Below, piece by piece: positions 1 through 27,297 of a stretch of DNA of 27,297 nt. The DNA is from Odoribacteraceae bacterium (GTDB taxonomy: Bacteria > Bacteroidota > Bacteroidia > Bacteroidales > Marinifilaceae): assembly GCA_031259905.1 (NCBI GenBank), contig JAIRKS010000058.1, positions 1 to 27,297 of the forward strand. The letters are read 5' to 3'. The position numbers were made by a program, and so were the translations under genes. The notes beneath the pieces were generated by a model. It was not told where the DNA came from. It did not search any database and worked only from the letters and a program-made list of their open reading frames with translations. Numbering within the stretch: the stretch's first letter is position 1; each line of letters starts with the position of its first letter.

Positions 1-636
1 GTAGTAGAAGAACTTCCCGCGATCCTCGTCCGGGAAGCTGATCTCGAAGGGCGTTTTCGTGTCGAGGGCCTGGTTGACAAGCTCCTCGACCCGCGTCACG
101 GGTTTGTCGGAGAGCGCCCAGCGGAGGAAGGCGGCGTGTTGCCCGCGGGGTTTTCTTTTCCTGGTAATGATGCCGTGAGCGCTCTCGCTGCCGAAGTGCA
201 CCCTGATCACGCGCATACGGGACGTGTCGGCGCGTGACGCCGGGTGTTTCTCGGCGACGGGGGCACGTTGCCGCGGGCCGTCGAAGCGCTCCGGCATGGC
301 CATGCGCTGGAGATCGCCGTTGGTGACGAGCGGGTTATCCTTCAGGAATCCCTTGTAGAGTTGCCTGTACGCGGCCTTTACCTTTCGCTCTTCCTGCTGC
401 ACGTCGAACGTGGCCAGCGGGGTGCGCGTCGACTCGTTGGCCCACGCGTCGAACGCCTCGACATAGCTCTCGTCCAGCGGCATGAAGACGTCCGTGATCC
501 ACTTTTCCTGGGCGCTTCCCTTCCCGAATCCCATCCTCTCCATGTTTCCCGGCGCGAGGAGGTACTTGACGCTTTGCTCTATCTGCTGGTTGAATTCCAG
601 TCGTTTCGTTTTTACCCAATCTGCTTCTCTTGCCAT
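1..636 (-). CDS. Conserved hypothetical protein, 3' end runs off the window (absent from the ORF track)
   Basis: Hand translation from ATG (cat at 634-636) is open for 212 codons to position 1: MAREADWVKTKRLEF...NPLVTNGDLQRMAMP...RKPRGQHAAFLRWALSDKPVTRVEELVNQALDTKTPFEISFPDEDRGKFFYY. It has an A-rich Bacteroidota-type pre-start (ACATTAAAAACAGAATAGTC) and GC-rich third codon positions. Confidence 0.85.
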   Translation of the reverse strand, partial: MAREADWVKTKRLEFNQQIEQSVKYLLAPGNMERMGFGKGSAQEKWITDVFMPLDESYVEAFDAWANESTRTPLATFDVQQEERKVKAAYRQLYKGFLKDNPLVTNGDLQRMAMPERFDGPRQRAPVAEKHPASRADTSRMRVIRVHFGSESAHGIITRKRKPRGQHAAFLRWALSDKPVTRVEELVNQALDTKTPFEISFPDEDRGKFFYY

Positions 637-662
637 GACTATTCTGTTTTTAATGTTTCGGC

Positions 663-686
663 GGGCAGGGATATGGCTCCCTGCCC
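663..686. other. Perfect 9-bp stem-loop in the putative 5' leader of the 1-636 gene
   Basis: GGGCAGGGA (663-671), 6-nt loop, TCCCTGCCC (678-686). Confidence 0.6.
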
Positions 687-692
687 TTGATG

Positions 693-923
693 TTTCTACT
701 TCCCCTCTTTCTCTTTCTACTTCAACCGATCACTTTTCTCCTTCGACCGGTCGCTTTTTTACTTAAACAATTCATCCTTTTCGTTCGACCGGTCACTTTT
801 TTACTTAAACAATCTATCCTTCGAGTTCGACCGATTCTCTTTCTACTTCAACCGGTTTCTTTTCGTCTGCAAAGGTATGGTTATTTCGTTCGACATTCCA
901 AATATTTCAACCGATATTTTTTT
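693..923. repeat. Degenerate 21-bp tandem array 1a (pyrimidine-rich on +), 11 in-phase units with the last three heavily decayed
   Basis: Units start at 693, 714, 735, 756, 777, 798, 819 and 840, for example TTTCTACTTCAACCGATCACT, TTTCTCCTTCGACCGGTCGCT and TTTTTACTTAAACAATTCATC. They translate on + as heptads FLLQPIT/FLLRPVA/FLLKQFI. Confidence 0.85.
870..902 (-). promoter_or_regulatory. Bacteroidota primary-sigma promoter (TTTG-N21-TAnnTTTG) pointing at the 1-636 gene
   Basis: Minus strand reads TTTG (902-899), a 21-nt spacer, then TACCTTTG (877-870) followed by CA. This is an exact match to the established Bacteroides -33/-7 consensus TTTG-N19-21-TAnnTTTG. Confidence 0.75.
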
Positions 924-1028
924 CCGGGAGCTCCCAAAATAATTTCGGGAGCTCCCAATTTTATTTTGGGAGCTCCCAAAATCATTTTGGGAGCTCCCAA
1001 TCTTATTTTGGGAGCTCCCAAAATTTTT
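924..1028. repeat. Array 1b: five tandem 21-bp palindromic units (core GGGAGCTCCC)
   Basis: Units start at 924, 945, 966, 987 and 1008. ATTTTGGGAGCTCCCAAAAT (963-982 and 1005-1024) is a perfect 20-bp palindrome. Confidence 0.95.
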
Positions 1029-1039
1029 TGTGGAATACA

Positions 1040-1123
1040 AAAAGAGGGTGGGAGTAATAGAAATCTCCAATGCTGAACGAGAAAAGAGGATGGGAGTAAT
1101 AGAAATCCCCGGTGGTGAACGAG
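1040..1123. repeat. Array 1c: two 42-bp direct repeats
   Basis: AAAAGAGGGTGGGAGTAATAGAAATCTCCAATGCTGAACGAG (1040-1081) versus AAAAGAGGATGGGAGTAATAGAAATCCCCGGTGGTGAACGAG (1082-1123). Confidence 0.9.
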
Positions 1124-1161
1124 AAAAGAAAGAGGGGAGGGTAGTCCGGTGAAAGGCAGGG

Positions 1162-2097
1162 TTATAACTCTCGCCTGGCGGCGGGTAACTCGAAGACGGC
1201 GCCGTCCTCGCACAGGCGGGTGTCGGGAAACACGAGGCGGGCCTGCTCCAGCAGGCAGGAAGGGTCAGGGTAACGGGAAGAGAAGTGGCCGAGCAGCAGC
1301 CGGCCGGCACCGGCCAGCAAGGCCAGTCGCGCGGCCTCTCCCGCGGTGCTGTGGAACGTCTCGCGGGCCAGCCGGGCGAGATCGTCGCCGTAAGTAGCCT
1401 CGTGGTAAAGCAAATCGACCCCCTTGCAATACTCCGCGTGGTCGGGGTGGAAAAGGGTGTCCGTCAGGTAAGCGTACGAGCGGGGCGCCGGGGCGGGCGT
1501 CGTGAGGCGCTCGTTGGCGATGACCTCGCCGTCGGGGGTGACGAAATCCTCGCCCTGCTTGAGGCGGTGCATGAAGGCCACGGGAACGCGGAACGCGTCG
1601 GTCATCTCCCGCCGGACGTGGCGCGGGCGCGGTCGCTCGGCGAAGAGGAAGCCGGACGAGGGCGCGTCGGCGCGGTGTAGCAGGGGGAAGGAGTGGACGG
1701 TGAGGGCCTTATCCTCGTGCAGGAGTTGCGCGTCGCGTCCGATGGGGTGGAAGTGCAGCGGGTAGCGCGGCCGGGAGTGCATCGCGCGCGACAGGAAGTC
1801 GATGATTCCCTGCAGCCTCTCGTCGGCGTAGACGTGCAGGTCTGCGCGTCGTCCCTGCAGCGAGAAGCTGGAGAGCAGCCCCGCGAGGCCGAAGAAGTGA
1901 TCCCCGTGCAGGTGGGAGATGAAAACGTGATTGATCCTGGTGTAGGGCACCTTGAAGCGCCGCAATTGCTGCTGCGTGCCCTCGCCGCAATCGATAAGAA
2001 AAAGCCGCCCCTGCACGTTGAGTACCTGGGCGGCCGAGTTTCGTTGTACCGTGGGCACGGCGGAGCCGCACCCCAGTATGGTCAGTTCAAATTTCAC
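1162..2097 (-). CDS. rnz: Ribonuclease Z
   Basis: LGCGSAVPT N-terminus, LIDCGEGTQ, HLHGDH metallo-beta-lactamase motif, YHEATY, HST and GHFSSRY. The GTG start overlaps the rpsA stop (GTGA). Confidence 0.96.
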   Translation of the reverse strand: MKFELTILGCGSAVPTVQRNSAAQVLNVQGRLFLIDCGEGTQQQLRRFKVPYTRINHVFISHLHGDHFFGLAGLLSSFSLQGRRADLHVYADERLQGIIDFLSRAMHSRPRYPLHFHPIGRDAQLLHEDKALTVHSFPLLHRADAPSSGFLFAERPRPRHVRREMTDAFRVPVAFMHRLKQGEDFVTPDGEVIANERLTTPAPAPRSYAYLTDTLFHPDHAEYCKGVDLLYHEATYGDDLARLARETFHSTAGEAARLALLAGAGRLLLGHFSSRYPDPSCLLEQARLVFPDTRLCEDGAVFELPAARREL

Positions 2098-4025
2098 GCG
2101 TCATTTTTCTCTCCTGATTCGGCTGCCTCGAGTTGGTCTTTCAAGGCGGCCAGCCCGGTGATGTCGCCCAGCGTGGTCTTCTCCAGCTTCTCTTTCACCC
2201 TCCTGACGGCTCTTTTCGTGGCGATGGCTTCCTCGCTTCGCTTGCTTCTCTCGACGGACTTGTGTTCGTCCTCGAAGACGCGCGAGTGGGAGAGGATGAT
2301 CCGCTTGTTGCTCTTGTTGAACTCGATCACCTTGAAGGGCAATTTCTCGTCGACCTTCGCCTGCGTCCCGTTGGCTTTCATCAGGTGGCGCGGCGTGGCG
2401 AATCCCTCGACGCCGTACGGTAAGGCGATGACCGCGCCCTTGTCGTACATCTCGGTGATGATCCCCTCGTAGATGGAGTCGAGCTTGAATACCGTCTCGA
2501 AGACGTCCCACGGGTTCTCTTCCAGCTGCTTGTGGCCGAGGCTGAGGCGCCGGTTGTCCTTGTCTATCTCGAGCACGATCACGTCGATGACCGCCCCGGC
2601 GTGGGTGAACTCGGCCGGGTGCTTCACTTTCCTCGTCCACGAGAGGTCGGAGATGTGAATCAGGCCGTCAACGCCCTCCTCGATCTCGACGAAGACACCG
2701 AAGTTGGTGAAGTTACGCACCGTGGCGACGTGCCTGCTACCGATGCCGTACTTCTCCTCGATGTTCTGCCACGGGTCTTTCTTCAGCTGCTTGATGCCGA
2801 GGGACATTTTCCGCTCGTCCCTGTCAAGGGTGAGGATGAGGGCCTCCACCTCGTCGCCGACCTTCATAAACTCCTGCGCCGAGCGCAAGTGCTGTGACCA
2901 TGACATTTCCGAGACGTGTATCAGGCCTTCCACGCCGGGGGCGATCTCCACGAACGCGCCGTAGTCGGCCATCACGACGACTTTTCCTTTTACCTTGTCG
3001 CCCACCTTCAAGTCACGGCTCAAGGCGTCCCACGGGTGCGGCGTGAGCTGCTTCAACCCGAGGGCGATGCGCTTCTTTTCGTCGTCGAAGTCGAGGATCA
3101 CGACGTTCAGTTTCTGATCCAGCTCGACGACCTCCTCCGGGTGGTTCACGCGGCCCCACGAAAGGTCGGTGATGTGCACCAGCCCGTCGACGCCGCCCAG
3201 GTCCACGAAGACGCCGTAGGAGGTAATGTTCTTGACGGTGCCTTCCAGCACTTGTCCTTTTTCCAGTTTCGAGATGATTTCTCTCTTTTGCAGCTCCAGC
3301 TCGGCCTCGATCAGTGCCTTGTGGGAAACCACCACGTTCTTGTACTCCTGGTTAATCTTCACCACTTTAAATTCCATCGTCTTGCCCACGTAAACGTCGT
3401 AGTCGCGAATCGGCTTCACGTCGATTTGCGATCCCGGCAGGAAGGCCTCGATGCCGAAGACATCGACGATCATGCCGCCTTTCGTGCGACATTTCACCAG
3501 GCCCTTGATGATTTCCTCGTTTTCGAGGGCCGAGTTGACGCGGCTCCAGCTTTGCAACGCCCTCGCTTTCTTGTGCGAGAGCAAGAGCTGGCCTTTTTTG
3601 TCTTCTTGCGTCTCGACGTACACCTCGACGGTGTCGCCGACTTTCAGGTCAGGGTTGTAGCGGAATTCGTTCAGCGAGATGATGCCGTCCGACTTGAAGC
3701 CGATGTTCACGACGACTTCTCTCTTGTTCATCGAGATGACGCGGCCGTTCACGACCTCTTTTTCCGTGACGGAGGCGAGGGTGTCGGTGTACCGCGTCGC
3801 GAGGGTTTCCCGTTCTTCCGCGGGGATGAGCGTGTTTTGCGCGTAGGCGTCCCAGTCGAACTCGGTGTCGGGCGCCTGGGTGTGCACCCGCGGCTTTTTC
3901 TCGATCTTGACCCGGACGCGCTTTTTCTCTTCTACCGGTGCCGTTTCCTGTTGTACCGGCGCTTGTTCTTCCAGCTGTCCCGCGACGTCGCTTTGCAGCT
4001 GCTCGTTGGTTGGTTCTGTTGTCAT
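2094..4025 (-). CDS. rpsA: 30S ribosomal protein S1
   Basis: Six S1 repeats (e.g. GVFVDLGGVDGLVHITDLSW, GAFVEIAPGVEGLIHVSEMSW), the Bacteroidota FDWDAY motif and a C-terminal KTTLGDI motif. Confidence 0.98.
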   Translation of the reverse strand: MTTEPTNEQLQSDVAGQLEEQAPVQQETAPVEEKKRVRVKIEKKPRVHTQAPDTEFDWDAYAQNTLIPAEERETLATRYTDTLASVTEKEVVNGRVISMNKREVVVNIGFKSDGIISLNEFRYNPDLKVGDTVEVYVETQEDKKGQLLLSHKKARALQSWSRVNSALENEEIIKGLVKCRTKGGMIVDVFGIEAFLPGSQIDVKPIRDYDVYVGKTMEFKVVKINQEYKNVVVSHKALIEAELELQKREIISKLEKGQVLEGTVKNITSYGVFVDLGGVDGLVHITDLSWGRVNHPEEVVELDQKLNVVILDFDDEKKRIALGLKQLTPHPWDALSRDLKVGDKVKGKVVVMADYGAFVEIAPGVEGLIHVSEMSWSQHLRSAQEFMKVGDEVEALILTLDRDERKMSLGIKQLKKDPWQNIEEKYGIGSRHVATVRNFTNFGVFVEIEEGVDGLIHISDLSWTRKVKHPAEFTHAGAVIDVIVLEIDKDNRRLSLGHKQLEENPWDVFETVFKLDSIYEGIITEMYDKGAVIALPYGVEGFATPRHLMKANGTQAKVDEKLPFKVIEFNKSNKRIILSHSRVFEDEHKSVERSKRSEEAIATKRAVRRVKEKLEKTTLGDITGLAALKDQLEAAESGEKNDA

Positions 4026-4083
4026 AAATTCAGTTGTTTACAATTTAATAAATCAGACATTATGTTTTGAAGTGATAATGACG

Positions 4084-4091
4084 CGAATGTA
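4084..4091 (-). promoter_or_regulatory. Possible -7 element for rpsA (TACATTCG)
   Basis: One mismatch to TAnnTTTG, about 60 nt upstream of the start, with no clear -33 box. Confidence 0.35.
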
Positions 4092-4243
4092 CGAATAAAT
4101 CTTCACTCCGCGGCGCGTTCCCGGATATTTCCGGCGAGGGGACGCGGGAACGCGAGCGGTCGCGCGAGGCCGGCGGGCATTGCCCGTGATAAAAAAAATA
4201 GCGCGTGGTGGCATTTTACGCGTCGAGGTGGGAAAAAATACCG

Positions 4244-4251
4244 TACATTTA
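4244..4251 (+). promoter_or_regulatory. Possible -7 element for the dcw operon (TACATTTA)
   Basis: One mismatch to TAnnTTTG, 24 nt upstream of the mraZ ATG. It shares CGTACATT with the divergent rpsA candidate. Confidence 0.4.
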
Positions 4252-4275
4252 CCTCGTGGAAATTAACACGATCAC

Positions 4276-4752
4276 ATGGTAGCTTTTGTCGGAGAATATA
4301 CATGTAAATTAGACCATAAGGGAAGAATGGTAGTCCCCGTGGCGATCCGTAAGGCATTATCGGAGGCCGGGGAAAGCGCCCTCGTGCTGCAACGGAACTT
4401 CCATCACGACTGTATTAACGTCTACGCGAAGGCCCAATGGATCAAGATGCTATCCGGCTTCCAAACGTCGCACTCCGTGCTGAGCGAGCGCGAGTCGAGC
4501 TTTATCCGGGAGTTTAACCGGGGAAGCGCCGAGGTGGAGCCGGACGAATCGTCGGGACGGATATTGATCCCGCGCAAGTTGCTCGACCGGATCGGGGCAA
4601 GGGACGAGGTGGTGCTCGTGGGGCAGGGCCTGAAACTCGAGATCTGGGAGAAGAAACGCTACGAGGAGGTCGAGTGCCCGCCGGGGGATACCGCCCGGAT
4701 GGCGTCCGAGATGCACGAACGATTGTGTCGCCCGCGAGACGAACGTCCGTGA
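4276..4752 (+). CDS. mraZ: Division/cell-wall cluster transcriptional repressor MraZ
   Basis: Two SpoVT/AbrB-type motifs (LDHKGRMVVP, DESSGRILIP), C-terminal LEIW, and first position in the dcw cluster. Confidence 0.93.
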   Translation: MVAFVGEYTCKLDHKGRMVVPVAIRKALSEAGESALVLQRNFHHDCINVYAKAQWIKMLSGFQTSHSVLSERESSFIREFNRGSAEVEPDESSGRILIPRKLLDRIGARDEVVLVGQGLKLEIWEKKRYEEVECPPGDTARMASEMHERLCRPRDERP

Positions 4753-4794
4753 ACGCGTGAAGGAAGTTTTTTTACCGTGTAGAAGTAATAAGGT

Positions 4795-5721
4795 ATGTAT
4801 CACAAGGCTGTTCTCCTGGAAGAATCCGTGACGGGGCTGAATATTCAGCCGGGGGGGATCTACCTGGACTTGACGTTCGGGGGAGGAGGACACGCGCGGG
4901 AGATCCTGAAACGAATGTCCGGGGGACGGCTGATCGGGTTCGACCGGGACGCGGAGGCGCGGGAGAACGTGCCGGGGGATGACCGGTTTATATTCGTGAA
5001 CCACAATTTCCGTTACTTGTCGCATTTCGCCCGCTATCACGGGTACGAGCACGTGGACGGTATCCTGGCAGACCTGGGGGTCTCGTGGCACGATTTTGAT
5101 ACCGCCGAACGCGGCTTCTCGTTTCGCTTCGATGCCCCGCTGGACATGCGGATGGATCGCCGCGGGACGCGGACAGCCGCGGACGTGTTGAACGAATCCA
5201 GCGAGGAGGAGCTGGAACGCGTCTTCCGGGAGTACGGCGAGGTGGAGAACGCGCGACAGCTCGCGCGTCTCGTTGCGGAGGCCCGCGGCAAGGGGCCGAT
5301 CCTTCGGACGGGGGAGTTCTTGCAGGCGATACAGTCGCGCGTGCCGGCGGCGAAGGAGAAGAAATACCTGGCGCGGGTGTTCCAGGCCCTGCGTATCGAG
5401 GTGAACGAGGAGATGGAGGCGCTCGAGGAGATGTTGCGGCAGGCGAGCATCGCGCTGCGTCCCGGGGGCCGCCTGGTGGTGATTACCTACCACTCGCTGG
5501 AGGATCGCGTCGTGAAGAACTTCCTCCGGTCGGGAAACTTCGAGGGGAAGGTGGAAAAGGATTTCCACGGGCGAGAGAAACGGCCGTTTGAACTCGTGAA
5601 CCGCAAGGTGATCGTGCCCGCGGAAGAGGAGATCGAGGAAAACCCACGGGCGCGTAGCGCTAAGTTACGCGTCGCCGAGAAAACGATGGACAGCGAGCAA
5701 CCTGTAACCGGTGAGTTATGA
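4795..5721 (+). CDS. rsmH: 16S rRNA m4C1402 methyltransferase RsmH
   Basis: YHKAVLLEE, DLTFGGGGH, LADLGVS, PLDMRMD, FQALRIEVN, ITYHSLEDR and NPRARSAKLR. Confidence 0.98.
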   Translation: MYHKAVLLEESVTGLNIQPGGIYLDLTFGGGGHAREILKRMSGGRLIGFDRDAEARENVPGDDRFIFVNHNFRYLSHFARYHGYEHVDGILADLGVSWHDFDTAERGFSFRFDAPLDMRMDRRGTRTAADVLNESSEEELERVFREYGEVENARQLARLVAEARGKGPILRTGEFLQAIQSRVPAAKEKKYLARVFQALRIEVNEEMEALEEMLRQASIALRPGGRLVVITYHSLEDRVVKNFLRSGNFEGKVEKDFHGREKRPFELVNRKVIVPAEEEIEENPRARSAKLRVAEKTMDSEQPVTGEL

Positions 5722-6104
5722 AAAAATTGAAGGGTGTTAATAAAGGCTTCCCCCGCCGCGGGAAACAGGGAAGGAAAGAGAGGCAGGAAACGCTGGACGA
5801 GGCACTGCGGGAGCTGATCGACGGGAAATTGCTCGGCGATAGGATTATCTGGAGGAACATGGGGCTGATCCTCTTCTTTACTTTCCTGATCATACTTTAT
5901 ATATATAACCGGAATCAGATCGAGGCTCGCTACCGGGCGCGTACCAGCCTGATACAGGAGGTGGAGAAGGCACGCTACGAGTCGCTCTCCGCTACCCTGG
6001 AATTGATGAAGATAAGCAGCCAGGCAGAGATCGTCCGCAGGATCGAACGGGAGGGACTGGGACTGGAAATAAGCAAAGAACCACCGGTAATCATCGAGAA
6101 ATGA
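5718..6104 (+). CDS. ftsL: FtsL-like cell division protein
   Basis: Single TM segment (ILFFTFLIILYIY) followed by a coiled coil, lying between rsmH and ftsI with an ATGA overlap. Confidence 0.8.
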   Translation: MKKLKGVNKGFPRRGKQGRKERQETLDEALRELIDGKLLGDRIIWRNMGLILFFTFLIILYIYNRNQIEARYRARTSLIQEVEKARYESLSATLELMKISSQAEIVRRIEREGLGLEISKEPPVIIEK

Positions 6105-6105
6105 C

Positions 6106-8226
6106 ATGCACGCGATGGAACAGGAAAACAAGTTGACCGCCCGCGTGGGATTTTTCTACGTGCTGGTGCTGGTGGTGGTGATCCCCCTCGTCATCGGCAA
6201 GATCCTGTACACCCAGGTGTGGGAGGGAGAGTACTGGAAACAACGAGGAATCACGGAGCTGGTGCAAGACAAGGAGGTGATGCCCGCGCGGGGGAACATC
6301 TGCGCGGAAGATGGCCGCCTGTTGTCCCTCTCGATACCCTCCTTCACGCTCTACTTCGACCCGCTCGCGAGCCAGGAGGAGCTTTTCAATGAGAAAGTCG
6401 ACAGCCTTTCACTGATGCTCTCCTCGCTCTTCAGGGATGCCTCCCCCGCGGCCTACCGGGAGAAAATATGGAACGCGCGGTACGGGGCCAGGCCGAACCG
6501 CTACCTGCGGATAGGATCTCGCGAGATAAACTACACCGAGTTTCTACGCGTGAAACAGTTCCCCCTGTTACGCGCCCCCAAGAAAAAGAATAAGAAGGAG
6601 AAAAAAAGTGCAAGTGGCCTGATCTCCACGCGACGGGAGAGCAGGAAATCCCCCTACGAACCGCTGGCCAAACGGACAATCGGGGCAGGATACCGGGACA
6701 ATGTCGGCCTGGAAGAAGCCTACGACGCGGATTTGAGGGGTATCCCCGGGATCAGCCGGGCGGAGATGCTCTCCGGTCTCTGGGTGCCGCGCGTGATCAA
6801 GGAGCCGGTGCACGGGTACGACGTGATCACCACGATAGACGTCGATTACCAGTACATCGTGCACGAGGCCCTGGAACGACAGTTGAAACGCTACAACGCG
6901 CGGGCAGGAGTGGCCGTGCTGATGGAGGTGAAGACGGGCGACGTCAAGGCCATCTCGAACCTGAGCCGGCAGGGGACAGGAGGAAATTACGCGGAGGCAT
7001 TGAATAGCGCCATCCGCAACGCGTTCGAGCCGGGATCTGTCTTCAAGGCCGCCACCATGATCGCCCTCCTCGAGGACGGTTACGTGCACCCCGACGACAC
7101 GGTCGACCTCGGGAACGGGGTCTATCACTTCCATGACGGGAGGCAGTTGAACGATGCCGCGCACGGGCACGTCGGGAAGGTGACGGTGCAACAGATGTTC
7201 GAGCAGTCGCTGAACGGGATCTCCACGCTCCTGTTCAAGCATTACGATAAACAACGAAAGCGATTCGTCGATCGGCTCTACGCCATGCAGCTGAACAAGA
7301 AGCTGGACGTGGAGATCACGGGGGAGGGCGTGCCGCTGATCCGTTACCCGACGGACAAGGAATGGTCGGGGAACACGTTGCCGTGGATGAGCATCGGTTA
7401 CGAGGTGATGTTGACGCCGATGCAAGTGCTCGCGTTCTACAACGCGCTGGCAAACGACGGGAAGCGAGTAAAGCCCCGCTTCGTCAAAGAAATACGCAAC
7501 GGGAAGGAAGTCGTGCGACGTGTCCCCGTGGAGGTGGTCAACCGCTCCATCTGTAGCCGGAAGACGCTCTCGTACCTGCGCGGCATGTTGGAAGGGGTGG
7601 TCGAGAACGGCACGGCGCGAAACCTGCGCGGCACCTCCTACGGGATCGCCGGCAAAACAGGCACGGCGCGGATAGCCGACGGCGCGCGAGGGTACGGGCA
7701 GAGAAAATACCTGGCCAGCTTCGTGGGGTATTTCCCGGCGCGCGAGCCGCTTTACTCCTGCATCGTGATGATAGAAGACCCGGTGCGGAGCGAGGGGTAC
7801 TACGGTAACGTGGTTTCCGGGAGCGTCTTCCGGGAAATATCGGACAAGGTGCACGCCCTGGCCTCCTCGAGGTACGGCGAGCCAACAGAGGAGGAGAGCG
7901 ATCACCTGCCGGTAAGCAAGAACGGCTATAAACCCGACCTGCTGACGCTCTACGACGCGTTGGACATTCGCGTGAAAGAGGAGGAGAAGAAAGCGGAATG
8001 GGTGTTGTCCTCCCGCGCGGATGGCGAAATCGTGTTGCGGCCGCGGGACGTGGATTTCTCCGTGGTGCCGAACGCGAGAGGGATGGGGCTGCGGGATGCC
8101 CTCTACGTGTTGGAAAATAGCGGGCTGAACGTGGGAGTGAGCGGCGCCGGCACGGTGATAAGACAAACGATAGAACCGGGCAGGAGAGTTTCCCGGGGAA
8201 GTTACATACATGTTGAATTGAGATAG
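6106..8226 (+). CDS. ftsI: Class B penicillin-binding protein (FtsI/PBP3) with C-terminal PASTA domain
   Basis: N-terminal TM, RGNICAEDGRLL, SxxK (EPGSVFK), SxN (QSLN), KTG (GKTGTA) and PASTA (VPNARGMGLRDA). The start could be 6115. Confidence 0.93.
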   Translation: MHAMEQENKLTARVGFFYVLVLVVVIPLVIGKILYTQVWEGEYWKQRGITELVQDKEVMPARGNICAEDGRLLSLSIPSFTLYFDPLASQEELFNEKVDSLSLMLSSLFRDASPAAYREKIWNARYGARPNRYLRIGSREINYTEFLRVKQFPLLRAPKKKNKKEKKSASGLISTRRESRKSPYEPLAKRTIGAGYRDNVGLEEAYDADLRGIPGISRAEMLSGLWVPRVIKEPVHGYDVITTIDVDYQYIVHEALERQLKRYNARAGVAVLMEVKTGDVKAISNLSRQGTGGNYAEALNSAIRNAFEPGSVFKAATMIALLEDGYVHPDDTVDLGNGVYHFHDGRQLNDAAHGHVGKVTVQQMFEQSLNGISTLLFKHYDKQRKRFVDRLYAMQLNKKLDVEITGEGVPLIRYPTDKEWSGNTLPWMSIGYEVMLTPMQVLAFYNALANDGKRVKPRFVKEIRNGKEVVRRVPVEVVNRSICSRKTLSYLRGMLEGVVENGTARNLRGTSYGIAGKTGTARIADGARGYGQRKYLASFVGYFPAREPLYSCIVMIEDPVRSEGYYGNVVSGSVFREISDKVHALASSRYGEPTEEESDHLPVSKNGYKPDLLTLYDALDIRVKEEEKKAEWVLSSRADGEIVLRPRDVDFSVVPNARGMGLRDALYVLENSGLNVGVSGAGTVIRQTIEPGRRVSRGSYIHVELR

Positions 8227-8229
8227 TTT

Positions 8230-9684
8230 ATGAGATTAAATGAATTATTACAGGGTGTGACTTGCGAGGTAATGCAAGGAGACGTGTGCACGGGGATCGA
8301 AGGCGTTCACTTCGACTCGCGCGAGATACGCGAGGGATACCTGTTCGTCGCGCGGCGCGGCGTCCGCGCGGACGGTCATGCATTTATCAACAAGGCGATT
8401 GCTGCCGGGGCGGTCGCCGTGCTGGTAGAGGAATTGCCGGCGGAGCTATTGCCCGGCGTGGTTTACGCGCGATGCGCGGACAGTTCCGCCGCGCTGGGCA
8501 TCGTGGCGGCAAACTTTTACGGGAACCCCTCGCGGGAGTTGAAGCTGGTGGGAGTCACCGGCACGAACGGTAAAACAACCACGGCAACCCTCCTGTACGA
8601 GCTGATGCTGTTGGCAGGACACCGGGCCGGCCTCCTCTCCACCGTTTGTAACTGCATCGACGGGGAGCGCTTCGAGACCACCTGCACCACGCCCGACGCG
8701 CTGGAGATAAACAAGCTGATGCGGGCGATGGTCGATTCCGGTTGCCGCTACTGCTTCATGGAGGTCAGCTCGCACGCGCTTGACCAGCGTCGGGTCAGCG
8801 GCCTGGCATTCGACGGGGCGATTTTCTCGAACATCACGCACGACCACCTCGATTACCACGGGACGTTCAAGGAGTACATCCAGGCGAAGAAAACCTTCTT
8901 CGATAACTTGCCGAAGGAAGCCTTCGCGCTGACCAACGCGGACGACAAGAACGGGGCGGTCATGCTGCAGAACTCGGCAGCGCGGAAGTATAGCTACGCT
9001 TGCAAGCGCGCGGCCGATTTCACGGGAAGGGCGATCGAGCGACACCTCGACGGGACGATGCTATCGTTGAACGGGCACAATGTATGGGTGCGGCTCGTGG
9101 GAGACTTCAATACTTACAACCTCCTGGCGGTCTACGCGGCGGCCCGCTTGTTGGACTTCCCGGACGAGGTGATACTGCCGGCGATGAGCCGCCTGAAGCC
9201 CGTTGACGGGCGCTTCGAGACGATGCTTTCGCGGGAAGGGGTGATGGCCATCGTGGACTACGCGCACACGCCCGACGCGCTGGAGAACGTGCTCTCTACC
9301 ATCGGGCGACTGAAAGGTGCCGGCAACCGGGTAATTACGGTGGTGGGGGCCGGTGGCGATCGCGACCGCTCGAAGCGCCCCGTGATGGCCGTTGCCGCTT
9401 GTCGTTACAGCGATCAGGTCGTCTTGACCTCCGACAACCCGCGCGGCGAGGAGCCGATGGCGATCATCGAGGAGATGTACGCCGGAGTCCCGCGAGAGAT
9501 GCAGGAACGGGTGACGAGGATCTGCAACCGCGAGGAGGCGATCCGCGCGGCCTTGACGCTGGCGAGAAGCGGCGACATCGTGCTGGTGGCCGGGAAAGGG
9601 CACGAAAACTACCAGGAGATCAAGGGCGTGAAGTACCCGTTCGATGACAAGAAAGTGATCCGAAACCTGTTTAATAAATCGTGA
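8230..9684 (+). CDS. murE: UDP-N-acetylmuramoyl-tripeptide synthetase MurE (meso-DAP type)
   Basis: GVTGTNGKTT, TTPD, MEVSSH, NITHDHLDYH, VDYAHTPDAL, the DNPR specificity motif and AGKGHENYQ. Confidence 0.97.
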   Translation: MRLNELLQGVTCEVMQGDVCTGIEGVHFDSREIREGYLFVARRGVRADGHAFINKAIAAGAVAVLVEELPAELLPGVVYARCADSSAALGIVAANFYGNPSRELKLVGVTGTNGKTTTATLLYELMLLAGHRAGLLSTVCNCIDGERFETTCTTPDALEINKLMRAMVDSGCRYCFMEVSSHALDQRRVSGLAFDGAIFSNITHDHLDYHGTFKEYIQAKKTFFDNLPKEAFALTNADDKNGAVMLQNSAARKYSYACKRAADFTGRAIERHLDGTMLSLNGHNVWVRLVGDFNTYNLLAVYAAARLLDFPDEVILPAMSRLKPVDGRFETMLSREGVMAIVDYAHTPDALENVLSTIGRLKGAGNRVITVVGAGGDRDRSKRPVMAVAACRYSDQVVLTSDNPRGEEPMAIIEEMYAGVPREMQERVTRICNREEAIRAALTLARSGDIVLVAGKGHENYQEIKGVKYPFDDKKVIRNLFNKS

Positions 9685-9687
9685 ACC

Positions 9688-10926
9688 ATGCTATACCACG
9701 CGTTTGAATACTTGCACGACCTGGGGGTTCCGGGATCCGGCATGTTCCAGTACATCACCTTCCGCTCGGCGGCGGCGGTCATCTTCTCCCTGTTGATTGC
9801 CACGGTCGTGGGGCGTCACATCATCCGTTTCCTGCGCCAGCAGCAGGTGGGGGAGGAGGTACGCGACCTCGGCCTGGAGGGGCAAGTGCAGAAGCAAGGC
9901 ACGCCGACTATGGGTGGGGTGATCATCCTCCTGGCCATCCTCGTGCCGGTGCTGCTGTTCGCCCGCCTTGACAACATCTACATCCAGTTGATGCTGATAG
10001 CCACGGTATGGTTGGGGCTGATCGGTTTCCTGGACGACTACATCAAGGTATTCAAGCGAGACAAGAAGGGCCTCAAAGGGCATTTCAAGATCATCGGGCA
10101 GGTGGGACTGGGCCTGATCGTCGGGCTTACCCTGTACACCAGTGACGACGTGGTCATTCGCGAGCGGGTCGTGCAGGAGAGCGAGGTCGTCAGCACGGAC
10201 GACGGCCTCCCGCGGACGGTGAAGCAGGTACTCGTGCAAGACGTGAAGTCGACCCGCACCACCATCCCCTTCTTCAAGAACAACCAGTTCGATTACGCCT
10301 GGTTCGGCGCTTTTGCCGGGAGACACGCCGAGAAGATCGGCTGGATCATCTTCATCATCATCACGATCCTGATCGTGACGGCCGTCTCGAACGGGGCAAA
10401 CCTGACCGACGGGCTGGACGGCCTGGCCACGGGCACGTCGGCCATCGCCGGCGTGACGCTCGGCATCCTTGCCTACGTGTCGGGGAACGTCGTCTACGCC
10501 GAATACCTGAACATCATGTACATCCCGCACTCCGGCGAGCTGGTCGTCTTCATTGCCGCCTTCACCGGGGCGACGATCGGCTTCCTGTGGTACAACTCCT
10601 ATCCCGCCCAGGTCTTCATGGGCGACACGGGGAGCCTCTCCCTGGGGGGAATCATCGCCGTCTTCGCGATCATCATCCACAAGGAACTGCTCATCCCGGT
10701 GCTGTGCGGGATTTTCCTCATGGAGAACCTCTCGGTGGTCATGCAAGTGAGCTACTTCAAGTACACCCGTCGGCGCTTTGGCACGGGGCGACGGATCTTC
10801 CTGATGGCCCCGTTGCACCATCACTTCCAGAAGCAGGGCTTACCGGAGGCGAAGATCGTGACGCGTTTCTGGATCGTGGGGATCGCGCTGGCGGTGCTCG
10901 CCATTGTCACCTTAAAAATACGCTAA
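9688..10926 (+). CDS. mraY: Phospho-N-acetylmuramoyl-pentapeptide transferase MraY
   Basis: [40 protein letters not shown] and APLHHHF, with multiple TM segments. Confidence 0.98.
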
Positions 10927-12285
10927 ATGATGAAGCTGGTTATTCTTGGAGGCGGGGAGAGCGGCATCGGCGCGGCGCGACTGGGATCGCGGTTGGGCCA
11001 CGCGGTATTCTTGTCGGACAGCGGGCCGCTGACCGGGGGCGCCCGCCACGCGCTGGAAGAGATGCAGGTGGAGTTCGAGGAGGGGGGGCACGACGCGAGG
11101 CGGGTCATGCAGGCGGACCTGGTCGTGAAAAGCCCTGGAATTCCCGACACCCTCCCGCTGGTCGTCTCCCTCCGGGCGGCGGGCGTGGAGGTGATCTCGG
11201 AAATAGAGTTCGCCGGTCGCCACACGGACGCGGCGATGTACTGCATCACGGGGAGTAACGGGAAAACCACCACCACCTTATTATTATACCACCTGCTCCG
11301 GCGCGGCGGACTGGACGTCGGCCTGGCGGGGAACGTCGGGCACAGCCTGGCCGCGCGCGTGGCGACAGACCCTCACGCGGCCTACGTGGTAGAGCTTTCC
11401 AGCTTCCAGCTGGACGGGATGTCCCGTTTCCATTGCGACACGGCCATCTTGACGAACATCACGCCGGACCACCTCGATCGCTACGGCGGGCGGTTCGAGA
11501 GATACGTCGACTCCAAGTTCCGGGTACTCCAGAACGCCCGCCCGCGCGATCTTTTCATCTACGGCACGGATTGCGACGCGGTACGCGAGCGGGTGTCCCG
11601 GACGCGGATCGTCCCCCGCGCGGCGCGCTTCACGTGTCACGACGATCCCGGCCAGGACGCGTGGATGTCGGGCGATCGCCTGCTGGCGCGTCACGAGGGT
11701 CGTCTCTTCTCGATCGACCGGCGGGAGATCTCGATACAGGGTCGCCACAACATGTACAACGCCCAGGCGGCCGTACTGGCGGCGATGAAGGCGGGCGTGG
11801 GGGACGACGACCTGCGGCGCGGCCTGGCGACCTTCCCCCCGGTGGAGCATCGCCTGGAGCGGGTGGCGGTCGTGAACGGCGTCACGTACATCAACGATTC
11901 GAAGGCGACCAACGTCGATTCCGCCCTGTACGCCCTGGAGAGCGTCCCCCCGCCGGTGATCTGGATCGCCGGGGGCACCGACAAGGGGAACGACTACGCG
12001 GCGTTGAAGGCGCTGGCGCGGGAAAAGGTAAAGCTGCTCGTCTGCATGGGAGTGGACAACGCCCGCCTGTCGCGCGAGTTTTCCGGCACGACCGAGGTCG
12101 TCGACACGCGCGGGCTGGACGAGGCGATGGCCGTCGTCGCGGCGCGCGTCGTGCCCGGGGACACGGTGCTCCTCTCCCCGTGCTGCGCGAGCTTCGACCT
12201 CTTCAGGAACTACGAGGATCGCGGGCGGCAATTCAAGGAAAAAGTAATGAATCTAACGCGACAGGATAATGGAAGAGATCATTAA
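10927..12285 (+). CDS. murD: UDP-N-acetylmuramoyl-L-alanine:D-glutamate ligase MurD
   Basis: LGGGESG, VKSPGI, ITGSNGKTTT, ELSSFQL, NITPDHLDRY, NDSKATN and LLSPCCASFDLF. Confidence 0.97.
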   Translation: MMKLVILGGGESGIGAARLGSRLGHAVFLSDSGPLTGGARHALEEMQVEFEEGGHDARRVMQADLVVKSPGIPDTLPLVVSLRAAGVEVISEIEFAGRHTDAAMYCITGSNGKTTTTLLLYHLLRRGGLDVGLAGNVGHSLAARVATDPHAAYVVELSSFQLDGMSRFHCDTAILTNITPDHLDRYGGRFERYVDSKFRVLQNARPRDLFIYGTDCDAVRERVSRTRIVPRAARFTCHDDPGQDAWMSGDRLLARHEGRLFSIDRREISIQGRHNMYNAQAAVLAAMKAGVGDDDLRRGLATFPPVEHRLERVAVVNGVTYINDSKATNVDSALYALESVPPPVIWIAGGTDKGNDYAALKALAREKVKLLVCMGVDNARLSREFSGTTEVVDTRGLDEAMAVVAARVVPGDTVLLSPCCASFDLFRNYEDRGRQFKEKVMNLTRQDNGRDH

Positions 12286-13951
12286 CCGGGCAAAATACTA
12301 CCTCGTCCCGAAGGGTGACAAGATCCTCTGGGTGATGATCCTCGCGTTGATGCTGATCTCGCTGGTCGCGGTCTTCTCGTCCACCGGGAAGCTCGCCTAC
12401 GTCAGCATGGAGGGGGACACGACGCGCCCGTTGTTCAAGCAAGCCGGGCTATTCGTCGCGGCCCTTGGCGTGATGCTCTTCGTTCAATCGATGCACTACA
12501 AGTACTTCATCTCGCTGGCCACGCCCGCGTGCTGGCTGGCGCTGCTGTTGCTGGCGTTGGCGCTCGTGATCTCGCTCCTCGACAATTCGGCGCGTGTCAA
12601 CGATACGGCCCGCTGGATAAAAATCCCCATCCTCGGCAGCATCCAGCCGTCGGAGGTTGCCAAGCTGGGGCTCGTGATGTACATGGCGCGGGTGCTCGCG
12701 TTCGAGCAACTGTCCGATCGCTGTTCCAACCGCGTGCTGTTCAAGATAGCGTTAATCTTCCTTCCCCCGTGGATACTGATCTTCAATGAAAACGCCTCGA
12801 CGTCCGTGCTCCTGGCGCTGGTCTGCGCGGTGATGCTATTCGTCGGGCGCTTGCACTGGAAACCGCTGCTGCTGACGTACGCCGTCGCCGCGGCGCTCGC
12901 CACTGTCTTCCTGGTGACGATCATGAACACCGACAAGCTCGACCACATCGCGCGCGTGGTCACCATCAAGGAGCGGTTGAACAACAAGAACCCCTTCCAG
13001 GCTAACCAGGCCAAGATTGCCATCGCGCGCGGCGGCCTCCACGGCGTCGGGCCGGGGCGCAGCGTGCAGCGGAATTTCCTGCCGAACCCGCAGTCGGATT
13101 ACATCTACGCGATCATCGTCGAGGAGTACGGGCTGCTCGTCGGCGGCATACCGGTGCTGCTCATCTACGCGATCATCCTGTACCGCGTCGGCACGATCGC
13201 CCGGCGATGCACGCGGGCGTTCCCGGCGCTACTCGTGACGGGGCTGGGGATCACGATTTTTCTCCAGGCGATCATACACGTGTGCGTGTGTACCGGCGTT
13301 TTCCCCGTGACCGGCCAGCCCTTGCCGCTGGTGAGCACCGGCGGCACGTCCATCCTCCTCCTCGGCGTCGCCTTCGGGATGATCCAAAGCGTCGCGCACA
13401 CCTTCTCGGACGCCGGGCAACAGGAGGAACGCGAACGACAGGCACGACGAAAAGCCGCCAGGAGAAGGGAAATCGAACGACTGGAACGAGAGGAGGACGA
13501 CGAAACGCTATATTTTCAGCGGCTTTCCCTGAATTTTGAGCGCCCTTTACAAACTTTGAAATGCCTTGTACAAAGTTTGAAATGCCCTTTACAAAGTTTG
13601 AAATGCCCTTTACAAAGTTTGAAATGCCTTGTACAAACTTTGAAATGCCTTGTTCAAATTTCTAGATGCCTTGTCAGAAATTTGAAATGCCCTTTACAAA
13701 GTTTGAAATGCCTTGTACAAACTTTGAAATGCCCTTTACAAACTTTGAAATGCCTTGTACAAACTTTGAAATGCCCCTGTACAAAGTTTGAAATGCCCTT
13801 TACAAAGTTTGAAATGCCTTGTACAAACTTTGAAATGCCCTGTACAAAGTGTGAAATGCCCTGTACAAAGTTTGAAATATCCCCCCGTGTCGCCCGTTTG
13901 GCGGCGCGTGAATGGCCGTGGCGCCTGACCCTTTTACCCTTTAACGCGTGA
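12269..13951 (+). CDS. ftsW: Peptidoglycan glycosyltransferase FtsW (SEDS family) with an in-frame repeat-derived C-terminal extension
   Basis: ARWIKIP, IQPSEVAK, FQANQAKIAIARGG, LPNPQSDYIYAII and GQPLPLVSTGGTS. The membrane core ends near 13400, but there is no in-frame stop until TGA at 13949-13951. Confidence 0.93.
   Translation: MEEIINRAKYYLVPKGDKILWVMILALMLISLVAVFSSTGKLAYVSMEGDTTRPLFKQAGLFVAALGVMLFVQSMHYKYFISLATPACWLALLLLALALVISLLDNSARVNDTARWIKIPILGSIQPSEVAKLGLVMYMARVLAFEQLSDRCSNRVLFKIALIFLPPWILIFNENASTSVLLALVCAVMLFVGRLHWKPLLLTYAVAAALATVFLVTIMNTDKLDHIARVVTIKERLNNKNPFQANQAKIAIARGGLHGVGPGRSVQRNFLPNPQSDYIYAIIVEEYGLLVGGIPVLLIYAIILYRVGTIARRCTRAFPALLVTGLGITIFLQAIIHVCVCTGVFPVTGQPLPLVSTGGTSILLLGVAFGMIQSVAHTFSDAGQQEERERQARRKAARRREIERLEREEDDETLYFQRLSLNFERPLQTLKCLVQSLKCPLQSLKCPLQSLKCLVQTLKCLVQISRCLVRNLKCPLQSLKCLVQTLKCPLQTLKCLVQTLKCPCTKFEMPFTKFEMPCTNFEMPCTKCEMPCTKFEISPRVARLAAREWPWRLTLLPFNA
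13534..13878. repeat. Array 2: 16 tandem 21-bp units, consensus TTTGAAATGCC(T/C)T(G/T)TACAAA(G/C)
   Basis: Units start at 13534 (degenerate), 13555, 13576 and so on to 13850, with a partial unit at 13871. The unit at 13765-13786 is 22 bp. Units contain TTGTACAA and CAAA-S-TTTG dyads. Confidence 0.97.
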
Positions 13952-13955
13952 AAAC

Positions 13956-15059
13956 ATGAAAAAGATAATCATCAGTGGCGGCGGTACCGGCGGGCACGTC
14001 TTCCCGGCCATCGCGATCGCCAACGCGCTGGAACGATCCGGGCAGGACGTGGAGATCCTGTTCGTCGGCGCGGAAGGACGACTGGAAATGGAGAAGGTCC
14101 CCGCGGCAGGTTACCGCGTGATCGGCCTGCCGGTGCGGGGTTTCCGTCGCCGGTTAACGTGGGAAAACGCGGCGGTCGTCGCGAGCCTCTACCGTAGCCT
14201 GCGCGCGGCGCGTCGCGTCGTGGACGACTTTCGCCCGGACGCGGTCGTGGGCGTCGGCGGGTACGCCAGCGGCCCGGTGGGCTGGGCGGCCACGCGGGCG
14301 GGCGTCCCCCTGGTGCTGCAAGAGCAGAACTCGCTCGCCGGCGTGACGAATCGCCTGCTGGCGCGCCGGGCGGCGAGGATCTGCGTGGCGTACGAGGGGA
14401 TGGAACGCTACTTCGGGAAAGAAAAAGTGATCCTCACCGGCAACCCCGTGCGCGAGGAATTGCCGCGGGCGATCCACGCGCGGGAAGAAGGCATCGCCTT
14501 CCACGGGCTGGACGCGCGACGGAAAACGGTGCTCGTCACCGGCGGAAGCCTCGGCGCCGCGAGCCTGAACCGGGCCGTGTCGAGGTGGCTGGAGCGATTC
14601 GCCGCGTGGGACGACGTGCAGGTGCTGTGGCAGTGCGGCAAGGGTTACAGCCAGGGGCTGGAACGGGCGTTGAGAGGGACGATCCCGCCGAACGTGATCC
14701 TGACGCCGTTCCTGGAACGCGTGGAGCTGGCGTACGCCTGTGCCGACGTCGTGGTGGCGCGGGCGGGCGCGTGCACGATCTCGGAGCTGACCCTGCTGGG
14801 AAAGGCCGCGGTGCTGGTGCCGTCGCCGAACGTCTCCGGGGACCACCAGACGAGGAACGCCCGCGCGCTGGTCGACAAGGGCGCCGCCATCCTGCTGGCC
14901 GACGGGGAAGTAGAGGCGCGGCTGGCCGACACGCTCGCCGCGCTGCTGGCCGATGACGGGAGACGACGCGACCTGTCGGAACGTGCCCGGGCGCTGGGAC
15001 GGCCGGACGCGAGCGAGCGGATCGCCGGGATAATTCTCTCCGTGACGAACAAAAATTGA
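13956..15059 (+). CDS. murG: N-acetylglucosaminyl transferase MurG
   Basis: IISGGGTGGHVFPA, VGVGGYASGP, LQEQNS, TGNPVR, GGSLGA, RAGACTISE and DHQTRNA. Confidence 0.98.
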   Translation: MKKIIISGGGTGGHVFPAIAIANALERSGQDVEILFVGAEGRLEMEKVPAAGYRVIGLPVRGFRRRLTWENAAVVASLYRSLRAARRVVDDFRPDAVVGVGGYASGPVGWAATRAGVPLVLQEQNSLAGVTNRLLARRAARICVAYEGMERYFGKEKVILTGNPVREELPRAIHAREEGIAFHGLDARRKTVLVTGGSLGAASLNRAVSRWLERFAAWDDVQVLWQCGKGYSQGLERALRGTIPPNVILTPFLERVELAYACADVVVARAGACTISELTLLGKAAVLVPSPNVSGDHQTRNARALVDKGAAILLADGEVEARLADTLAALLADDGRRRDLSERARALGRPDASERIAGIILSVTNKN

Positions 15060-15064
15060 ACACC

Positions 15065-16450
15065 ATGAATACTATCGAGGAAGAAAAAGAAAAAAGAGAG
15101 AACGACGAGCCGCGCCCGGTGTACCTCGTCGGTATCGGCGGCATCGGGATGAGCGCCCTCGCGCGTTACTTCCGGGCAACGGGATGCGCCGTGGCCGGGT
15201 ACGACAGGACGCCGTCGCCGCTGACGCTCGAAATGAGCCGGGAAGGTATCGACATTACCCACGAGGACGACGAGCGGGAAATCGCGGGGATCTTCCGCTC
15301 GCCCGGCCGACCGCTGGTGATCTACACGCCGGCGATCCCCCCCGGCAACCGCGTGCTCTCGTTCTTCAGGGAAAACGGGCACGCGCTCCACAAGCGCTCG
15401 GAAGTGCTCGGGATGATCGCCGGCACGAAAAAGGCCATCTGCGTGGCCGGCACGCACGGCAAGACGACCGTGTCGACGATGACCGCCTTCCTCTTGCACT
15501 CCTCGCGCGTGGGATGCAACGCGTTCCTGGGAGGAATATCCTCCAACTTCGGCACGAACGTGCTGGTAAACCCCGCCTCCCCGTTCGCGGTGATCGAGGC
15601 GGACGAGTACGACCGCTCCTTCCTCCACCTGCACCCGGAAATGGCCGTGATCACCTCCACGGACGCCGACCACCTCGACGTCTACGGCACGCGCGAGTGC
15701 ATGATGGAGGCCTTCGAGCAGTTCGCCTGCCAGACGAGAGGCAAGCTATTCGCGCGAAAAGGCGTGACGCTCCGCCGGCGGGAGGTGGACGGCTATTACG
15801 CCGTCGACGAGCCGGCGGATTATCGCGCCGCGCGCCCGCGCCCGGAGGGAAACGGCTTCCGCTTCGATTACGCCGGGCGGGACGTCTCGATCCCCGGCCT
15901 GCGGCTCGCCGTCCCCGGTCGCGTGAACGTGGAAAACGTCACGGCGGCGATCACCCTGGCCCTGCACGCTGGAGTCTCCCCCGGCGAGATCCGCGAGGCG
16001 TTGCCCCGCTTTAAAGGCGTCGCAAGACGATTCGACCTCCACGCGAACGGCCGCGCGATCTACGTCGATGATTACGCGCACCACCCGCGGGAGATCGAGG
16101 CGACGCTGACCTCCGCGCGGGAAATGTGGCCCGGTCGACGGCTCACGGTGGCCTTCCAGCCTCACCTGTACTCGAGGACGCGCGACTTCTACCCCGGCTT
16201 CGCGAAAAGCCTGAGCCTAGCCGACGAGGTGATCCTGATGGAGATCTACCCGGCGCGCGAGGAGCCTCTACCGGGAGTGACCTCCCGCCTGATCGCCGAC
16301 CGGCTGACCGTCCCGCACGTGATGGCAAGACGCGAGGAGCTGCCGGAACTCGTCCGGGCGAGGGTGACGGACGGTATATTCATGACCATCGGCGCCGGGG
16401 ACATCGACCGCTTCGTCCCCCTCTTCACGGCCATGTTCACCGGGAACTAA
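15065..16450 (+). CDS. murC: UDP-N-acetylmuramate:L-alanine ligase MurC
   Basis: VGIGGIGMSALA, AGTHGKTT, EADEYDRSFL, DADHLD, DDYAHHPREI, FQPHLYSRT and GAGDI. I prefer the ATG at 15065 over the TTG at 15056. Confidence 0.97.
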   Translation: MNTIEEEKEKRENDEPRPVYLVGIGGIGMSALARYFRATGCAVAGYDRTPSPLTLEMSREGIDITHEDDEREIAGIFRSPGRPLVIYTPAIPPGNRVLSFFRENGHALHKRSEVLGMIAGTKKAICVAGTHGKTTVSTMTAFLLHSSRVGCNAFLGGISSNFGTNVLVNPASPFAVIEADEYDRSFLHLHPEMAVITSTDADHLDVYGTRECMMEAFEQFACQTRGKLFARKGVTLRRREVDGYYAVDEPADYRAARPRPEGNGFRFDYAGRDVSIPGLRLAVPGRVNVENVTAAITLALHAGVSPGEIREALPRFKGVARRFDLHANGRAIYVDDYAHHPREIEATLTSAREMWPGRRLTVAFQPHLYSRTRDFYPGFAKSLSLADEVILMEIYPAREEPLPGVTSRLIADRLTVPHVMARREELPELVRARVTDGIFMTIGAGDIDRFVPLFTAMFTGN

Positions 16451-16462
16451 AGACCTCGCGAC

Positions 16463-17185
16463 ATGAAACACCTAACGCTCTACGTGGCAAGTATCCTCCT
16501 GTTTGCATACTTGATTATTATCCTTACCTTCGCGGCAACGAAATGGGGGGAGGTAACATGTGAGGGAGTACGGGTGACGGTCAATAACGCGCGTGACGCT
16601 TTCGTGGACGAGGAAGAGGTGTTGAAGATAATCCGGAAAGGATACGGGACAATTCTCGAGAAGAAGATGACAACCATTGACAAAGATAGCCTGGAAAGGA
16701 TACTTGTCAGGAATCCAATGATCCATTCAGCCCAGGTTTACTACAGTATAGACGGTAATCTCCACGTGAATATCAGGCAACGGGAGCCTCTCCTGAGAGT
16801 GATGGCAGGCGAGGGATATTACGTCGACAAGGACGGGGAAATCATGCCGCTATCTCCCAGGTTTACTTCCAGGGTTATTGTTGCCACGGGCAACATTAGC
16901 AAGACGTTCGCGCGCGAACGGCTGGCCCCGTTCGCGAAAAGCCTCGCGGGACACTCGTTCTGGAGCGCTTTCATCGAGCAGCTCGTGGTGCTCCCCGGTG
17001 GCAACGTGGTATTGATCCCCAAGGTGGGAGATTTCAAAATCACGTTAGGTCCGCTGGAGAATCACGAGGAACGAATGGAAAAGTTGATGATCTTCCTGAA
17101 ACGGGGAATAAGAAAAAAGGGCTGGGACAGGTACAAGGAGATTAAACTGGAATTTGACAAACTGGTAGTTTGCGTGAGAAGATAA
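16463..17185 (+). CDS. ftsQ: Cell division protein FtsQ/DivIB (Bacteroidota type)
   Basis: N-terminal TM, POTRA-like segment, IRQREPLLRV, YYVDKDGEIMPLS, terminal LVVCVRR, and position between murC and ftsA. Confidence 0.85.
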   Translation: MKHLTLYVASILLFAYLIIILTFAATKWGEVTCEGVRVTVNNARDAFVDEEEVLKIIRKGYGTILEKKMTTIDKDSLERILVRNPMIHSAQVYYSIDGNLHVNIRQREPLLRVMAGEGYYVDKDGEIMPLSPRFTSRVIVATGNISKTFARERLAPFAKSLAGHSFWSAFIEQLVVLPGGNVVLIPKVGDFKITLGPLENHEERMEKLMIFLKRGIRKKGWDRYKEIKLEFDKLVVCVRR

Positions 17186-17198
17186 AAAATTAAATCGA

Positions 17199-18347
17199 AT
17201 GGATTATATAGCTTCTTTGGACATGGGATCGGAAACGATGGTGATGGCGTTAGCAGAGGTTAACGCCGGCCGCGTTCGCGTGATCGCCGTGGAAATGGCC
17301 GGATCGAAAGGAATCGAGCGGGGAAAGGTGAAGGACGAGGAGCAGGCGAGCGCCGCGGTAGGGCAACTGCTGGAAGTGTTCCGGGAAAAACACGGGATGA
17401 ATATCGACAGTCTACGCGTCTCCTTGCCGGCGACGTGGTTGAAACGGACGACGGTGAAGGAGGTGTTGAATCCTTCCCGTGGCGTCAAGGAAGCCTACCT
17501 GGATGAATTGGAAAAGCGGTGCAGGATGTCGTTGCCCGATGACGGGCGAGAACCGGTAGCGACCCTACCGCTCTCCTACACGGTCGATGGCAAGGAGACG
17601 CGGCATTTGTTGAACCAGCCGGTGGAGGAGGGAAGCGCGTGCTACGTGCTGTACTCGGCCCGCGAGAGCGAGATGGAAAAGACCCGCGAGTGGTTGTCCG
17701 GTTTAGGAATAACGCGCGTGGATTTCTATGCCGGGATAGAGGCGATGAGCCGGGCGGTGGCCTCGAAACGAAACGGGTATCAAAACTTCGCGCTGGTCGA
17801 CCTGGGGGCTGACAGCACGAAAGTGCTCGTCTTCCAGGAAGGGGTAGTTGTCCGCGATGTCGAGTTGCCCCTGGGGTGCAGTGCCATCGACGGGGACATT
17901 CATACCGCCTTCTCGCAATCACTGGACGTCGCGCGTCAGTTAAAACACGAACACGGGAGTGCAGTGAGCGCGTTGGAGAAAAAAGACAGGAAGATTATCA
18001 TACCGAACACGCAGTATAGCGTGACCCTGCGCGCGCTGTTGCATATCGAACAGTGTCGCCTCGAGGAGTTGTTGGAAGGCGTTATATTTCAGGTGCAGAG
18101 TAGCGGCTTCTCTCGCGCGTTACCCGACGGGATACTGTTGACGGGAGGAGGAAGCCAGGTGAAAAACGTGGAAATATTACTGAATAAGCTTTCGGGATAC
18201 CAGGTGAGAAGGGCCGTGATCACGGGCGTGGAGGCGATGGACAGGTCGTGGCTGGAAAATCCCGGCTACTTGACCGCTTTCGGCTTGTTGGCCTGCGAGA
18301 GCAAGACGCGCAAGTCCCTGGGGAATTTATGGAAAAGGTGGTTTTAA
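17199..18347 (+). CDS. ftsA: Cell division protein FtsA (diverged)
   Basis: Actin-fold motifs LDMGSET, VDLGADST and ILLTGGGSQ, a C-terminal amphipathic helix (SLGNLWKRWF), and position before ftsZ. Confidence 0.85.
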   Translation: MDYIASLDMGSETMVMALAEVNAGRVRVIAVEMAGSKGIERGKVKDEEQASAAVGQLLEVFREKHGMNIDSLRVSLPATWLKRTTVKEVLNPSRGVKEAYLDELEKRCRMSLPDDGREPVATLPLSYTVDGKETRHLLNQPVEEGSACYVLYSARESEMEKTREWLSGLGITRVDFYAGIEAMSRAVASKRNGYQNFALVDLGADSTKVLVFQEGVVVRDVELPLGCSAIDGDIHTAFSQSLDVARQLKHEHGSAVSALEKKDRKIIIPNTQYSVTLRALLHIEQCRLEELLEGVIFQVQSSGFSRALPDGILLTGGGSQVKNVEILLNKLSGYQVRRAVITGVEAMDRSWLENPGYLTAFGLLACESKTRKSLGNLWKRWF

Positions 18348-18358
18348 AATAAATAATC

Positions 18359-19636
18359 ATGATCGATAGATTGATACATATAAACGCTCCCGTGCAGAAA
18401 GCGCCCGGCATTAAGGTATTGGGCGTGGGCGGGGGCGGTTGCAATGCCGTGAACTACATGTATTACCAGGGAATACAGAACGTGGACTTCATGGTATGTG
18501 ACACGGATTTACAAAAACTGCGTCAAAGCCCGGTGCAGAACCGGGTGCAGATCGGGAAAGACTCGACCGGGGGACTCGGGGCGGGAAGTAACCCGGAGCA
18601 AGGAAAGACGTCAGCCAACGAGACCCTCGACTACCTCCGTTCCGTGCTGGAGAACAATACTAAAATGCTCTTCATCGCGGCCGGGATGGGAGGAGGAACA
18701 GGCACGGGGGCTGCTCCCGTCATCGCCGATTTATCAAGGAGTTTAGGTATACTGACCGTCGCCATCGTGACGATTCCCTTCAATTTCGAGGGGAAACGGC
18801 GCGTGGAACAGGCGTTAAAGGGAATCGAGGAGCTGGATAAACACGTCGACTCCCTGTTGATCATCTGTAACGAGAAGTTACTGAAAATACACGACAACCT
18901 GAAATTGTCCCAGGCTTTCAAGAAAGCCGACGACGTGTTGGCGGTCGCCGCCAGGAGTATCGCGGAGATTATCACCATAAGAGGGTTTGTCAATATCGAC
19001 ATGAAAGACGTGAAGTCAGTGATGAACAATAGCGGGGTAGCCCTCATGGGTGCCGGTGACGCGTCCGGTCCGGATCGGGCAATGGAGGCGGTGAAAAAGG
19101 CCCTGGACTCCCCGCTGTTGAACAGTAGCGATATCCGGGGAGCTTCCGAGGTCTTGTTAAACATCTTGTACGGGGAAGAGGAAGTGACGCCCCAGGAGGG
19201 AGAATCAATAAAAGCCTACCTGAAAGAACTGGTAGGGGGCGACGTGGATTTTAACTGGGGATCGGGAAAGGACGATACGCTGGAAGATAAATTACGAGTG
19301 GTAGTGATCGTCACGAGATTTAAGCAGAGGGCCTTGGAATCACCCTATTCTGCCCCGGTCTTCAAGGTCGAGGAGGTCGAGGAGGAGGAAGAGCTGCGGC
19401 TGATGGTGGAGGATGCCCGACAGCTGGAAGAAAAGAAACGGCAGCAATATAAAACGAGACAAGAGCAACAGCAACGTAAGGAGCAAAAGGAAACACTTCC
19501 ACGCGAGAAACAGAAGCAAGGGAAAAACACCCCCCCCGACCAGGATGGTTGGCTCCAACGAACATTTGGACATATTTTTAACACAGACGCGAATCTGGCA
19601 AGAGACACGGATATATCAAAGGAATCTGGATCATGA
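18359..19636 (+). CDS. ftsZ: Cell division protein FtsZ, first copy
   Basis: IKVLGVGGGGCNAV, GLGAGSNP, GMGGGTGTGAAP, PFNFEGKRR and T7 loop NIDMKDV. Confidence 0.93.
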   Translation: MIDRLIHINAPVQKAPGIKVLGVGGGGCNAVNYMYYQGIQNVDFMVCDTDLQKLRQSPVQNRVQIGKDSTGGLGAGSNPEQGKTSANETLDYLRSVLENNTKMLFIAAGMGGGTGTGAAPVIADLSRSLGILTVAIVTIPFNFEGKRRVEQALKGIEELDKHVDSLLIICNEKLLKIHDNLKLSQAFKKADDVLAVAARSIAEIITIRGFVNIDMKDVKSVMNNSGVALMGAGDASGPDRAMEAVKKALDSPLLNSSDIRGASEVLLNILYGEEEVTPQEGESIKAYLKELVGGDVDFNWGSGKDDTLEDKLRVVVIVTRFKQRALESPYSAPVFKVEEVEEEEELRLMVEDARQLEEKKRQQYKTRQEQQQRKEQKETLPREKQKQGKNTPPDQDGWLQRTFGHIFNTDANLARDTDISKESGS

Positions 19637-20826
19637 AAGATAGATTGATTAATTTTATCCAAGACGAGACTTCCCCGGTCATCATTAAGGTGATTGGCGT
19701 GGGTGGAGGTGGCGGCAATGCCGTGGCGTACATGTCGGAAGAGGGGATACATGACGTGGATTTCGTGGCGTGTAACACGGATAGCCAGGCGCTCCAGGGA
19801 CTTCCTGATATTGTCAAATGCATACAACTGGGCCAGAGCTTGACGGGGGGAGAGGGCGCCGGCAACAATCCCGAAAGGGGCGAGGCCGCTGCTCTCGAGA
19901 GTTTAGAGGAAATAGAATCCATGTTGCGGGAGAATACCAAGATGGCTTTCATCACGGCGACGATGGGCGGGGGGACCGGGACAGGCGCCGCCCCCGTGAT
20001 CGCCAAGGCGGCCAAGGAGATGAATATCCTCACCGTGGGCGTGGTAACCTTCCCCATGCGCTCGGATGGCCCGAAGCGGGTCAAACAAGCACACGAGGGG
20101 ATCAAGCGGATGCAGGAGCACGTGGACGCGCTGCTCGTCATTGATAACGAGAAAATCTGTAGCTTGTACGGGTCGAGAACGCAGACCGACGCCTTTAACA
20201 AGGCCAACGACGTGTTAAAGGTCGCGGTGAAAGGCATCGCCGAGATCATCACCTTGCCGGGGTACATCAACGTGGATTTCTCCGACGTGAAGACGGTGCT
20301 GACCAATAGTCGCATGGCCATCATGGGAGCGGCCAAGGCATCGGGCAAGGGCCGGGCGGAACGGGTGATCGCGGAAGCGCTGAATAGCCCGCTGCTCAAT
20401 ATAAGCGACCTGTCGGATGCCAACGACATCTTGTTGAGCATCTCTTCGGGCATTGACGATAACGAGATTTCGGTACCCGAGTTGATAACGATCACCTCTT
20501 ACATGACTGACCGGGTGGGGGATGTTTCGGTAATCTGGGGTGTCGGTATGGACGAGACGTTGGGAGAAGATCTCTCCGTGACGATCATCGCCACGGGCTT
20601 CCCCTTCACGGAGGTGGACGACGCGCCGGTGAATATTCCCGGGATGGATTCCGGGACAGCACGGGAAGAGACGTACCAGAACAACGATAGCGTGATCGAT
20701 TACGCCGGCATGATATTGAAGAAACCGGACGTGTCCTTGCAACCTGATCTTACTGTCGAGGAAATACGCGAGTTGAAGATGACGCCGGCCTATACCCGGC
20801 GAAGAATAAAAGTGAATAAGATTTAG
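19633..20826 (+). CDS. ftsZ: Cell division protein FtsZ, second copy
   Basis: IKVIGVGGGGGNAV, CNTDSQAL, TMGGGTGTGAAP, T7 loop NVDFSDV and C-terminal PAYTRR. It has an ATGA overlap with copy 1. Confidence 0.93.
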   Translation: MKDRLINFIQDETSPVIIKVIGVGGGGGNAVAYMSEEGIHDVDFVACNTDSQALQGLPDIVKCIQLGQSLTGGEGAGNNPERGEAAALESLEEIESMLRENTKMAFITATMGGGTGTGAAPVIAKAAKEMNILTVGVVTFPMRSDGPKRVKQAHEGIKRMQEHVDALLVIDNEKICSLYGSRTQTDAFNKANDVLKVAVKGIAEIITLPGYINVDFSDVKTVLTNSRMAIMGAAKASGKGRAERVIAEALNSPLLNISDLSDANDILLSISSGIDDNEISVPELITITSYMTDRVGDVSVIWGVGMDETLGEDLSVTIIATGFPFTEVDDAPVNIPGMDSGTAREETYQNNDSVIDYAGMILKKPDVSLQPDLTVEEIRELKMTPAYTRRRIKVNKI

Positions 20827-20876
20827 AAAGAGCACGGCGACGTCCTCTGTAATGTATATAGTTGAATAAATAAAAA

Positions 20877-22811
20877 ATGGAAAGATTTAGAGAATTAGGT
20901 TTAGACGGGGAGATTCTTCAAGGGATCGCGGATTTGGGCTTTGAAACACCGACTCCTGTACAAGAGAAGACAATTCCCGTGATTTTGGGCGAAACAAACG
21001 ACCTGGTCGTTCTGGCTCAAACGGGAACGGGAAAGACGGCCGCCTTCGGGCTACCGTTACTGCAAAAGATCGACGCGGGGAATAAAGACACCCAGGTGTT
21101 GATCTTAAGCCCCACGCGGGAATTGTGCGTGCAGATCGGGAATGATCTGAAGAATTACTCGAAGCACAGGAAAGACATCAGCGTCACCTGCGTGTACGGG
21201 GGCACCGATATCCGGAAACAGATACGGGAAGTACAACGCGGGGTACACATCATCGTGGCAACGCCGGGGCGGCTGGTTGATTTACTGGAACGCGGGGTAG
21301 TACACATCGGGACGATATTCGCCGTGGTGCTGGACGAGGCCGACGAGATGTTGAACATGGGTTTCCAGGAGGAATTAAATTCCATCCTCGAGGCCACGCC
21401 AAAAGAGAAAAACACCTACCTCTTCTCGGCAACAATGCCGAAAGAGGTGGAGAGAATCGCCAAAAACTACCTGGTGAACCCCGTGGAAATCGCCGTCGGG
21501 AAGAAAAACCAGGGGGCAGACACGGTCTCGCACCACTACTACATGGTGCGTGCCAAGGACTGTTACGAGACACTGCGCCGGGTCGTCGACTGTGCACCGG
21601 ACATGTACGCTATCATCTTTACCCGCACGAAGAATGACGCGAGCGATATTGCCAAGCATTTGCAGAAAGACGGTATCGACTGCGACGCCCTGCACGGCGA
21701 CCTGAGCCAGGCGCAACGGGACAACGTGATGGCCGCCTTCCGCTCCAAGCGCTTAAAAGTTCTCGTGGCCACCGACGTCGCGGCCAGGGGACTGGACGTG
21801 GATTGCCTGACGCACGTCATCAACTACAACCTGCCTGACGACGTGGAGAGCTATACCCACCGCAGTGGACGCACCGGACGCGCGGGGAAGGAAGGAATCT
21901 CCATCGCGATCATTCACTCCCGCGAGAAGGGCAAGTTACGCCGCATCGAGGGGATGTTGAAAAAACAATTCATCTACCAGGAAGTGCCCGATGGCGACAG
22001 TATCTGCCGGGCGCAGCTCGCCTTCTACGCCGACAAGATCTTGAACTCCGAGATGCAGGAAGAGTTGGAGCGCTATGACCAGGGGGTTTTCGAGAAATTC
22101 GAGGCATTGAGCAAGGAAGAATTAATACAGCATTTAGTCTCCTACGAGTTCGGTAAACTCTTGAAGAAATACAAGGACACGGAAGACCTGAACTTATCGG
22201 CCGGGGAACGGGGCGAGCGAGGTGAACGAGGAGAACGAGGTGAACGAGGCGGACGAGGTGAACGAGGCGGACGGGGAGAACGCGGCGATCGTGGTGATCG
22301 TGGTGATCGCGGCGAGCGAGGCGAACGCGGTGATCGTGGCGATCGTGGTGATCGTGGCGATCGCGGCGATCGTGGTGATCGCGGCAGGGAGATCTTCTTC
22401 AGTGCCTTCTCGATGAATGTCGGGCGAGAGGACGGGATGACCCCCCGCGACTTGATGGCCTTGATTAACCAGAATTCCCGTCACCGCAACGTGGAGGTGG
22501 GCGGCATACAGATATACGATACCGACACCCGCTTCGAGATCGACGAGAGTAGCGCTCATGATTTCTTCGTGGACTTCAAGCGGGTATTCTTTAACGGCAT
22601 ACCGGTGACGCTCGTTCCCTTCTCCGGTCGGGTCGAGAGCGGCGCTCGCGGCCGGGATCGCCGCGGTGGTCGCGCGCCTGCCTTCTCCAGCAGGTCCGGG
22701 TACGACCGCCGGGGCAGGTACAGCCGGCGGCGCGAGGAAGAAACCCCTGGGAAACGTCGCGGGAAACCGGGAAGCAACCCCAAAAAACCCAGGAACTTTA
22801 GCAGATCCTGA
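20877..22811 (+). CDS. DEAD-box RNA helicase with a DbpA/CsdA-type RNA-binding domain
   Basis: Q motif GFETPTPVQ, AQTGTGKT, DEAD, SAT, ARGLD and HRSGRTGRAG, followed by an RBD-like segment (MNVGREDGMTPRDL) and a basic tail. Confidence 0.95.
   Translation: MERFRELGLDGEILQGIADLGFETPTPVQEKTIPVILGETNDLVVLAQTGTGKTAAFGLPLLQKIDAGNKDTQVLILSPTRELCVQIGNDLKNYSKHRKDISVTCVYGGTDIRKQIREVQRGVHIIVATPGRLVDLLERGVVHIGTIFAVVLDEADEMLNMGFQEELNSILEATPKEKNTYLFSATMPKEVERIAKNYLVNPVEIAVGKKNQGADTVSHHYYMVRAKDCYETLRRVVDCAPDMYAIIFTRTKNDASDIAKHLQKDGIDCDALHGDLSQAQRDNVMAAFRSKRLKVLVATDVAARGLDVDCLTHVINYNLPDDVESYTHRSGRTGRAGKEGISIAIIHSREKGKLRRIEGMLKKQFIYQEVPDGDSICRAQLAFYADKILNSEMQEELERYDQGVFEKFEALSKEELIQHLVSYEFGKLLKKYKDTEDLNLSAGERGERGERGERGERGGRGERGGRGERGDRGDRGDRGERGERGDRGDRGDRGDRGDRGDRGREIFFSAFSMNVGREDGMTPRDLMALINQNSRHRNVEVGGIQIYDTDTRFEIDESSAHDFFVDFKRVFFNGIPVTLVPFSGRVESGARGRDRRGGRAPAFSSRSGYDRRGRYSRRREEETPGKRRGKPGSNPKKPRNFSRS
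22209..22388 (+). repeat. Coding 9-bp repeat: 20 consecutive RG-x tripeptides in the helicase
   Basis: Codon-by-codon reading from 22209: RGE x4, RGG, RGE, RGG, RGE, RGD x3, RGE x2, RGD x6, RGR. Confidence 0.95.
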
Positions 22812-22812
22812 A

Positions 22813-22833
22813 GGGAATCGCCCGGCGATTCCC
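22813..22833 (+). terminator. Stem-loop immediately after the helicase stop (possible terminator or stability hairpin)
   Basis: GGGAATCGC-CCG-GCGATTCCC with no U-tract after it. Confidence 0.4.
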
Positions 22834-22863
22834 CCCGACACGGTATCCTTAAAATCGAGTATC

Positions 22864-23472
22864 ATGGAAATTCGCGGTGCAACGTTCGTGACGAGTAATA
22901 CAGACGTGAGGCAATGCCCGGCCCCGGACCGGCACGAGTACGCTTTTATCGGGAGGTCTAACGTCGGGAAATCGTCGTTGATCAACATGCTAACCAACAA
23001 CGGTAAACTGGCGAAGACCTCCTCCACGCCCGGCAAGACGCGGTTAATAAACCATTTCCTGGTCAATAACGAGTGGTACCTCGTAGATCTTCCCGGCTAC
23101 GGGTACGTCAAATCCTCCAGGGAATCGCGGAAACAATTCAACGCGCTCATTCGTGACTACATCCTGCACCGGGAAAACATGGTTTGCCTGTTCGTGCTGG
23201 TGGATAGTCGTCACGCCCCGCGCGCGATCGACCTGGAGTTCATGGCCTGGCTGGGAGAGAACGGCATCCCGTTCGCGATCGTCTTCACCAAGGCCGACAA
23301 GCTGACCGCACGCGCGTGTCGCGACAGCATGGCCGCGTACGAGAACGTGATGCTTGAACAGTGGGAGAGCATGCCGAAAACGTTCCTGACCTCGGCGGAG
23401 AGTCGCCAGGGAAGGGAAGAGCTACTGGGTTACCTGGATGAATTGAACCGGACCGTCGACAAGTTCTGGTAA
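22864..23472 (+). CDS. engB: GTP-binding protein EngB (YihA/YsxC)
   Basis: G1 GRSNVGKSS, TPGKT, DLPGYG and TKADK. The true start is the ATG at 22864 (MEIRGATFVTS), not the ORF-track start at 22666. Confidence 0.96.
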   Translation: MEIRGATFVTSNTDVRQCPAPDRHEYAFIGRSNVGKSSLINMLTNNGKLAKTSSTPGKTRLINHFLVNNEWYLVDLPGYGYVKSSRESRKQFNALIRDYILHRENMVCLFVLVDSRHAPRAIDLEFMAWLGENGIPFAIVFTKADKLTARACRDSMAAYENVMLEQWESMPKTFLTSAESRQGREELLGYLDELNRTVDKFW

Positions 23473-23514
23473 CCGGCAGGCAACACGTGAAACACTAAAC
23501 ACCAGTATCCCGCG

Positions 23515-24888
23515 ATGAATGCCATCGGCTTATACCGCTTAAACGAGCTTGTCAAGCAGCTCTTGCACGAGAACCTGCCGGGCGCCAGGTGGGTGATCGC
23601 CGAGATCGCCGACGTCAAGGAAAACCGTTCCGGGCACTGTTACATCGAGCTGGTCGAGAAACGGGAAGAAGACAACGTGATCATCGCCTCCTCGCGTGCC
23701 GTGATCTGGGCGTTCGTCTACCGTTCACTAAAACCCGCCTTCGAGGCCGTCACCGGGCAGGCGTTGCAACCCGGCTTGAAGGTACTGCTGGAAGTAGAAA
23801 TCACCTTCCACGAGCTATACGGCTACTCGCTTAACGTCAGGGACATTGACCCCTCCTTCACGATCGGTAACCTCGAGAGGACGCGGCGAGAGATCATCGA
23901 CCGCCTGACGCACGACGGCGTGATCGACATGAACCGCTCGTTGCCGTTCCCCGCGTTACCGAAATCCATCGCCATCATCTCCTCGCCGACCGCCGCCGGG
24001 TACGAGGATTTCGTGAACCAGCTGCGCGCGAACGCCCGCGGGTACGCCTTCCATACTTGCCTCTTCCACGCGGTCATGCAGGGAGAGAAGAGCGCCGAGT
24101 CGATCATCGACGCCCTGGAGCGAGTACACGCTGCCGGCGATCTCTTCGACGTCGTCGTCATCGTCCGCGGGGGGGGATCGCGTGCCGACCTGAGTTGCTT
24201 TAATTCTCACGAGTTAGCGCTCAACGTCGCGTGCTTCCCCTTGCCGGTGCTCGCCGGGATCGGTCACGAGCGCGACGAGAGCATCGTCGACCGGGTGGCC
24301 CACGTGTCGTTGAAGACCCCCACGGCCGTTGCCGACTTCCTGTTGAAGGCGTTCCGGGATGCCGACGAGCTTCTCGAGGAGGGGCGCGCGCGCTTCATCA
24401 CGGCGGTCAAACGCCTGTCGCGGGAGGAGAACCAGCGGCAGGTGGCCCGCGCGAGTGCCGTCGGGAGATTGACGCGTGCCCTGCTCGAGCGGCAGGACGT
24501 ACGCCTCGCCCGCGCCTCGCGGGAGATCGACCATCGCTCGACGCTCCTCCTGCAACGTCGCACGGACACGCTCGCGCGGTTCGGCGATCTCCTGGAGGGA
24601 CATCTCGCCGCGCGCTTTCACCGTCACGCCGCGCGCCTGGGGGAACTCTGCCGGGAGTGTCGCGTGCACGTGGAGCGCTTGCTCGCCGCTAGGCGTCACG
24701 CCCTGGAGCTGGCCGGGACGAAGGCCGCCGGCGCCGACCCGCGACGCGTCCTGGAACGCGGGTACTCCATCACGCGCGTCAACGGGAAGGTCGCGCGCGA
24801 CGCGTCCGCCCTGGAGCGCGGCGACATCGTGGAGACCGAACTGCTCCACGGGCGCGTCGTGAGCGAGATCAAGGAGATTAAAAAATAG
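23515..24888 (+). CDS. xseA: Exodeoxyribonuclease VII large subunit
   Basis: OB-fold SGHCYIELVEK, IISSPTAAGYEDF, VRGGGSRADL, GIGHERD, TPTAVA and LERGYSI. Confidence 0.96.
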   Translation: MNAIGLYRLNELVKQLLHENLPGARWVIAEIADVKENRSGHCYIELVEKREEDNVIIASSRAVIWAFVYRSLKPAFEAVTGQALQPGLKVLLEVEITFHELYGYSLNVRDIDPSFTIGNLERTRREIIDRLTHDGVIDMNRSLPFPALPKSIAIISSPTAAGYEDFVNQLRANARGYAFHTCLFHAVMQGEKSAESIIDALERVHAAGDLFDVVVIVRGGGSRADLSCFNSHELALNVACFPLPVLAGIGHERDESIVDRVAHVSLKTPTAVADFLLKAFRDADELLEEGRARFITAVKRLSREENQRQVARASAVGRLTRALLERQDVRLARASREIDHRSTLLLQRRTDTLARFGDLLEGHLAARFHRHAARLGELCRECRVHVERLLAARRHALELAGTKAAGADPRRVLERGYSITRVNGKVARDASALERGDIVETELLHGRVVSEIKEIKK

Positions 24889-24913
24889 CATGGACCTTTA
24901 ACACGAAAAAAGT

Positions 24914-25108
24914 ATGGATAAACTAACGTACAAGGAAGCGATAAAAGAGATCGAGCAGATGATCGAGAAGCTGGAGGCAAACGAGTTGGACGTGGATGAC
25001 CTCGGGGAGAAAGTGAAGCGCGTCGCCTGGCTCGTGGCCTTTTGCAAGACCAGGTTGCACGACACGGAGGTGGAGGTGGAGAAGATCCTGCGCTCGATAG
25101 AAGAATGA
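24914..25108 (+). CDS. xseB: Exodeoxyribonuclease VII small subunit
   Basis: LTYKEAIKEIEQMIEKLE...LDVDDL...CKTRLHDTEVEV, 64 aa, directly after xseA. Confidence 0.93.
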   Translation: MDKLTYKEAIKEIEQMIEKLEANELDVDDLGEKVKRVAWLVAFCKTRLHDTEVEVEKILRSIEE

Positions 25109-26496
25109 ACGGGCGGTTACTCCTCGCGTGCGGTCTTTCCTTCCTCCCGTCCCTGCTGCTCGCGCGGCCGGCGGCGACGCCGCGGGATCTCCAGCGCGCC
25201 CCCGGCCTGGAGCACGCCTCGATCAGCATCTCCGTCAAGCGCGTGGACGACGGGCGGGTCGTGCACGAGTATAACCCGCGACTTTCCCTGCGACCGGCAT
25301 CGGTCATGAAGCTCCTCCCCGCGTTCCTCGCGCTGGAGAAGGAGGGCGCGGCGTTCACGTACCGCACGACCCTCTCTCACTCCGGCACGATCCGCGACGG
25401 GGTGCTGCACGGGCAACTCGTCATCACGGCGGGAGGGGATCCCGCGTTGGGATCTGCCTGTTTCCCCGGCGATTCCTTCCCGCGGCAAGTCGTGGAGGCG
25501 ACGCGACGGGCCGGCATCAAGCGCCTCCTCTCGCCGCCCGTCGTGGAGGAGCGCGGCGACCCGCCCCGCGTGCCCGGCTCGTGGCCGTGGGAGGACGTCT
25601 CCAACTATTACGGCGCGCTGTATCACCCTTTTAATTACAGGGACAACACGTACACGATCACCCTGGCGGCCGGGCAACCGGGTGAGCCGGCGAGGATCCT
25701 CGCCGTTGACCCGCCGACGATGGAGCTTGCCCTCGATAACCGGGCGATTACCGACCCGGCGGGGAGGAACGACGTTTGGATATACGGCGGCCCGCTCGCC
25801 TCGCGGCTGCTGCTGGCGGGCAGCGTGACGGGTGATCCCCCTTGTTATCCCGTGAAGGGGGCCATGCACGCGCCTTCACGGGCGTTCGCGCGGGAGCTGA
25901 CCGCGTTGCTGGAGGAGGAGGGCATCGCCGTGGGTCGCGACGGTTTGCCGGGGGATCTTCCCGCGCCGGGCGAGGAGCGGCGCGTGCTCTTGACGGTGGA
26001 GTCCCCGCCGCTGGAGGAGATCGTCTATCAAACGAACAGGAAGAGCGTCAACCTCTTCGCGGAGGCGCTGGGGGCGCTGGTAGATCCCGCGGCTTTCGGT
26101 CGGGCGGCGAAGGAGCGGCTCGGTAGCGCCGGGATAGACACGTCGGGCGTGATCATCGAGGACGCGTGTGGCCTCTCGCCGGCGAACGCGGCGCCGGCCG
26201 GTTTTTTTACTGATTTCCTCGCGTGGGCTTACCCGCGCTCGCCCGCCTTCCTGGCGTCGCTCCCGGAGGGGATGGTGGACGCGTCTCTCGCCGTTTATGC
26301 CGCTCACCCCTCTCTCGGCCCTCACCTGCGAGCCAAGACCGGCTCCATGACGCGGGTGCGCGCGCTCGCCGGCTACCTGTTCTCTCCCCGCGACGGCTGG
26401 CTGGCGTTCACGATTATCGTCAATAATTACACGTGCACTCCCCGACAGCTGCAAGAGTTGCTCCGTGACTTCCTCGCCAGCTTCTCCCGCCCCTGA
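25105..26496 (+). CDS. dacB: D-alanyl-D-alanine carboxypeptidase/endopeptidase PBP4
   Basis: Signal-like N-terminus from ATG 25105 (ATGA overlap with xseB), PASVMK (SxxK), GGDP, KSVNLFAE (SxN), DACGLS and AKTGSM. Confidence 0.93.
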   Translation: MNGRLLLACGLSFLPSLLLARPAATPRDLQRAPGLEHASISISVKRVDDGRVVHEYNPRLSLRPASVMKLLPAFLALEKEGAAFTYRTTLSHSGTIRDGVLHGQLVITAGGDPALGSACFPGDSFPRQVVEATRRAGIKRLLSPPVVEERGDPPRVPGSWPWEDVSNYYGALYHPFNYRDNTYTITLAAGQPGEPARILAVDPPTMELALDNRAITDPAGRNDVWIYGGPLASRLLLAGSVTGDPPCYPVKGAMHAPSRAFARELTALLEEEGIAVGRDGLPGDLPAPGEERRVLLTVESPPLEEIVYQTNRKSVNLFAEALGALVDPAAFGRAAKERLGSAGIDTSGVIIEDACGLSPANAAPAGFFTDFLAWAYPRSPAFLASLPEGMVDASLAVYAAHPSLGPHLRAKTGSMTRVRALAGYLFSPRDGWLAFTIIVNNYTCTPRQLQELLRDFLASFSRP

Positions 26497-26591
26497 CCCG
26501 TCCCTCGCCAGGCAGGGGGGGGGACATCGCGACTTCCTCTCCAACTTCTCCCGTCCCTGATCTCTCCCTTACCAGACAGGATGGAGTGTCT
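26464..26591. repeat. Degenerate 64-bp tandem duplication of the dacB 3' end
   Basis: 26464-26496 (CGTGACTTCCTCGCCAGCTTCTCCCGCCCCTGA) matches 26528-26560 (CGCGACTTCCTCTCCAACTTCTCCCGTCCCTGA) at 29/33. The following 31 nt match at 18/31. Confidence 0.85.
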
Positions 26592-26754
26592 CCTCCCTGC
26601 CTGCTTAGCGCCTTCACGGGACTGCCCAGGCGCGAAACGTCGTGCGAGTGCCCTCGTGTTAGTATCCTTTAAGAGTTGATTGCTGTTATTGGCGATACGG
26701 CCATTTTCACGCCTTTTCGCGTTAAAAAAAAGTTATATTCCGAGGTGGTACACG

Positions 26755-26964
26755 GTGTACCACCGCCTCGCCATCATGTCCCACCGCCCCGCCACCATGT
26801 ACCACCGCCCCGCCACCATGTTCCATCGCCCCGCCACCATGTTCCACTGCCCCGCCATCATGTACCACCGCCCCGCCACCATGTTCCACCACCCCGCCAT
26901 CATGTACCACCACCCCGCCATCATGTACCACCGCCCCGCCACCATGTTCCATCGTCCCGCCATC
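26755..26964. repeat. Array 3: ten tandem 21-bp C-rich units, consensus ATGT(A/T)CCACCGCCCCGCCA(C/T)C
   Basis: Units start at 26755, 26776, 26797 and so on to 26944, all exactly 21 bp. The array lies between the convergent dacB and kinase genes. Confidence 0.97.
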
Positions 26965-27000
26965 ATGTTTTTCCGGGGTGGTGGGGACGTGCCGTGTCGT

Positions 27001-27297
27001 TTACCGTCCCCCGGTACGTGACGGCACGATGATGCGCAACGCGCCGGGGATGACGCGCGCGCGGACGGGTGACGTGAAAGTGCAGGGATCCCCGTCGAGG
27101 TGTCCGGTGGAGAAGTCGCCCTCGATGATGATCTCCTCGTGTCGTGTTTCGCGGTAATAGGGGGAATCCGCGAGGCGTCGGGTCATGGCGCGGAAAAGGT
27201 AGAGGGGGAGGAGGTAGAGGGGAGGGCGCTTGATGATGCAGAGATCCAGCAGGCCGTCGCACGTGGAGGCGGCCGGGGCGATGGTGAGGTTGTAGCC
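27001..27297 (-). CDS. YegS/diacylglycerol-kinase family lipid kinase, C-terminal part (5' end outside the window)
   Basis: Hand translation: GYNLTIAPAASTCDGLLDLCII...GHLDGDP...VIPGALRIIVP...stop, matching the GxNxxIAPxAxxxDGLLD and HxDG(E/D) motifs of the family. Confidence 0.85.
   Translation of the reverse strand, partial: GYNLTIAPAASTCDGLLDLCIIKRPPLYLLPLYLFRAMTRRLADSPYYRETRHEEIIIEGDFSTGHLDGDPCTFTSPVRARVIPGALRIIVPSRTGGR

Follow-up and report, generated by a model that had tools for sequence, protein, structure and literature searches.

Genes of a small, unannotated protein family of ~225 aa, which is newly recognised here, carry an array of 21-, 42-, 63- or 84-bp tandem repeats just upstream of their 5′ end in 62 of the 67 homologues from other genomes that could be tested; these belong to four phyla and all derive from termite guts. 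One such gene, together with its arrays, lies at positions 1–1123 of the window, as we call the entire 27,297-nt stretch of DNA that was analysed, whose source genome is a termite-gut MAG (65% complete, 1.87 Mb). We tentatively read this region as one copy of a conserved, self-contained, moron-like array-plus-gene cassette whose arrays act in cis. Such a cassette would consist of one or more 21-bp (or 42-, 63- or 84-bp) arrays, an AT-rich spacer of 20–150 nt, a monocistronic gene of ~225 aa and a terminator; its product would be a soluble helical-bundle plus FN3 protein, and the arrays would form its upstream control region. According to this model the property under selection would be the period of two helical turns, leaving the array sequence free to turn over rapidly by slippage, unequal exchange and replacement.

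On the minus strand, the cassette of the window reads in the order two 42-mers, five palindromic 21-mers, promoter consensus, 168-bp array, hairpin and ATG at 636 (Table 1). All elements named in the original prediction (repeats, promoter, hairpin and start codon) were present where it had placed them, although two of its descriptions required adjustment. The gene-proximal array, described as eight purine-rich 21-mers, is indeed a purine-rich stretch of 168 bp, but its units are heterogeneous: the GGTYGAA core occurs in only five of them (853, 832, 790, 748 and 727), with two 42-bp super-units in between. Similarly, the 21-bp register, thought to run unbroken through the promoter, holds for the cores from 895 to 727 but slips by 4 nt between cores 912 and 895, within the promoter spacer. 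The palindromic array was recovered by TRF with the same limits (926–1030, period 21, 5.0 copies). A Logan assembly made independently from a termite-gut DNA run covers positions 1–940 of the window, with 9 substitutions and zero indels, and a search of the entire window against Rfam at gathering thresholds returned zero families. The MBL-fold gene upstream is not part of the module, since the 78%-identical orthologue of a congener (G003) is followed by neither arrays nor a family gene, the entire cassette being missing from that orthologous locus.

Table 1. Features of the array-plus-gene cassette and its upstream neighbour (window coordinates)
Feature	Position	Strand	Basis and remarks
Family gene, first 212 codons	1–636	−	ORF and family alignment; runs off the window
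Family gene, remaining ~23 codons	contig C197		119-bp identical overlap and continuing frame; whole protein ~235 aa
Translation-initiation region, A-rich, unstructured	637–662	−	Direct reading; unpaired in RNA folds
Hairpin, 9-bp stem and 6-nt loop, between last repeat unit and start codon	663–686	−	Terminator-like solely on the + (antisense) strand
Proximal array, 168 bp, 21-bp register	693–860	−	74% purine on the sense (minus) strand
Decayed repeat units bridging both arrays, cores at 895 and 912	861–925	−	4-nt phase slip
Perfect Bacteroidota-type promoter consensus, TTTG-N21-TACCTTTG	870–902	−	Points at the family gene; 234 nt 5′ of the ATG
Five palindromic 21-bp units with invariant GGGAGCTCCC cores	926–1030		+ strand starts 926, 947, 968, 989, 1010; terminator-like on both strands
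Two 42-bp direct repeats, 1040–1081 and 1082–1123	1040–1123	−	88% identical; in phase with the palindromes
MBL-fold gene, upstream neighbour	1162–2097	−	Pfam Lactamase_B_2/Lactamase_B domains; tRNase Z (Lactamase_B_4) match below cutoff; called rnz in the original prediction

Using the pattern TTTG-N19-21-TAnnTTTG (−33 and −7 elements of the Bacteroidota primary sigma factor), we found the match at 870–902 to be the sole one in the 27-kb window, against 0.03 expected and with 3 of 100 shuffles reaching one match, so that the promoter call is statistically sound. Genome-wide, the pattern yielded 22 matches in 1.87 Mb, this one included; they were not enriched near arrays (3/22), and the idea that arrays are general carriers of consensus promoters was rejected for this reason. 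If the promoter at 870–902 is used, the proximal array becomes a putative 5′ leader. The model further suggests that decayed units gave rise to the perfect promoter, and that the palindromic array may stop read-through from the MBL-fold gene, either as an insulator or as a bidirectional terminator. Terminator-like sites numbered 11 against 2.5 expected, most of them in palindromes.

The palindromes had also been proposed as operators of the downstream gene. As the identical GGGAGCTCCC array occurs at at least 12 other loci of the genome that have no family gene, some of them facing gene 3′ ends, the palindromes are not gene-specific operators. At these loci the array frequently adjoins the same array of GGNCGAA type, and the junction of both array types, with related GGNCGAA arrays, is conserved at three contigs (C81, C149 and C222); in the independent assembly the GGGAGCTCCC array showed a ~10-fold k-mer depth. 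Like REP/BIME elements, the GGGAGCTCCC arrays are dispersed, intergenic, often located between convergent genes, hairpin-forming and terminator-like, whereas they differ in that up to 13 units follow each other head to tail at an exact 21-bp period and in that they represent one family of many; no REP-associated transposase context was seen.

The window's arrays belong to a genome-wide repeat class. We counted ~200 arrays of 21-bp period in the MAG, amounting to 2–3% of the genome, and whole-genome TRF rows were concentrated at 21 bp (255) and its multiples (42 bp, 116; 63 bp, 34; 84 bp, 16), as compared with 3 rows at 20 bp and 21 rows at 22 bp; the same dominance was observed at the homologue loci of other genomes. 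The 255 period-21 consensus units fell into 125 clusters (≤5 mismatches). The arrays are non-coding, with all 51 interior arrays lying between called genes, although a few open frames read through arrays. More than 90% of the MAG's arrays are solo and occupy all types of intergenic context, and 18 of the 51 interior arrays are located between convergent genes (10% expected); a purely promoter-linked role would leave these solo arrays and the convergent-gene excess unexplained. Strand composition was unbiased (purine fraction 0.52, p = 0.13), so the high purine content of the proximal array in the window is a local feature. Universal dyad symmetry of the units was rejected (perfect palindromes of ≥8 bp in 35% of units versus 19% of shuffled units), phased A-tracts proved to be a partial trait only (47% versus 27%), and no 10.5-bp sub-period was detected in the arrays.

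These genome-wide properties are relevant to a neutral explanation, in which selfish or neutral minisatellites pile up in permissive upstream regions and serve neither the gene nor the cell. It would account for the filling of all intergenic types in this MAG, for the lack of preference for either side of genes (97 genes with an upstream and 109 with a downstream array), for the missing strand bias and for the merely modest enrichment of palindromes and A-tracts. However, outside this MAG arrays are rare except directly 5′ of this family, their placement is kept across four phyla down to ~30% protein identity, and their period is exactly 21 bp or multiples thereof. We therefore consider neutral hitch-hiking very unlikely.

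The linkage itself bears out the expectation that homologues should carry 21-bp periodic upstream DNA. In addition to the homologues in other genomes, an upstream array was present in 10 of 11 homologues of relatives and in all four testable paralogues of this MAG, as compared with a baseline of 8–10% of all genes in this MAG; at a rate of 10%, the probability of at least 62 among 67 is 6e-56. The flanks of the homologue loci contained 9 short arrays in 360 kb. Carriers of the association were Bacteroidales, Planctomycetaceae, Treponema and Geminisphaera colitermitum TAV2, which is in culture. In locus L097 of TAV2, taken from contig NZ_ABEA03000045.1, the gene occupies 3989–4654 and the arrays 3261–3543. 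Arrays lie on one side of the gene only and near it (median gap of 93 bp to the matched gene part), with AT-rich spacers of ~20 to 150 nt between array and ATG. As this spacer measures merely 20–30 nt in several homologues, transcription may run through the arrays or start from a promoter inside them, and where they lie with respect to the start site varies. No shared hairpin or motif was seen in the array–ATG spacer among homologues.

The gene is monocistronic with its own terminator, occurs in 7–22 copies per genome in variable contexts, and lacked a conserved neighbour or operon partner in 80 loci, where no adjacent motor or replication functions were conserved either; SusC-like, Fib_succ_major, LRR and sigma-factor genes were encountered as neighbours. 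The predicted protein combines an N-terminal helical bundle with a C-terminal FN3-like domain (structure model with pLDDT 88), of which residues 125–235 align with FN3 domains at Z 10.8 and rmsd 2.2 Å (Foldseek E-value 2.6e-5). Searched alone, the N-terminal domain proved to be a helical bundle of generic type that matched nothing significantly, DNA-binding domains included, and the whole model retrieved generic FN3 and helical-bundle matches only. Pfam and fold searches revealed no recognisable DNA- or RNA-binding fold (winged-helix, RHH or HTH). Family members had no match in Pfam, PHROGs, NCBIfam or PADLOC, the family profile had none among PDB sequences, and the ESM Atlas returned only clusters of hypothetical proteins. 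Across the family the pI lies between 5.6 and 9.8, with a median of 7.7.

Five full-length viral homologues were identified in uncultivated viral contigs (hhalign probability 99.8%). A major capsid gene directly precedes one of them and a tape-measure gene follows another; two adjoin DNA methylases, and the last is preceded by a DNA helicase gene. No arrays were found at these phage-contig homologues, nor at a remote homologue outside the clade; arrays are carried by chromosomal copies only, and these lie outside prophages. Neither the family nor its viral homologues matched a PHROG family at E ≤ 0.001, no named decoration protein was related to them, and tblastn against 50,697 GenBank phage records gave no match. 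In the model, a phage-related and possibly virion-associated family would have settled in the chromosomes of termite-gut bacteria, where it is multi-copy and recombining. Phage morons are stand-alone promoter–gene–terminator units, and Ig/FN3 proteins such as T5 pb10 and T4 Hoc are virion accessory proteins. The family shares with moron and decoration proteins the self-contained unit and a putative anchoring N-terminal domain joined to an exposed Ig/FN3-like domain. In contrast to T5 pb10 and T4 Hoc, it has no sequence or PHROG relationship to such proteins, and its chromosomal copies are non-prophage and array-bearing.

Array and protein sequences were found to be decoupled. Protein identity and unit distance showed a Spearman correlation of −0.03, units are unrelated in most protein pairs of >80% identity, and two proteins (L055 and L058) that are identical after residue 5 are preceded by unrelated arrays. 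A paralogue-specific operator code was accordingly rejected, as unit similarity does not follow protein identity. Because near-identical paralogues stand behind unrelated arrays, recognition of the own array by sequence is unlikely, and the protein probably does not bind its own array in a sequence-specific manner. The earlier suggestion that the encoded protein is the partner of the 21-bp arrays is thus disfavoured, and the missing nucleic-acid-binding fold and the array-less phage homologues also speak against it.

Homology between paralogues extends from ~48 nt 5′ of the ATG to just past the terminator, and one paralogue is a mosaic with its N-terminal domain from one copy and its C-terminal domain from another. 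These boundaries would suit a mobile or recombining cassette, in which a 0.95-kb unit (short leader, gene and terminator) changes place or is duplicated through gene conversion, and in which the arrays are preferred landing sites, recombination boundaries or amplified target duplications resulting from insertion. A parallel for recombination boundaries is given by the 70-bp repeats upstream of trypanosome VSG genes. Near-identical genes behind unrelated arrays, the copy number in variable contexts and the congener locus without a cassette are in line with this scenario, and solo arrays could represent empty sites. Nevertheless, no recombinase, terminal inverted repeats, target duplications or conserved neighbour were identified, the homology boundaries can be explained by gene conversion alone, and at many loci arrays of the same unit families stand without the gene, implying that arrays spread independently of it. 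On balance, we judge a mobile or recombining cassette to be an unlikely explanation.

The distribution of arrays among genomes raises the question of a role in trans. Arrays, in part solo, were present in each of the seven sampled genomes that have the family, whereas 20 related family-negative genomes (same family and order) had 0 arrays in 315 kb. With arrays found only in family-holding genomes, a trans role for the protein fits at least as well as a cis role of the arrays. The protein could then be a reader or propagator that binds or polymerises once per 21 bp whatever the sequence, or that promotes 21-bp tandem duplication; the array beside the gene would serve autoregulation and co-transfer, as with centromere- or iteron-binding proteins, and solo arrays would be its other sites. 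Besides this co-occurrence, the joint transfer of gene and array over four phyla with differing promoter types and the near absence of the family from 400 other Bacteroidota genomes argue in this direction. On the other hand, a canonical FN3 domain with a generic helical bundle, the lack of any match in the family databases, a median pI of 7.7, and full-length homologues in phage contigs that, like the remote out-of-clade homologue, have no arrays are not what a DNA reader would lead one to expect, and the co-occurrence stems from only two genera plus cross-phylum MAGs, in which kin are non-independent. We regard a reader or propagator as improbable, while the cassette with cis-acting arrays is the reading that we tentatively retain.

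Centromere and iteron modules (parC–ParR of R1 and pSK41, tubC–TubR, iterons–Rep) place phased repeats directly upstream of a small gene, where they overlap its promoter, and transfer as a unit; their ParR-, TubR- or Rep-type proteins have an RHH, HTH or winged-helix fold and recognise the repeats by sequence. The cassette described here similarly has phased tandem repeats about one or two helical turns apart upstream of a small gene. It differs in encoding a helical bundle plus FN3, in pairing identical proteins with unrelated arrays, in numbering tens of copies per chromosome, and in having no motor or origin function nearby.

A repeat class locked to its period and free in sequence has itself already been described (PMC8161180), and period-locked 20–21-nt repeats have been catalogued in many bacteria since 2019–2021, neither a function nor an associated gene having been named for them. 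PMC8161180, with the 2020 study cited there, reports such repeats of 'constant size, variable sequence' in Bacillus and Paenibacillus (Subirana & Messeguer); it is hypothesised there that a protein requiring a constant repeat size polymerises on them, with no candidate so far, and the paper as read gives no linked gene family. Strict unit length (two helical turns), many unrelated families per genome, non-coding location and lineage-specific abundance are common to that class and the arrays of the MAG. In contrast to the class as described, the present arrays are coupled to a single gene family, directly upstream, in four phyla of one habitat, and their carriers are termite-gut Bacteroidales, Planctomycetes, Spirochaetes and Verrucomicrobia instead of Bacillus and Paenibacillus. 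We found no relevant literature on termite-specific 21-bp repeats. The closest Bacteroidales comparison is BrickBuilt, a minisatellite/MITE of Porphyromonas gingivalis that has one 23-nt unit family in 19 copies, subunits serving as leader and tail, and small inverted repeats at its ends (Klein et al. 2015, PMC4596501). BrickBuilt, for which promoter elements were reported, likewise comprises spacer-free, intergenic and multi-copy repeats of about two helical turns, whereas the arrays described here have a 21-bp period, >100 unit families, ~200 arrays and a gene-family link; MITE ends were not noticed at them.

The linkage gives a first point of entry, at the level of genes, to these enigmatic bacterial repeats, in the form of a small phage-related family found in four phyla of one habitat. 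It is conceivable, if unlikely, that this protein is the missing partner of the constant-size repeats, being a phage-derived protein that would assemble on DNA, or induce tandem duplications, by a ruler of two helical turns with little sequence preference, and beside whose gene arrays would arise before they spread. If so, landing of the family in a genome would be followed by formation of 21-bp arrays next to the gene and then by their chromosome-wide spread to the level encountered in this MAG. Given that one carrier, G. colitermitum TAV2, is cultured, what was a descriptive puzzle is now open to experiment. The arrays also leave a mark on the assemblies themselves: three quarters of them sit at contig ends, which makes the arrays one of the main reasons why these MAGs are fragmented and of low completeness.

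Reading the minus strand of the window from 1123 to 636 confirmed the succession of repeats, promoter, hairpin and start codon that the original prediction had described, including the promoter. No other site in the 27-kb window matches the Bacteroidota consensus (0.03 matches expected; at least one in 3 of 100 shuffles of the window), and the 1.87-Mb genome has 22 such sites in total. Two details required amendment. The stretch described as eight purine-rich 21-mers is indeed purine-rich and in 21-bp register over its 168 bp, but heterogeneous, with a GGTYGAA core in five units and two 42-bp super-units between them. Likewise, the promoter had been said to leave the 21-bp register intact, whereas a 4-nt phase slip lies between the cores at 912 and 895, within the promoter spacer.

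Features upstream of the family gene, and sigma-factor genes of the same genome (contig:positions) that have an upstream array
Feature	Position	Strand	Remark
Two 42-bp repeats	1123-1040	minus	88% identical
Palindrome array, five 21-bp units	1030-926	minus	head-to-tail, invariant palindromic GGGAGCTCCC core
Decayed repeat units, ~65 bp	between palindrome array and proximal array	minus	
Promoter	902-870	minus	TTTG-N21-TACCTTTG, Bacteroidota consensus match
Proximal array, 168 bp	860-693	minus	21-bp register, 74% purine
Hairpin	686-663	minus	9-bp stem
A-rich stretch	between hairpin and ATG at 636	minus	
ECF-type sigma-factor genes	C115:563-1240, C129:276-836, C134:5565-6146, C151:4747-5538, C64:9352-9996, C68:1981-2697		upstream array

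A Logan assembly made independently from a termite-gut DNA run contains window 1-940 with nine substitutions and zero indels, which excludes an assembly artefact as the origin of the structure; in this assembly, the palindrome array displays approximately ten-fold k-mer depth. Terminator-like sites are in excess in window 1-1400 (11 vs 2.5 expected), the palindromic units being terminator-like on both strands, and the putative 230-nt leader that includes the proximal array folds better than shuffles (z = -3.0).

The 21-bp arrays are a genome-wide repeat class and not private to the family gene. Across the whole of the window's own MAG (G000; 235 contigs, 64.8% complete, 60.6% G+C), Tandem Repeats Finder returned 255 rows of period 21, 116 of period 42, 34 of period 63 and 16 of period 84, with nearly none of periods 20 and 22, and the 255 period-21 consensus units fell into 125 clusters. 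After merging, arrays occupy 199-253 loci and make up 2.2-2.7% of the genome, with roughly three in four situated at contig ends. The 51 interior arrays lie between tandem (24), convergent (18) or divergent (9) genes, against a background of 842, 110 and 122 such gene pairs, respectively, and arrays are equally common at gene 3' ends (109 genes) and upstream of genes (97 genes). The GGGAGCTCCC palindrome array recurs at no fewer than 12 further loci; on contigs C81, C149 and C222 a common junction links it to an array of GGNCGAA type that resembles the window's proximal array, and it points at gene 3' ends or a lipoprotein gene. The palindromes, suggested earlier as possible operators, therefore cannot be operators private to the family gene.

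Several further features of these arrays were observed. The GGNCGAA-type arrays at C149:100-330 and C222:7030-6930 are homogeneous beside the palindrome array and decay unit by unit at the far end, with the 21-bp register kept, into GC-rich unique sequence, which suggests polar growth or homogenisation at one end. Two more arrays of 21-bp period with unrelated units are present in the window (13542-13878 and 26756-26969), one of CAGGGCATTTCAAAGTTTGTA-type, found at six other loci too, and the other of TGTACCACCGCCCCGCCACCA-type; the cell-division gene preceding the first array has an open frame (12269-13951) that extends through it. In G000, 145-148 arrays lie within ~100-150 bp of contig ends, and contig breaks truncate the 5' ends of family genes on C189, C11 and C131; the fragmentation and low completeness of this MAG and its congeners appear to be due in large part to the arrays. 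In addition, ECF-type sigma-factor genes have an upstream array in 6 of 25 cases vs 7.4% of all genes (odds ratio 4.1, p = 0.008), and two such genes have a unit family (ATTGGCGGCCAAT-type) in common with the array upstream of the family paralogue on C38.

The family gene encodes ~235 aa in total, its 3' part lying on contig C197, and the protein had no match in Pfam, PHROG, NCBIfam or PADLOC. In the window's genus the family is multi-copy in all 5 of 5 genomes, with 2-13 matches in each, and it is also multi-copy in one other genus of the same bacterial family, in a Culturomica-labelled MAG (22 matches); no match came from 18 further genera of this bacterial family or from 16 other families of the order, and 400 evenly drawn Bacteroidota genomes yielded a single weak match. 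Scanning one genome per species returned 212 relatives, the best 80 of which all come from termite-gut MAGs (Bacteroidales, Planctomycetaceae, Treponema) and from Geminisphaera colitermitum TAV2, a cultured verrucomicrobium. A profile search of 1.8 billion cluster representatives gave 553 representatives at E <= 1e-30, the named ones all being "hypothetical protein".

What is conserved at the family loci is the presence, side and period of an array. Counting arrays of period 21, 42, 63 or 84 that lie upstream at a distance of at most a few hundred bp, we found one at 62 of the 67 testable homologues from the 80 loci (P of at least 62 of 67 at 10% = 6e-56), at 10 of 11 homologues in relatives and at all four testable paralogues of G000; arrays have a median length of 226 bp and lie a median of 93 bp from the matched part of the gene. 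By comparison, 8-10% of genes have an upstream array in array-rich G000, and the flanks of the 80 loci hold 9 short arrays in 360 kb. Array density per 10 kb is 1.06 in G000 and 0.96, 0.91, 0.71, 0.34, 0.33 and ~0.06 in six other family-positive genomes sampled, as compared to 20 family-negative genomes of the window's bacterial family and order, in which 315 kb held 0 arrays. The upstream MBL-fold gene has a 78% identical orthologue in a congener, followed by neither arrays nor family gene. The original prediction that homologues carry 21-bp periodic upstream DNA was thus borne out, whereas the mechanism attached to it, operators and a protein partner, is not supported.

AlphaFold2 models (whole protein, pLDDT 88; N-terminal domain, pLDDT 89.7) place an up-down helical bundle at the N-terminus (residues 12-111) and a seven-stranded FN3 domain at the C-terminus. 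The latter has a fold match (Z 10.8, rmsd 2.2 A; Foldseek E = 2.6e-5), and the former has no significant one (best Z 7.6, below helical-bundle noise level; Foldseek E > 3). No transmembrane segment or signal-like N-terminus was detected, and the pI ranges from 5.6 to 9.8 across the family. Relatives are encoded on seven uncultivated viral contigs (64-68% G+C). Five of these relatives are full-length, with 30-33% identity, and hhalign gave the two tested a probability of 99.8% (E about 1e-28). Among the five, the first comes immediately after a major-capsid gene, another is 400 bp upstream of a tape-measure gene, two adjoin DNA methylases and the last comes after a DNA helicase gene; none has an upstream array, and GenBank phages gave no match. 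These viral homologues mark the family as phage-related. An association with virions, through a helical anchor and with the FN3 domain exposed, is possible, as a lead and not a demonstration.

Array sequence and protein sequence are decoupled. Over 57 loci, similarity between units bears no relation to protein identity (Spearman -0.03), and units are mostly unrelated even where two proteins are more than 80% identical. In the Culturomica-labelled MAG, two paralogues that differ only in their first five residues follow unrelated arrays (CCGGAAAGTTTCCCGTAGCCA in 8.5 copies vs ATTAATGTCGGCGAGAGGCTC in 4.7 copies), and a third is a mosaic of two others. The proposed partnership between protein and arrays would explain cross-phylum co-transfer and the co-occurrence of solo arrays with the family at the genome level; it is weakened by the protein fold, the variable charge, identical proteins behind unrelated arrays and the array-less phage homologues, and we consider it unlikely. 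If true, binding must be period- or shape-based, or the protein helps to make the arrays.

Homology between paralogue DNAs runs from ~48 nt before the ATG to past a common intrinsic terminator, limits that define the conserved unit as a predicted monocistronic cassette of ~0.95 kb. The 80 homologue loci have no conserved neighbouring gene. The arrays have no strand bias, the array-to-gene spacer has no conserved motif, and enrichment of perfect palindromes (35% vs 19%) and A-tracts (47% vs 27%) is only modest. The cassette might itself be mobile or gene-converting, with arrays as landing or exchange sites, which we hold to be improbable to much the same degree as the partnership, and neutral accumulation of arrays is less probable still. 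We tentatively favour the simplest reading to account for the conserved 5' position, in which arrays act in cis on the cassette. The selected property would be the two-helical-turn period, and array sequence would turn over via slippage, unequal exchange and replacement. In the window copy, the palindromic units could insulate the cassette from read-through of the MBL-fold gene, decayed units carry the perfect predicted promoter, and the proximal array would give rise to the leader.

The window's arrays belong to a known, unexplained repeat class. The authors of PMC8161180 proposed either a protein whose polymerisation on DNA depends on a constant repeat size or that the repeats are transcribed into small RNAs, and named no gene; BrickBuilt of Porphyromonas gingivalis (PMC4596501) is a related case, but with a 23-nt period. 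Tight coupling between arrays and one dedicated, phage-related family of genes, in four phyla from one habitat, is not described in the literature searched, and makes the class approachable by experiment in a cultured organism.

Individual loci provided additional observations. At five loci of the Culturomica-labelled MAG (L052, L055, L058, L062 and L071), the cassette repeatedly follows a paralogous Fib_succ_major-domain gene that ends ~30 bp before the array; gene and cassette seem to have been duplicated jointly and the intervening array replaced. In the congener (L111, G003:C261), the MBL-fold orthologue has one in-frame TGA within the match, and the 800 bp downstream hold no 21-bp arrays, ~800-1500 being packed with long GC-rich hairpin-forming inverted repeats of a different, REP/MITE-like type. 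The 80 homologue loci (L021-L100) gave 95 Tandem Repeats Finder rows of period 21, along with unusually many of period 7 (47) and period 14 (27). In the array upstream of a distant homologue in a Dysgonamonadaceae-labelled MAG (L033, 3723-3960), a CGGTCGACCG core resembles the GACCGGTCGAAC core of the window's proximal array, a likeness that may reflect chance or a recurrent preferred motif.

Follow-up and report, generated by a model that had tools for sequence, protein, structure and literature searches.

Introduction

Bacterial minisatellites are usually treated as products of local slippage or as passengers of MITEs. The period considered here, 21 bp, corresponds to two turns of B-DNA and to seven codons, and 42 bp to four turns. 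REP/BIME elements are short palindromic extragenic units that form mosaic clusters in gaps after genes and reach hundreds of copies; in E. coli they are bound by the architectural proteins IHF and gyrase. Iterons and plasmid centromere arrays (sopC, parC) are built of tandem units, ~20-43 bp long and matching multiples of the helical turn, that often contain a dyad and stand beside the gene of the binding protein. The hmw genes of H. influenzae carry 7-bp upstream repeats, which are promoter-proximal tracts tuning adhesin expression.

The closest described elements are REP/BIME and the minisatellite MITEs BrickBuilt and MITE464/PgRS of Porphyromonas gingivalis, which have spacer-less units of 23 nt (BrickBuilt) or 41 nt (PgRS) (Klein et al. 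2015, PMC4596501). The same paper gives them a leader, a tail with small inverted-repeat ends and 10-20 copies per genome, and reports promoter activity for BrickBuilt (PMC4596501).

Here, we describe arrays of 21- and 42-bp units in the draft MAG of a termite-gut Bacteroidales bacterium (G000, 1.87 Mb, 65% complete). Three of them lie in the window, i.e., the whole stretch of 27,297 nucleotides that was analysed. They resemble BrickBuilt and PgRS in being intergenic, in belonging to Bacteroidales, and in having spacer-less units (here 21 and 41-43 bp) and leader segments. They differ in their period of 21/42 bp, in their number, with ~300 arrays in dozens of unrelated unit families (141 k-mer families) against one or two families, and in their layout, with several arrays chained into mosaic, partly fold-back composites. 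The IS5-type end of BrickBuilt, GAGACC(T/A)TTGCA, is absent from the genome, and other inverted ends are found here.

Short extragenic units (here palindromic in part), mosaic clusters, a preference for gaps after genes and copies in the hundreds are common to these arrays and to REP/BIME and REPIN-RAYT systems. However, the arrays are strictly head-to-tail with a fixed 21-bp period, and they include many non-palindromic units and many sequence families. A RAYT was not found: PF01797 (Y1/RAYT) was absent from the G000 matches and present in only one of five genus mates, all of which are incomplete MAGs. Iterons, sopC and parC share the size of the tandem units, their match to multiples of the helical turn and the frequent dyads, whereas the present arrays are chromosomal, number in the hundreds and stand beside housekeeping genes, and the adjacent proteins show no Rep, ParB or ribbon-helix-helix fold. 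Like the hmw repeats, some stand between or beside promoter elements of multi-copy genes, but with units of 21 or 42 bp rather than 1-7 bp. CRISPR was rightly set aside by the first-pass annotation, as the units abut directly and there are no unique spacers. No earlier report of a linkage of such arrays to the two gene families described below was found in the literature searched, including the accessible text of the BrickBuilt paper.

Period spectrum and abundance

All three arrays of the window were recovered by Tandem Repeats Finder and are real. Their common 21-bp period had been suspected not to be a coincidence, and the genome-wide spectrum agrees, with a massive excess at 21 and 42 bp. 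When merged loci of the whole draft were sorted by minimum period, 217 fell at 21 and 48 at 42, while no other period (12, 15, 18 and 24 included) exceeded 24. Periods of 21, 22 or 41-43 bp, the 21n class, accounted for ~224 of 246 tandem-repeat loci of at least 80 bp (~91%) in the 1.87-Mb draft. Altogether ~300 arrays (298 counted) make up 2.6% of its DNA. Any ruler would be soft, since periods of 22, 23, 41 and 43 bp are present too, with 23-bp arrays in genomes G001 and G005.

Genus mates carried 1.2-21.8 arrays per 100 kb, compared to 0-3.6 in other genera of the same family; the background density outside the genus was ~1-4 per 100 kb. Arrays recurred in five other MAGs and in isolate-grade genomes. 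Non-coding minisatellites of this 21-/42-bp class occur widely in Bacteroidales, and the termite-gut genus studied here has amplified them hugely. Logan unitigs (k=31) from runs of two separate studies, one of them the source termite-gut run, also contained units and flanks of array 2, which shows that the arrays did not arise from the MAG assembler.

Array 1 and linked gene families

Array 1 was first described as 16 in-phase units at the 3' end of rnz. The count is close, as 21-base rows run through 709-1030, but the array is a heterogeneous composite of 7.4 units, 63 apparently decayed bases and then five palindromic units. It does lie 3' of rnz (ribonuclease Z, 1162-2097, minus strand; NF000801, E = 1.4e-93), which is upstream of the composite, but is better described as the upstream region of gene 1-636(-). 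The proximal array of 7.4 21-bp units (709-862, minus strand) is purine-rich in the gene sense and spans -226 to -73 relative to the ATG at 636. It is followed by a segment of 63 bases (863-925, minus strand) with a promoter-like motif, which reads as decayed units laid out in three 21-base rows and holds the motif TTTG-N21-TACCTTTG. The regular expression for the Bacteroidetes-type promoter, TTTG-N17-23-TAnnTTTG, had one match, at -266 from the ATG. Beyond it stand the five palindromic 21-bp units (926-1030), with a core GGGAGCTCCC and an AT-rich linker, which belong to a 10-locus family, and two 42-bp units that form the outer arm (1040-1129, plus strand) and are purine-rich on that strand. 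Terminal inverted repeats of 15 nt, 93% complementary, bound the composite at 701-715 (TCCCCTCTTTCTCTT) and 1124-1138, both given on the plus strand, and the region 660-1160 folded as DNA with z = -8.3. Tandem Repeats Finder reported 714-768 (period 21), 742-833 (period 42, 2.2 copies), 926-1030 (period 21, 5.0 copies) and 1040-1129 (period 42, 2.1 copies).

Gene 1-636(-), which is truncated by the contig end, is of a type that encodes ~230 aa with an N-terminal helical domain and a C-terminal FN3 domain. It had no Pfam or NCBIfam match and belongs to a multi-copy paralog family, here called family X; in the AF2 model of the G004 orthologue (pLDDT 89), the C-terminal half matches FN3 domains. 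Array 1 is one of the arrays linked to genes of this family. Arrays of 21 bp occurred upstream of family X in 21 of 21 evaluable loci from seven genomes, and in 4-5 of six loci from three other taxonomic families of the order. At every assembled family-X gene, they end ~70-85 bp before the ATG. A strict -7 box was found upstream of the proximal array in the window and at four other family-X loci, so that this array would be transcribed. It is probably a transcribed leader of gene 1-636(-), and, lying downstream of the promoter motif, it may act as RNA; the palindromic array sits upstream of the motif.

The search for co-occurring gene families proposed in the first-pass annotation yielded a second one, DUF6261 (HagB-like), with 40-43-bp arrays (the 41/42-bp class) upstream in 34 of 47 loci across Bacteroidales (19/22 and 15/25). 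Both linkages were replicated outside the discovery genome. A scan of 42 paralog clusters for array linkage returned only DUF6261, PKD_2 and MutS, at uncorrected p values of at least 0.006. Family X and DUF6261 together account for only 16 of the 298 arrays. For DUF6261, an all-alpha bundle, fold comparison gave no significant match, and an automatic cluster label of the ESM Atlas ties it to HagB, a studied adhesin of P. gingivalis. Structure comparisons of family X and DUF6261 revealed no recognisable DNA-binding fold, Rep, ParB and ribbon-helix-helix included, and no protein reading the arrays was found. A search for HU-HIG genes with an array directly upstream gave only an ordinary HU gene (PF00216, E = 6.5e-33; contig C25, 630-908, minus strand), and its nearest array lies downstream.

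Each of the two gene families holds its own period across the order. The window array and its G005 orthologue both have 7.4 units, at -226 to -73 and -227 to -73, and differ in unit sequence. Their palindromic arrays have an AGCT centre in common, with paired changes at +/-3 to +/-5. Gene-linked arrays keep their period, position and layout as the gene is inherited, and their unit sequence turns over by symmetric changes that preserve the dyad.

Orphan arrays and dispersed families

Array 2 (13542-13878, plus strand) consists of 16 units of 21 bp with the consensus GCCCTGTACAAAGTTTGAAAT and belongs to an 11-locus family (Tandem Repeats Finder: period 21, 16.0 copies, 86% matches, 1% indels). 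It lies between the ftsW core, which ends near 13420, and murG (ATG at 13956). The ftsW frame (12269-13951, plus strand) remains open through the array and stops 5 bp before the murG ATG, giving 564 codons compared to 382-474 in relatives of other genera. A heptad-coding reading, which would place the array inside a conserved frame with coding sequence on both sides, was rejected here.

Array 3 (26756-26969, plus strand) holds 10.1 units of 21 bp that are C-rich and not palindromic, with the consensus TGTACCACCGCCCCGCCACCA, and belongs to a 3-locus family (Tandem Repeats Finder: 26756-26968, period 21, 10.1 copies, 88% matches, 0% indels). Its neighbours, dacB and a YegS-like kinase, are convergent, and the C-terminus of the kinase lies at 27001-27297(-). 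The array is preceded by a conserved leader (26690-26755, plus strand), in which a terminator-like hairpin is accompanied by an A-run and by part of the repeat unit in inverted orientation. This leader of ~65 bp is common to contigs C78 and C87 and precedes the sister array of array 3 on C87.

Comparison with orthologous loci, as suggested earlier, showed for both arrays the same sites without arrays in congeners. The array-2 site had none in G001 or G002 and a different 23-bp array in G005, and no array was found downstream of dacB in G001, G003 or G004. Arrays 2 and 3 are orphan copies in a MITE-like dispersed class.

The idea that three independent slippage VNTRs had converged on one length did not hold, as each array of the window belongs to a dispersed family (~10, 11 and three loci, respectively), and many families have leaders, junctions or terminal inverted repeats in common. 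Among the 141 k-mer families of the draft, the largest had 21 loci and 105 were singletons, many of which may lack partners because the genome is only 65% complete. Neighbouring arrays of different families stand in fixed order, with flanks common between loci. The end CAGGGCAAACG occurred 13 times, 10 of them within 600 bp of an array, and an inverted pair of it bounds one 377-bp element; the inverted end TCCCCTCTTTCT is present in the window. Neither Y1_Tnp nor DDE_Tnp_1 was found as a transposase for the orphan copies in the 65%-complete draft. Orphan arrays are multi-copy, mosaic, MITE-like composites with common leaders and terminal inverted repeats, and occur in any intergenic gap.

The genome-wide family comparison upheld the view that unit sequences are unrelated for most family pairs, with a slight surplus of weakly related ones (23, where 5.4 were expected). 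As most pairs have no sequence similarity, the period outlasts the sequence.

Symmetry and position relative to genes

Palindrome centres of unrelated sequence were spaced 21, 10.5 or 42 bp apart, although copies of one family share their spacing, so that these counts lack independence. Perfect stems of at least 6 bp were present in 45 of 146 21-mer units, compared to ~3.6 expected, and about two thirds of the units were without a significant stem. Many units, array 3 included, have no dyad. The pattern of a single AT block and a single GC block in each unit gave z = 3.7.

A preference for gene 3' ends, as seen in the window, proved weak across the genome: 108 of 188 array flanks (57%) face a gene 3' end, compared to 49% of all intergenic-gap flanks. 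Convergent gene pairs held an excess of arrays. Arrays were found in both orientations and at both gene ends, between called genes and at a median distance of ~100-130 bp. Selection for frame-preserving heptads is not supported by this position; many arrays have 4-6 open frames, which is near the ~4.5 of six estimated for chance, and inside long ORFs only short two-copy repeats occurred.

Discussion

With ~300 arrays of unrelated sequence nearly all at 21 or 42 bp, and with arrays of each length standing before one particular family of uncharacterised genes, the length appears to be held by something. We consider it somewhat probable that DNA helical phasing constrains the period, likely through a protein that reads phased dyads, and that the arrays form one minisatellite class, either gene-linked or orphan. 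Slippage or unequal recombination would add, remove and homogenise whole units, and a constraint at the level of the double helix would remove lengths that break the two-turn phasing. In its likeliest form, this constraint would consist of a dimeric or architectural protein that binds cooperatively to dyads on one helix face. More tentatively, and short of an even chance in our estimate, the arrays could represent an undescribed cis-element system of Bacteroidales, locked to two or four turns, obligate partners of expanded gene families (21 bp with the helix+FN3 family, 41/42 bp with DUF6261) and read by a structure- or phase-sensitive protein; in some lineages, arrays would have escaped and spread to hundreds of intergenic gaps.

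The strongest competitor, though unlikely, is a frozen accident, in which all arrays descend from one minisatellite-bearing MITE superfamily akin to BrickBuilt/PgRS, with an inherited period, concerted evolution and neither function nor ruler. Terminal inverted repeats, common leaders, mosaic composites, multi-copy families and array-free sites in congeners all fit such descent, as does the slight surplus of family pairs with weak relatedness. P. gingivalis has MITEs whose internal repeats measure 23 and 41 nt (PMC4596501), but the IS5-type BrickBuilt end GAGACC[AT]TTGCA is missing from the genome. Neutral indels should moreover have spread the periods, yet ~90% of arrays have kept the 21n class as their units diverged to randomness. 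The period kept by each gene family across the order, and the unit number and position conserved between orthologues, also argue against an accident.

It is less probable still that the arrays act after transcription, as stacks of hairpins in the 5' leader or at the 3' end that stabilise the mRNA, terminate transcription or enhance translation, with a unit length set by the minimal stable hairpin. Such a role would suit the palindromic units, the weak 3'-end bias with its convergent-pair excess, the -7 box upstream of the proximal array at five family-X loci (the window and four others) and the terminator-like hairpin of the array-3 leader. It gives no reason for exactly 21 bp or for dyad spacings of 10.5 bp, and is at odds with the stemless two thirds of units, the occurrence in both orientations and at both gene ends, and the position of the palindromic array upstream of the promoter motif.

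The first-pass annotation also raised a mechanism that copies local sequence in steps of 21 nt, which the recurrence of the same units at many loci disfavours. A dedicated enzyme that does so in place (e.g., a template-switching polymerase or a fixed-stagger recombinase) is improbable; it would account for the 105 singletons among 141 families and for the different arrays at the same ftsW-murG junction in two species, but singletons may have missing partners in a genome 65% complete, larger families have units, leaders and junctions in common between loci, and the scan of paralog clusters linked no candidate enzyme to the arrays, giving only DUF6261, PKD_2 and MutS. Heptad-repeat peptides or assembly artefacts are very improbable, as, despite the open ftsW frame and the many arrays with 4-6 open frames, these frames are near chance, the arrays lie between called genes, and their units recur in the unitigs of two separate studies, in other MAGs and in isolate-grade genomes.

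One length rule governs hundreds of arrays of unrelated sequence and also holds before two gene families across Bacteroidales, an order dominant in gut ecosystems. Should a physical ruler or reader protein be responsible, the unit length would be a molecular ruler rather than an inherited accident, and the arrays would add a new level to the way in which promoters or the nucleoid are organised in Bacteroidales, including the regions upstream of HagB-like genes. For annotators of MAGs, the arrays matter in that they fragment short-read assemblies, with 127 of them touching contig ends in this draft, and can give rise to spurious open frames, of which the apparent 176-codon tail of FtsW is an example.

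Tandem arrays of the window and their period

Tandem Repeats Finder recovered the three window arrays of the first-pass annotation at essentially the same coordinates, and their sequences match the earlier description. Array 1, a composite upstream of the gene at 1-636(-), consists of a part at 714-833 with periods of 21 and 42 bp, a part at 926-1030 with a period of 21 bp (5 copies as assembled), and a part at 1040-1129 with a period of 42 bp (2.1 copies as assembled). Array 2, at the ftsW-murG junction, spans 13542-13878 with 16.0 copies as assembled of period 21 and 1% indels, while array 3, which follows dacB, spans 26756-26968 with 10.1 copies as assembled of the same period and no indels. 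The window makes up one contig in full, and the genome carrying the arrays (G000) is a draft MAG of 1.87 Mb in 235 contigs with 65% completeness and 60.6% GC, and its source run is a termite-gut metagenome. As array-2 units and both flanks were present in k=31 unitigs built from the source run, and likewise in those of a run belonging to another study, an origin of the arrays as a MAG-assembler artefact is excluded.

Across the whole G000 draft, Tandem Repeats Finder identified 428 merged tandem-repeat loci, 217 with a minimum period of 21 and 12 with a minimum period of 22, while periods of 42, 41, and 43 occurred at 48, 11, and 6 loci, respectively. All other periods accounted for at most 24 loci each (24 at 12 bp, 20 at 15 bp, 16 at 18 bp, and 15 at 24 bp). 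The genome-wide histogram, proposed earlier as a check on the common 21-bp period, shows a strong excess at 21 and 42 bp. Arrays with periods of 21, 22, or 41-43 bp (the 21n class) made up ~224 of the 246 loci of at least 80 bp (91%) and totalled ~298 arrays (48.6 kb; 2.6% of the assembly). Contig ends coincide with 127 arrays, which makes the arrays a main reason why the assembly is fragmented.

Relatives were sampled with 43-170 kb from each of 13 genomes. The five genus mates contained 1.2, 4.7, 8.5, 12.0, and 21.8 21n arrays per 100 kb, compared to 15.9 in G000, and other genera of the family contained 0-3.6, for the most part two-copy noise. The extreme array density in this genus is new here. 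G001 and G005, two of the genus mates, also had arrays of 23 bp, which makes the ruler a soft one (21-23 and 41-43 bp).

Gene families with upstream arrays

A search for co-occurring gene families, suggested in the first-pass annotation, linked two of them to arrays: an unnamed helix and FN3 family (family X) with 21-bp arrays and the HagB-like DUF6261 (PF19775) with 40-43-bp arrays. Both linkages are replicated across the order and are new here. The window gene 1-636(-), which has no Pfam or NCBIfam match, belongs to family X, an expanded family with 7-11 copies in G000, 12 in G005, and 19 in G009 of another genus. Its predicted fold combines a helical domain with an FN3 sandwich, and its full-length relatives are unnamed Bacteroidota proteins only. 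A 21-bp-period array of 4-22 units as assembled was located directly upstream in 21 of 21 evaluable loci, including those of the array-poor G001 and the 39%-GC G009, with the gene-nearest array ending at -69 to -91 from the ATG in 12 of 19 loci. The arrangement also occurred in 4-5 of 6 loci from three other families of the order. As gene 1-636(-) belongs to this array-linked family, array 1 is the conserved region that lies upstream of a family-X gene.

DUF6261 was flagged by an adjacency scan of 42 paralog clusters against the arrays of G000 (uncorrected p = 0.006). An array with a period of 40-43 bp was found upstream in 19 of 22 evaluable genes (30 loci, 13 genomes). In other families of the order, represented by 10 further genomes of at least 90% completeness, 15 of 25 genes had such an upstream array, with 217-375 bp between its end and the start of the domain. 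The unit differs at every copy and usually contains a palindrome. The AF2 model of DUF6261 is an all-alpha bundle (pLDDT 91) with no significant match in PDB or Swiss-Prot, and the automatic label on an ESM Atlas cluster that shares this fold and Pfam family reads "putative hemagglutinin HagB". No report of repeats upstream of hagB was found in the literature searched. Homology between family X and DUF6261 was rejected (hhalign probability 0.1). Together they account for only 16 of the 298 G000 arrays; the remaining ones, arrays 2 and 3 among them, are orphans.

Conserved layout and changing sequence

The array layout was compared between the window gene 1-636(-) and its G005 orthologue (47% protein identity), a comparison that is new here. 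The proximal array has 7.4 units in both, at -226 to -73 in the window and -227 to -73 in G005, with unrelated unit sequences. A strict -7 box (TAnnTTTG) is located just upstream of the proximal array in both genomes, followed further upstream by a palindromic array and an outer array. Few matches to the strict promoter consensus were obtained, too few to generalise. AGCT is the common dyad centre of the palindromic arrays in the window, G004, and G005, and these arrays differ by paired changes in both arms (GGGAGCTCCC, TTTGAGCTCAAA, and TTGTAGCTACAA).

Because period, position, and layout outlast complete sequence turnover, and because the period specific to each gene family is kept throughout the order, array length appears to be under constraint and not merely inherited. 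The shorter unit equals two B-DNA turns and the longer one four, and dyads are spaced by multiples of a single turn. A constraint on double-stranded DNA would be most plausible, e.g., through cooperative protein binding on one helix face; no reader protein for the arrays was found. The double-stranded-DNA constraint is an inference: the dyad is absent from many units, and transcription of part of array 1 is probable.

Perfect stems of at least 6 bp occurred in 45 of 146 21-mers vs ~3.6 expected. Successive unrelated palindrome centres were spaced 21 bp (102 cases), 10-10.5 bp (75), and 42 bp (31) apart, counts that are inflated by repetition within arrays. Among 42-mers with two palindromes, 16 of 20 had them spaced at multiples of 10.5 bp (by consensus; about five families). 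The segregation of AT from GC content has a 21-bp period (z = 3.7); a 10.5-bp modulation of AT content was absent, with enrichment at the 21-bp harmonic only.

Repeat families and their spread

By k-mer clustering, the arrays of the incomplete G000 genome fell into 141 families with 105 singletons, and the families of arrays 1, 2, and 3 comprised ~10, 11, and 3 loci, respectively. Flanking sequence is common to different array loci, and neighbouring arrays of different families keep a fixed order. One element, C168:5277-5653, is complete and has CAGGGCAAACG and CGTTTGCCCTG as its inverted ends; this end occurs 13 times in G000, at 10 sites no more than 600 bp from an array. The composite of array 1 carries separate inverted ends of 15 nt (701-715 and 1124-1138) and folds with a z of -8.3, while array 3 shares a ~65-bp leader with a sister array on contig C87. 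With multi-locus families, common flanks, leaders, and inverted ends, the view of the arrays as independent VNTRs, weighed in the first-pass annotation, is not borne out. Its description of the unit sequences as unrelated holds, with most family pairs in G000 no more alike than chance. A universal motif in all units was not found, only a few shared 6-mers (e.g., ACTTTC and AAAGTT) in ~5-6 of 61 families.

In appearance, the orphan arrays resemble the same bricks spread by a MITE-type or recombinational route. Among described elements, BrickBuilt (23 nt) and PgRS (41 nt) of P. gingivalis (PMC4596501) come closest; their IS5-type ends are absent from G000. In function, REP/BIME elements are the nearest analogue, but G000 yielded no RAYT. 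As drivers, a RAYT/Y1 transposase and an IS5 DDE transposase were rejected: neither was found in the incomplete G000 genome, and a Y1 transposase was present in only one of five genus mates, also incomplete. A CAGGGCAAACG leader also occurs as a solo copy, without a following array, at C167:4759-4830 between thrS and a MoxR-like gene, and may be an array remnant or an array seed.

Position relative to genes and reading frames

With arrays masked, the median distance to the nearest called ORFs in G000 was ~100-130 bp. The placement at gene 3' ends noted earlier persists as a slight excess only, with 108 of 188 array flanks (57%) vs 49% over all intergenic gaps. Convergent gene pairs were over-represented at arrays (27% vs 15%), and an array was located within 300 bp upstream of 88 genes and within 300 bp downstream of 125. 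Selection for coding heptads fails as an explanation, since open frames through arrays are close to chance (estimated at ~4.5 of 6) and long ORFs contain short two-copy repeats only.

Array-free sites, sought as proposed earlier, were found for array 2, as the ftsW-murG junction carries no array in G001 and G002; in G005 it holds a different array with a 23-bp period. dacB is not followed by an array in G001, G003, and G004. For array 3, synteny is lost downstream of dacB, so the insertion boundaries are unreadable at base level. The ftsW frame of the window (12269-13951) has no stop between the end of the membrane core near 13420 and 13949; it reads array 2 as heptads rich in Cys and stops 5 bp short of the murG ATG. 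The G005 ftsW frame is also extended (521 codons), entering its 23-bp array. The extended frame is probably incidental read-through caused by array insertion.

Further gene families and repeats

Three further gene links were rejected. Three of four MutS paralogs were adjacent to arrays (uncorrected p = 0.018), probably by chance; the 65%-complete genome holds four MutS-family genes (C181:7018-9705 and three paralogs), and mismatch-repair paralogs are relevant to repeat stability. For PKD_2 (PF16407), an array just past the stop codon in 8 of 11 paralogs probably reflects an operon-end position. These paralogs of ~500 aa are located on C116, C131, C132, C140, C207, C219, C227, and C52, with array periods of 21-22 bp in 7 of 8 and 41 bp on C131. 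For an HU-HIG gene, the only match was a plain HU gene, and the array lies downstream of it.

Contig ends fall within, or directly at the 5' side of, many family-X and DUF6261 genes (C11:8497-8925, C189:9-443, C104, C155, C225, and others). Short-read assembly is therefore broken by the genes as well as by their upstream arrays, and copies are under-counted. The dcw cluster ends with tandem ORFs at 18359-19636 (425 codons) and 19633-20826 (397 codons), which overlap by 4 bases and were labelled in the first-pass annotation as two diverged ftsZ copies.

A DEAD-box RNA helicase (20877-22811) has in its C-terminal tail a 9-bp-period repeat at 22206-22385, with higher-order periods of 18, 27, and 45. 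The encoded triplets are rich in Arg, Gly, and Asp and give weak collagen-like adhesin matches; the repeat is an ordinary coding one outside the 21-bp class. In relatives, 7-bp-period arrays occurred downstream of several family-X and DUF6261 genes (L108 1-113, L131 480-583, L199 1345-1429, L181 188-265, and L127 750-848), e.g., AGAGTAT in 15.6 copies and ACTACTC in 11 copies, 21 being 3 x 7.

What the first reader, a model, noticed from the sequence alone, without database searches (positions are those of the whole stretch)
13400..13951. FtsW reads through array 2 and gains a Cys/Leu heptad tail
Seen: there is no stop between the FtsW membrane core and 13949, giving 560 aa. The tail has a charged segment, eleven (P/L)(L/V)Q(T/S)LKC-type heptads and then TKFEMPC-type heptads, with 16 Cys in total. 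Across the first 11 units the FtsW frame is the only + frame that stays open: one other frame has TGA in most units, and the third has TAG at 13663-13665. The final TGA lies 4 nt before the murG ATG, like a native operon junction. Established: FtsW is an essential SEDS polymerase with a cytoplasmic C-terminus. Inference: either a repeat array is tolerated or co-opted in an essential division protein, or the ancestral stop was lost (TAT at 13511-13513 is one base from TAA/TAG).
Basis: partly seen in the sequence, partly recalled or inferred. Interest (0 to 1): 0.7.

Follow-up and report, generated by a model that had tools for sequence, protein, structure and literature searches.

The report
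FtsW tail from non-coding repeat array
In this termite-gut Odoribacteraceae genome, one of about 240 non-coding 21-base satellite arrays sits exactly where the cell-division gene ftsW used to stop, so ftsW is predicted to gain a 146-residue tail that shows no sign of being a selected protein domain; it is a curiosity, though related species hint that the frame is kept open up to the next gene, murG.

Summary
The ORF 12269-13951 encodes 560 aa. A 16-unit 21-bp array lies at 13542-13878, and a 22-nt unit switches the heptad type. The tail has 16 Cys, and the TGA stop lies 4 nt before the murG ATG.

The tail does not look like a co-opted domain. Its GC3 is 0.29, against 0.89 in the FtsW core. The same unit family forms at least 9 other arrays in this MAG. 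All are intergenic and upstream of unrelated housekeeping genes, and the 'LKC' reading phase is stop-free in all of them. The MAG holds 243 arrays of this period class, the known 'constant repeat size, variable sequence' 20-23-nt class.

Relatives end FtsW at about 398-414 aa, 3-9 nt before murG in two of them. Tyr415 (TAT 13511) is conserved, so it is not a mutated stop. The array module starts four codons later, where the ancestral stop lay.

Two other related lineages also carry inserts at this junction: a sister lineage with a 290-nt non-repetitive spacer, and another with a local 23-nt array. Each insert is open only in the ftsW frame, as far as murG. This hints at selection for uninterrupted translation rather than for the peptide.

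The interior of the array is not independently verified. The scan had already noted the 21-bp arrays of this window.

The parts
12269..13951 (+). ftsW open reading frame as assembled (560 codons plus TGA)
12323..13402 (+). SEDS/FtsW membrane core (Pfam PF01098, residues 19-378); GC3 0.89, codon log-odds +0.51
13403..13526 (+). Native charged cytoplasmic C-terminus (…QQEERERQARRKAARRREIERLEREEDDETLYFQRL). It aligns with the ends of the 414-aa FtsW of relatives. Tyr415 = TAT 13511-13513.
13527..13541 (+). Degenerate left-edge unit of the array module (TCCCTGAATTTTGAG…). Similar left edges occur at paralogous arrays on C59, C11 and C209. It occupies the position of the ancestral stop.
13542..13878 (+). 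21-bp tandem array, 16 units, consensus GCCCTGTACAAAGTTTGAAAT, GC about 0.34. It is read as 11 LKC-type and then 5 FEMP-type heptads.
13647..13688 (+). Pair of variant units (…TTCAAATTTCTAGAT / GCCTTGTCAGAAATTTGAAAT) carrying TAG 13663-13665 in the FEMP phase. The same pair occurs in the paralogous array on contig C158.
13773..13794 (+). 22-nt unit (GCCCCTGTACAAAGTTTGAAAT) that shifts the ftsW frame from the LKC phase to the FEMP phase. C158 has an equivalent 22-nt unit.
13879..13948 (+). Non-repetitive segment after the array, read as …ISPRVARLAAREWPWRLTLLPFNA. Its last ~30 nt are homologous to the stretch upstream of murG in the sister lineage P0008. It has no TAnnTT[TC]G promoter box and no terminator.
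13949..13951 (+). TGA stop of the extended ftsW frame, 4 nt before murG
13956..15059 (+). murG (Glyco_transf_28 N- and C-terminal domains)

Best explanation
The tail is a by-product of a non-coding satellite array landing on the ftsW stop codon.

The genome is packed with tandem arrays of fixed 20-23-nt period (and doubles of it) and variable sequence. One family, with the unit …TTTGAAATGCC…, normally sits 75-175 nt upstream of genes. A copy of that module lies immediately upstream of murG. In the ancestor ftsW stopped only 3-9 nt before the murG ATG, so the insert replaced the stop.

The ftsW frame enters the array in the one phase that is stop-free in every copy of the family. A 22-nt unit moves it into the second open phase, and it ends at the first in-frame stop, 4 nt before murG.

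If the assembly is right, FtsW carries 146 extra cytoplasmic residues. These are tolerated because the C-terminal tail of FtsW is a variable, dispensable-looking appendage in this family.

Shown: the anatomy, the family context, the non-coding composition, and the position of the ancestral end.

Inferred: that the tail is translated and harmless. Whether the open frame is merely lucky or is kept open by selection so that ribosomes reach murG is unresolved; I put selection at roughly 35-40%.
For: Repeat class in this genome:
- The MAG has 243 arrays of period 20-23, 41-43 or 63 nt in 1.87 Mb. Of these, 230 are intergenic, and the ftsW array is the only true satellite array inside an ORF. The other 'inside' cases are short, are weak gene calls, or, where checked (contig C207), are properly codon-adapted.

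The unit family of the ftsW array:
- The same family occurs at 9 or more other loci. All are intergenic and upstream of unrelated genes: era, ftsX, RNase R, nadA, an aaRS, a tRNA, fecR and others.
- Seven of the 9 have a TAnnTT[TC]G box between the array and the ATG, where 0.04 would be expected.
- The LKC phase has no stop in any paralog.

Composition:
- Array GC is 0.34 against about 0.65 in the flanks.
- GC3 is 0.29 and codon log-odds -1.05 in the ftsW frame, against 0.89 and +0.51 in the core.

Relatives:
- FtsW is 398-414 aa in G001, G002 and P0007, with the stop 3-9 nt before murG in two of them. The Tyr aligned with TAT 13511 is conserved.
- FtsW length ranges from 389 to 532 aa across the family, and one genus has natural tails of 474-532 aa.

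Assembly:
- The left junction is reproduced without a stop in a related strain from another study, and the right junction in the source run.
Against: - There is no expression or peptide evidence, so translation of the tail is inferred from the absence of a stop only.
- The interior of the array comes from a short-read MAG and is not bridged by independent contigs. It shares long identical stretches with the C158 array, so unit order, unit number and the +1 unit could be mis-assembled.
- A purely neutral reading has to accept three lineages whose unrelated inserts are each open only in the ftsW frame.
- AlphaFold (single sequence) predicts the LKC heptads as long helices with pLDDT 74-88. A structured tail cannot be excluded.
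Confidence: 0.78

Rival explanations
1. The open frame is maintained by selection, not luck. This refines the best explanation rather than replacing it. In this tightly coupled dcw operon, an insert between ftsW and murG would be tolerated only if ribosomes translate through it up to the murG start. That would preserve translational coupling and protect the transcript from polarity on murG-murC-ftsQAZ. Selection would then act on the absence of stops, not on the peptide sequence.
For: - Three lineages have unrelated inserts at the same junction. In each, exactly one of the three frames is open, and it is the ftsW frame. The stop lies 4 nt (own) or 20 nt (P0008) before the murG ATG, or overlaps it as ATGA (G005, P0004).
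- P0008 is sister to this genome (support 93/94) and shares about 30 nt of sequence upstream of murG. Its 103-codon spacer has no codon-position GC bias (0.48/0.50/0.50) yet has no stop. The shuffle p is 0.007, and the other two frames have 5 and 3 stops.
- In G005 and P0004 the 23-nt units would give an in-frame TGA in every third unit. Exactly those units are variants without TGA, and the two relatives differ by one 69-nt (3-unit, in-frame) block.
- All dcw junctions have gaps of -17 to +13 nt.
- The 77 nt before murG hold no promoter-like box and no terminator.
Against: - There are few lineages, and the own and P0008 inserts probably share one origin.
- For this genome alone the chance of openness is about 0.2: one entry phase in three, times 0.69 for the post-array segment.
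- P0008's spacer may be a decayed array. Its inherited stop-free phase would make the shuffle null too strict.
- Two relatives have untranslated spacers of 48 nt (G001) and about 100 nt (P0002) before murG, so coupling is not obligatory.
- Most arrays between co-directional genes elsewhere in the genome are not translated.
Confidence: 0.37
2. Assembly artefact. The array interior, including the 22-nt unit, was mis-assembled from reads of paralogous arrays. The real ftsW would then end in a different frame or earlier, or the true array would differ in length.
For: - 113 of the 243 arrays lie at contig ends, so arrays break this assembly.
- Logan contigs fragment between 13482 and 13852 into 49-68-nt pieces at a depth far above the flanks.
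- The C158 array shares four or more identical consecutive units, the variant pair and a 22-nt unit with this array.
Against: - Both junctions to unique sequence are reproduced independently. The left junction is open up to 13545 in a second strain.
- A 21-nt period keeps the frame whatever the copy number.
- Even without the +1 unit the frame would run through the whole array in the LKC phase and stop shortly after it, so a long tail would remain.
Confidence: 0.12
3. Co-opted functional tail. The Leu/Cys heptads would form a cytoplasmic coiled coil or a metal- or partner-binding module that modifies divisome assembly.
For: - The heptads have Leu at a/d-like spacing. AlphaFold (single sequence) gives long helices for residues about 4-123 of the 183-aa C-terminal piece, with pLDDT up to 88.
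- Some bacteria do use FtsW C-tails for partner binding (own knowledge: mycobacterial FtsW-FtsZ).
Against: - Codon usage and GC3 are those of non-coding DNA.
- The identical 'peptide' is encoded by 9 intergenic arrays.
- A frameshift inside the array changes the heptad type.
- The tails of the sister and cousin lineages are unrelated in sequence.
- No Pfam family matches the tail.
- The FEMP part and the post-array part are predicted disordered, with pLDDT about 35.
Confidence: 0.06

Closest known systems
'Constant repeat size, variable sequence' tandem repeats of bacteria, 20-23-nt class (Subirana & Messeguer; PMC8161180, which cites their 2020 survey of 1241 genomes)
   Same: There are many arrays per genome, the unit length is fixed near 21 nt (23 nt in G005), sequences are unrelated between arrays, families are species-specific, and the arrays are overwhelmingly non-coding.
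   Different: The density here is very high (243 arrays in 1.87 Mb), and one array is fused to the reading frame of an essential gene. What I read of that work does not mention arrays of this class being read as protein.
Rickettsia palindromic elements (RPE) inserted in frame into protein genes (own knowledge: Ogata et al., Science 2000)
   Same: A dispersed repetitive DNA element ends up inside an ORF of a housekeeping or essential gene. It is translated as a tolerated extra peptide without evident function.
   Different: RPEs are single palindromic elements of about 100-150 bp inserted inside genes. Here a tandem 21-bp array is appended at the 3' end by displacing the stop codon, and membership was not testable.
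Natural long C-terminal tails of FtsW (genus g4 of the same family, 474-532 aa; mycobacterial FtsW tail, own knowledge)
   Same: It is a cytoplasmic extension after the last transmembrane helix. This shows that the position tolerates 60-130 extra residues.
   Different: The g4 tails are acidic/Arg-rich low-complexity sequence found throughout that genus. The tail here is a repeat array with non-coding composition, found in this lineage only.
[quoted passage not shown]
   Same: Tandem DNA repeats with dyad symmetry that translate into amphipathic repeats and move within genomes.
   Different: PARCEL units are 25 residues (75 nt), are recognised by a protein HMM, and lie in ORFs as coding sequence. 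The 21-bp family here is intergenic at 9 of 10 loci.

Membership tests
FtsW (SEDS family) of the dcw cluster | Match to the FTSW_RODA_SPOVE profile over its full length | tested here: met
   PF01098, 211.9 bits, profile positions 3-353 of 356, residues 19-378
FtsW (SEDS family) of the dcw cluster | Gene position between murD and murG in the dcw operon | tested here: met
   murD 10927-12285, ftsW 12269-13951, murG 13956-15059, each with its Pfam domains
FtsW (SEDS family) of the dcw cluster | Essential periplasmic-loop Asp in the S-D-[FY]-I-[FY]-A motif (own knowledge of SEDS proteins) | tested here: met
   The translation contains …NPQSDYIYAIIVEEYG…. Catalytic activity itself is not testable here.
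Constant-size/variable-sequence 20-23-nt tandem repeats | Many arrays in one genome share the unit length | tested here: met
   After overlapping TRF rows were merged, 188 arrays have period 21, 10 have period 22, and 70 have period 42.
Constant-size/variable-sequence 20-23-nt tandem repeats | Unit sequences differ between arrays and families | tested here: met
   The consensus units listed are mostly unrelated. The three arrays in the window have unrelated units.
Constant-size/variable-sequence 20-23-nt tandem repeats | Non-coding location | tested here: met
   230 of 243 arrays are intergenic by my own gene calls. All 9 other copies of this unit family are intergenic.
Functional coiled-coil or Cys-rich protein domain | Conservation of the peptide in orthologues, and coding-type composition | tested here: not met
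   Tails of relatives are unrelated or absent. GC3 is 0.29 against 0.89 in the core. No Pfam family matches.
In-frame mobile repeat insertions (RPE-like) | A dispersed element family with copies both inside ORFs and between genes | tested here: inconclusive
   The family is dispersed, with 1 of 10 copies in an ORF. The mechanism of spread is unknown and there is no sequence relation to RPEs.

The most novel reading that the evidence does not exclude
In array-ridden termite-gut Odoribacteraceae, inserts between ftsW and murG persist only if the ftsW frame stays open right up to the murG start. The 'junk' tail would then be maintained by selection for uninterrupted translation (coupling or anti-polarity in an essential operon), which constrains stop codons but not peptide sequence. 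This would be a natural demonstration that ribosome transit, not the product, can be the selected trait of a coding extension in Bacteroidota.
Probability: 0.35. Interest if true: 0.55.

Novelty: new member of a known kind. Interest (0 to 1): 0.35.

Why it matters
The finding shows how the enigmatic fixed-period satellite arrays of some bacteria interact with genes. They can displace the stop codon of an essential division gene and add about 150 residues to FtsW without, apparently, killing the cell. For annotators it is a warning that the 560-aa 'FtsW' of such MAGs carries a non-coding repeat. For evolution it offers a small natural experiment: three related lineages with unrelated inserts at ftsW|murG, all open only in the ftsW frame. 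Whether translation through an operon junction is itself under selection in Bacteroidota can be tested with a few more genomes or one reporter construct.

Tried and rejected
- TAT 13511 as a mutated stop: rejected, because the Tyr is conserved in G002 and P0007.
No new junctions were gained.
- Rfam at gathering threshold over the whole window: no match.
- Sigma-70-type scan of 13300-14100: one weak promoter-like site that overlaps the murG start, and no terminator.
- Bacteroidetes-type TTTG-N17-23-TAnnTTTG: one site in the window, at 870-902 on the minus strand, and none near murG. There is no TAnnTT[TC]G box in 13879-13955.
- Expression: no RNA holder listed. Runs X3 and X4 laid nothing.
- Single-sequence AlphaFold of the last 183 residues: mean pLDDT 62.8. 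The helical heptads are expected for any LxxLxxx repeat, so the model does not discriminate and no fold search was made.
- Genome-wide test for a bias for or against read-through at gene 3' ends: 6 arrays supply an early stop and 2-3 are read through. This is not different from expectation, and the C207 cases proved to be ordinary coding repeats.
- Search of our earlier findings by words for similar read-through cases: nothing relevant.
- PARCELs considered and rejected as a family.
- The G005 23-nt unit is not dispersed in its own genome, where only one locus was found. That array is therefore local, unlike the one here.

Full report
**1. Observation**

The window carries a dcw cluster: rsmH, ftsL-like, ftsI, murE, mraY, murD, ftsW, murG, murC, ftsQ, ftsA and two ftsZ genes.

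- The ftsW frame runs from 12269 to a TGA at 13949-13951, which gives 560 codons. The Pfam FtsW/RodA/SpoVE profile covers residues 19-378 only.
- TRF reports a 21-bp array at 13542-13878, with 16 copies and 86% matches.
- GC falls from about 0.65 in the flanks to about 0.34 in the array.
The tail has 16 Cys. One frame has TGA in 10 of the first 11 units. The third frame has a single TAG at 13663. The stop lies 4 nt before the murG ATG at 13956.
- A 22-nt unit at 13773-13794 explains the change from (P/L)(L/V)Q(T/S)LKC heptads to TKFEMPC heptads.
- Over the whole array only one of six frames is open, and it is the ftsW frame.

**2. What the array is**

The window's genome is an Odoribacteraceae MAG from termite gut: 1.87 Mb, 235 contigs, about 65% complete.

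TRF over the whole genome gives 418 repeat clusters. Of these, 188 have period 21, 10 have period 22 and 70 have period 42. I kept 243 arrays of the 20-23, 41-43 and 63-nt classes. By a simple codon-usage gene finder trained on this genome, 230 are intergenic and 113 lie at contig ends.

[quoted passage not shown] That class has a size of 20-21 nt (20-23 nt in individual species) and no known function (PMC8161180).

The ftsW array is the only sizeable satellite array that lies inside a gene call. The other 'inside' cases are short, are weak gene calls, or, where I checked (contig C207), are ordinary coding repeats with GC3 of 1.0.

**3. The unit family**

The same unit (…TTTGAAATGCC…) forms arrays at 9 or more other loci, on contigs C158, C59, C11, C53, C5, C30, C184, C54 and C209.

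- All 9 are intergenic. In each, the neighbouring gene faces the array with its 5' end. In 8 of 9 the array has the same orientation towards that gene as the ftsW array has towards murG.
- The downstream genes are unrelated housekeeping genes: era, ftsX, an AIR-synthase-type gene behind a tRNA, a class II aaRS, RNase R, a GH2 gene, fecR and nadA.
- Seven of the 9 have a Bacteroidetes-type -7 box, TAnnTT[TC]G, between the array and the ATG. The expected number is 0.04 per 150 nt. The 77 nt before murG have none.
- Left and right edges of the arrays resemble each other between loci. C158 and C59 share about 60 nt beyond the array, so whole modules have been copied.
- Read in the orientation of the window, the 'LKC' phase has no stop in any of the non-coding copies. 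The 'FEMP' phase is open for the TGTACAAAG-type units. The third phase always has TGA.

The open frame is therefore an intrinsic property of the unit, not a sign of coding.

**4. Composition**

| Segment | GC3 (ftsW frame) | Codon log-odds per codon |
|---|---|---|
| FtsW core | 0.89 | +0.51 |
| Array, LKC part | 0.29 | -1.05 |
| Array, FEMP part | 0.35 | -0.62 |
| murG | 0.86 | +0.41 |

The tail is not codon-adapted.

**5. Where FtsW ended ancestrally**

- Same-genus relatives end at 398 aa (G001, 48-nt spacer) and 414 aa (G002, stop 9 nt before the murG ATG). The metagenomic relative P0007 ends at 414 aa, with its stop 3 nt before murG.
- Their ends (…EREAAEADYVEEM*, …HMAAESTYTDNI*) align with …EREEDDETLYFQRL in this genome. 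TAT 13511 is therefore a conserved Tyr, not a decayed stop. The ancestral stop lay about four codons later, near 13526.
- That is where the degenerate left-edge unit of the array module begins (TCCCTGAATTTTGAG…; compare the left edges on C59, C11 and C209).
- The module thus displaced the stop and the few bases before murG.
- Across the family, FtsW open frames range from 389 to 532 aa. One genus has natural tails of 474-532 aa, so extra C-terminal residues are tolerated.

**6. Other inserts at the same junction**

- G005 (protein P0003, 476 aa) and the closely related P0004 (453 aa) read through a 23-nt array and end in an ATGA overlap with murG.
  - With a 23-nt period the frame rotates through the unit. 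A standard unit would give TGA in every third unit, and exactly those units are variants without TGA.
  - The two relatives differ by one 69-nt block, which is three units and keeps the frame.
  - This unit occurs nowhere else in G005.
- P0008 (496 aa) groups as sister to this genome in an FtsW-core tree, with support 93/94.
  - It shares about 30 nt of sequence upstream of murG with this window.
  - Its spacer of about 290 nt is now non-repetitive by TRF. I saw by eye three similar short motifs that recur at 84- and 42-nt spacing; no tool tested this.
  - The spacer has no codon-position GC bias (0.48/0.50/0.50, against 0.48/0.39/0.74 in its core). Even so it has no stop in 103 codons, while the other two frames have 5 and 3 stops. 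The shuffle p is 0.007.
- In all four sequences exactly one of the three frames is open, and it is the ftsW frame.
- All dcw junctions in the window have gaps of -17 to +13 nt.
- Against a strict rule: P0002 has about 100 nt, and G001 48 nt, of untranslated spacer before murG.
- For this genome alone the chance of openness is about 0.2: one entry phase in three, times 0.69 for the post-array segment.
- G003's contig starts 4 nt before the murG ATG and its ftsW was not found. This fits another array there but proves nothing.

I rate selection for an open frame (translation through to murG) at about 35-40%.

**7. Reliability of the assembly**

- Logan contigs of the likely source run (X1) cover 12900-13482 and 13852-14400. 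Between those points they break into pieces of 49-68 nt at high depth.
- A second run from another study (X2) holds a strain about 95% identical. One of its contigs spans 13305-13545 with substitutions only, and none of the listed changes creates a stop.
- Both junctions are therefore supported, but the interior is not. The interior shares long identical stretches, the variant pair and a 22-nt unit with the C158 array.
- The 21-nt period keeps the frame at any copy number, so a long tail would remain under most alternative assemblies.

**8. Could the tail be functional?**

Single-sequence AlphaFold of the last 183 residues gives long helices over the charged segment and the LKC heptads, with pLDDT up to 88. 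The FEMP part and the end are predicted disordered, with pLDDT about 35. Mean pLDDT is 62.8. Any LxxLxxx repeat would be predicted this way.

Four observations argue against a functional tail. The same 'peptide' is encoded by nine intergenic arrays. The composition is non-coding. A frameshift lies inside the array. The tails of related lineages are unrelated. I rate co-option at about 6%.

**9. Verdict**

A non-coding satellite array of a known enigmatic class landed on the ftsW stop, just upstream of murG. The ftsW frame runs through it because the unit has stop-free phases, and the tail is tolerated. The one feature worth following up is that the frame stays open at this junction in three related lineages.

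Noticed in passing
whole genome G000 (e.g. window 714-1129, 13542-13878, 26756-26969): 243 tandem arrays of period 20-23, 41-43 or 63 nt in 1.87 Mb, about 130 per Mb. 113 of them lie at contig ends, so these arrays are the main cause of assembly breaks in this MAG.
   Followed up: partly
G000 contigs C158:13176-13623, C59:8940-9112, C11:4460-4674, C5:7816-8020, C53:14097-14325, C30:1-175, C54:1-370: Arrays of the TTTGAAATGCC family sit upstream of housekeeping genes, mostly in one orientation. In 7 of 9 a Bacteroidetes-type -7 box, TAnnTT[TC]G, lies between the array and the ATG. They may be promoter-upstream modules.
   Followed up: partly
G000 C158:13017-13175 and C59:8765-8939: The two arrays share about 60 nt of homologous sequence beyond the array (…GGTAAAAATGTAAAATGCCCTGCCGTGAATGGCGATGTCGCGGCA…). 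Array plus flank therefore seems to be copied as one module.
   Followed up: no
window 18359-19636 and 19633-20826: Two full-length ORFs in the ftsZ position, joined by a 4-nt overlap. Other notes of this scan report them as two ftsZ genes. Not examined here.
   Followed up: no
window 22206-22385, inside ORF 20877-22811: A 9-nt-period repeat (GAACGAGGC / GGCGATCGT, about 18 copies) inside a 644-codon ORF. It is probably a coding tripeptide repeat.
   Followed up: no
L145 (G003:C238) 1-30: The contig of this same-genus MAG begins 4 nt before the murG ATG, and ftsW was not found in that MAG. This would fit another unassembled array at the same junction.
   Followed up: partly
family-level search (e.g. 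L017 = G008:C2): All FtsW hits but one in genus g4 of the family have open frames of 474-532 aa. The G008 tail that I read is acidic and Arg-rich and overlaps murG, so it looks like a natural long FtsW C-tail.
   Followed up: no

Follow-up and report, generated by a model that had tools for sequence, protein, structure and literature searches.

Two tandem full-length ftsZ genes across the family Marinifilaceae, one of them encoding a candidate self-anchoring FtsZ

Tethering of the Z-ring and a possible role of FtsA beyond anchoring are long-standing questions of bacterial cell division, studied so far with artificial FtsZ-mts fusions and minimal reconstitutions. The window described here, by which we mean the whole analysed stretch of 27,297 nucleotides from an Odoribacteraceae bacterium (contig JAIRKS010000058.1), contains two adjacent ftsZ genes, hereafter copy A and copy B. 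Are both genuine ftsZ genes, how long have they been kept together, and what distinguishes their products? At present, both are annotated merely as "cell division protein FtsZ", and these identical labels make the distinction relevant for annotation as well.

According to the ORF list and Pfam searches, the ftsZ pair closes the dcw cluster, after ftsA (Table 1). The ORF at 16463-17185 has no Pfam match and was named ftsQ from its position alone. The DEAD-box RNA helicase gene downstream of the pair is outside the division module. In every genome examined, both ftsZ copies lie directly after ftsA within the dcw operon, and they are presumably co-expressed. Among read sets, the window matched strongly only a termite-gut metagenome, its probable source, and no RNA set. 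The first-pass annotation had also pointed to an ATGA overlap joining the two genes. The overlap is indeed present, but it is peculiar to this genome, as would be any translational coupling through it: it is not conserved in the 35 other tandem loci compared, in which the spacer between the copies measures about 0-139 nt. A scan for sigma-70 promoters and terminators, with a consensus unsuited to Bacteroidota, gave nothing above shuffle expectation.

Table 1. Features of the dcw cluster and of the two ftsZ genes (positions are those of the window)
Feature	Position	Strand	Basis
Upstream dcw cluster: mraZ, rsmH, small ORF, ftsI, murE, mraY, murD, ftsW, murG, murC, putative ftsQ	4276..17185	+	ORF list; Pfam MraZ, MraW, transpeptidase/PASTA, Mur ligases, MraY, FtsW
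ftsA, 382 aa, short and strongly diverged; amphipathic end KSLGNLWKRWF	17199..18347	+	Pfam FtsA PF14450
ftsZ copy A, 425 aa, paralogue without FtsA-docking peptide	18359..19636	+	TIGR00065; FtsZ fold; groups with family A copies
Copy A globular core, residues 17-321; contains T1 and T4 (GTP binding) and the T7 loop	18407..19321	+	Alignment, AlphaFold2, match to solved structures
Copy A linker, residues 353-378, long helix by prediction, charged (E/K/Q/R-rich)	19415..19492	+	AlphaFold2 DSSP, pLDDT about 74-85
Copy A amphipathic tail motif, D396-F407, DGWLQRTFGHIF	19544..19579	+	Orthologue and tail alignments
Copy A acidic near-terminal RDTDI	19601..19615	+	Tail alignments
ATGA shared by copy A stop codon and copy B start codon	19633..19636	+	Sequence
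ftsZ copy B, 397 aa, paralogue retaining conserved C-terminal peptide	19633..20826	+	TIGR00065; FtsZ fold; groups with family B copies
Copy B C-terminal peptide T384-R391, TPAYTRRR	20782..20805	+	Orthologue alignment
DEAD-box RNA helicase (DbpA-type) with GER/GDR repeat insert, downstream	20877..22811	+	ORF list, Pfam

Both copies are genuine FtsZ. As noticed in the first-pass annotation, the two ORFs are complete and undisrupted, with internal stops absent from both; their products start with MIDRLI (copy A) and MKDRLI (copy B) and carry the GGGTGTG motif (residues 111-117 and 112-118, respectively) as well as the T7 loop (N212-I-D214-M-K-D217 in A, N213-V-D215-F-S-D218 in B). Across 31 A-type and 23 B-type orthologues, GGGTG[TS]G and the T7 pattern N-x-D-x-x-[DE] are invariant or nearly so. 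Against the NCBIfam FtsZ equivalog TIGR00065 (curated cut-off 295.2 bits), the scores are 358.7 bits for copy A and 319.1 bits for copy B, and the Pfam domains Tubulin (PF00091) and FtsZ_C (PF12327) were found in both. AlphaFold2 models show a normal FtsZ fold for both copies (mean pLDDT 79 for A and 76 for B), the cores having pLDDT mostly above 90 and the secondary-structure order of FtsZ. The core of copy A matches solved FtsZ structures with E about 1e-80 (phmmer), and an ESM Atlas look-up returned generic FtsZ clusters only.

The cores of A and B are almost equally conservative. An interface asymmetry of the alpha/beta-tubulin type was sought in the core alignments and was not found; the substitutions fixed in one copy alone are just A85S and G200S, both specific to A. 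With a complete and conservative GTPase/polymerisation core in both, each paralogue should still polymerise.

The source genome of this termite-gut bacterium is a fragmented MAG (65% complete, 235 contigs), with copies A and B as its only FtsZ matches, and such an origin might speak for an assembly artefact, a recent or neutral duplication or a decaying pseudogene. However, the two copies share only 47% identity over 309 residues, 97% of the words sampled from the stretch are present in the probable source metagenome, both copies are under purifying selection, and the same arrangement recurs in complete single-contig genomes of the family. We therefore give this explanation practically no weight.

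Distribution of the pair is wide. Two FtsZ matches were found in 74 of 76 near-complete genomes of the family (GTDB Marinifilaceae), spanning 22 genera, including Odoribacter, Butyricimonas, Gabonibacter and Marinifilum, and the genes are adjacent in 23 of 24 relatives, complete single-contig genomes among them. The pair thus marks the whole family, a point that the first-pass annotation had left to a phylogeny. Tandem copies are not unique to the family within the order, since six other Bacteroidales families have tandem ftsZ pairs or triples; about 130 others have a single copy. Elsewhere in the class Bacteroidia, all 242 sampled genomes of other orders have one copy each (this sample takes in the unpublished genomes G411 and G487, also with one copy each, on which no claim rests). 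The tandem pair appears to be undescribed for the family, as no paper on the arrangement was found in the searchable literature.

Within the family, the A and B subtrees contain the same subclades, and dN/dS is well below 1 for both copies, reaching 0.11-0.29 within the window's own genus and 0.03-0.10 elsewhere. The first-pass suggestion of an old, retained duplication is thereby borne out: the pair is family-wide, its A and B subclades match and both copies are under purifying selection. The duplication is almost certainly retained and functional. In one family genome (G007), copy A carries a TAA nonsense codon early in the gene; unless this is a sequencing error, the strain may do without copy A.

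Such dispensability would fit a role of one paralogue outside normal septation, in cell shape, regulation of assembly or conditional use, the ring then not being a two-component polymer. Such a paralogue would be comparable to archaeal CetZ or to the truncated FtsZ of Hyphomicrobiales; extra FtsZ copies that tune division without building the ring are also known (PMC13732431). Against this speak the full length of both copies, their intact T7 loops and very conservative cores, their constant place in the dcw operon directly after ftsA, the retention of both in nearly all family genomes and dN/dS values as low as those given above. We consider a role outside septation quite improbable.

Both A and B fall inside a Bacteroidales FtsZ clade with 100/99 support and are not orthologous to the plastid/cyanobacterial duplication. 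As to one versus several duplications, the core tree is a polytomy. The AU test rejected neither the constraint uniting all W-F-tailed copies in one clade (p 0.256) nor that uniting all family A and B copies (p 0.227), so the core phylogeny cannot choose between one ancient and several duplications; the FtsA tree is likewise compatible with one origin. Excluded from the trees as long-branch or duplicate sequences were both copies of the f15 genome (L043) and FtsZ of L079, L031, L057, L058, L019, L055 and L018, together with the unlinked divergent FtsZ-like genes (L056, L059), the nonsense-bearing L025 and near-duplicates.

To judge from the alignments, the main difference between the copies lies in their C-terminal tails, a feature absent from the first-pass annotation. 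The canonical C-terminal peptide of FtsZ binds FtsA and other adaptors, with the consensus [DE]-[IV]-P-x-[FY]-L-[RK], which in Bacteroidia takes the form x-P-A-[YF]-x-[RK]. In copy B, the corresponding TPAYTRRR has P385, A386 and R389 invariant in 23 family orthologues, and single-copy Bacteroidia FtsZ share the same [IVET]-P-A-[YF]-x-[RK] motif. Tails of single-copy FtsZ combine P-A-Y-x-R with a terminal NSFLHDNVD. The last copies in tandem arrays retain P-A-Y-x-R; in the Odoribacter/Butyricimonas-type subclade, copy B has lost the Bacteroidia terminal motif. The FtsA-docking-type peptide is missing from copy A and all its orthologues, and upstream copies have neither P-A-Y-x-R nor NSFLHDNVD and carry a W-F motif. 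By its core, copy A is FtsZ, yet its sequence is not that of a canonical adaptor-binding FtsZ. Very likely, the tails have been subfunctionalised between the two copies.

Copy A ends with an amphipathic W-L-x-x-x-F-x-x-I-F motif, in which W398 is invariant and F407 nearly invariant among 31 orthologues. In the window, the segment WLQRTFGHIF has a hydrophobic moment of 0.58 (97th percentile of tail 10-mers), with W, L, F, I and F forming the hydrophobic face; the median for copy A tails of the family is a moderate 0.45 (88th percentile). AlphaFold2 places a helix at residues 398-403 within the motif with pLDDT below 50, and tails of such low confidence support the helix weakly. The RDTDI that comes after the motif corresponds to [RK]DTEM at the terminus of the family orthologues and to ...DExDTxM, with which Bacteroidales FtsA ends; in this copy A it is followed by six extra residues. 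An acidic stretch after the helix is unusual for binding of anionic lipids; FtsA tails here have it too.

The C-terminal amphipathic helix of FtsA is its membrane anchor. FtsA tails of single-copy relatives end with ...F..LK..F..IFDE.DT.M, and a profile made solely from them picks out upstream FtsZ copies at their extreme C-termini (best match E 2.5e-4, 14.4 bits). Eleven upstream copies exceed 5 bits, the best of 2600 shuffled control tails reaches 3.7 bits, and no last-copy or single-copy FtsZ scores above 3.6 bits. Reciprocally, a profile of FtsZ-A tails matches FtsA C-termini with up to 13.3 bits (6.8 bits for shuffles). Copy A and FtsA share a pattern in which positions i, i+1, i+5, i+8 and i+9 are taken by aromatic and aliphatic residues, and basic ones stand in between. 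The window's own copy A tail, together with the tails of its genus, is below detection with the FtsA-tail profile and is tied to the FtsA-like motif solely via the orthologue alignment (W398, F407).

As the tail of copy A follows the design of the Bacteroidales FtsA membrane-targeting tail, we read copy A as a candidate self-anchoring FtsZ, and hold it just about probable that it binds the membrane directly. Alternatively, both copies might act in the ring, the tail of copy A being a protein-docking peptide, so that the paralogues would differ in the adaptor recruited; possible partners would be FtsA itself, a so far unknown Z-ring protein of Bacteroidales or a protein with affinity for the FtsA tail as well. 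Protein binding by a short hydrophobic and basic motif is what the canonical C-terminal peptide of FtsZ itself shows. Lipid binding does not require the conserved acidic ...DTEM end, which FtsA has as well, many orthologues have no more than a moderate hydrophobic moment, and AlphaFold2 gives the helix low confidence. However, there is no known candidate partner, and the copy A motif occupies the position of the FtsA membrane helix, with the same residue pattern. Amphipathic FtsZ tails that bind membranes also have precedents (PMC12583498; bioRxiv 10.1101/2023.08.29.555414). On this evidence a docking function is unlikely.

With a self-anchoring copy A, the locus would be explained as follows. 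Within the dcw operon, ftsZ would have been duplicated in tandem long ago, giving rise to a two-FtsZ division system, in which both paralogues polymerise and labour is divided through the disordered C-terminal tails. Copy B keeps the ancestral P-A-Y-x-R and should thus be held at the membrane via FtsA. Copy A has lost the FtsA-docking peptide and the Bacteroidia-specific N-S-F-L-H-D-N-V-D end, and has in their place a W-[FL]-x-x-[KR]-[FL]-x-x-x-F amphipathic helix followed by the acidic ...DTEM. With one tail resembling the FtsA anchor and the other docking to FtsA, the ring is probably built of two differently tethered FtsZ proteins; A and B would probably share one ring, either assembled into the same filaments or in separate filament populations that differ in tether. 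Taken as a whole, the proposal of a two-FtsZ division system that stems from an ancient tandem duplication and includes one self-anchoring paralogue seems to us rather probable.

The simplest origin of such a tail would be a duplication unit reaching from the ftsA 3' end into the ftsZ linker. The first FtsZ core would thereby acquire a duplicated FtsA tail as an in-frame fusion, the second gene staying ancestral. We looked for a nucleotide trace of an ftsA-3'/ftsZ fusion in 35 loci, aligning "ftsA 3' end plus spacer" with "copy-A 3' end plus spacer", and found local alignments no better than shuffles; the exceptions are two borderline loci of a single family, which ranked 1 and 4 of 200 and are non-significant after multiple testing. 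Likeness of the two tails could also result from convergence or a common protein partner, instead of descent.

FtsA itself has changed strongly in a part of the family. The FtsA encoded in the window scores 67.7 bits against PF14450, versus 143-153 bits for other Bacteroidales FtsA, and no SHS2 domain was detected in it by Pfam search. In the Odoribacter/Butyricimonas-type subclade, to which this genome belongs, the FtsA branch measures 3.1 substitutions per site, some 50 residues have been lost, and the SHS2 domain is weak or undetectable. The FtsA tail KSLGNLWKRWF in the window has a hydrophobic moment of 0.72. A bolder and clearly tentative scenario would be that in-frame capture of the ftsA 3' end created a natural FtsZ-mts, that the resulting redundancy freed the FtsA of this subclade and the copy B tail to change drastically, and that anchoring now depends mainly on copy A.

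Among known systems, the plastid pairs FtsZ1/FtsZ2 of plants and green algae (FtsZA/FtsZB in red algae) likewise consist of two full-length paralogues, acting there in one ring. FtsZ2 retains the adaptor-binding C-terminal peptide, recognised by ARC6, and the partner paralogue has none; an amphipathic C-terminal motif of the latter is reported to bind membranes, in work cited in bioRxiv 10.1101/2023.08.29.555414. That motif is described as a beta-strand, whereas the one in copy A looks helical and FtsA-like. The plastid duplication is independent of ours, in which both copies nest in Bacteroidales FtsZ, so the resemblance would be functional and not by descent. Plastid genes are also dispersed in the nucleus, whereas those described here are in tandem in one operon, with FtsA as the adaptor. 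In Odinarchaeota, FtsZ1 tethers directly by its own amphipathic helix, and FtsZ2 by its C-terminal tail via SepF (PMC12583498). This dual arrangement, like archaeal FtsZ1/FtsZ2 in general, shares the principle of different tethering that is predicted here, but the helix is N-terminal, the adaptor is SepF, the genes are not adjacent and the duplication lies at the base of Archaea.

FtsZ of Mycoplasma genitalium, whose C-terminal amphipathic helix binds liposomes and the E. coli membrane (bioRxiv 10.1101/2023.08.29.555414), also lacks the canonical C-terminal peptide, and copy A is predicted to end with a helix of this kind. That FtsZ is, however, the single one of a wall-less organism with a minimal genome, has no docking-peptide copy beside it and no reported similarity to FtsA tails. 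The engineered FtsZ-mts of Osawa and Erickson, in which core and linker carry an amphipathic membrane-targeting helix where the adaptor-binding peptide would be, resembles copy A as predicted; it is artificial and uses the MinD helix, whereas copy A would be natural, with an FtsA-type tail, and coexists with a normal FtsZ. Retained ftsZ duplications in bacteria also include truncated paralogues in Hyphomicrobiales (PMC13732431) and extra unlinked FtsZ (Santana-Molina et al. 2023, PMC9871819); these copies are truncated or outside the dcw cluster, whereas those in the window are full-length, adjacent and in the canonical position.

If the proposal is true, bacteria have in this pair their first counterpart to the two-FtsZ rings of plastids and archaea, with a self-anchoring FtsZ beside an FtsA-tethered one in a walled, diderm bacterium, and operon-internal duplication is shown to be a source of new protein architecture. 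A natural pair of an FtsA-like membrane tail and an FtsA-docking peptide would then allow the contribution of either tether to be tested directly. Carriers of the pair include gut commensals that can be cultured (Odoribacter, Butyricimonas and Gabonibacter, the first two from the human gut) and marine isolates (Marinifilum).

The dcw cluster of the window is complete (mraZ, rsmH, ftsI, murE, mraY, murD, ftsW, murG, murC, a putative ftsQ and ftsA), and two ftsZ genes, copy A and copy B, follow ftsA at its 3' side, the stop codon of copy A and the start codon of copy B sharing an ATGA overlap. Their reading as two complete FtsZ genes in the first-pass annotation was borne out by several lines of evidence. 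Copy A scores 358.7 bits and copy B 319.1 bits with the FtsZ equivalog model TIGR00065, both above its curated cut-off of 295.2 bits; each has the Tubulin plus FtsZ_C architecture, contains GGGTGTG and an N-x-D-x-x-D T7 loop, and is given the FtsZ fold by AlphaFold2, copy A matching solved FtsZ structures with E about 1e-80. Identity between their cores is 47%. The MAG of the window (1.87 Mb, 65% complete) has no FtsZ match besides these two, and a termite-gut metagenome covers the window nearly completely. Public annotation is FtsZ for both tandem genes. Copy-A orthologues from Gabonibacter, Sanguibacteroides, Odoribacter, Butyricimonas and Marinifilum bear the label 'cell division protein FtsZ', so that the family, with the limits set in the genome collection, covers both NCBI Odoribacteraceae and Marinifilaceae.

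Positions of the ftsZ genes and of neighbouring features in the window
Feature	Position	Product	Remark
ftsW	12269-13951	560 aa	
ORF in ftsQ position	16463-17185	240 aa	No Pfam match at E 1e-5; ftsQ by position only
ftsA	17199-18347	382 aa	Pfam FtsA domain 67.7 bits
ftsZ copy A	18359-19636	425 aa	
ftsZ copy B	19633-20826	397 aa	
DEAD-box/DbpA helicase	20877-22811		3' of ftsZ

An adjacent ftsZ pair is present in 23 of 24 relatives of the window's family, and two FtsZ matches were found in 74 of 76 family genomes (22 genera, at least 90% complete), both exceptions being fragmented assemblies. Across the order (300 genomes, 144 families) nearly every family has a single ftsZ; four other families (f15, f19, f77 and f100) have tandem pairs, two (f32 and f71) tandem triples, and two more an unlinked, weaker extra copy. 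A single copy was found in all 242 genomes sampled from the other orders of the class, the sole apparent exception resembling a split gene; this sample takes in two unpublished genomes, G411 and G487, and no claim depends on either. The unlinked FtsZ-like genes L056 (genome G272, contig C62) and L059 (genome G100, contig C1), together with the second copies in genomes G113 and G235, are far more divergent (172-262 bits, below the FtsZ cut-off) and do not belong to the same phenomenon as the tandem copies.

In a maximum-likelihood core tree of 88 rows all duplicated copies fall, together with 16 single-copy families, into one clade (100/99 support). A copies and B copies of the window's family recover the same subclades in this tree, and the duplication is therefore older than the radiation of the family. 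AU tests reject neither constraint on the number of duplications in the seven families (one versus several), and a single origin of the tandem copies would agree with the FtsA tree. Pairwise dN/dS is 0.11-0.24 for copy A and 0.15-0.29 for copy B within the genus of the window, dS there being close to saturation; in other subclades it is 0.03-0.10 for both. Neither copy evolves neutrally. Presence throughout the family, matching subclades and dN/dS well below 1 thus uphold the earlier reading of an old, retained duplication. In one family genome, G007 (99% complete), copy A carries a nonsense TAA near codon 35 (NAVNHM*KED; locus L025, contig C32, about 36213-37163). This copy is otherwise intact and well conserved, with dN/dS of 0.05 against a relative, and the TAA could reflect recent inactivation of the gene, a suppressed stop or an error in sequencing.

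Translational coupling, also claimed in the first-pass annotation, fits the ATGA overlap of the window, but this overlap is peculiar to its genome and spacers elsewhere are about 0-139 nt, so coupling is not a conserved trait. Co-transcription of the tandem genes is likely.

The cores of the two copies are conserved to a nearly equal degree. At core positions conserved in single-copy FtsZ, A-specific changes are fixed at two positions and B-specific ones at none, and the core substitutions between A and B give no hint of an interface asymmetry like that of alpha/beta-tubulin. The tails of the two paralogues, by comparison, have very probably subfunctionalised. In single-copy FtsZ of Bacteroidia the linker is long and contains an internal x-P-A-[YF]-x-[RK], the Bacteroidia counterpart of the FtsA-binding conserved C-terminal peptide, and the terminus is a near-invariant N-[SP]-[FY]-L-H-D-N-V-D (loci L003-L014 and L060-L099), for which we know of no partner. 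The last copy retains P-A-Y-x-R in every tandem system (TPAYTRRR in window copy B, where P385, A386 and R389 do not vary within the family); it also retains the terminal motif in five families, having lost it in the window's family and f15. Both motifs are missing from the upstream copies (copy A and, in triples, the two that precede the last), whose tails finish with W-[FL]-x-x-[KR]-[FL]-x-x-x-F and then an acidic stretch, usually [RK]-D-T-E-M. In the window this tail is DGWLQRTFGHIF...RDTDI plus six extra residues; all 31 copy-A orthologues, from five families, share W398, and nearly all share F407. In the triples (L047-L050), the FtsA-like amphipathic plus acidic tails of the two upstream copies come in two distinct types; P-A-Y-x-R and a terminal N-x-F-L-H-D-x-V-D are retained in the last copy.

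Directly 5' of ftsZ lies ftsA, whose product in studied bacteria ends in a membrane-targeting amphipathic helix. The extreme C-terminus of FtsA in single-copy relatives, ...F-x-x-L-K-x-x-F-x-x-I-F-D-E-x-D-T-x-M, is, judged by sequence, of the same design as the copy-A tail. A profile of 27 FtsA tails, taken from single-copy genomes only, matches the C-terminal ends of upstream FtsZ copies (best E 2.5e-4, 14.4 bits), 11 of which score more than 5 bits. Among 2600 tail-shuffled sequences the highest score was 3.7 bits, and last-copy and single-copy FtsZ stayed at or below 3.6. Reciprocally, a profile of copy-A tails matches FtsA extreme C-termini with up to 13.3 bits, against 6.8 for shuffles. 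Copy-A tails of the window and its genus lie below detection by the FtsA-tail profile and belong to the motif through orthologue alignment only. The tail peptide of window copy A has a hydrophobic moment of 0.58 (97th percentile of tail 10-mers), and AlphaFold2 renders residues 398-403 helical at low confidence. The main rival explanation is that this tail docks a protein, not lipid.

We consider one paralogue to be probably self-anchoring. Copy A would carry its own FtsA-type membrane helix, copy B would be tethered through an adaptor, with FtsA holding it, and the products of the adjacent genes would both work in one ring; the two-component ring proposed earlier seems plausible. Copy A may have arisen by tandem duplication of a unit that started at the ftsA 3' end and extended as far as the linker of ftsZ. 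The first core would in this way be fused to a duplicate of the FtsA tail, and the second gene would stay ancestral. Such a unit fits the observed gene order, the tail-swapped copy being always upstream and the ancestral-tailed copy always last. We only infer this fusion, since a search for its nucleotide trace found none left.

FtsA itself has diverged in this lineage. In the FtsA tree the Odoribacter/Butyricimonas-type subclade, window included, is set apart by a branch length of 3.1 substitutions per site; its FtsA is about 385 aa long versus 425-460 aa elsewhere, and the Pfam FtsA domain scores 66-68 bits versus 143-153. The SHS2 (1C) subdomain is weak or undetected in the subclade (undetected in the window), and in the window FtsA the tail has been cut down to KSLGNLWKRWF, the acidic end being absent. 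Copy B in this subclade has also lost the terminal motif of Bacteroidia, and its linker is short. FtsA divergence and these changes in copy B would fit a remodelled anchoring system.

Archaea, Odinarchaeota among them (PMC12583498), and plastids (FtsZ1/FtsZ2) are already known to build rings from two FtsZ proteins that are tethered differently. In bacteria, an FtsZ whose C-terminal helix binds membrane is described in Mycoplasma (bioRxiv 10.1101/2023.08.29.555414), and the retained ftsZ duplicates so far described either are truncated or map away from the dcw cluster (PMC13732431, PMC9871819). The literature searched holds no description of tandem ftsZ in Bacteroidales, the window's family included, or of an FtsA-like tail on FtsZ.

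Two neighbouring genes have features of their own. The FtsW/RodA domain spans only residues 19-378 of FtsW, leaving a C-terminal extension of ~180 residues, and the helicase contains a GER/GDR triplet run (residues about 446-501) that matches the collagen repeat in Pfam.
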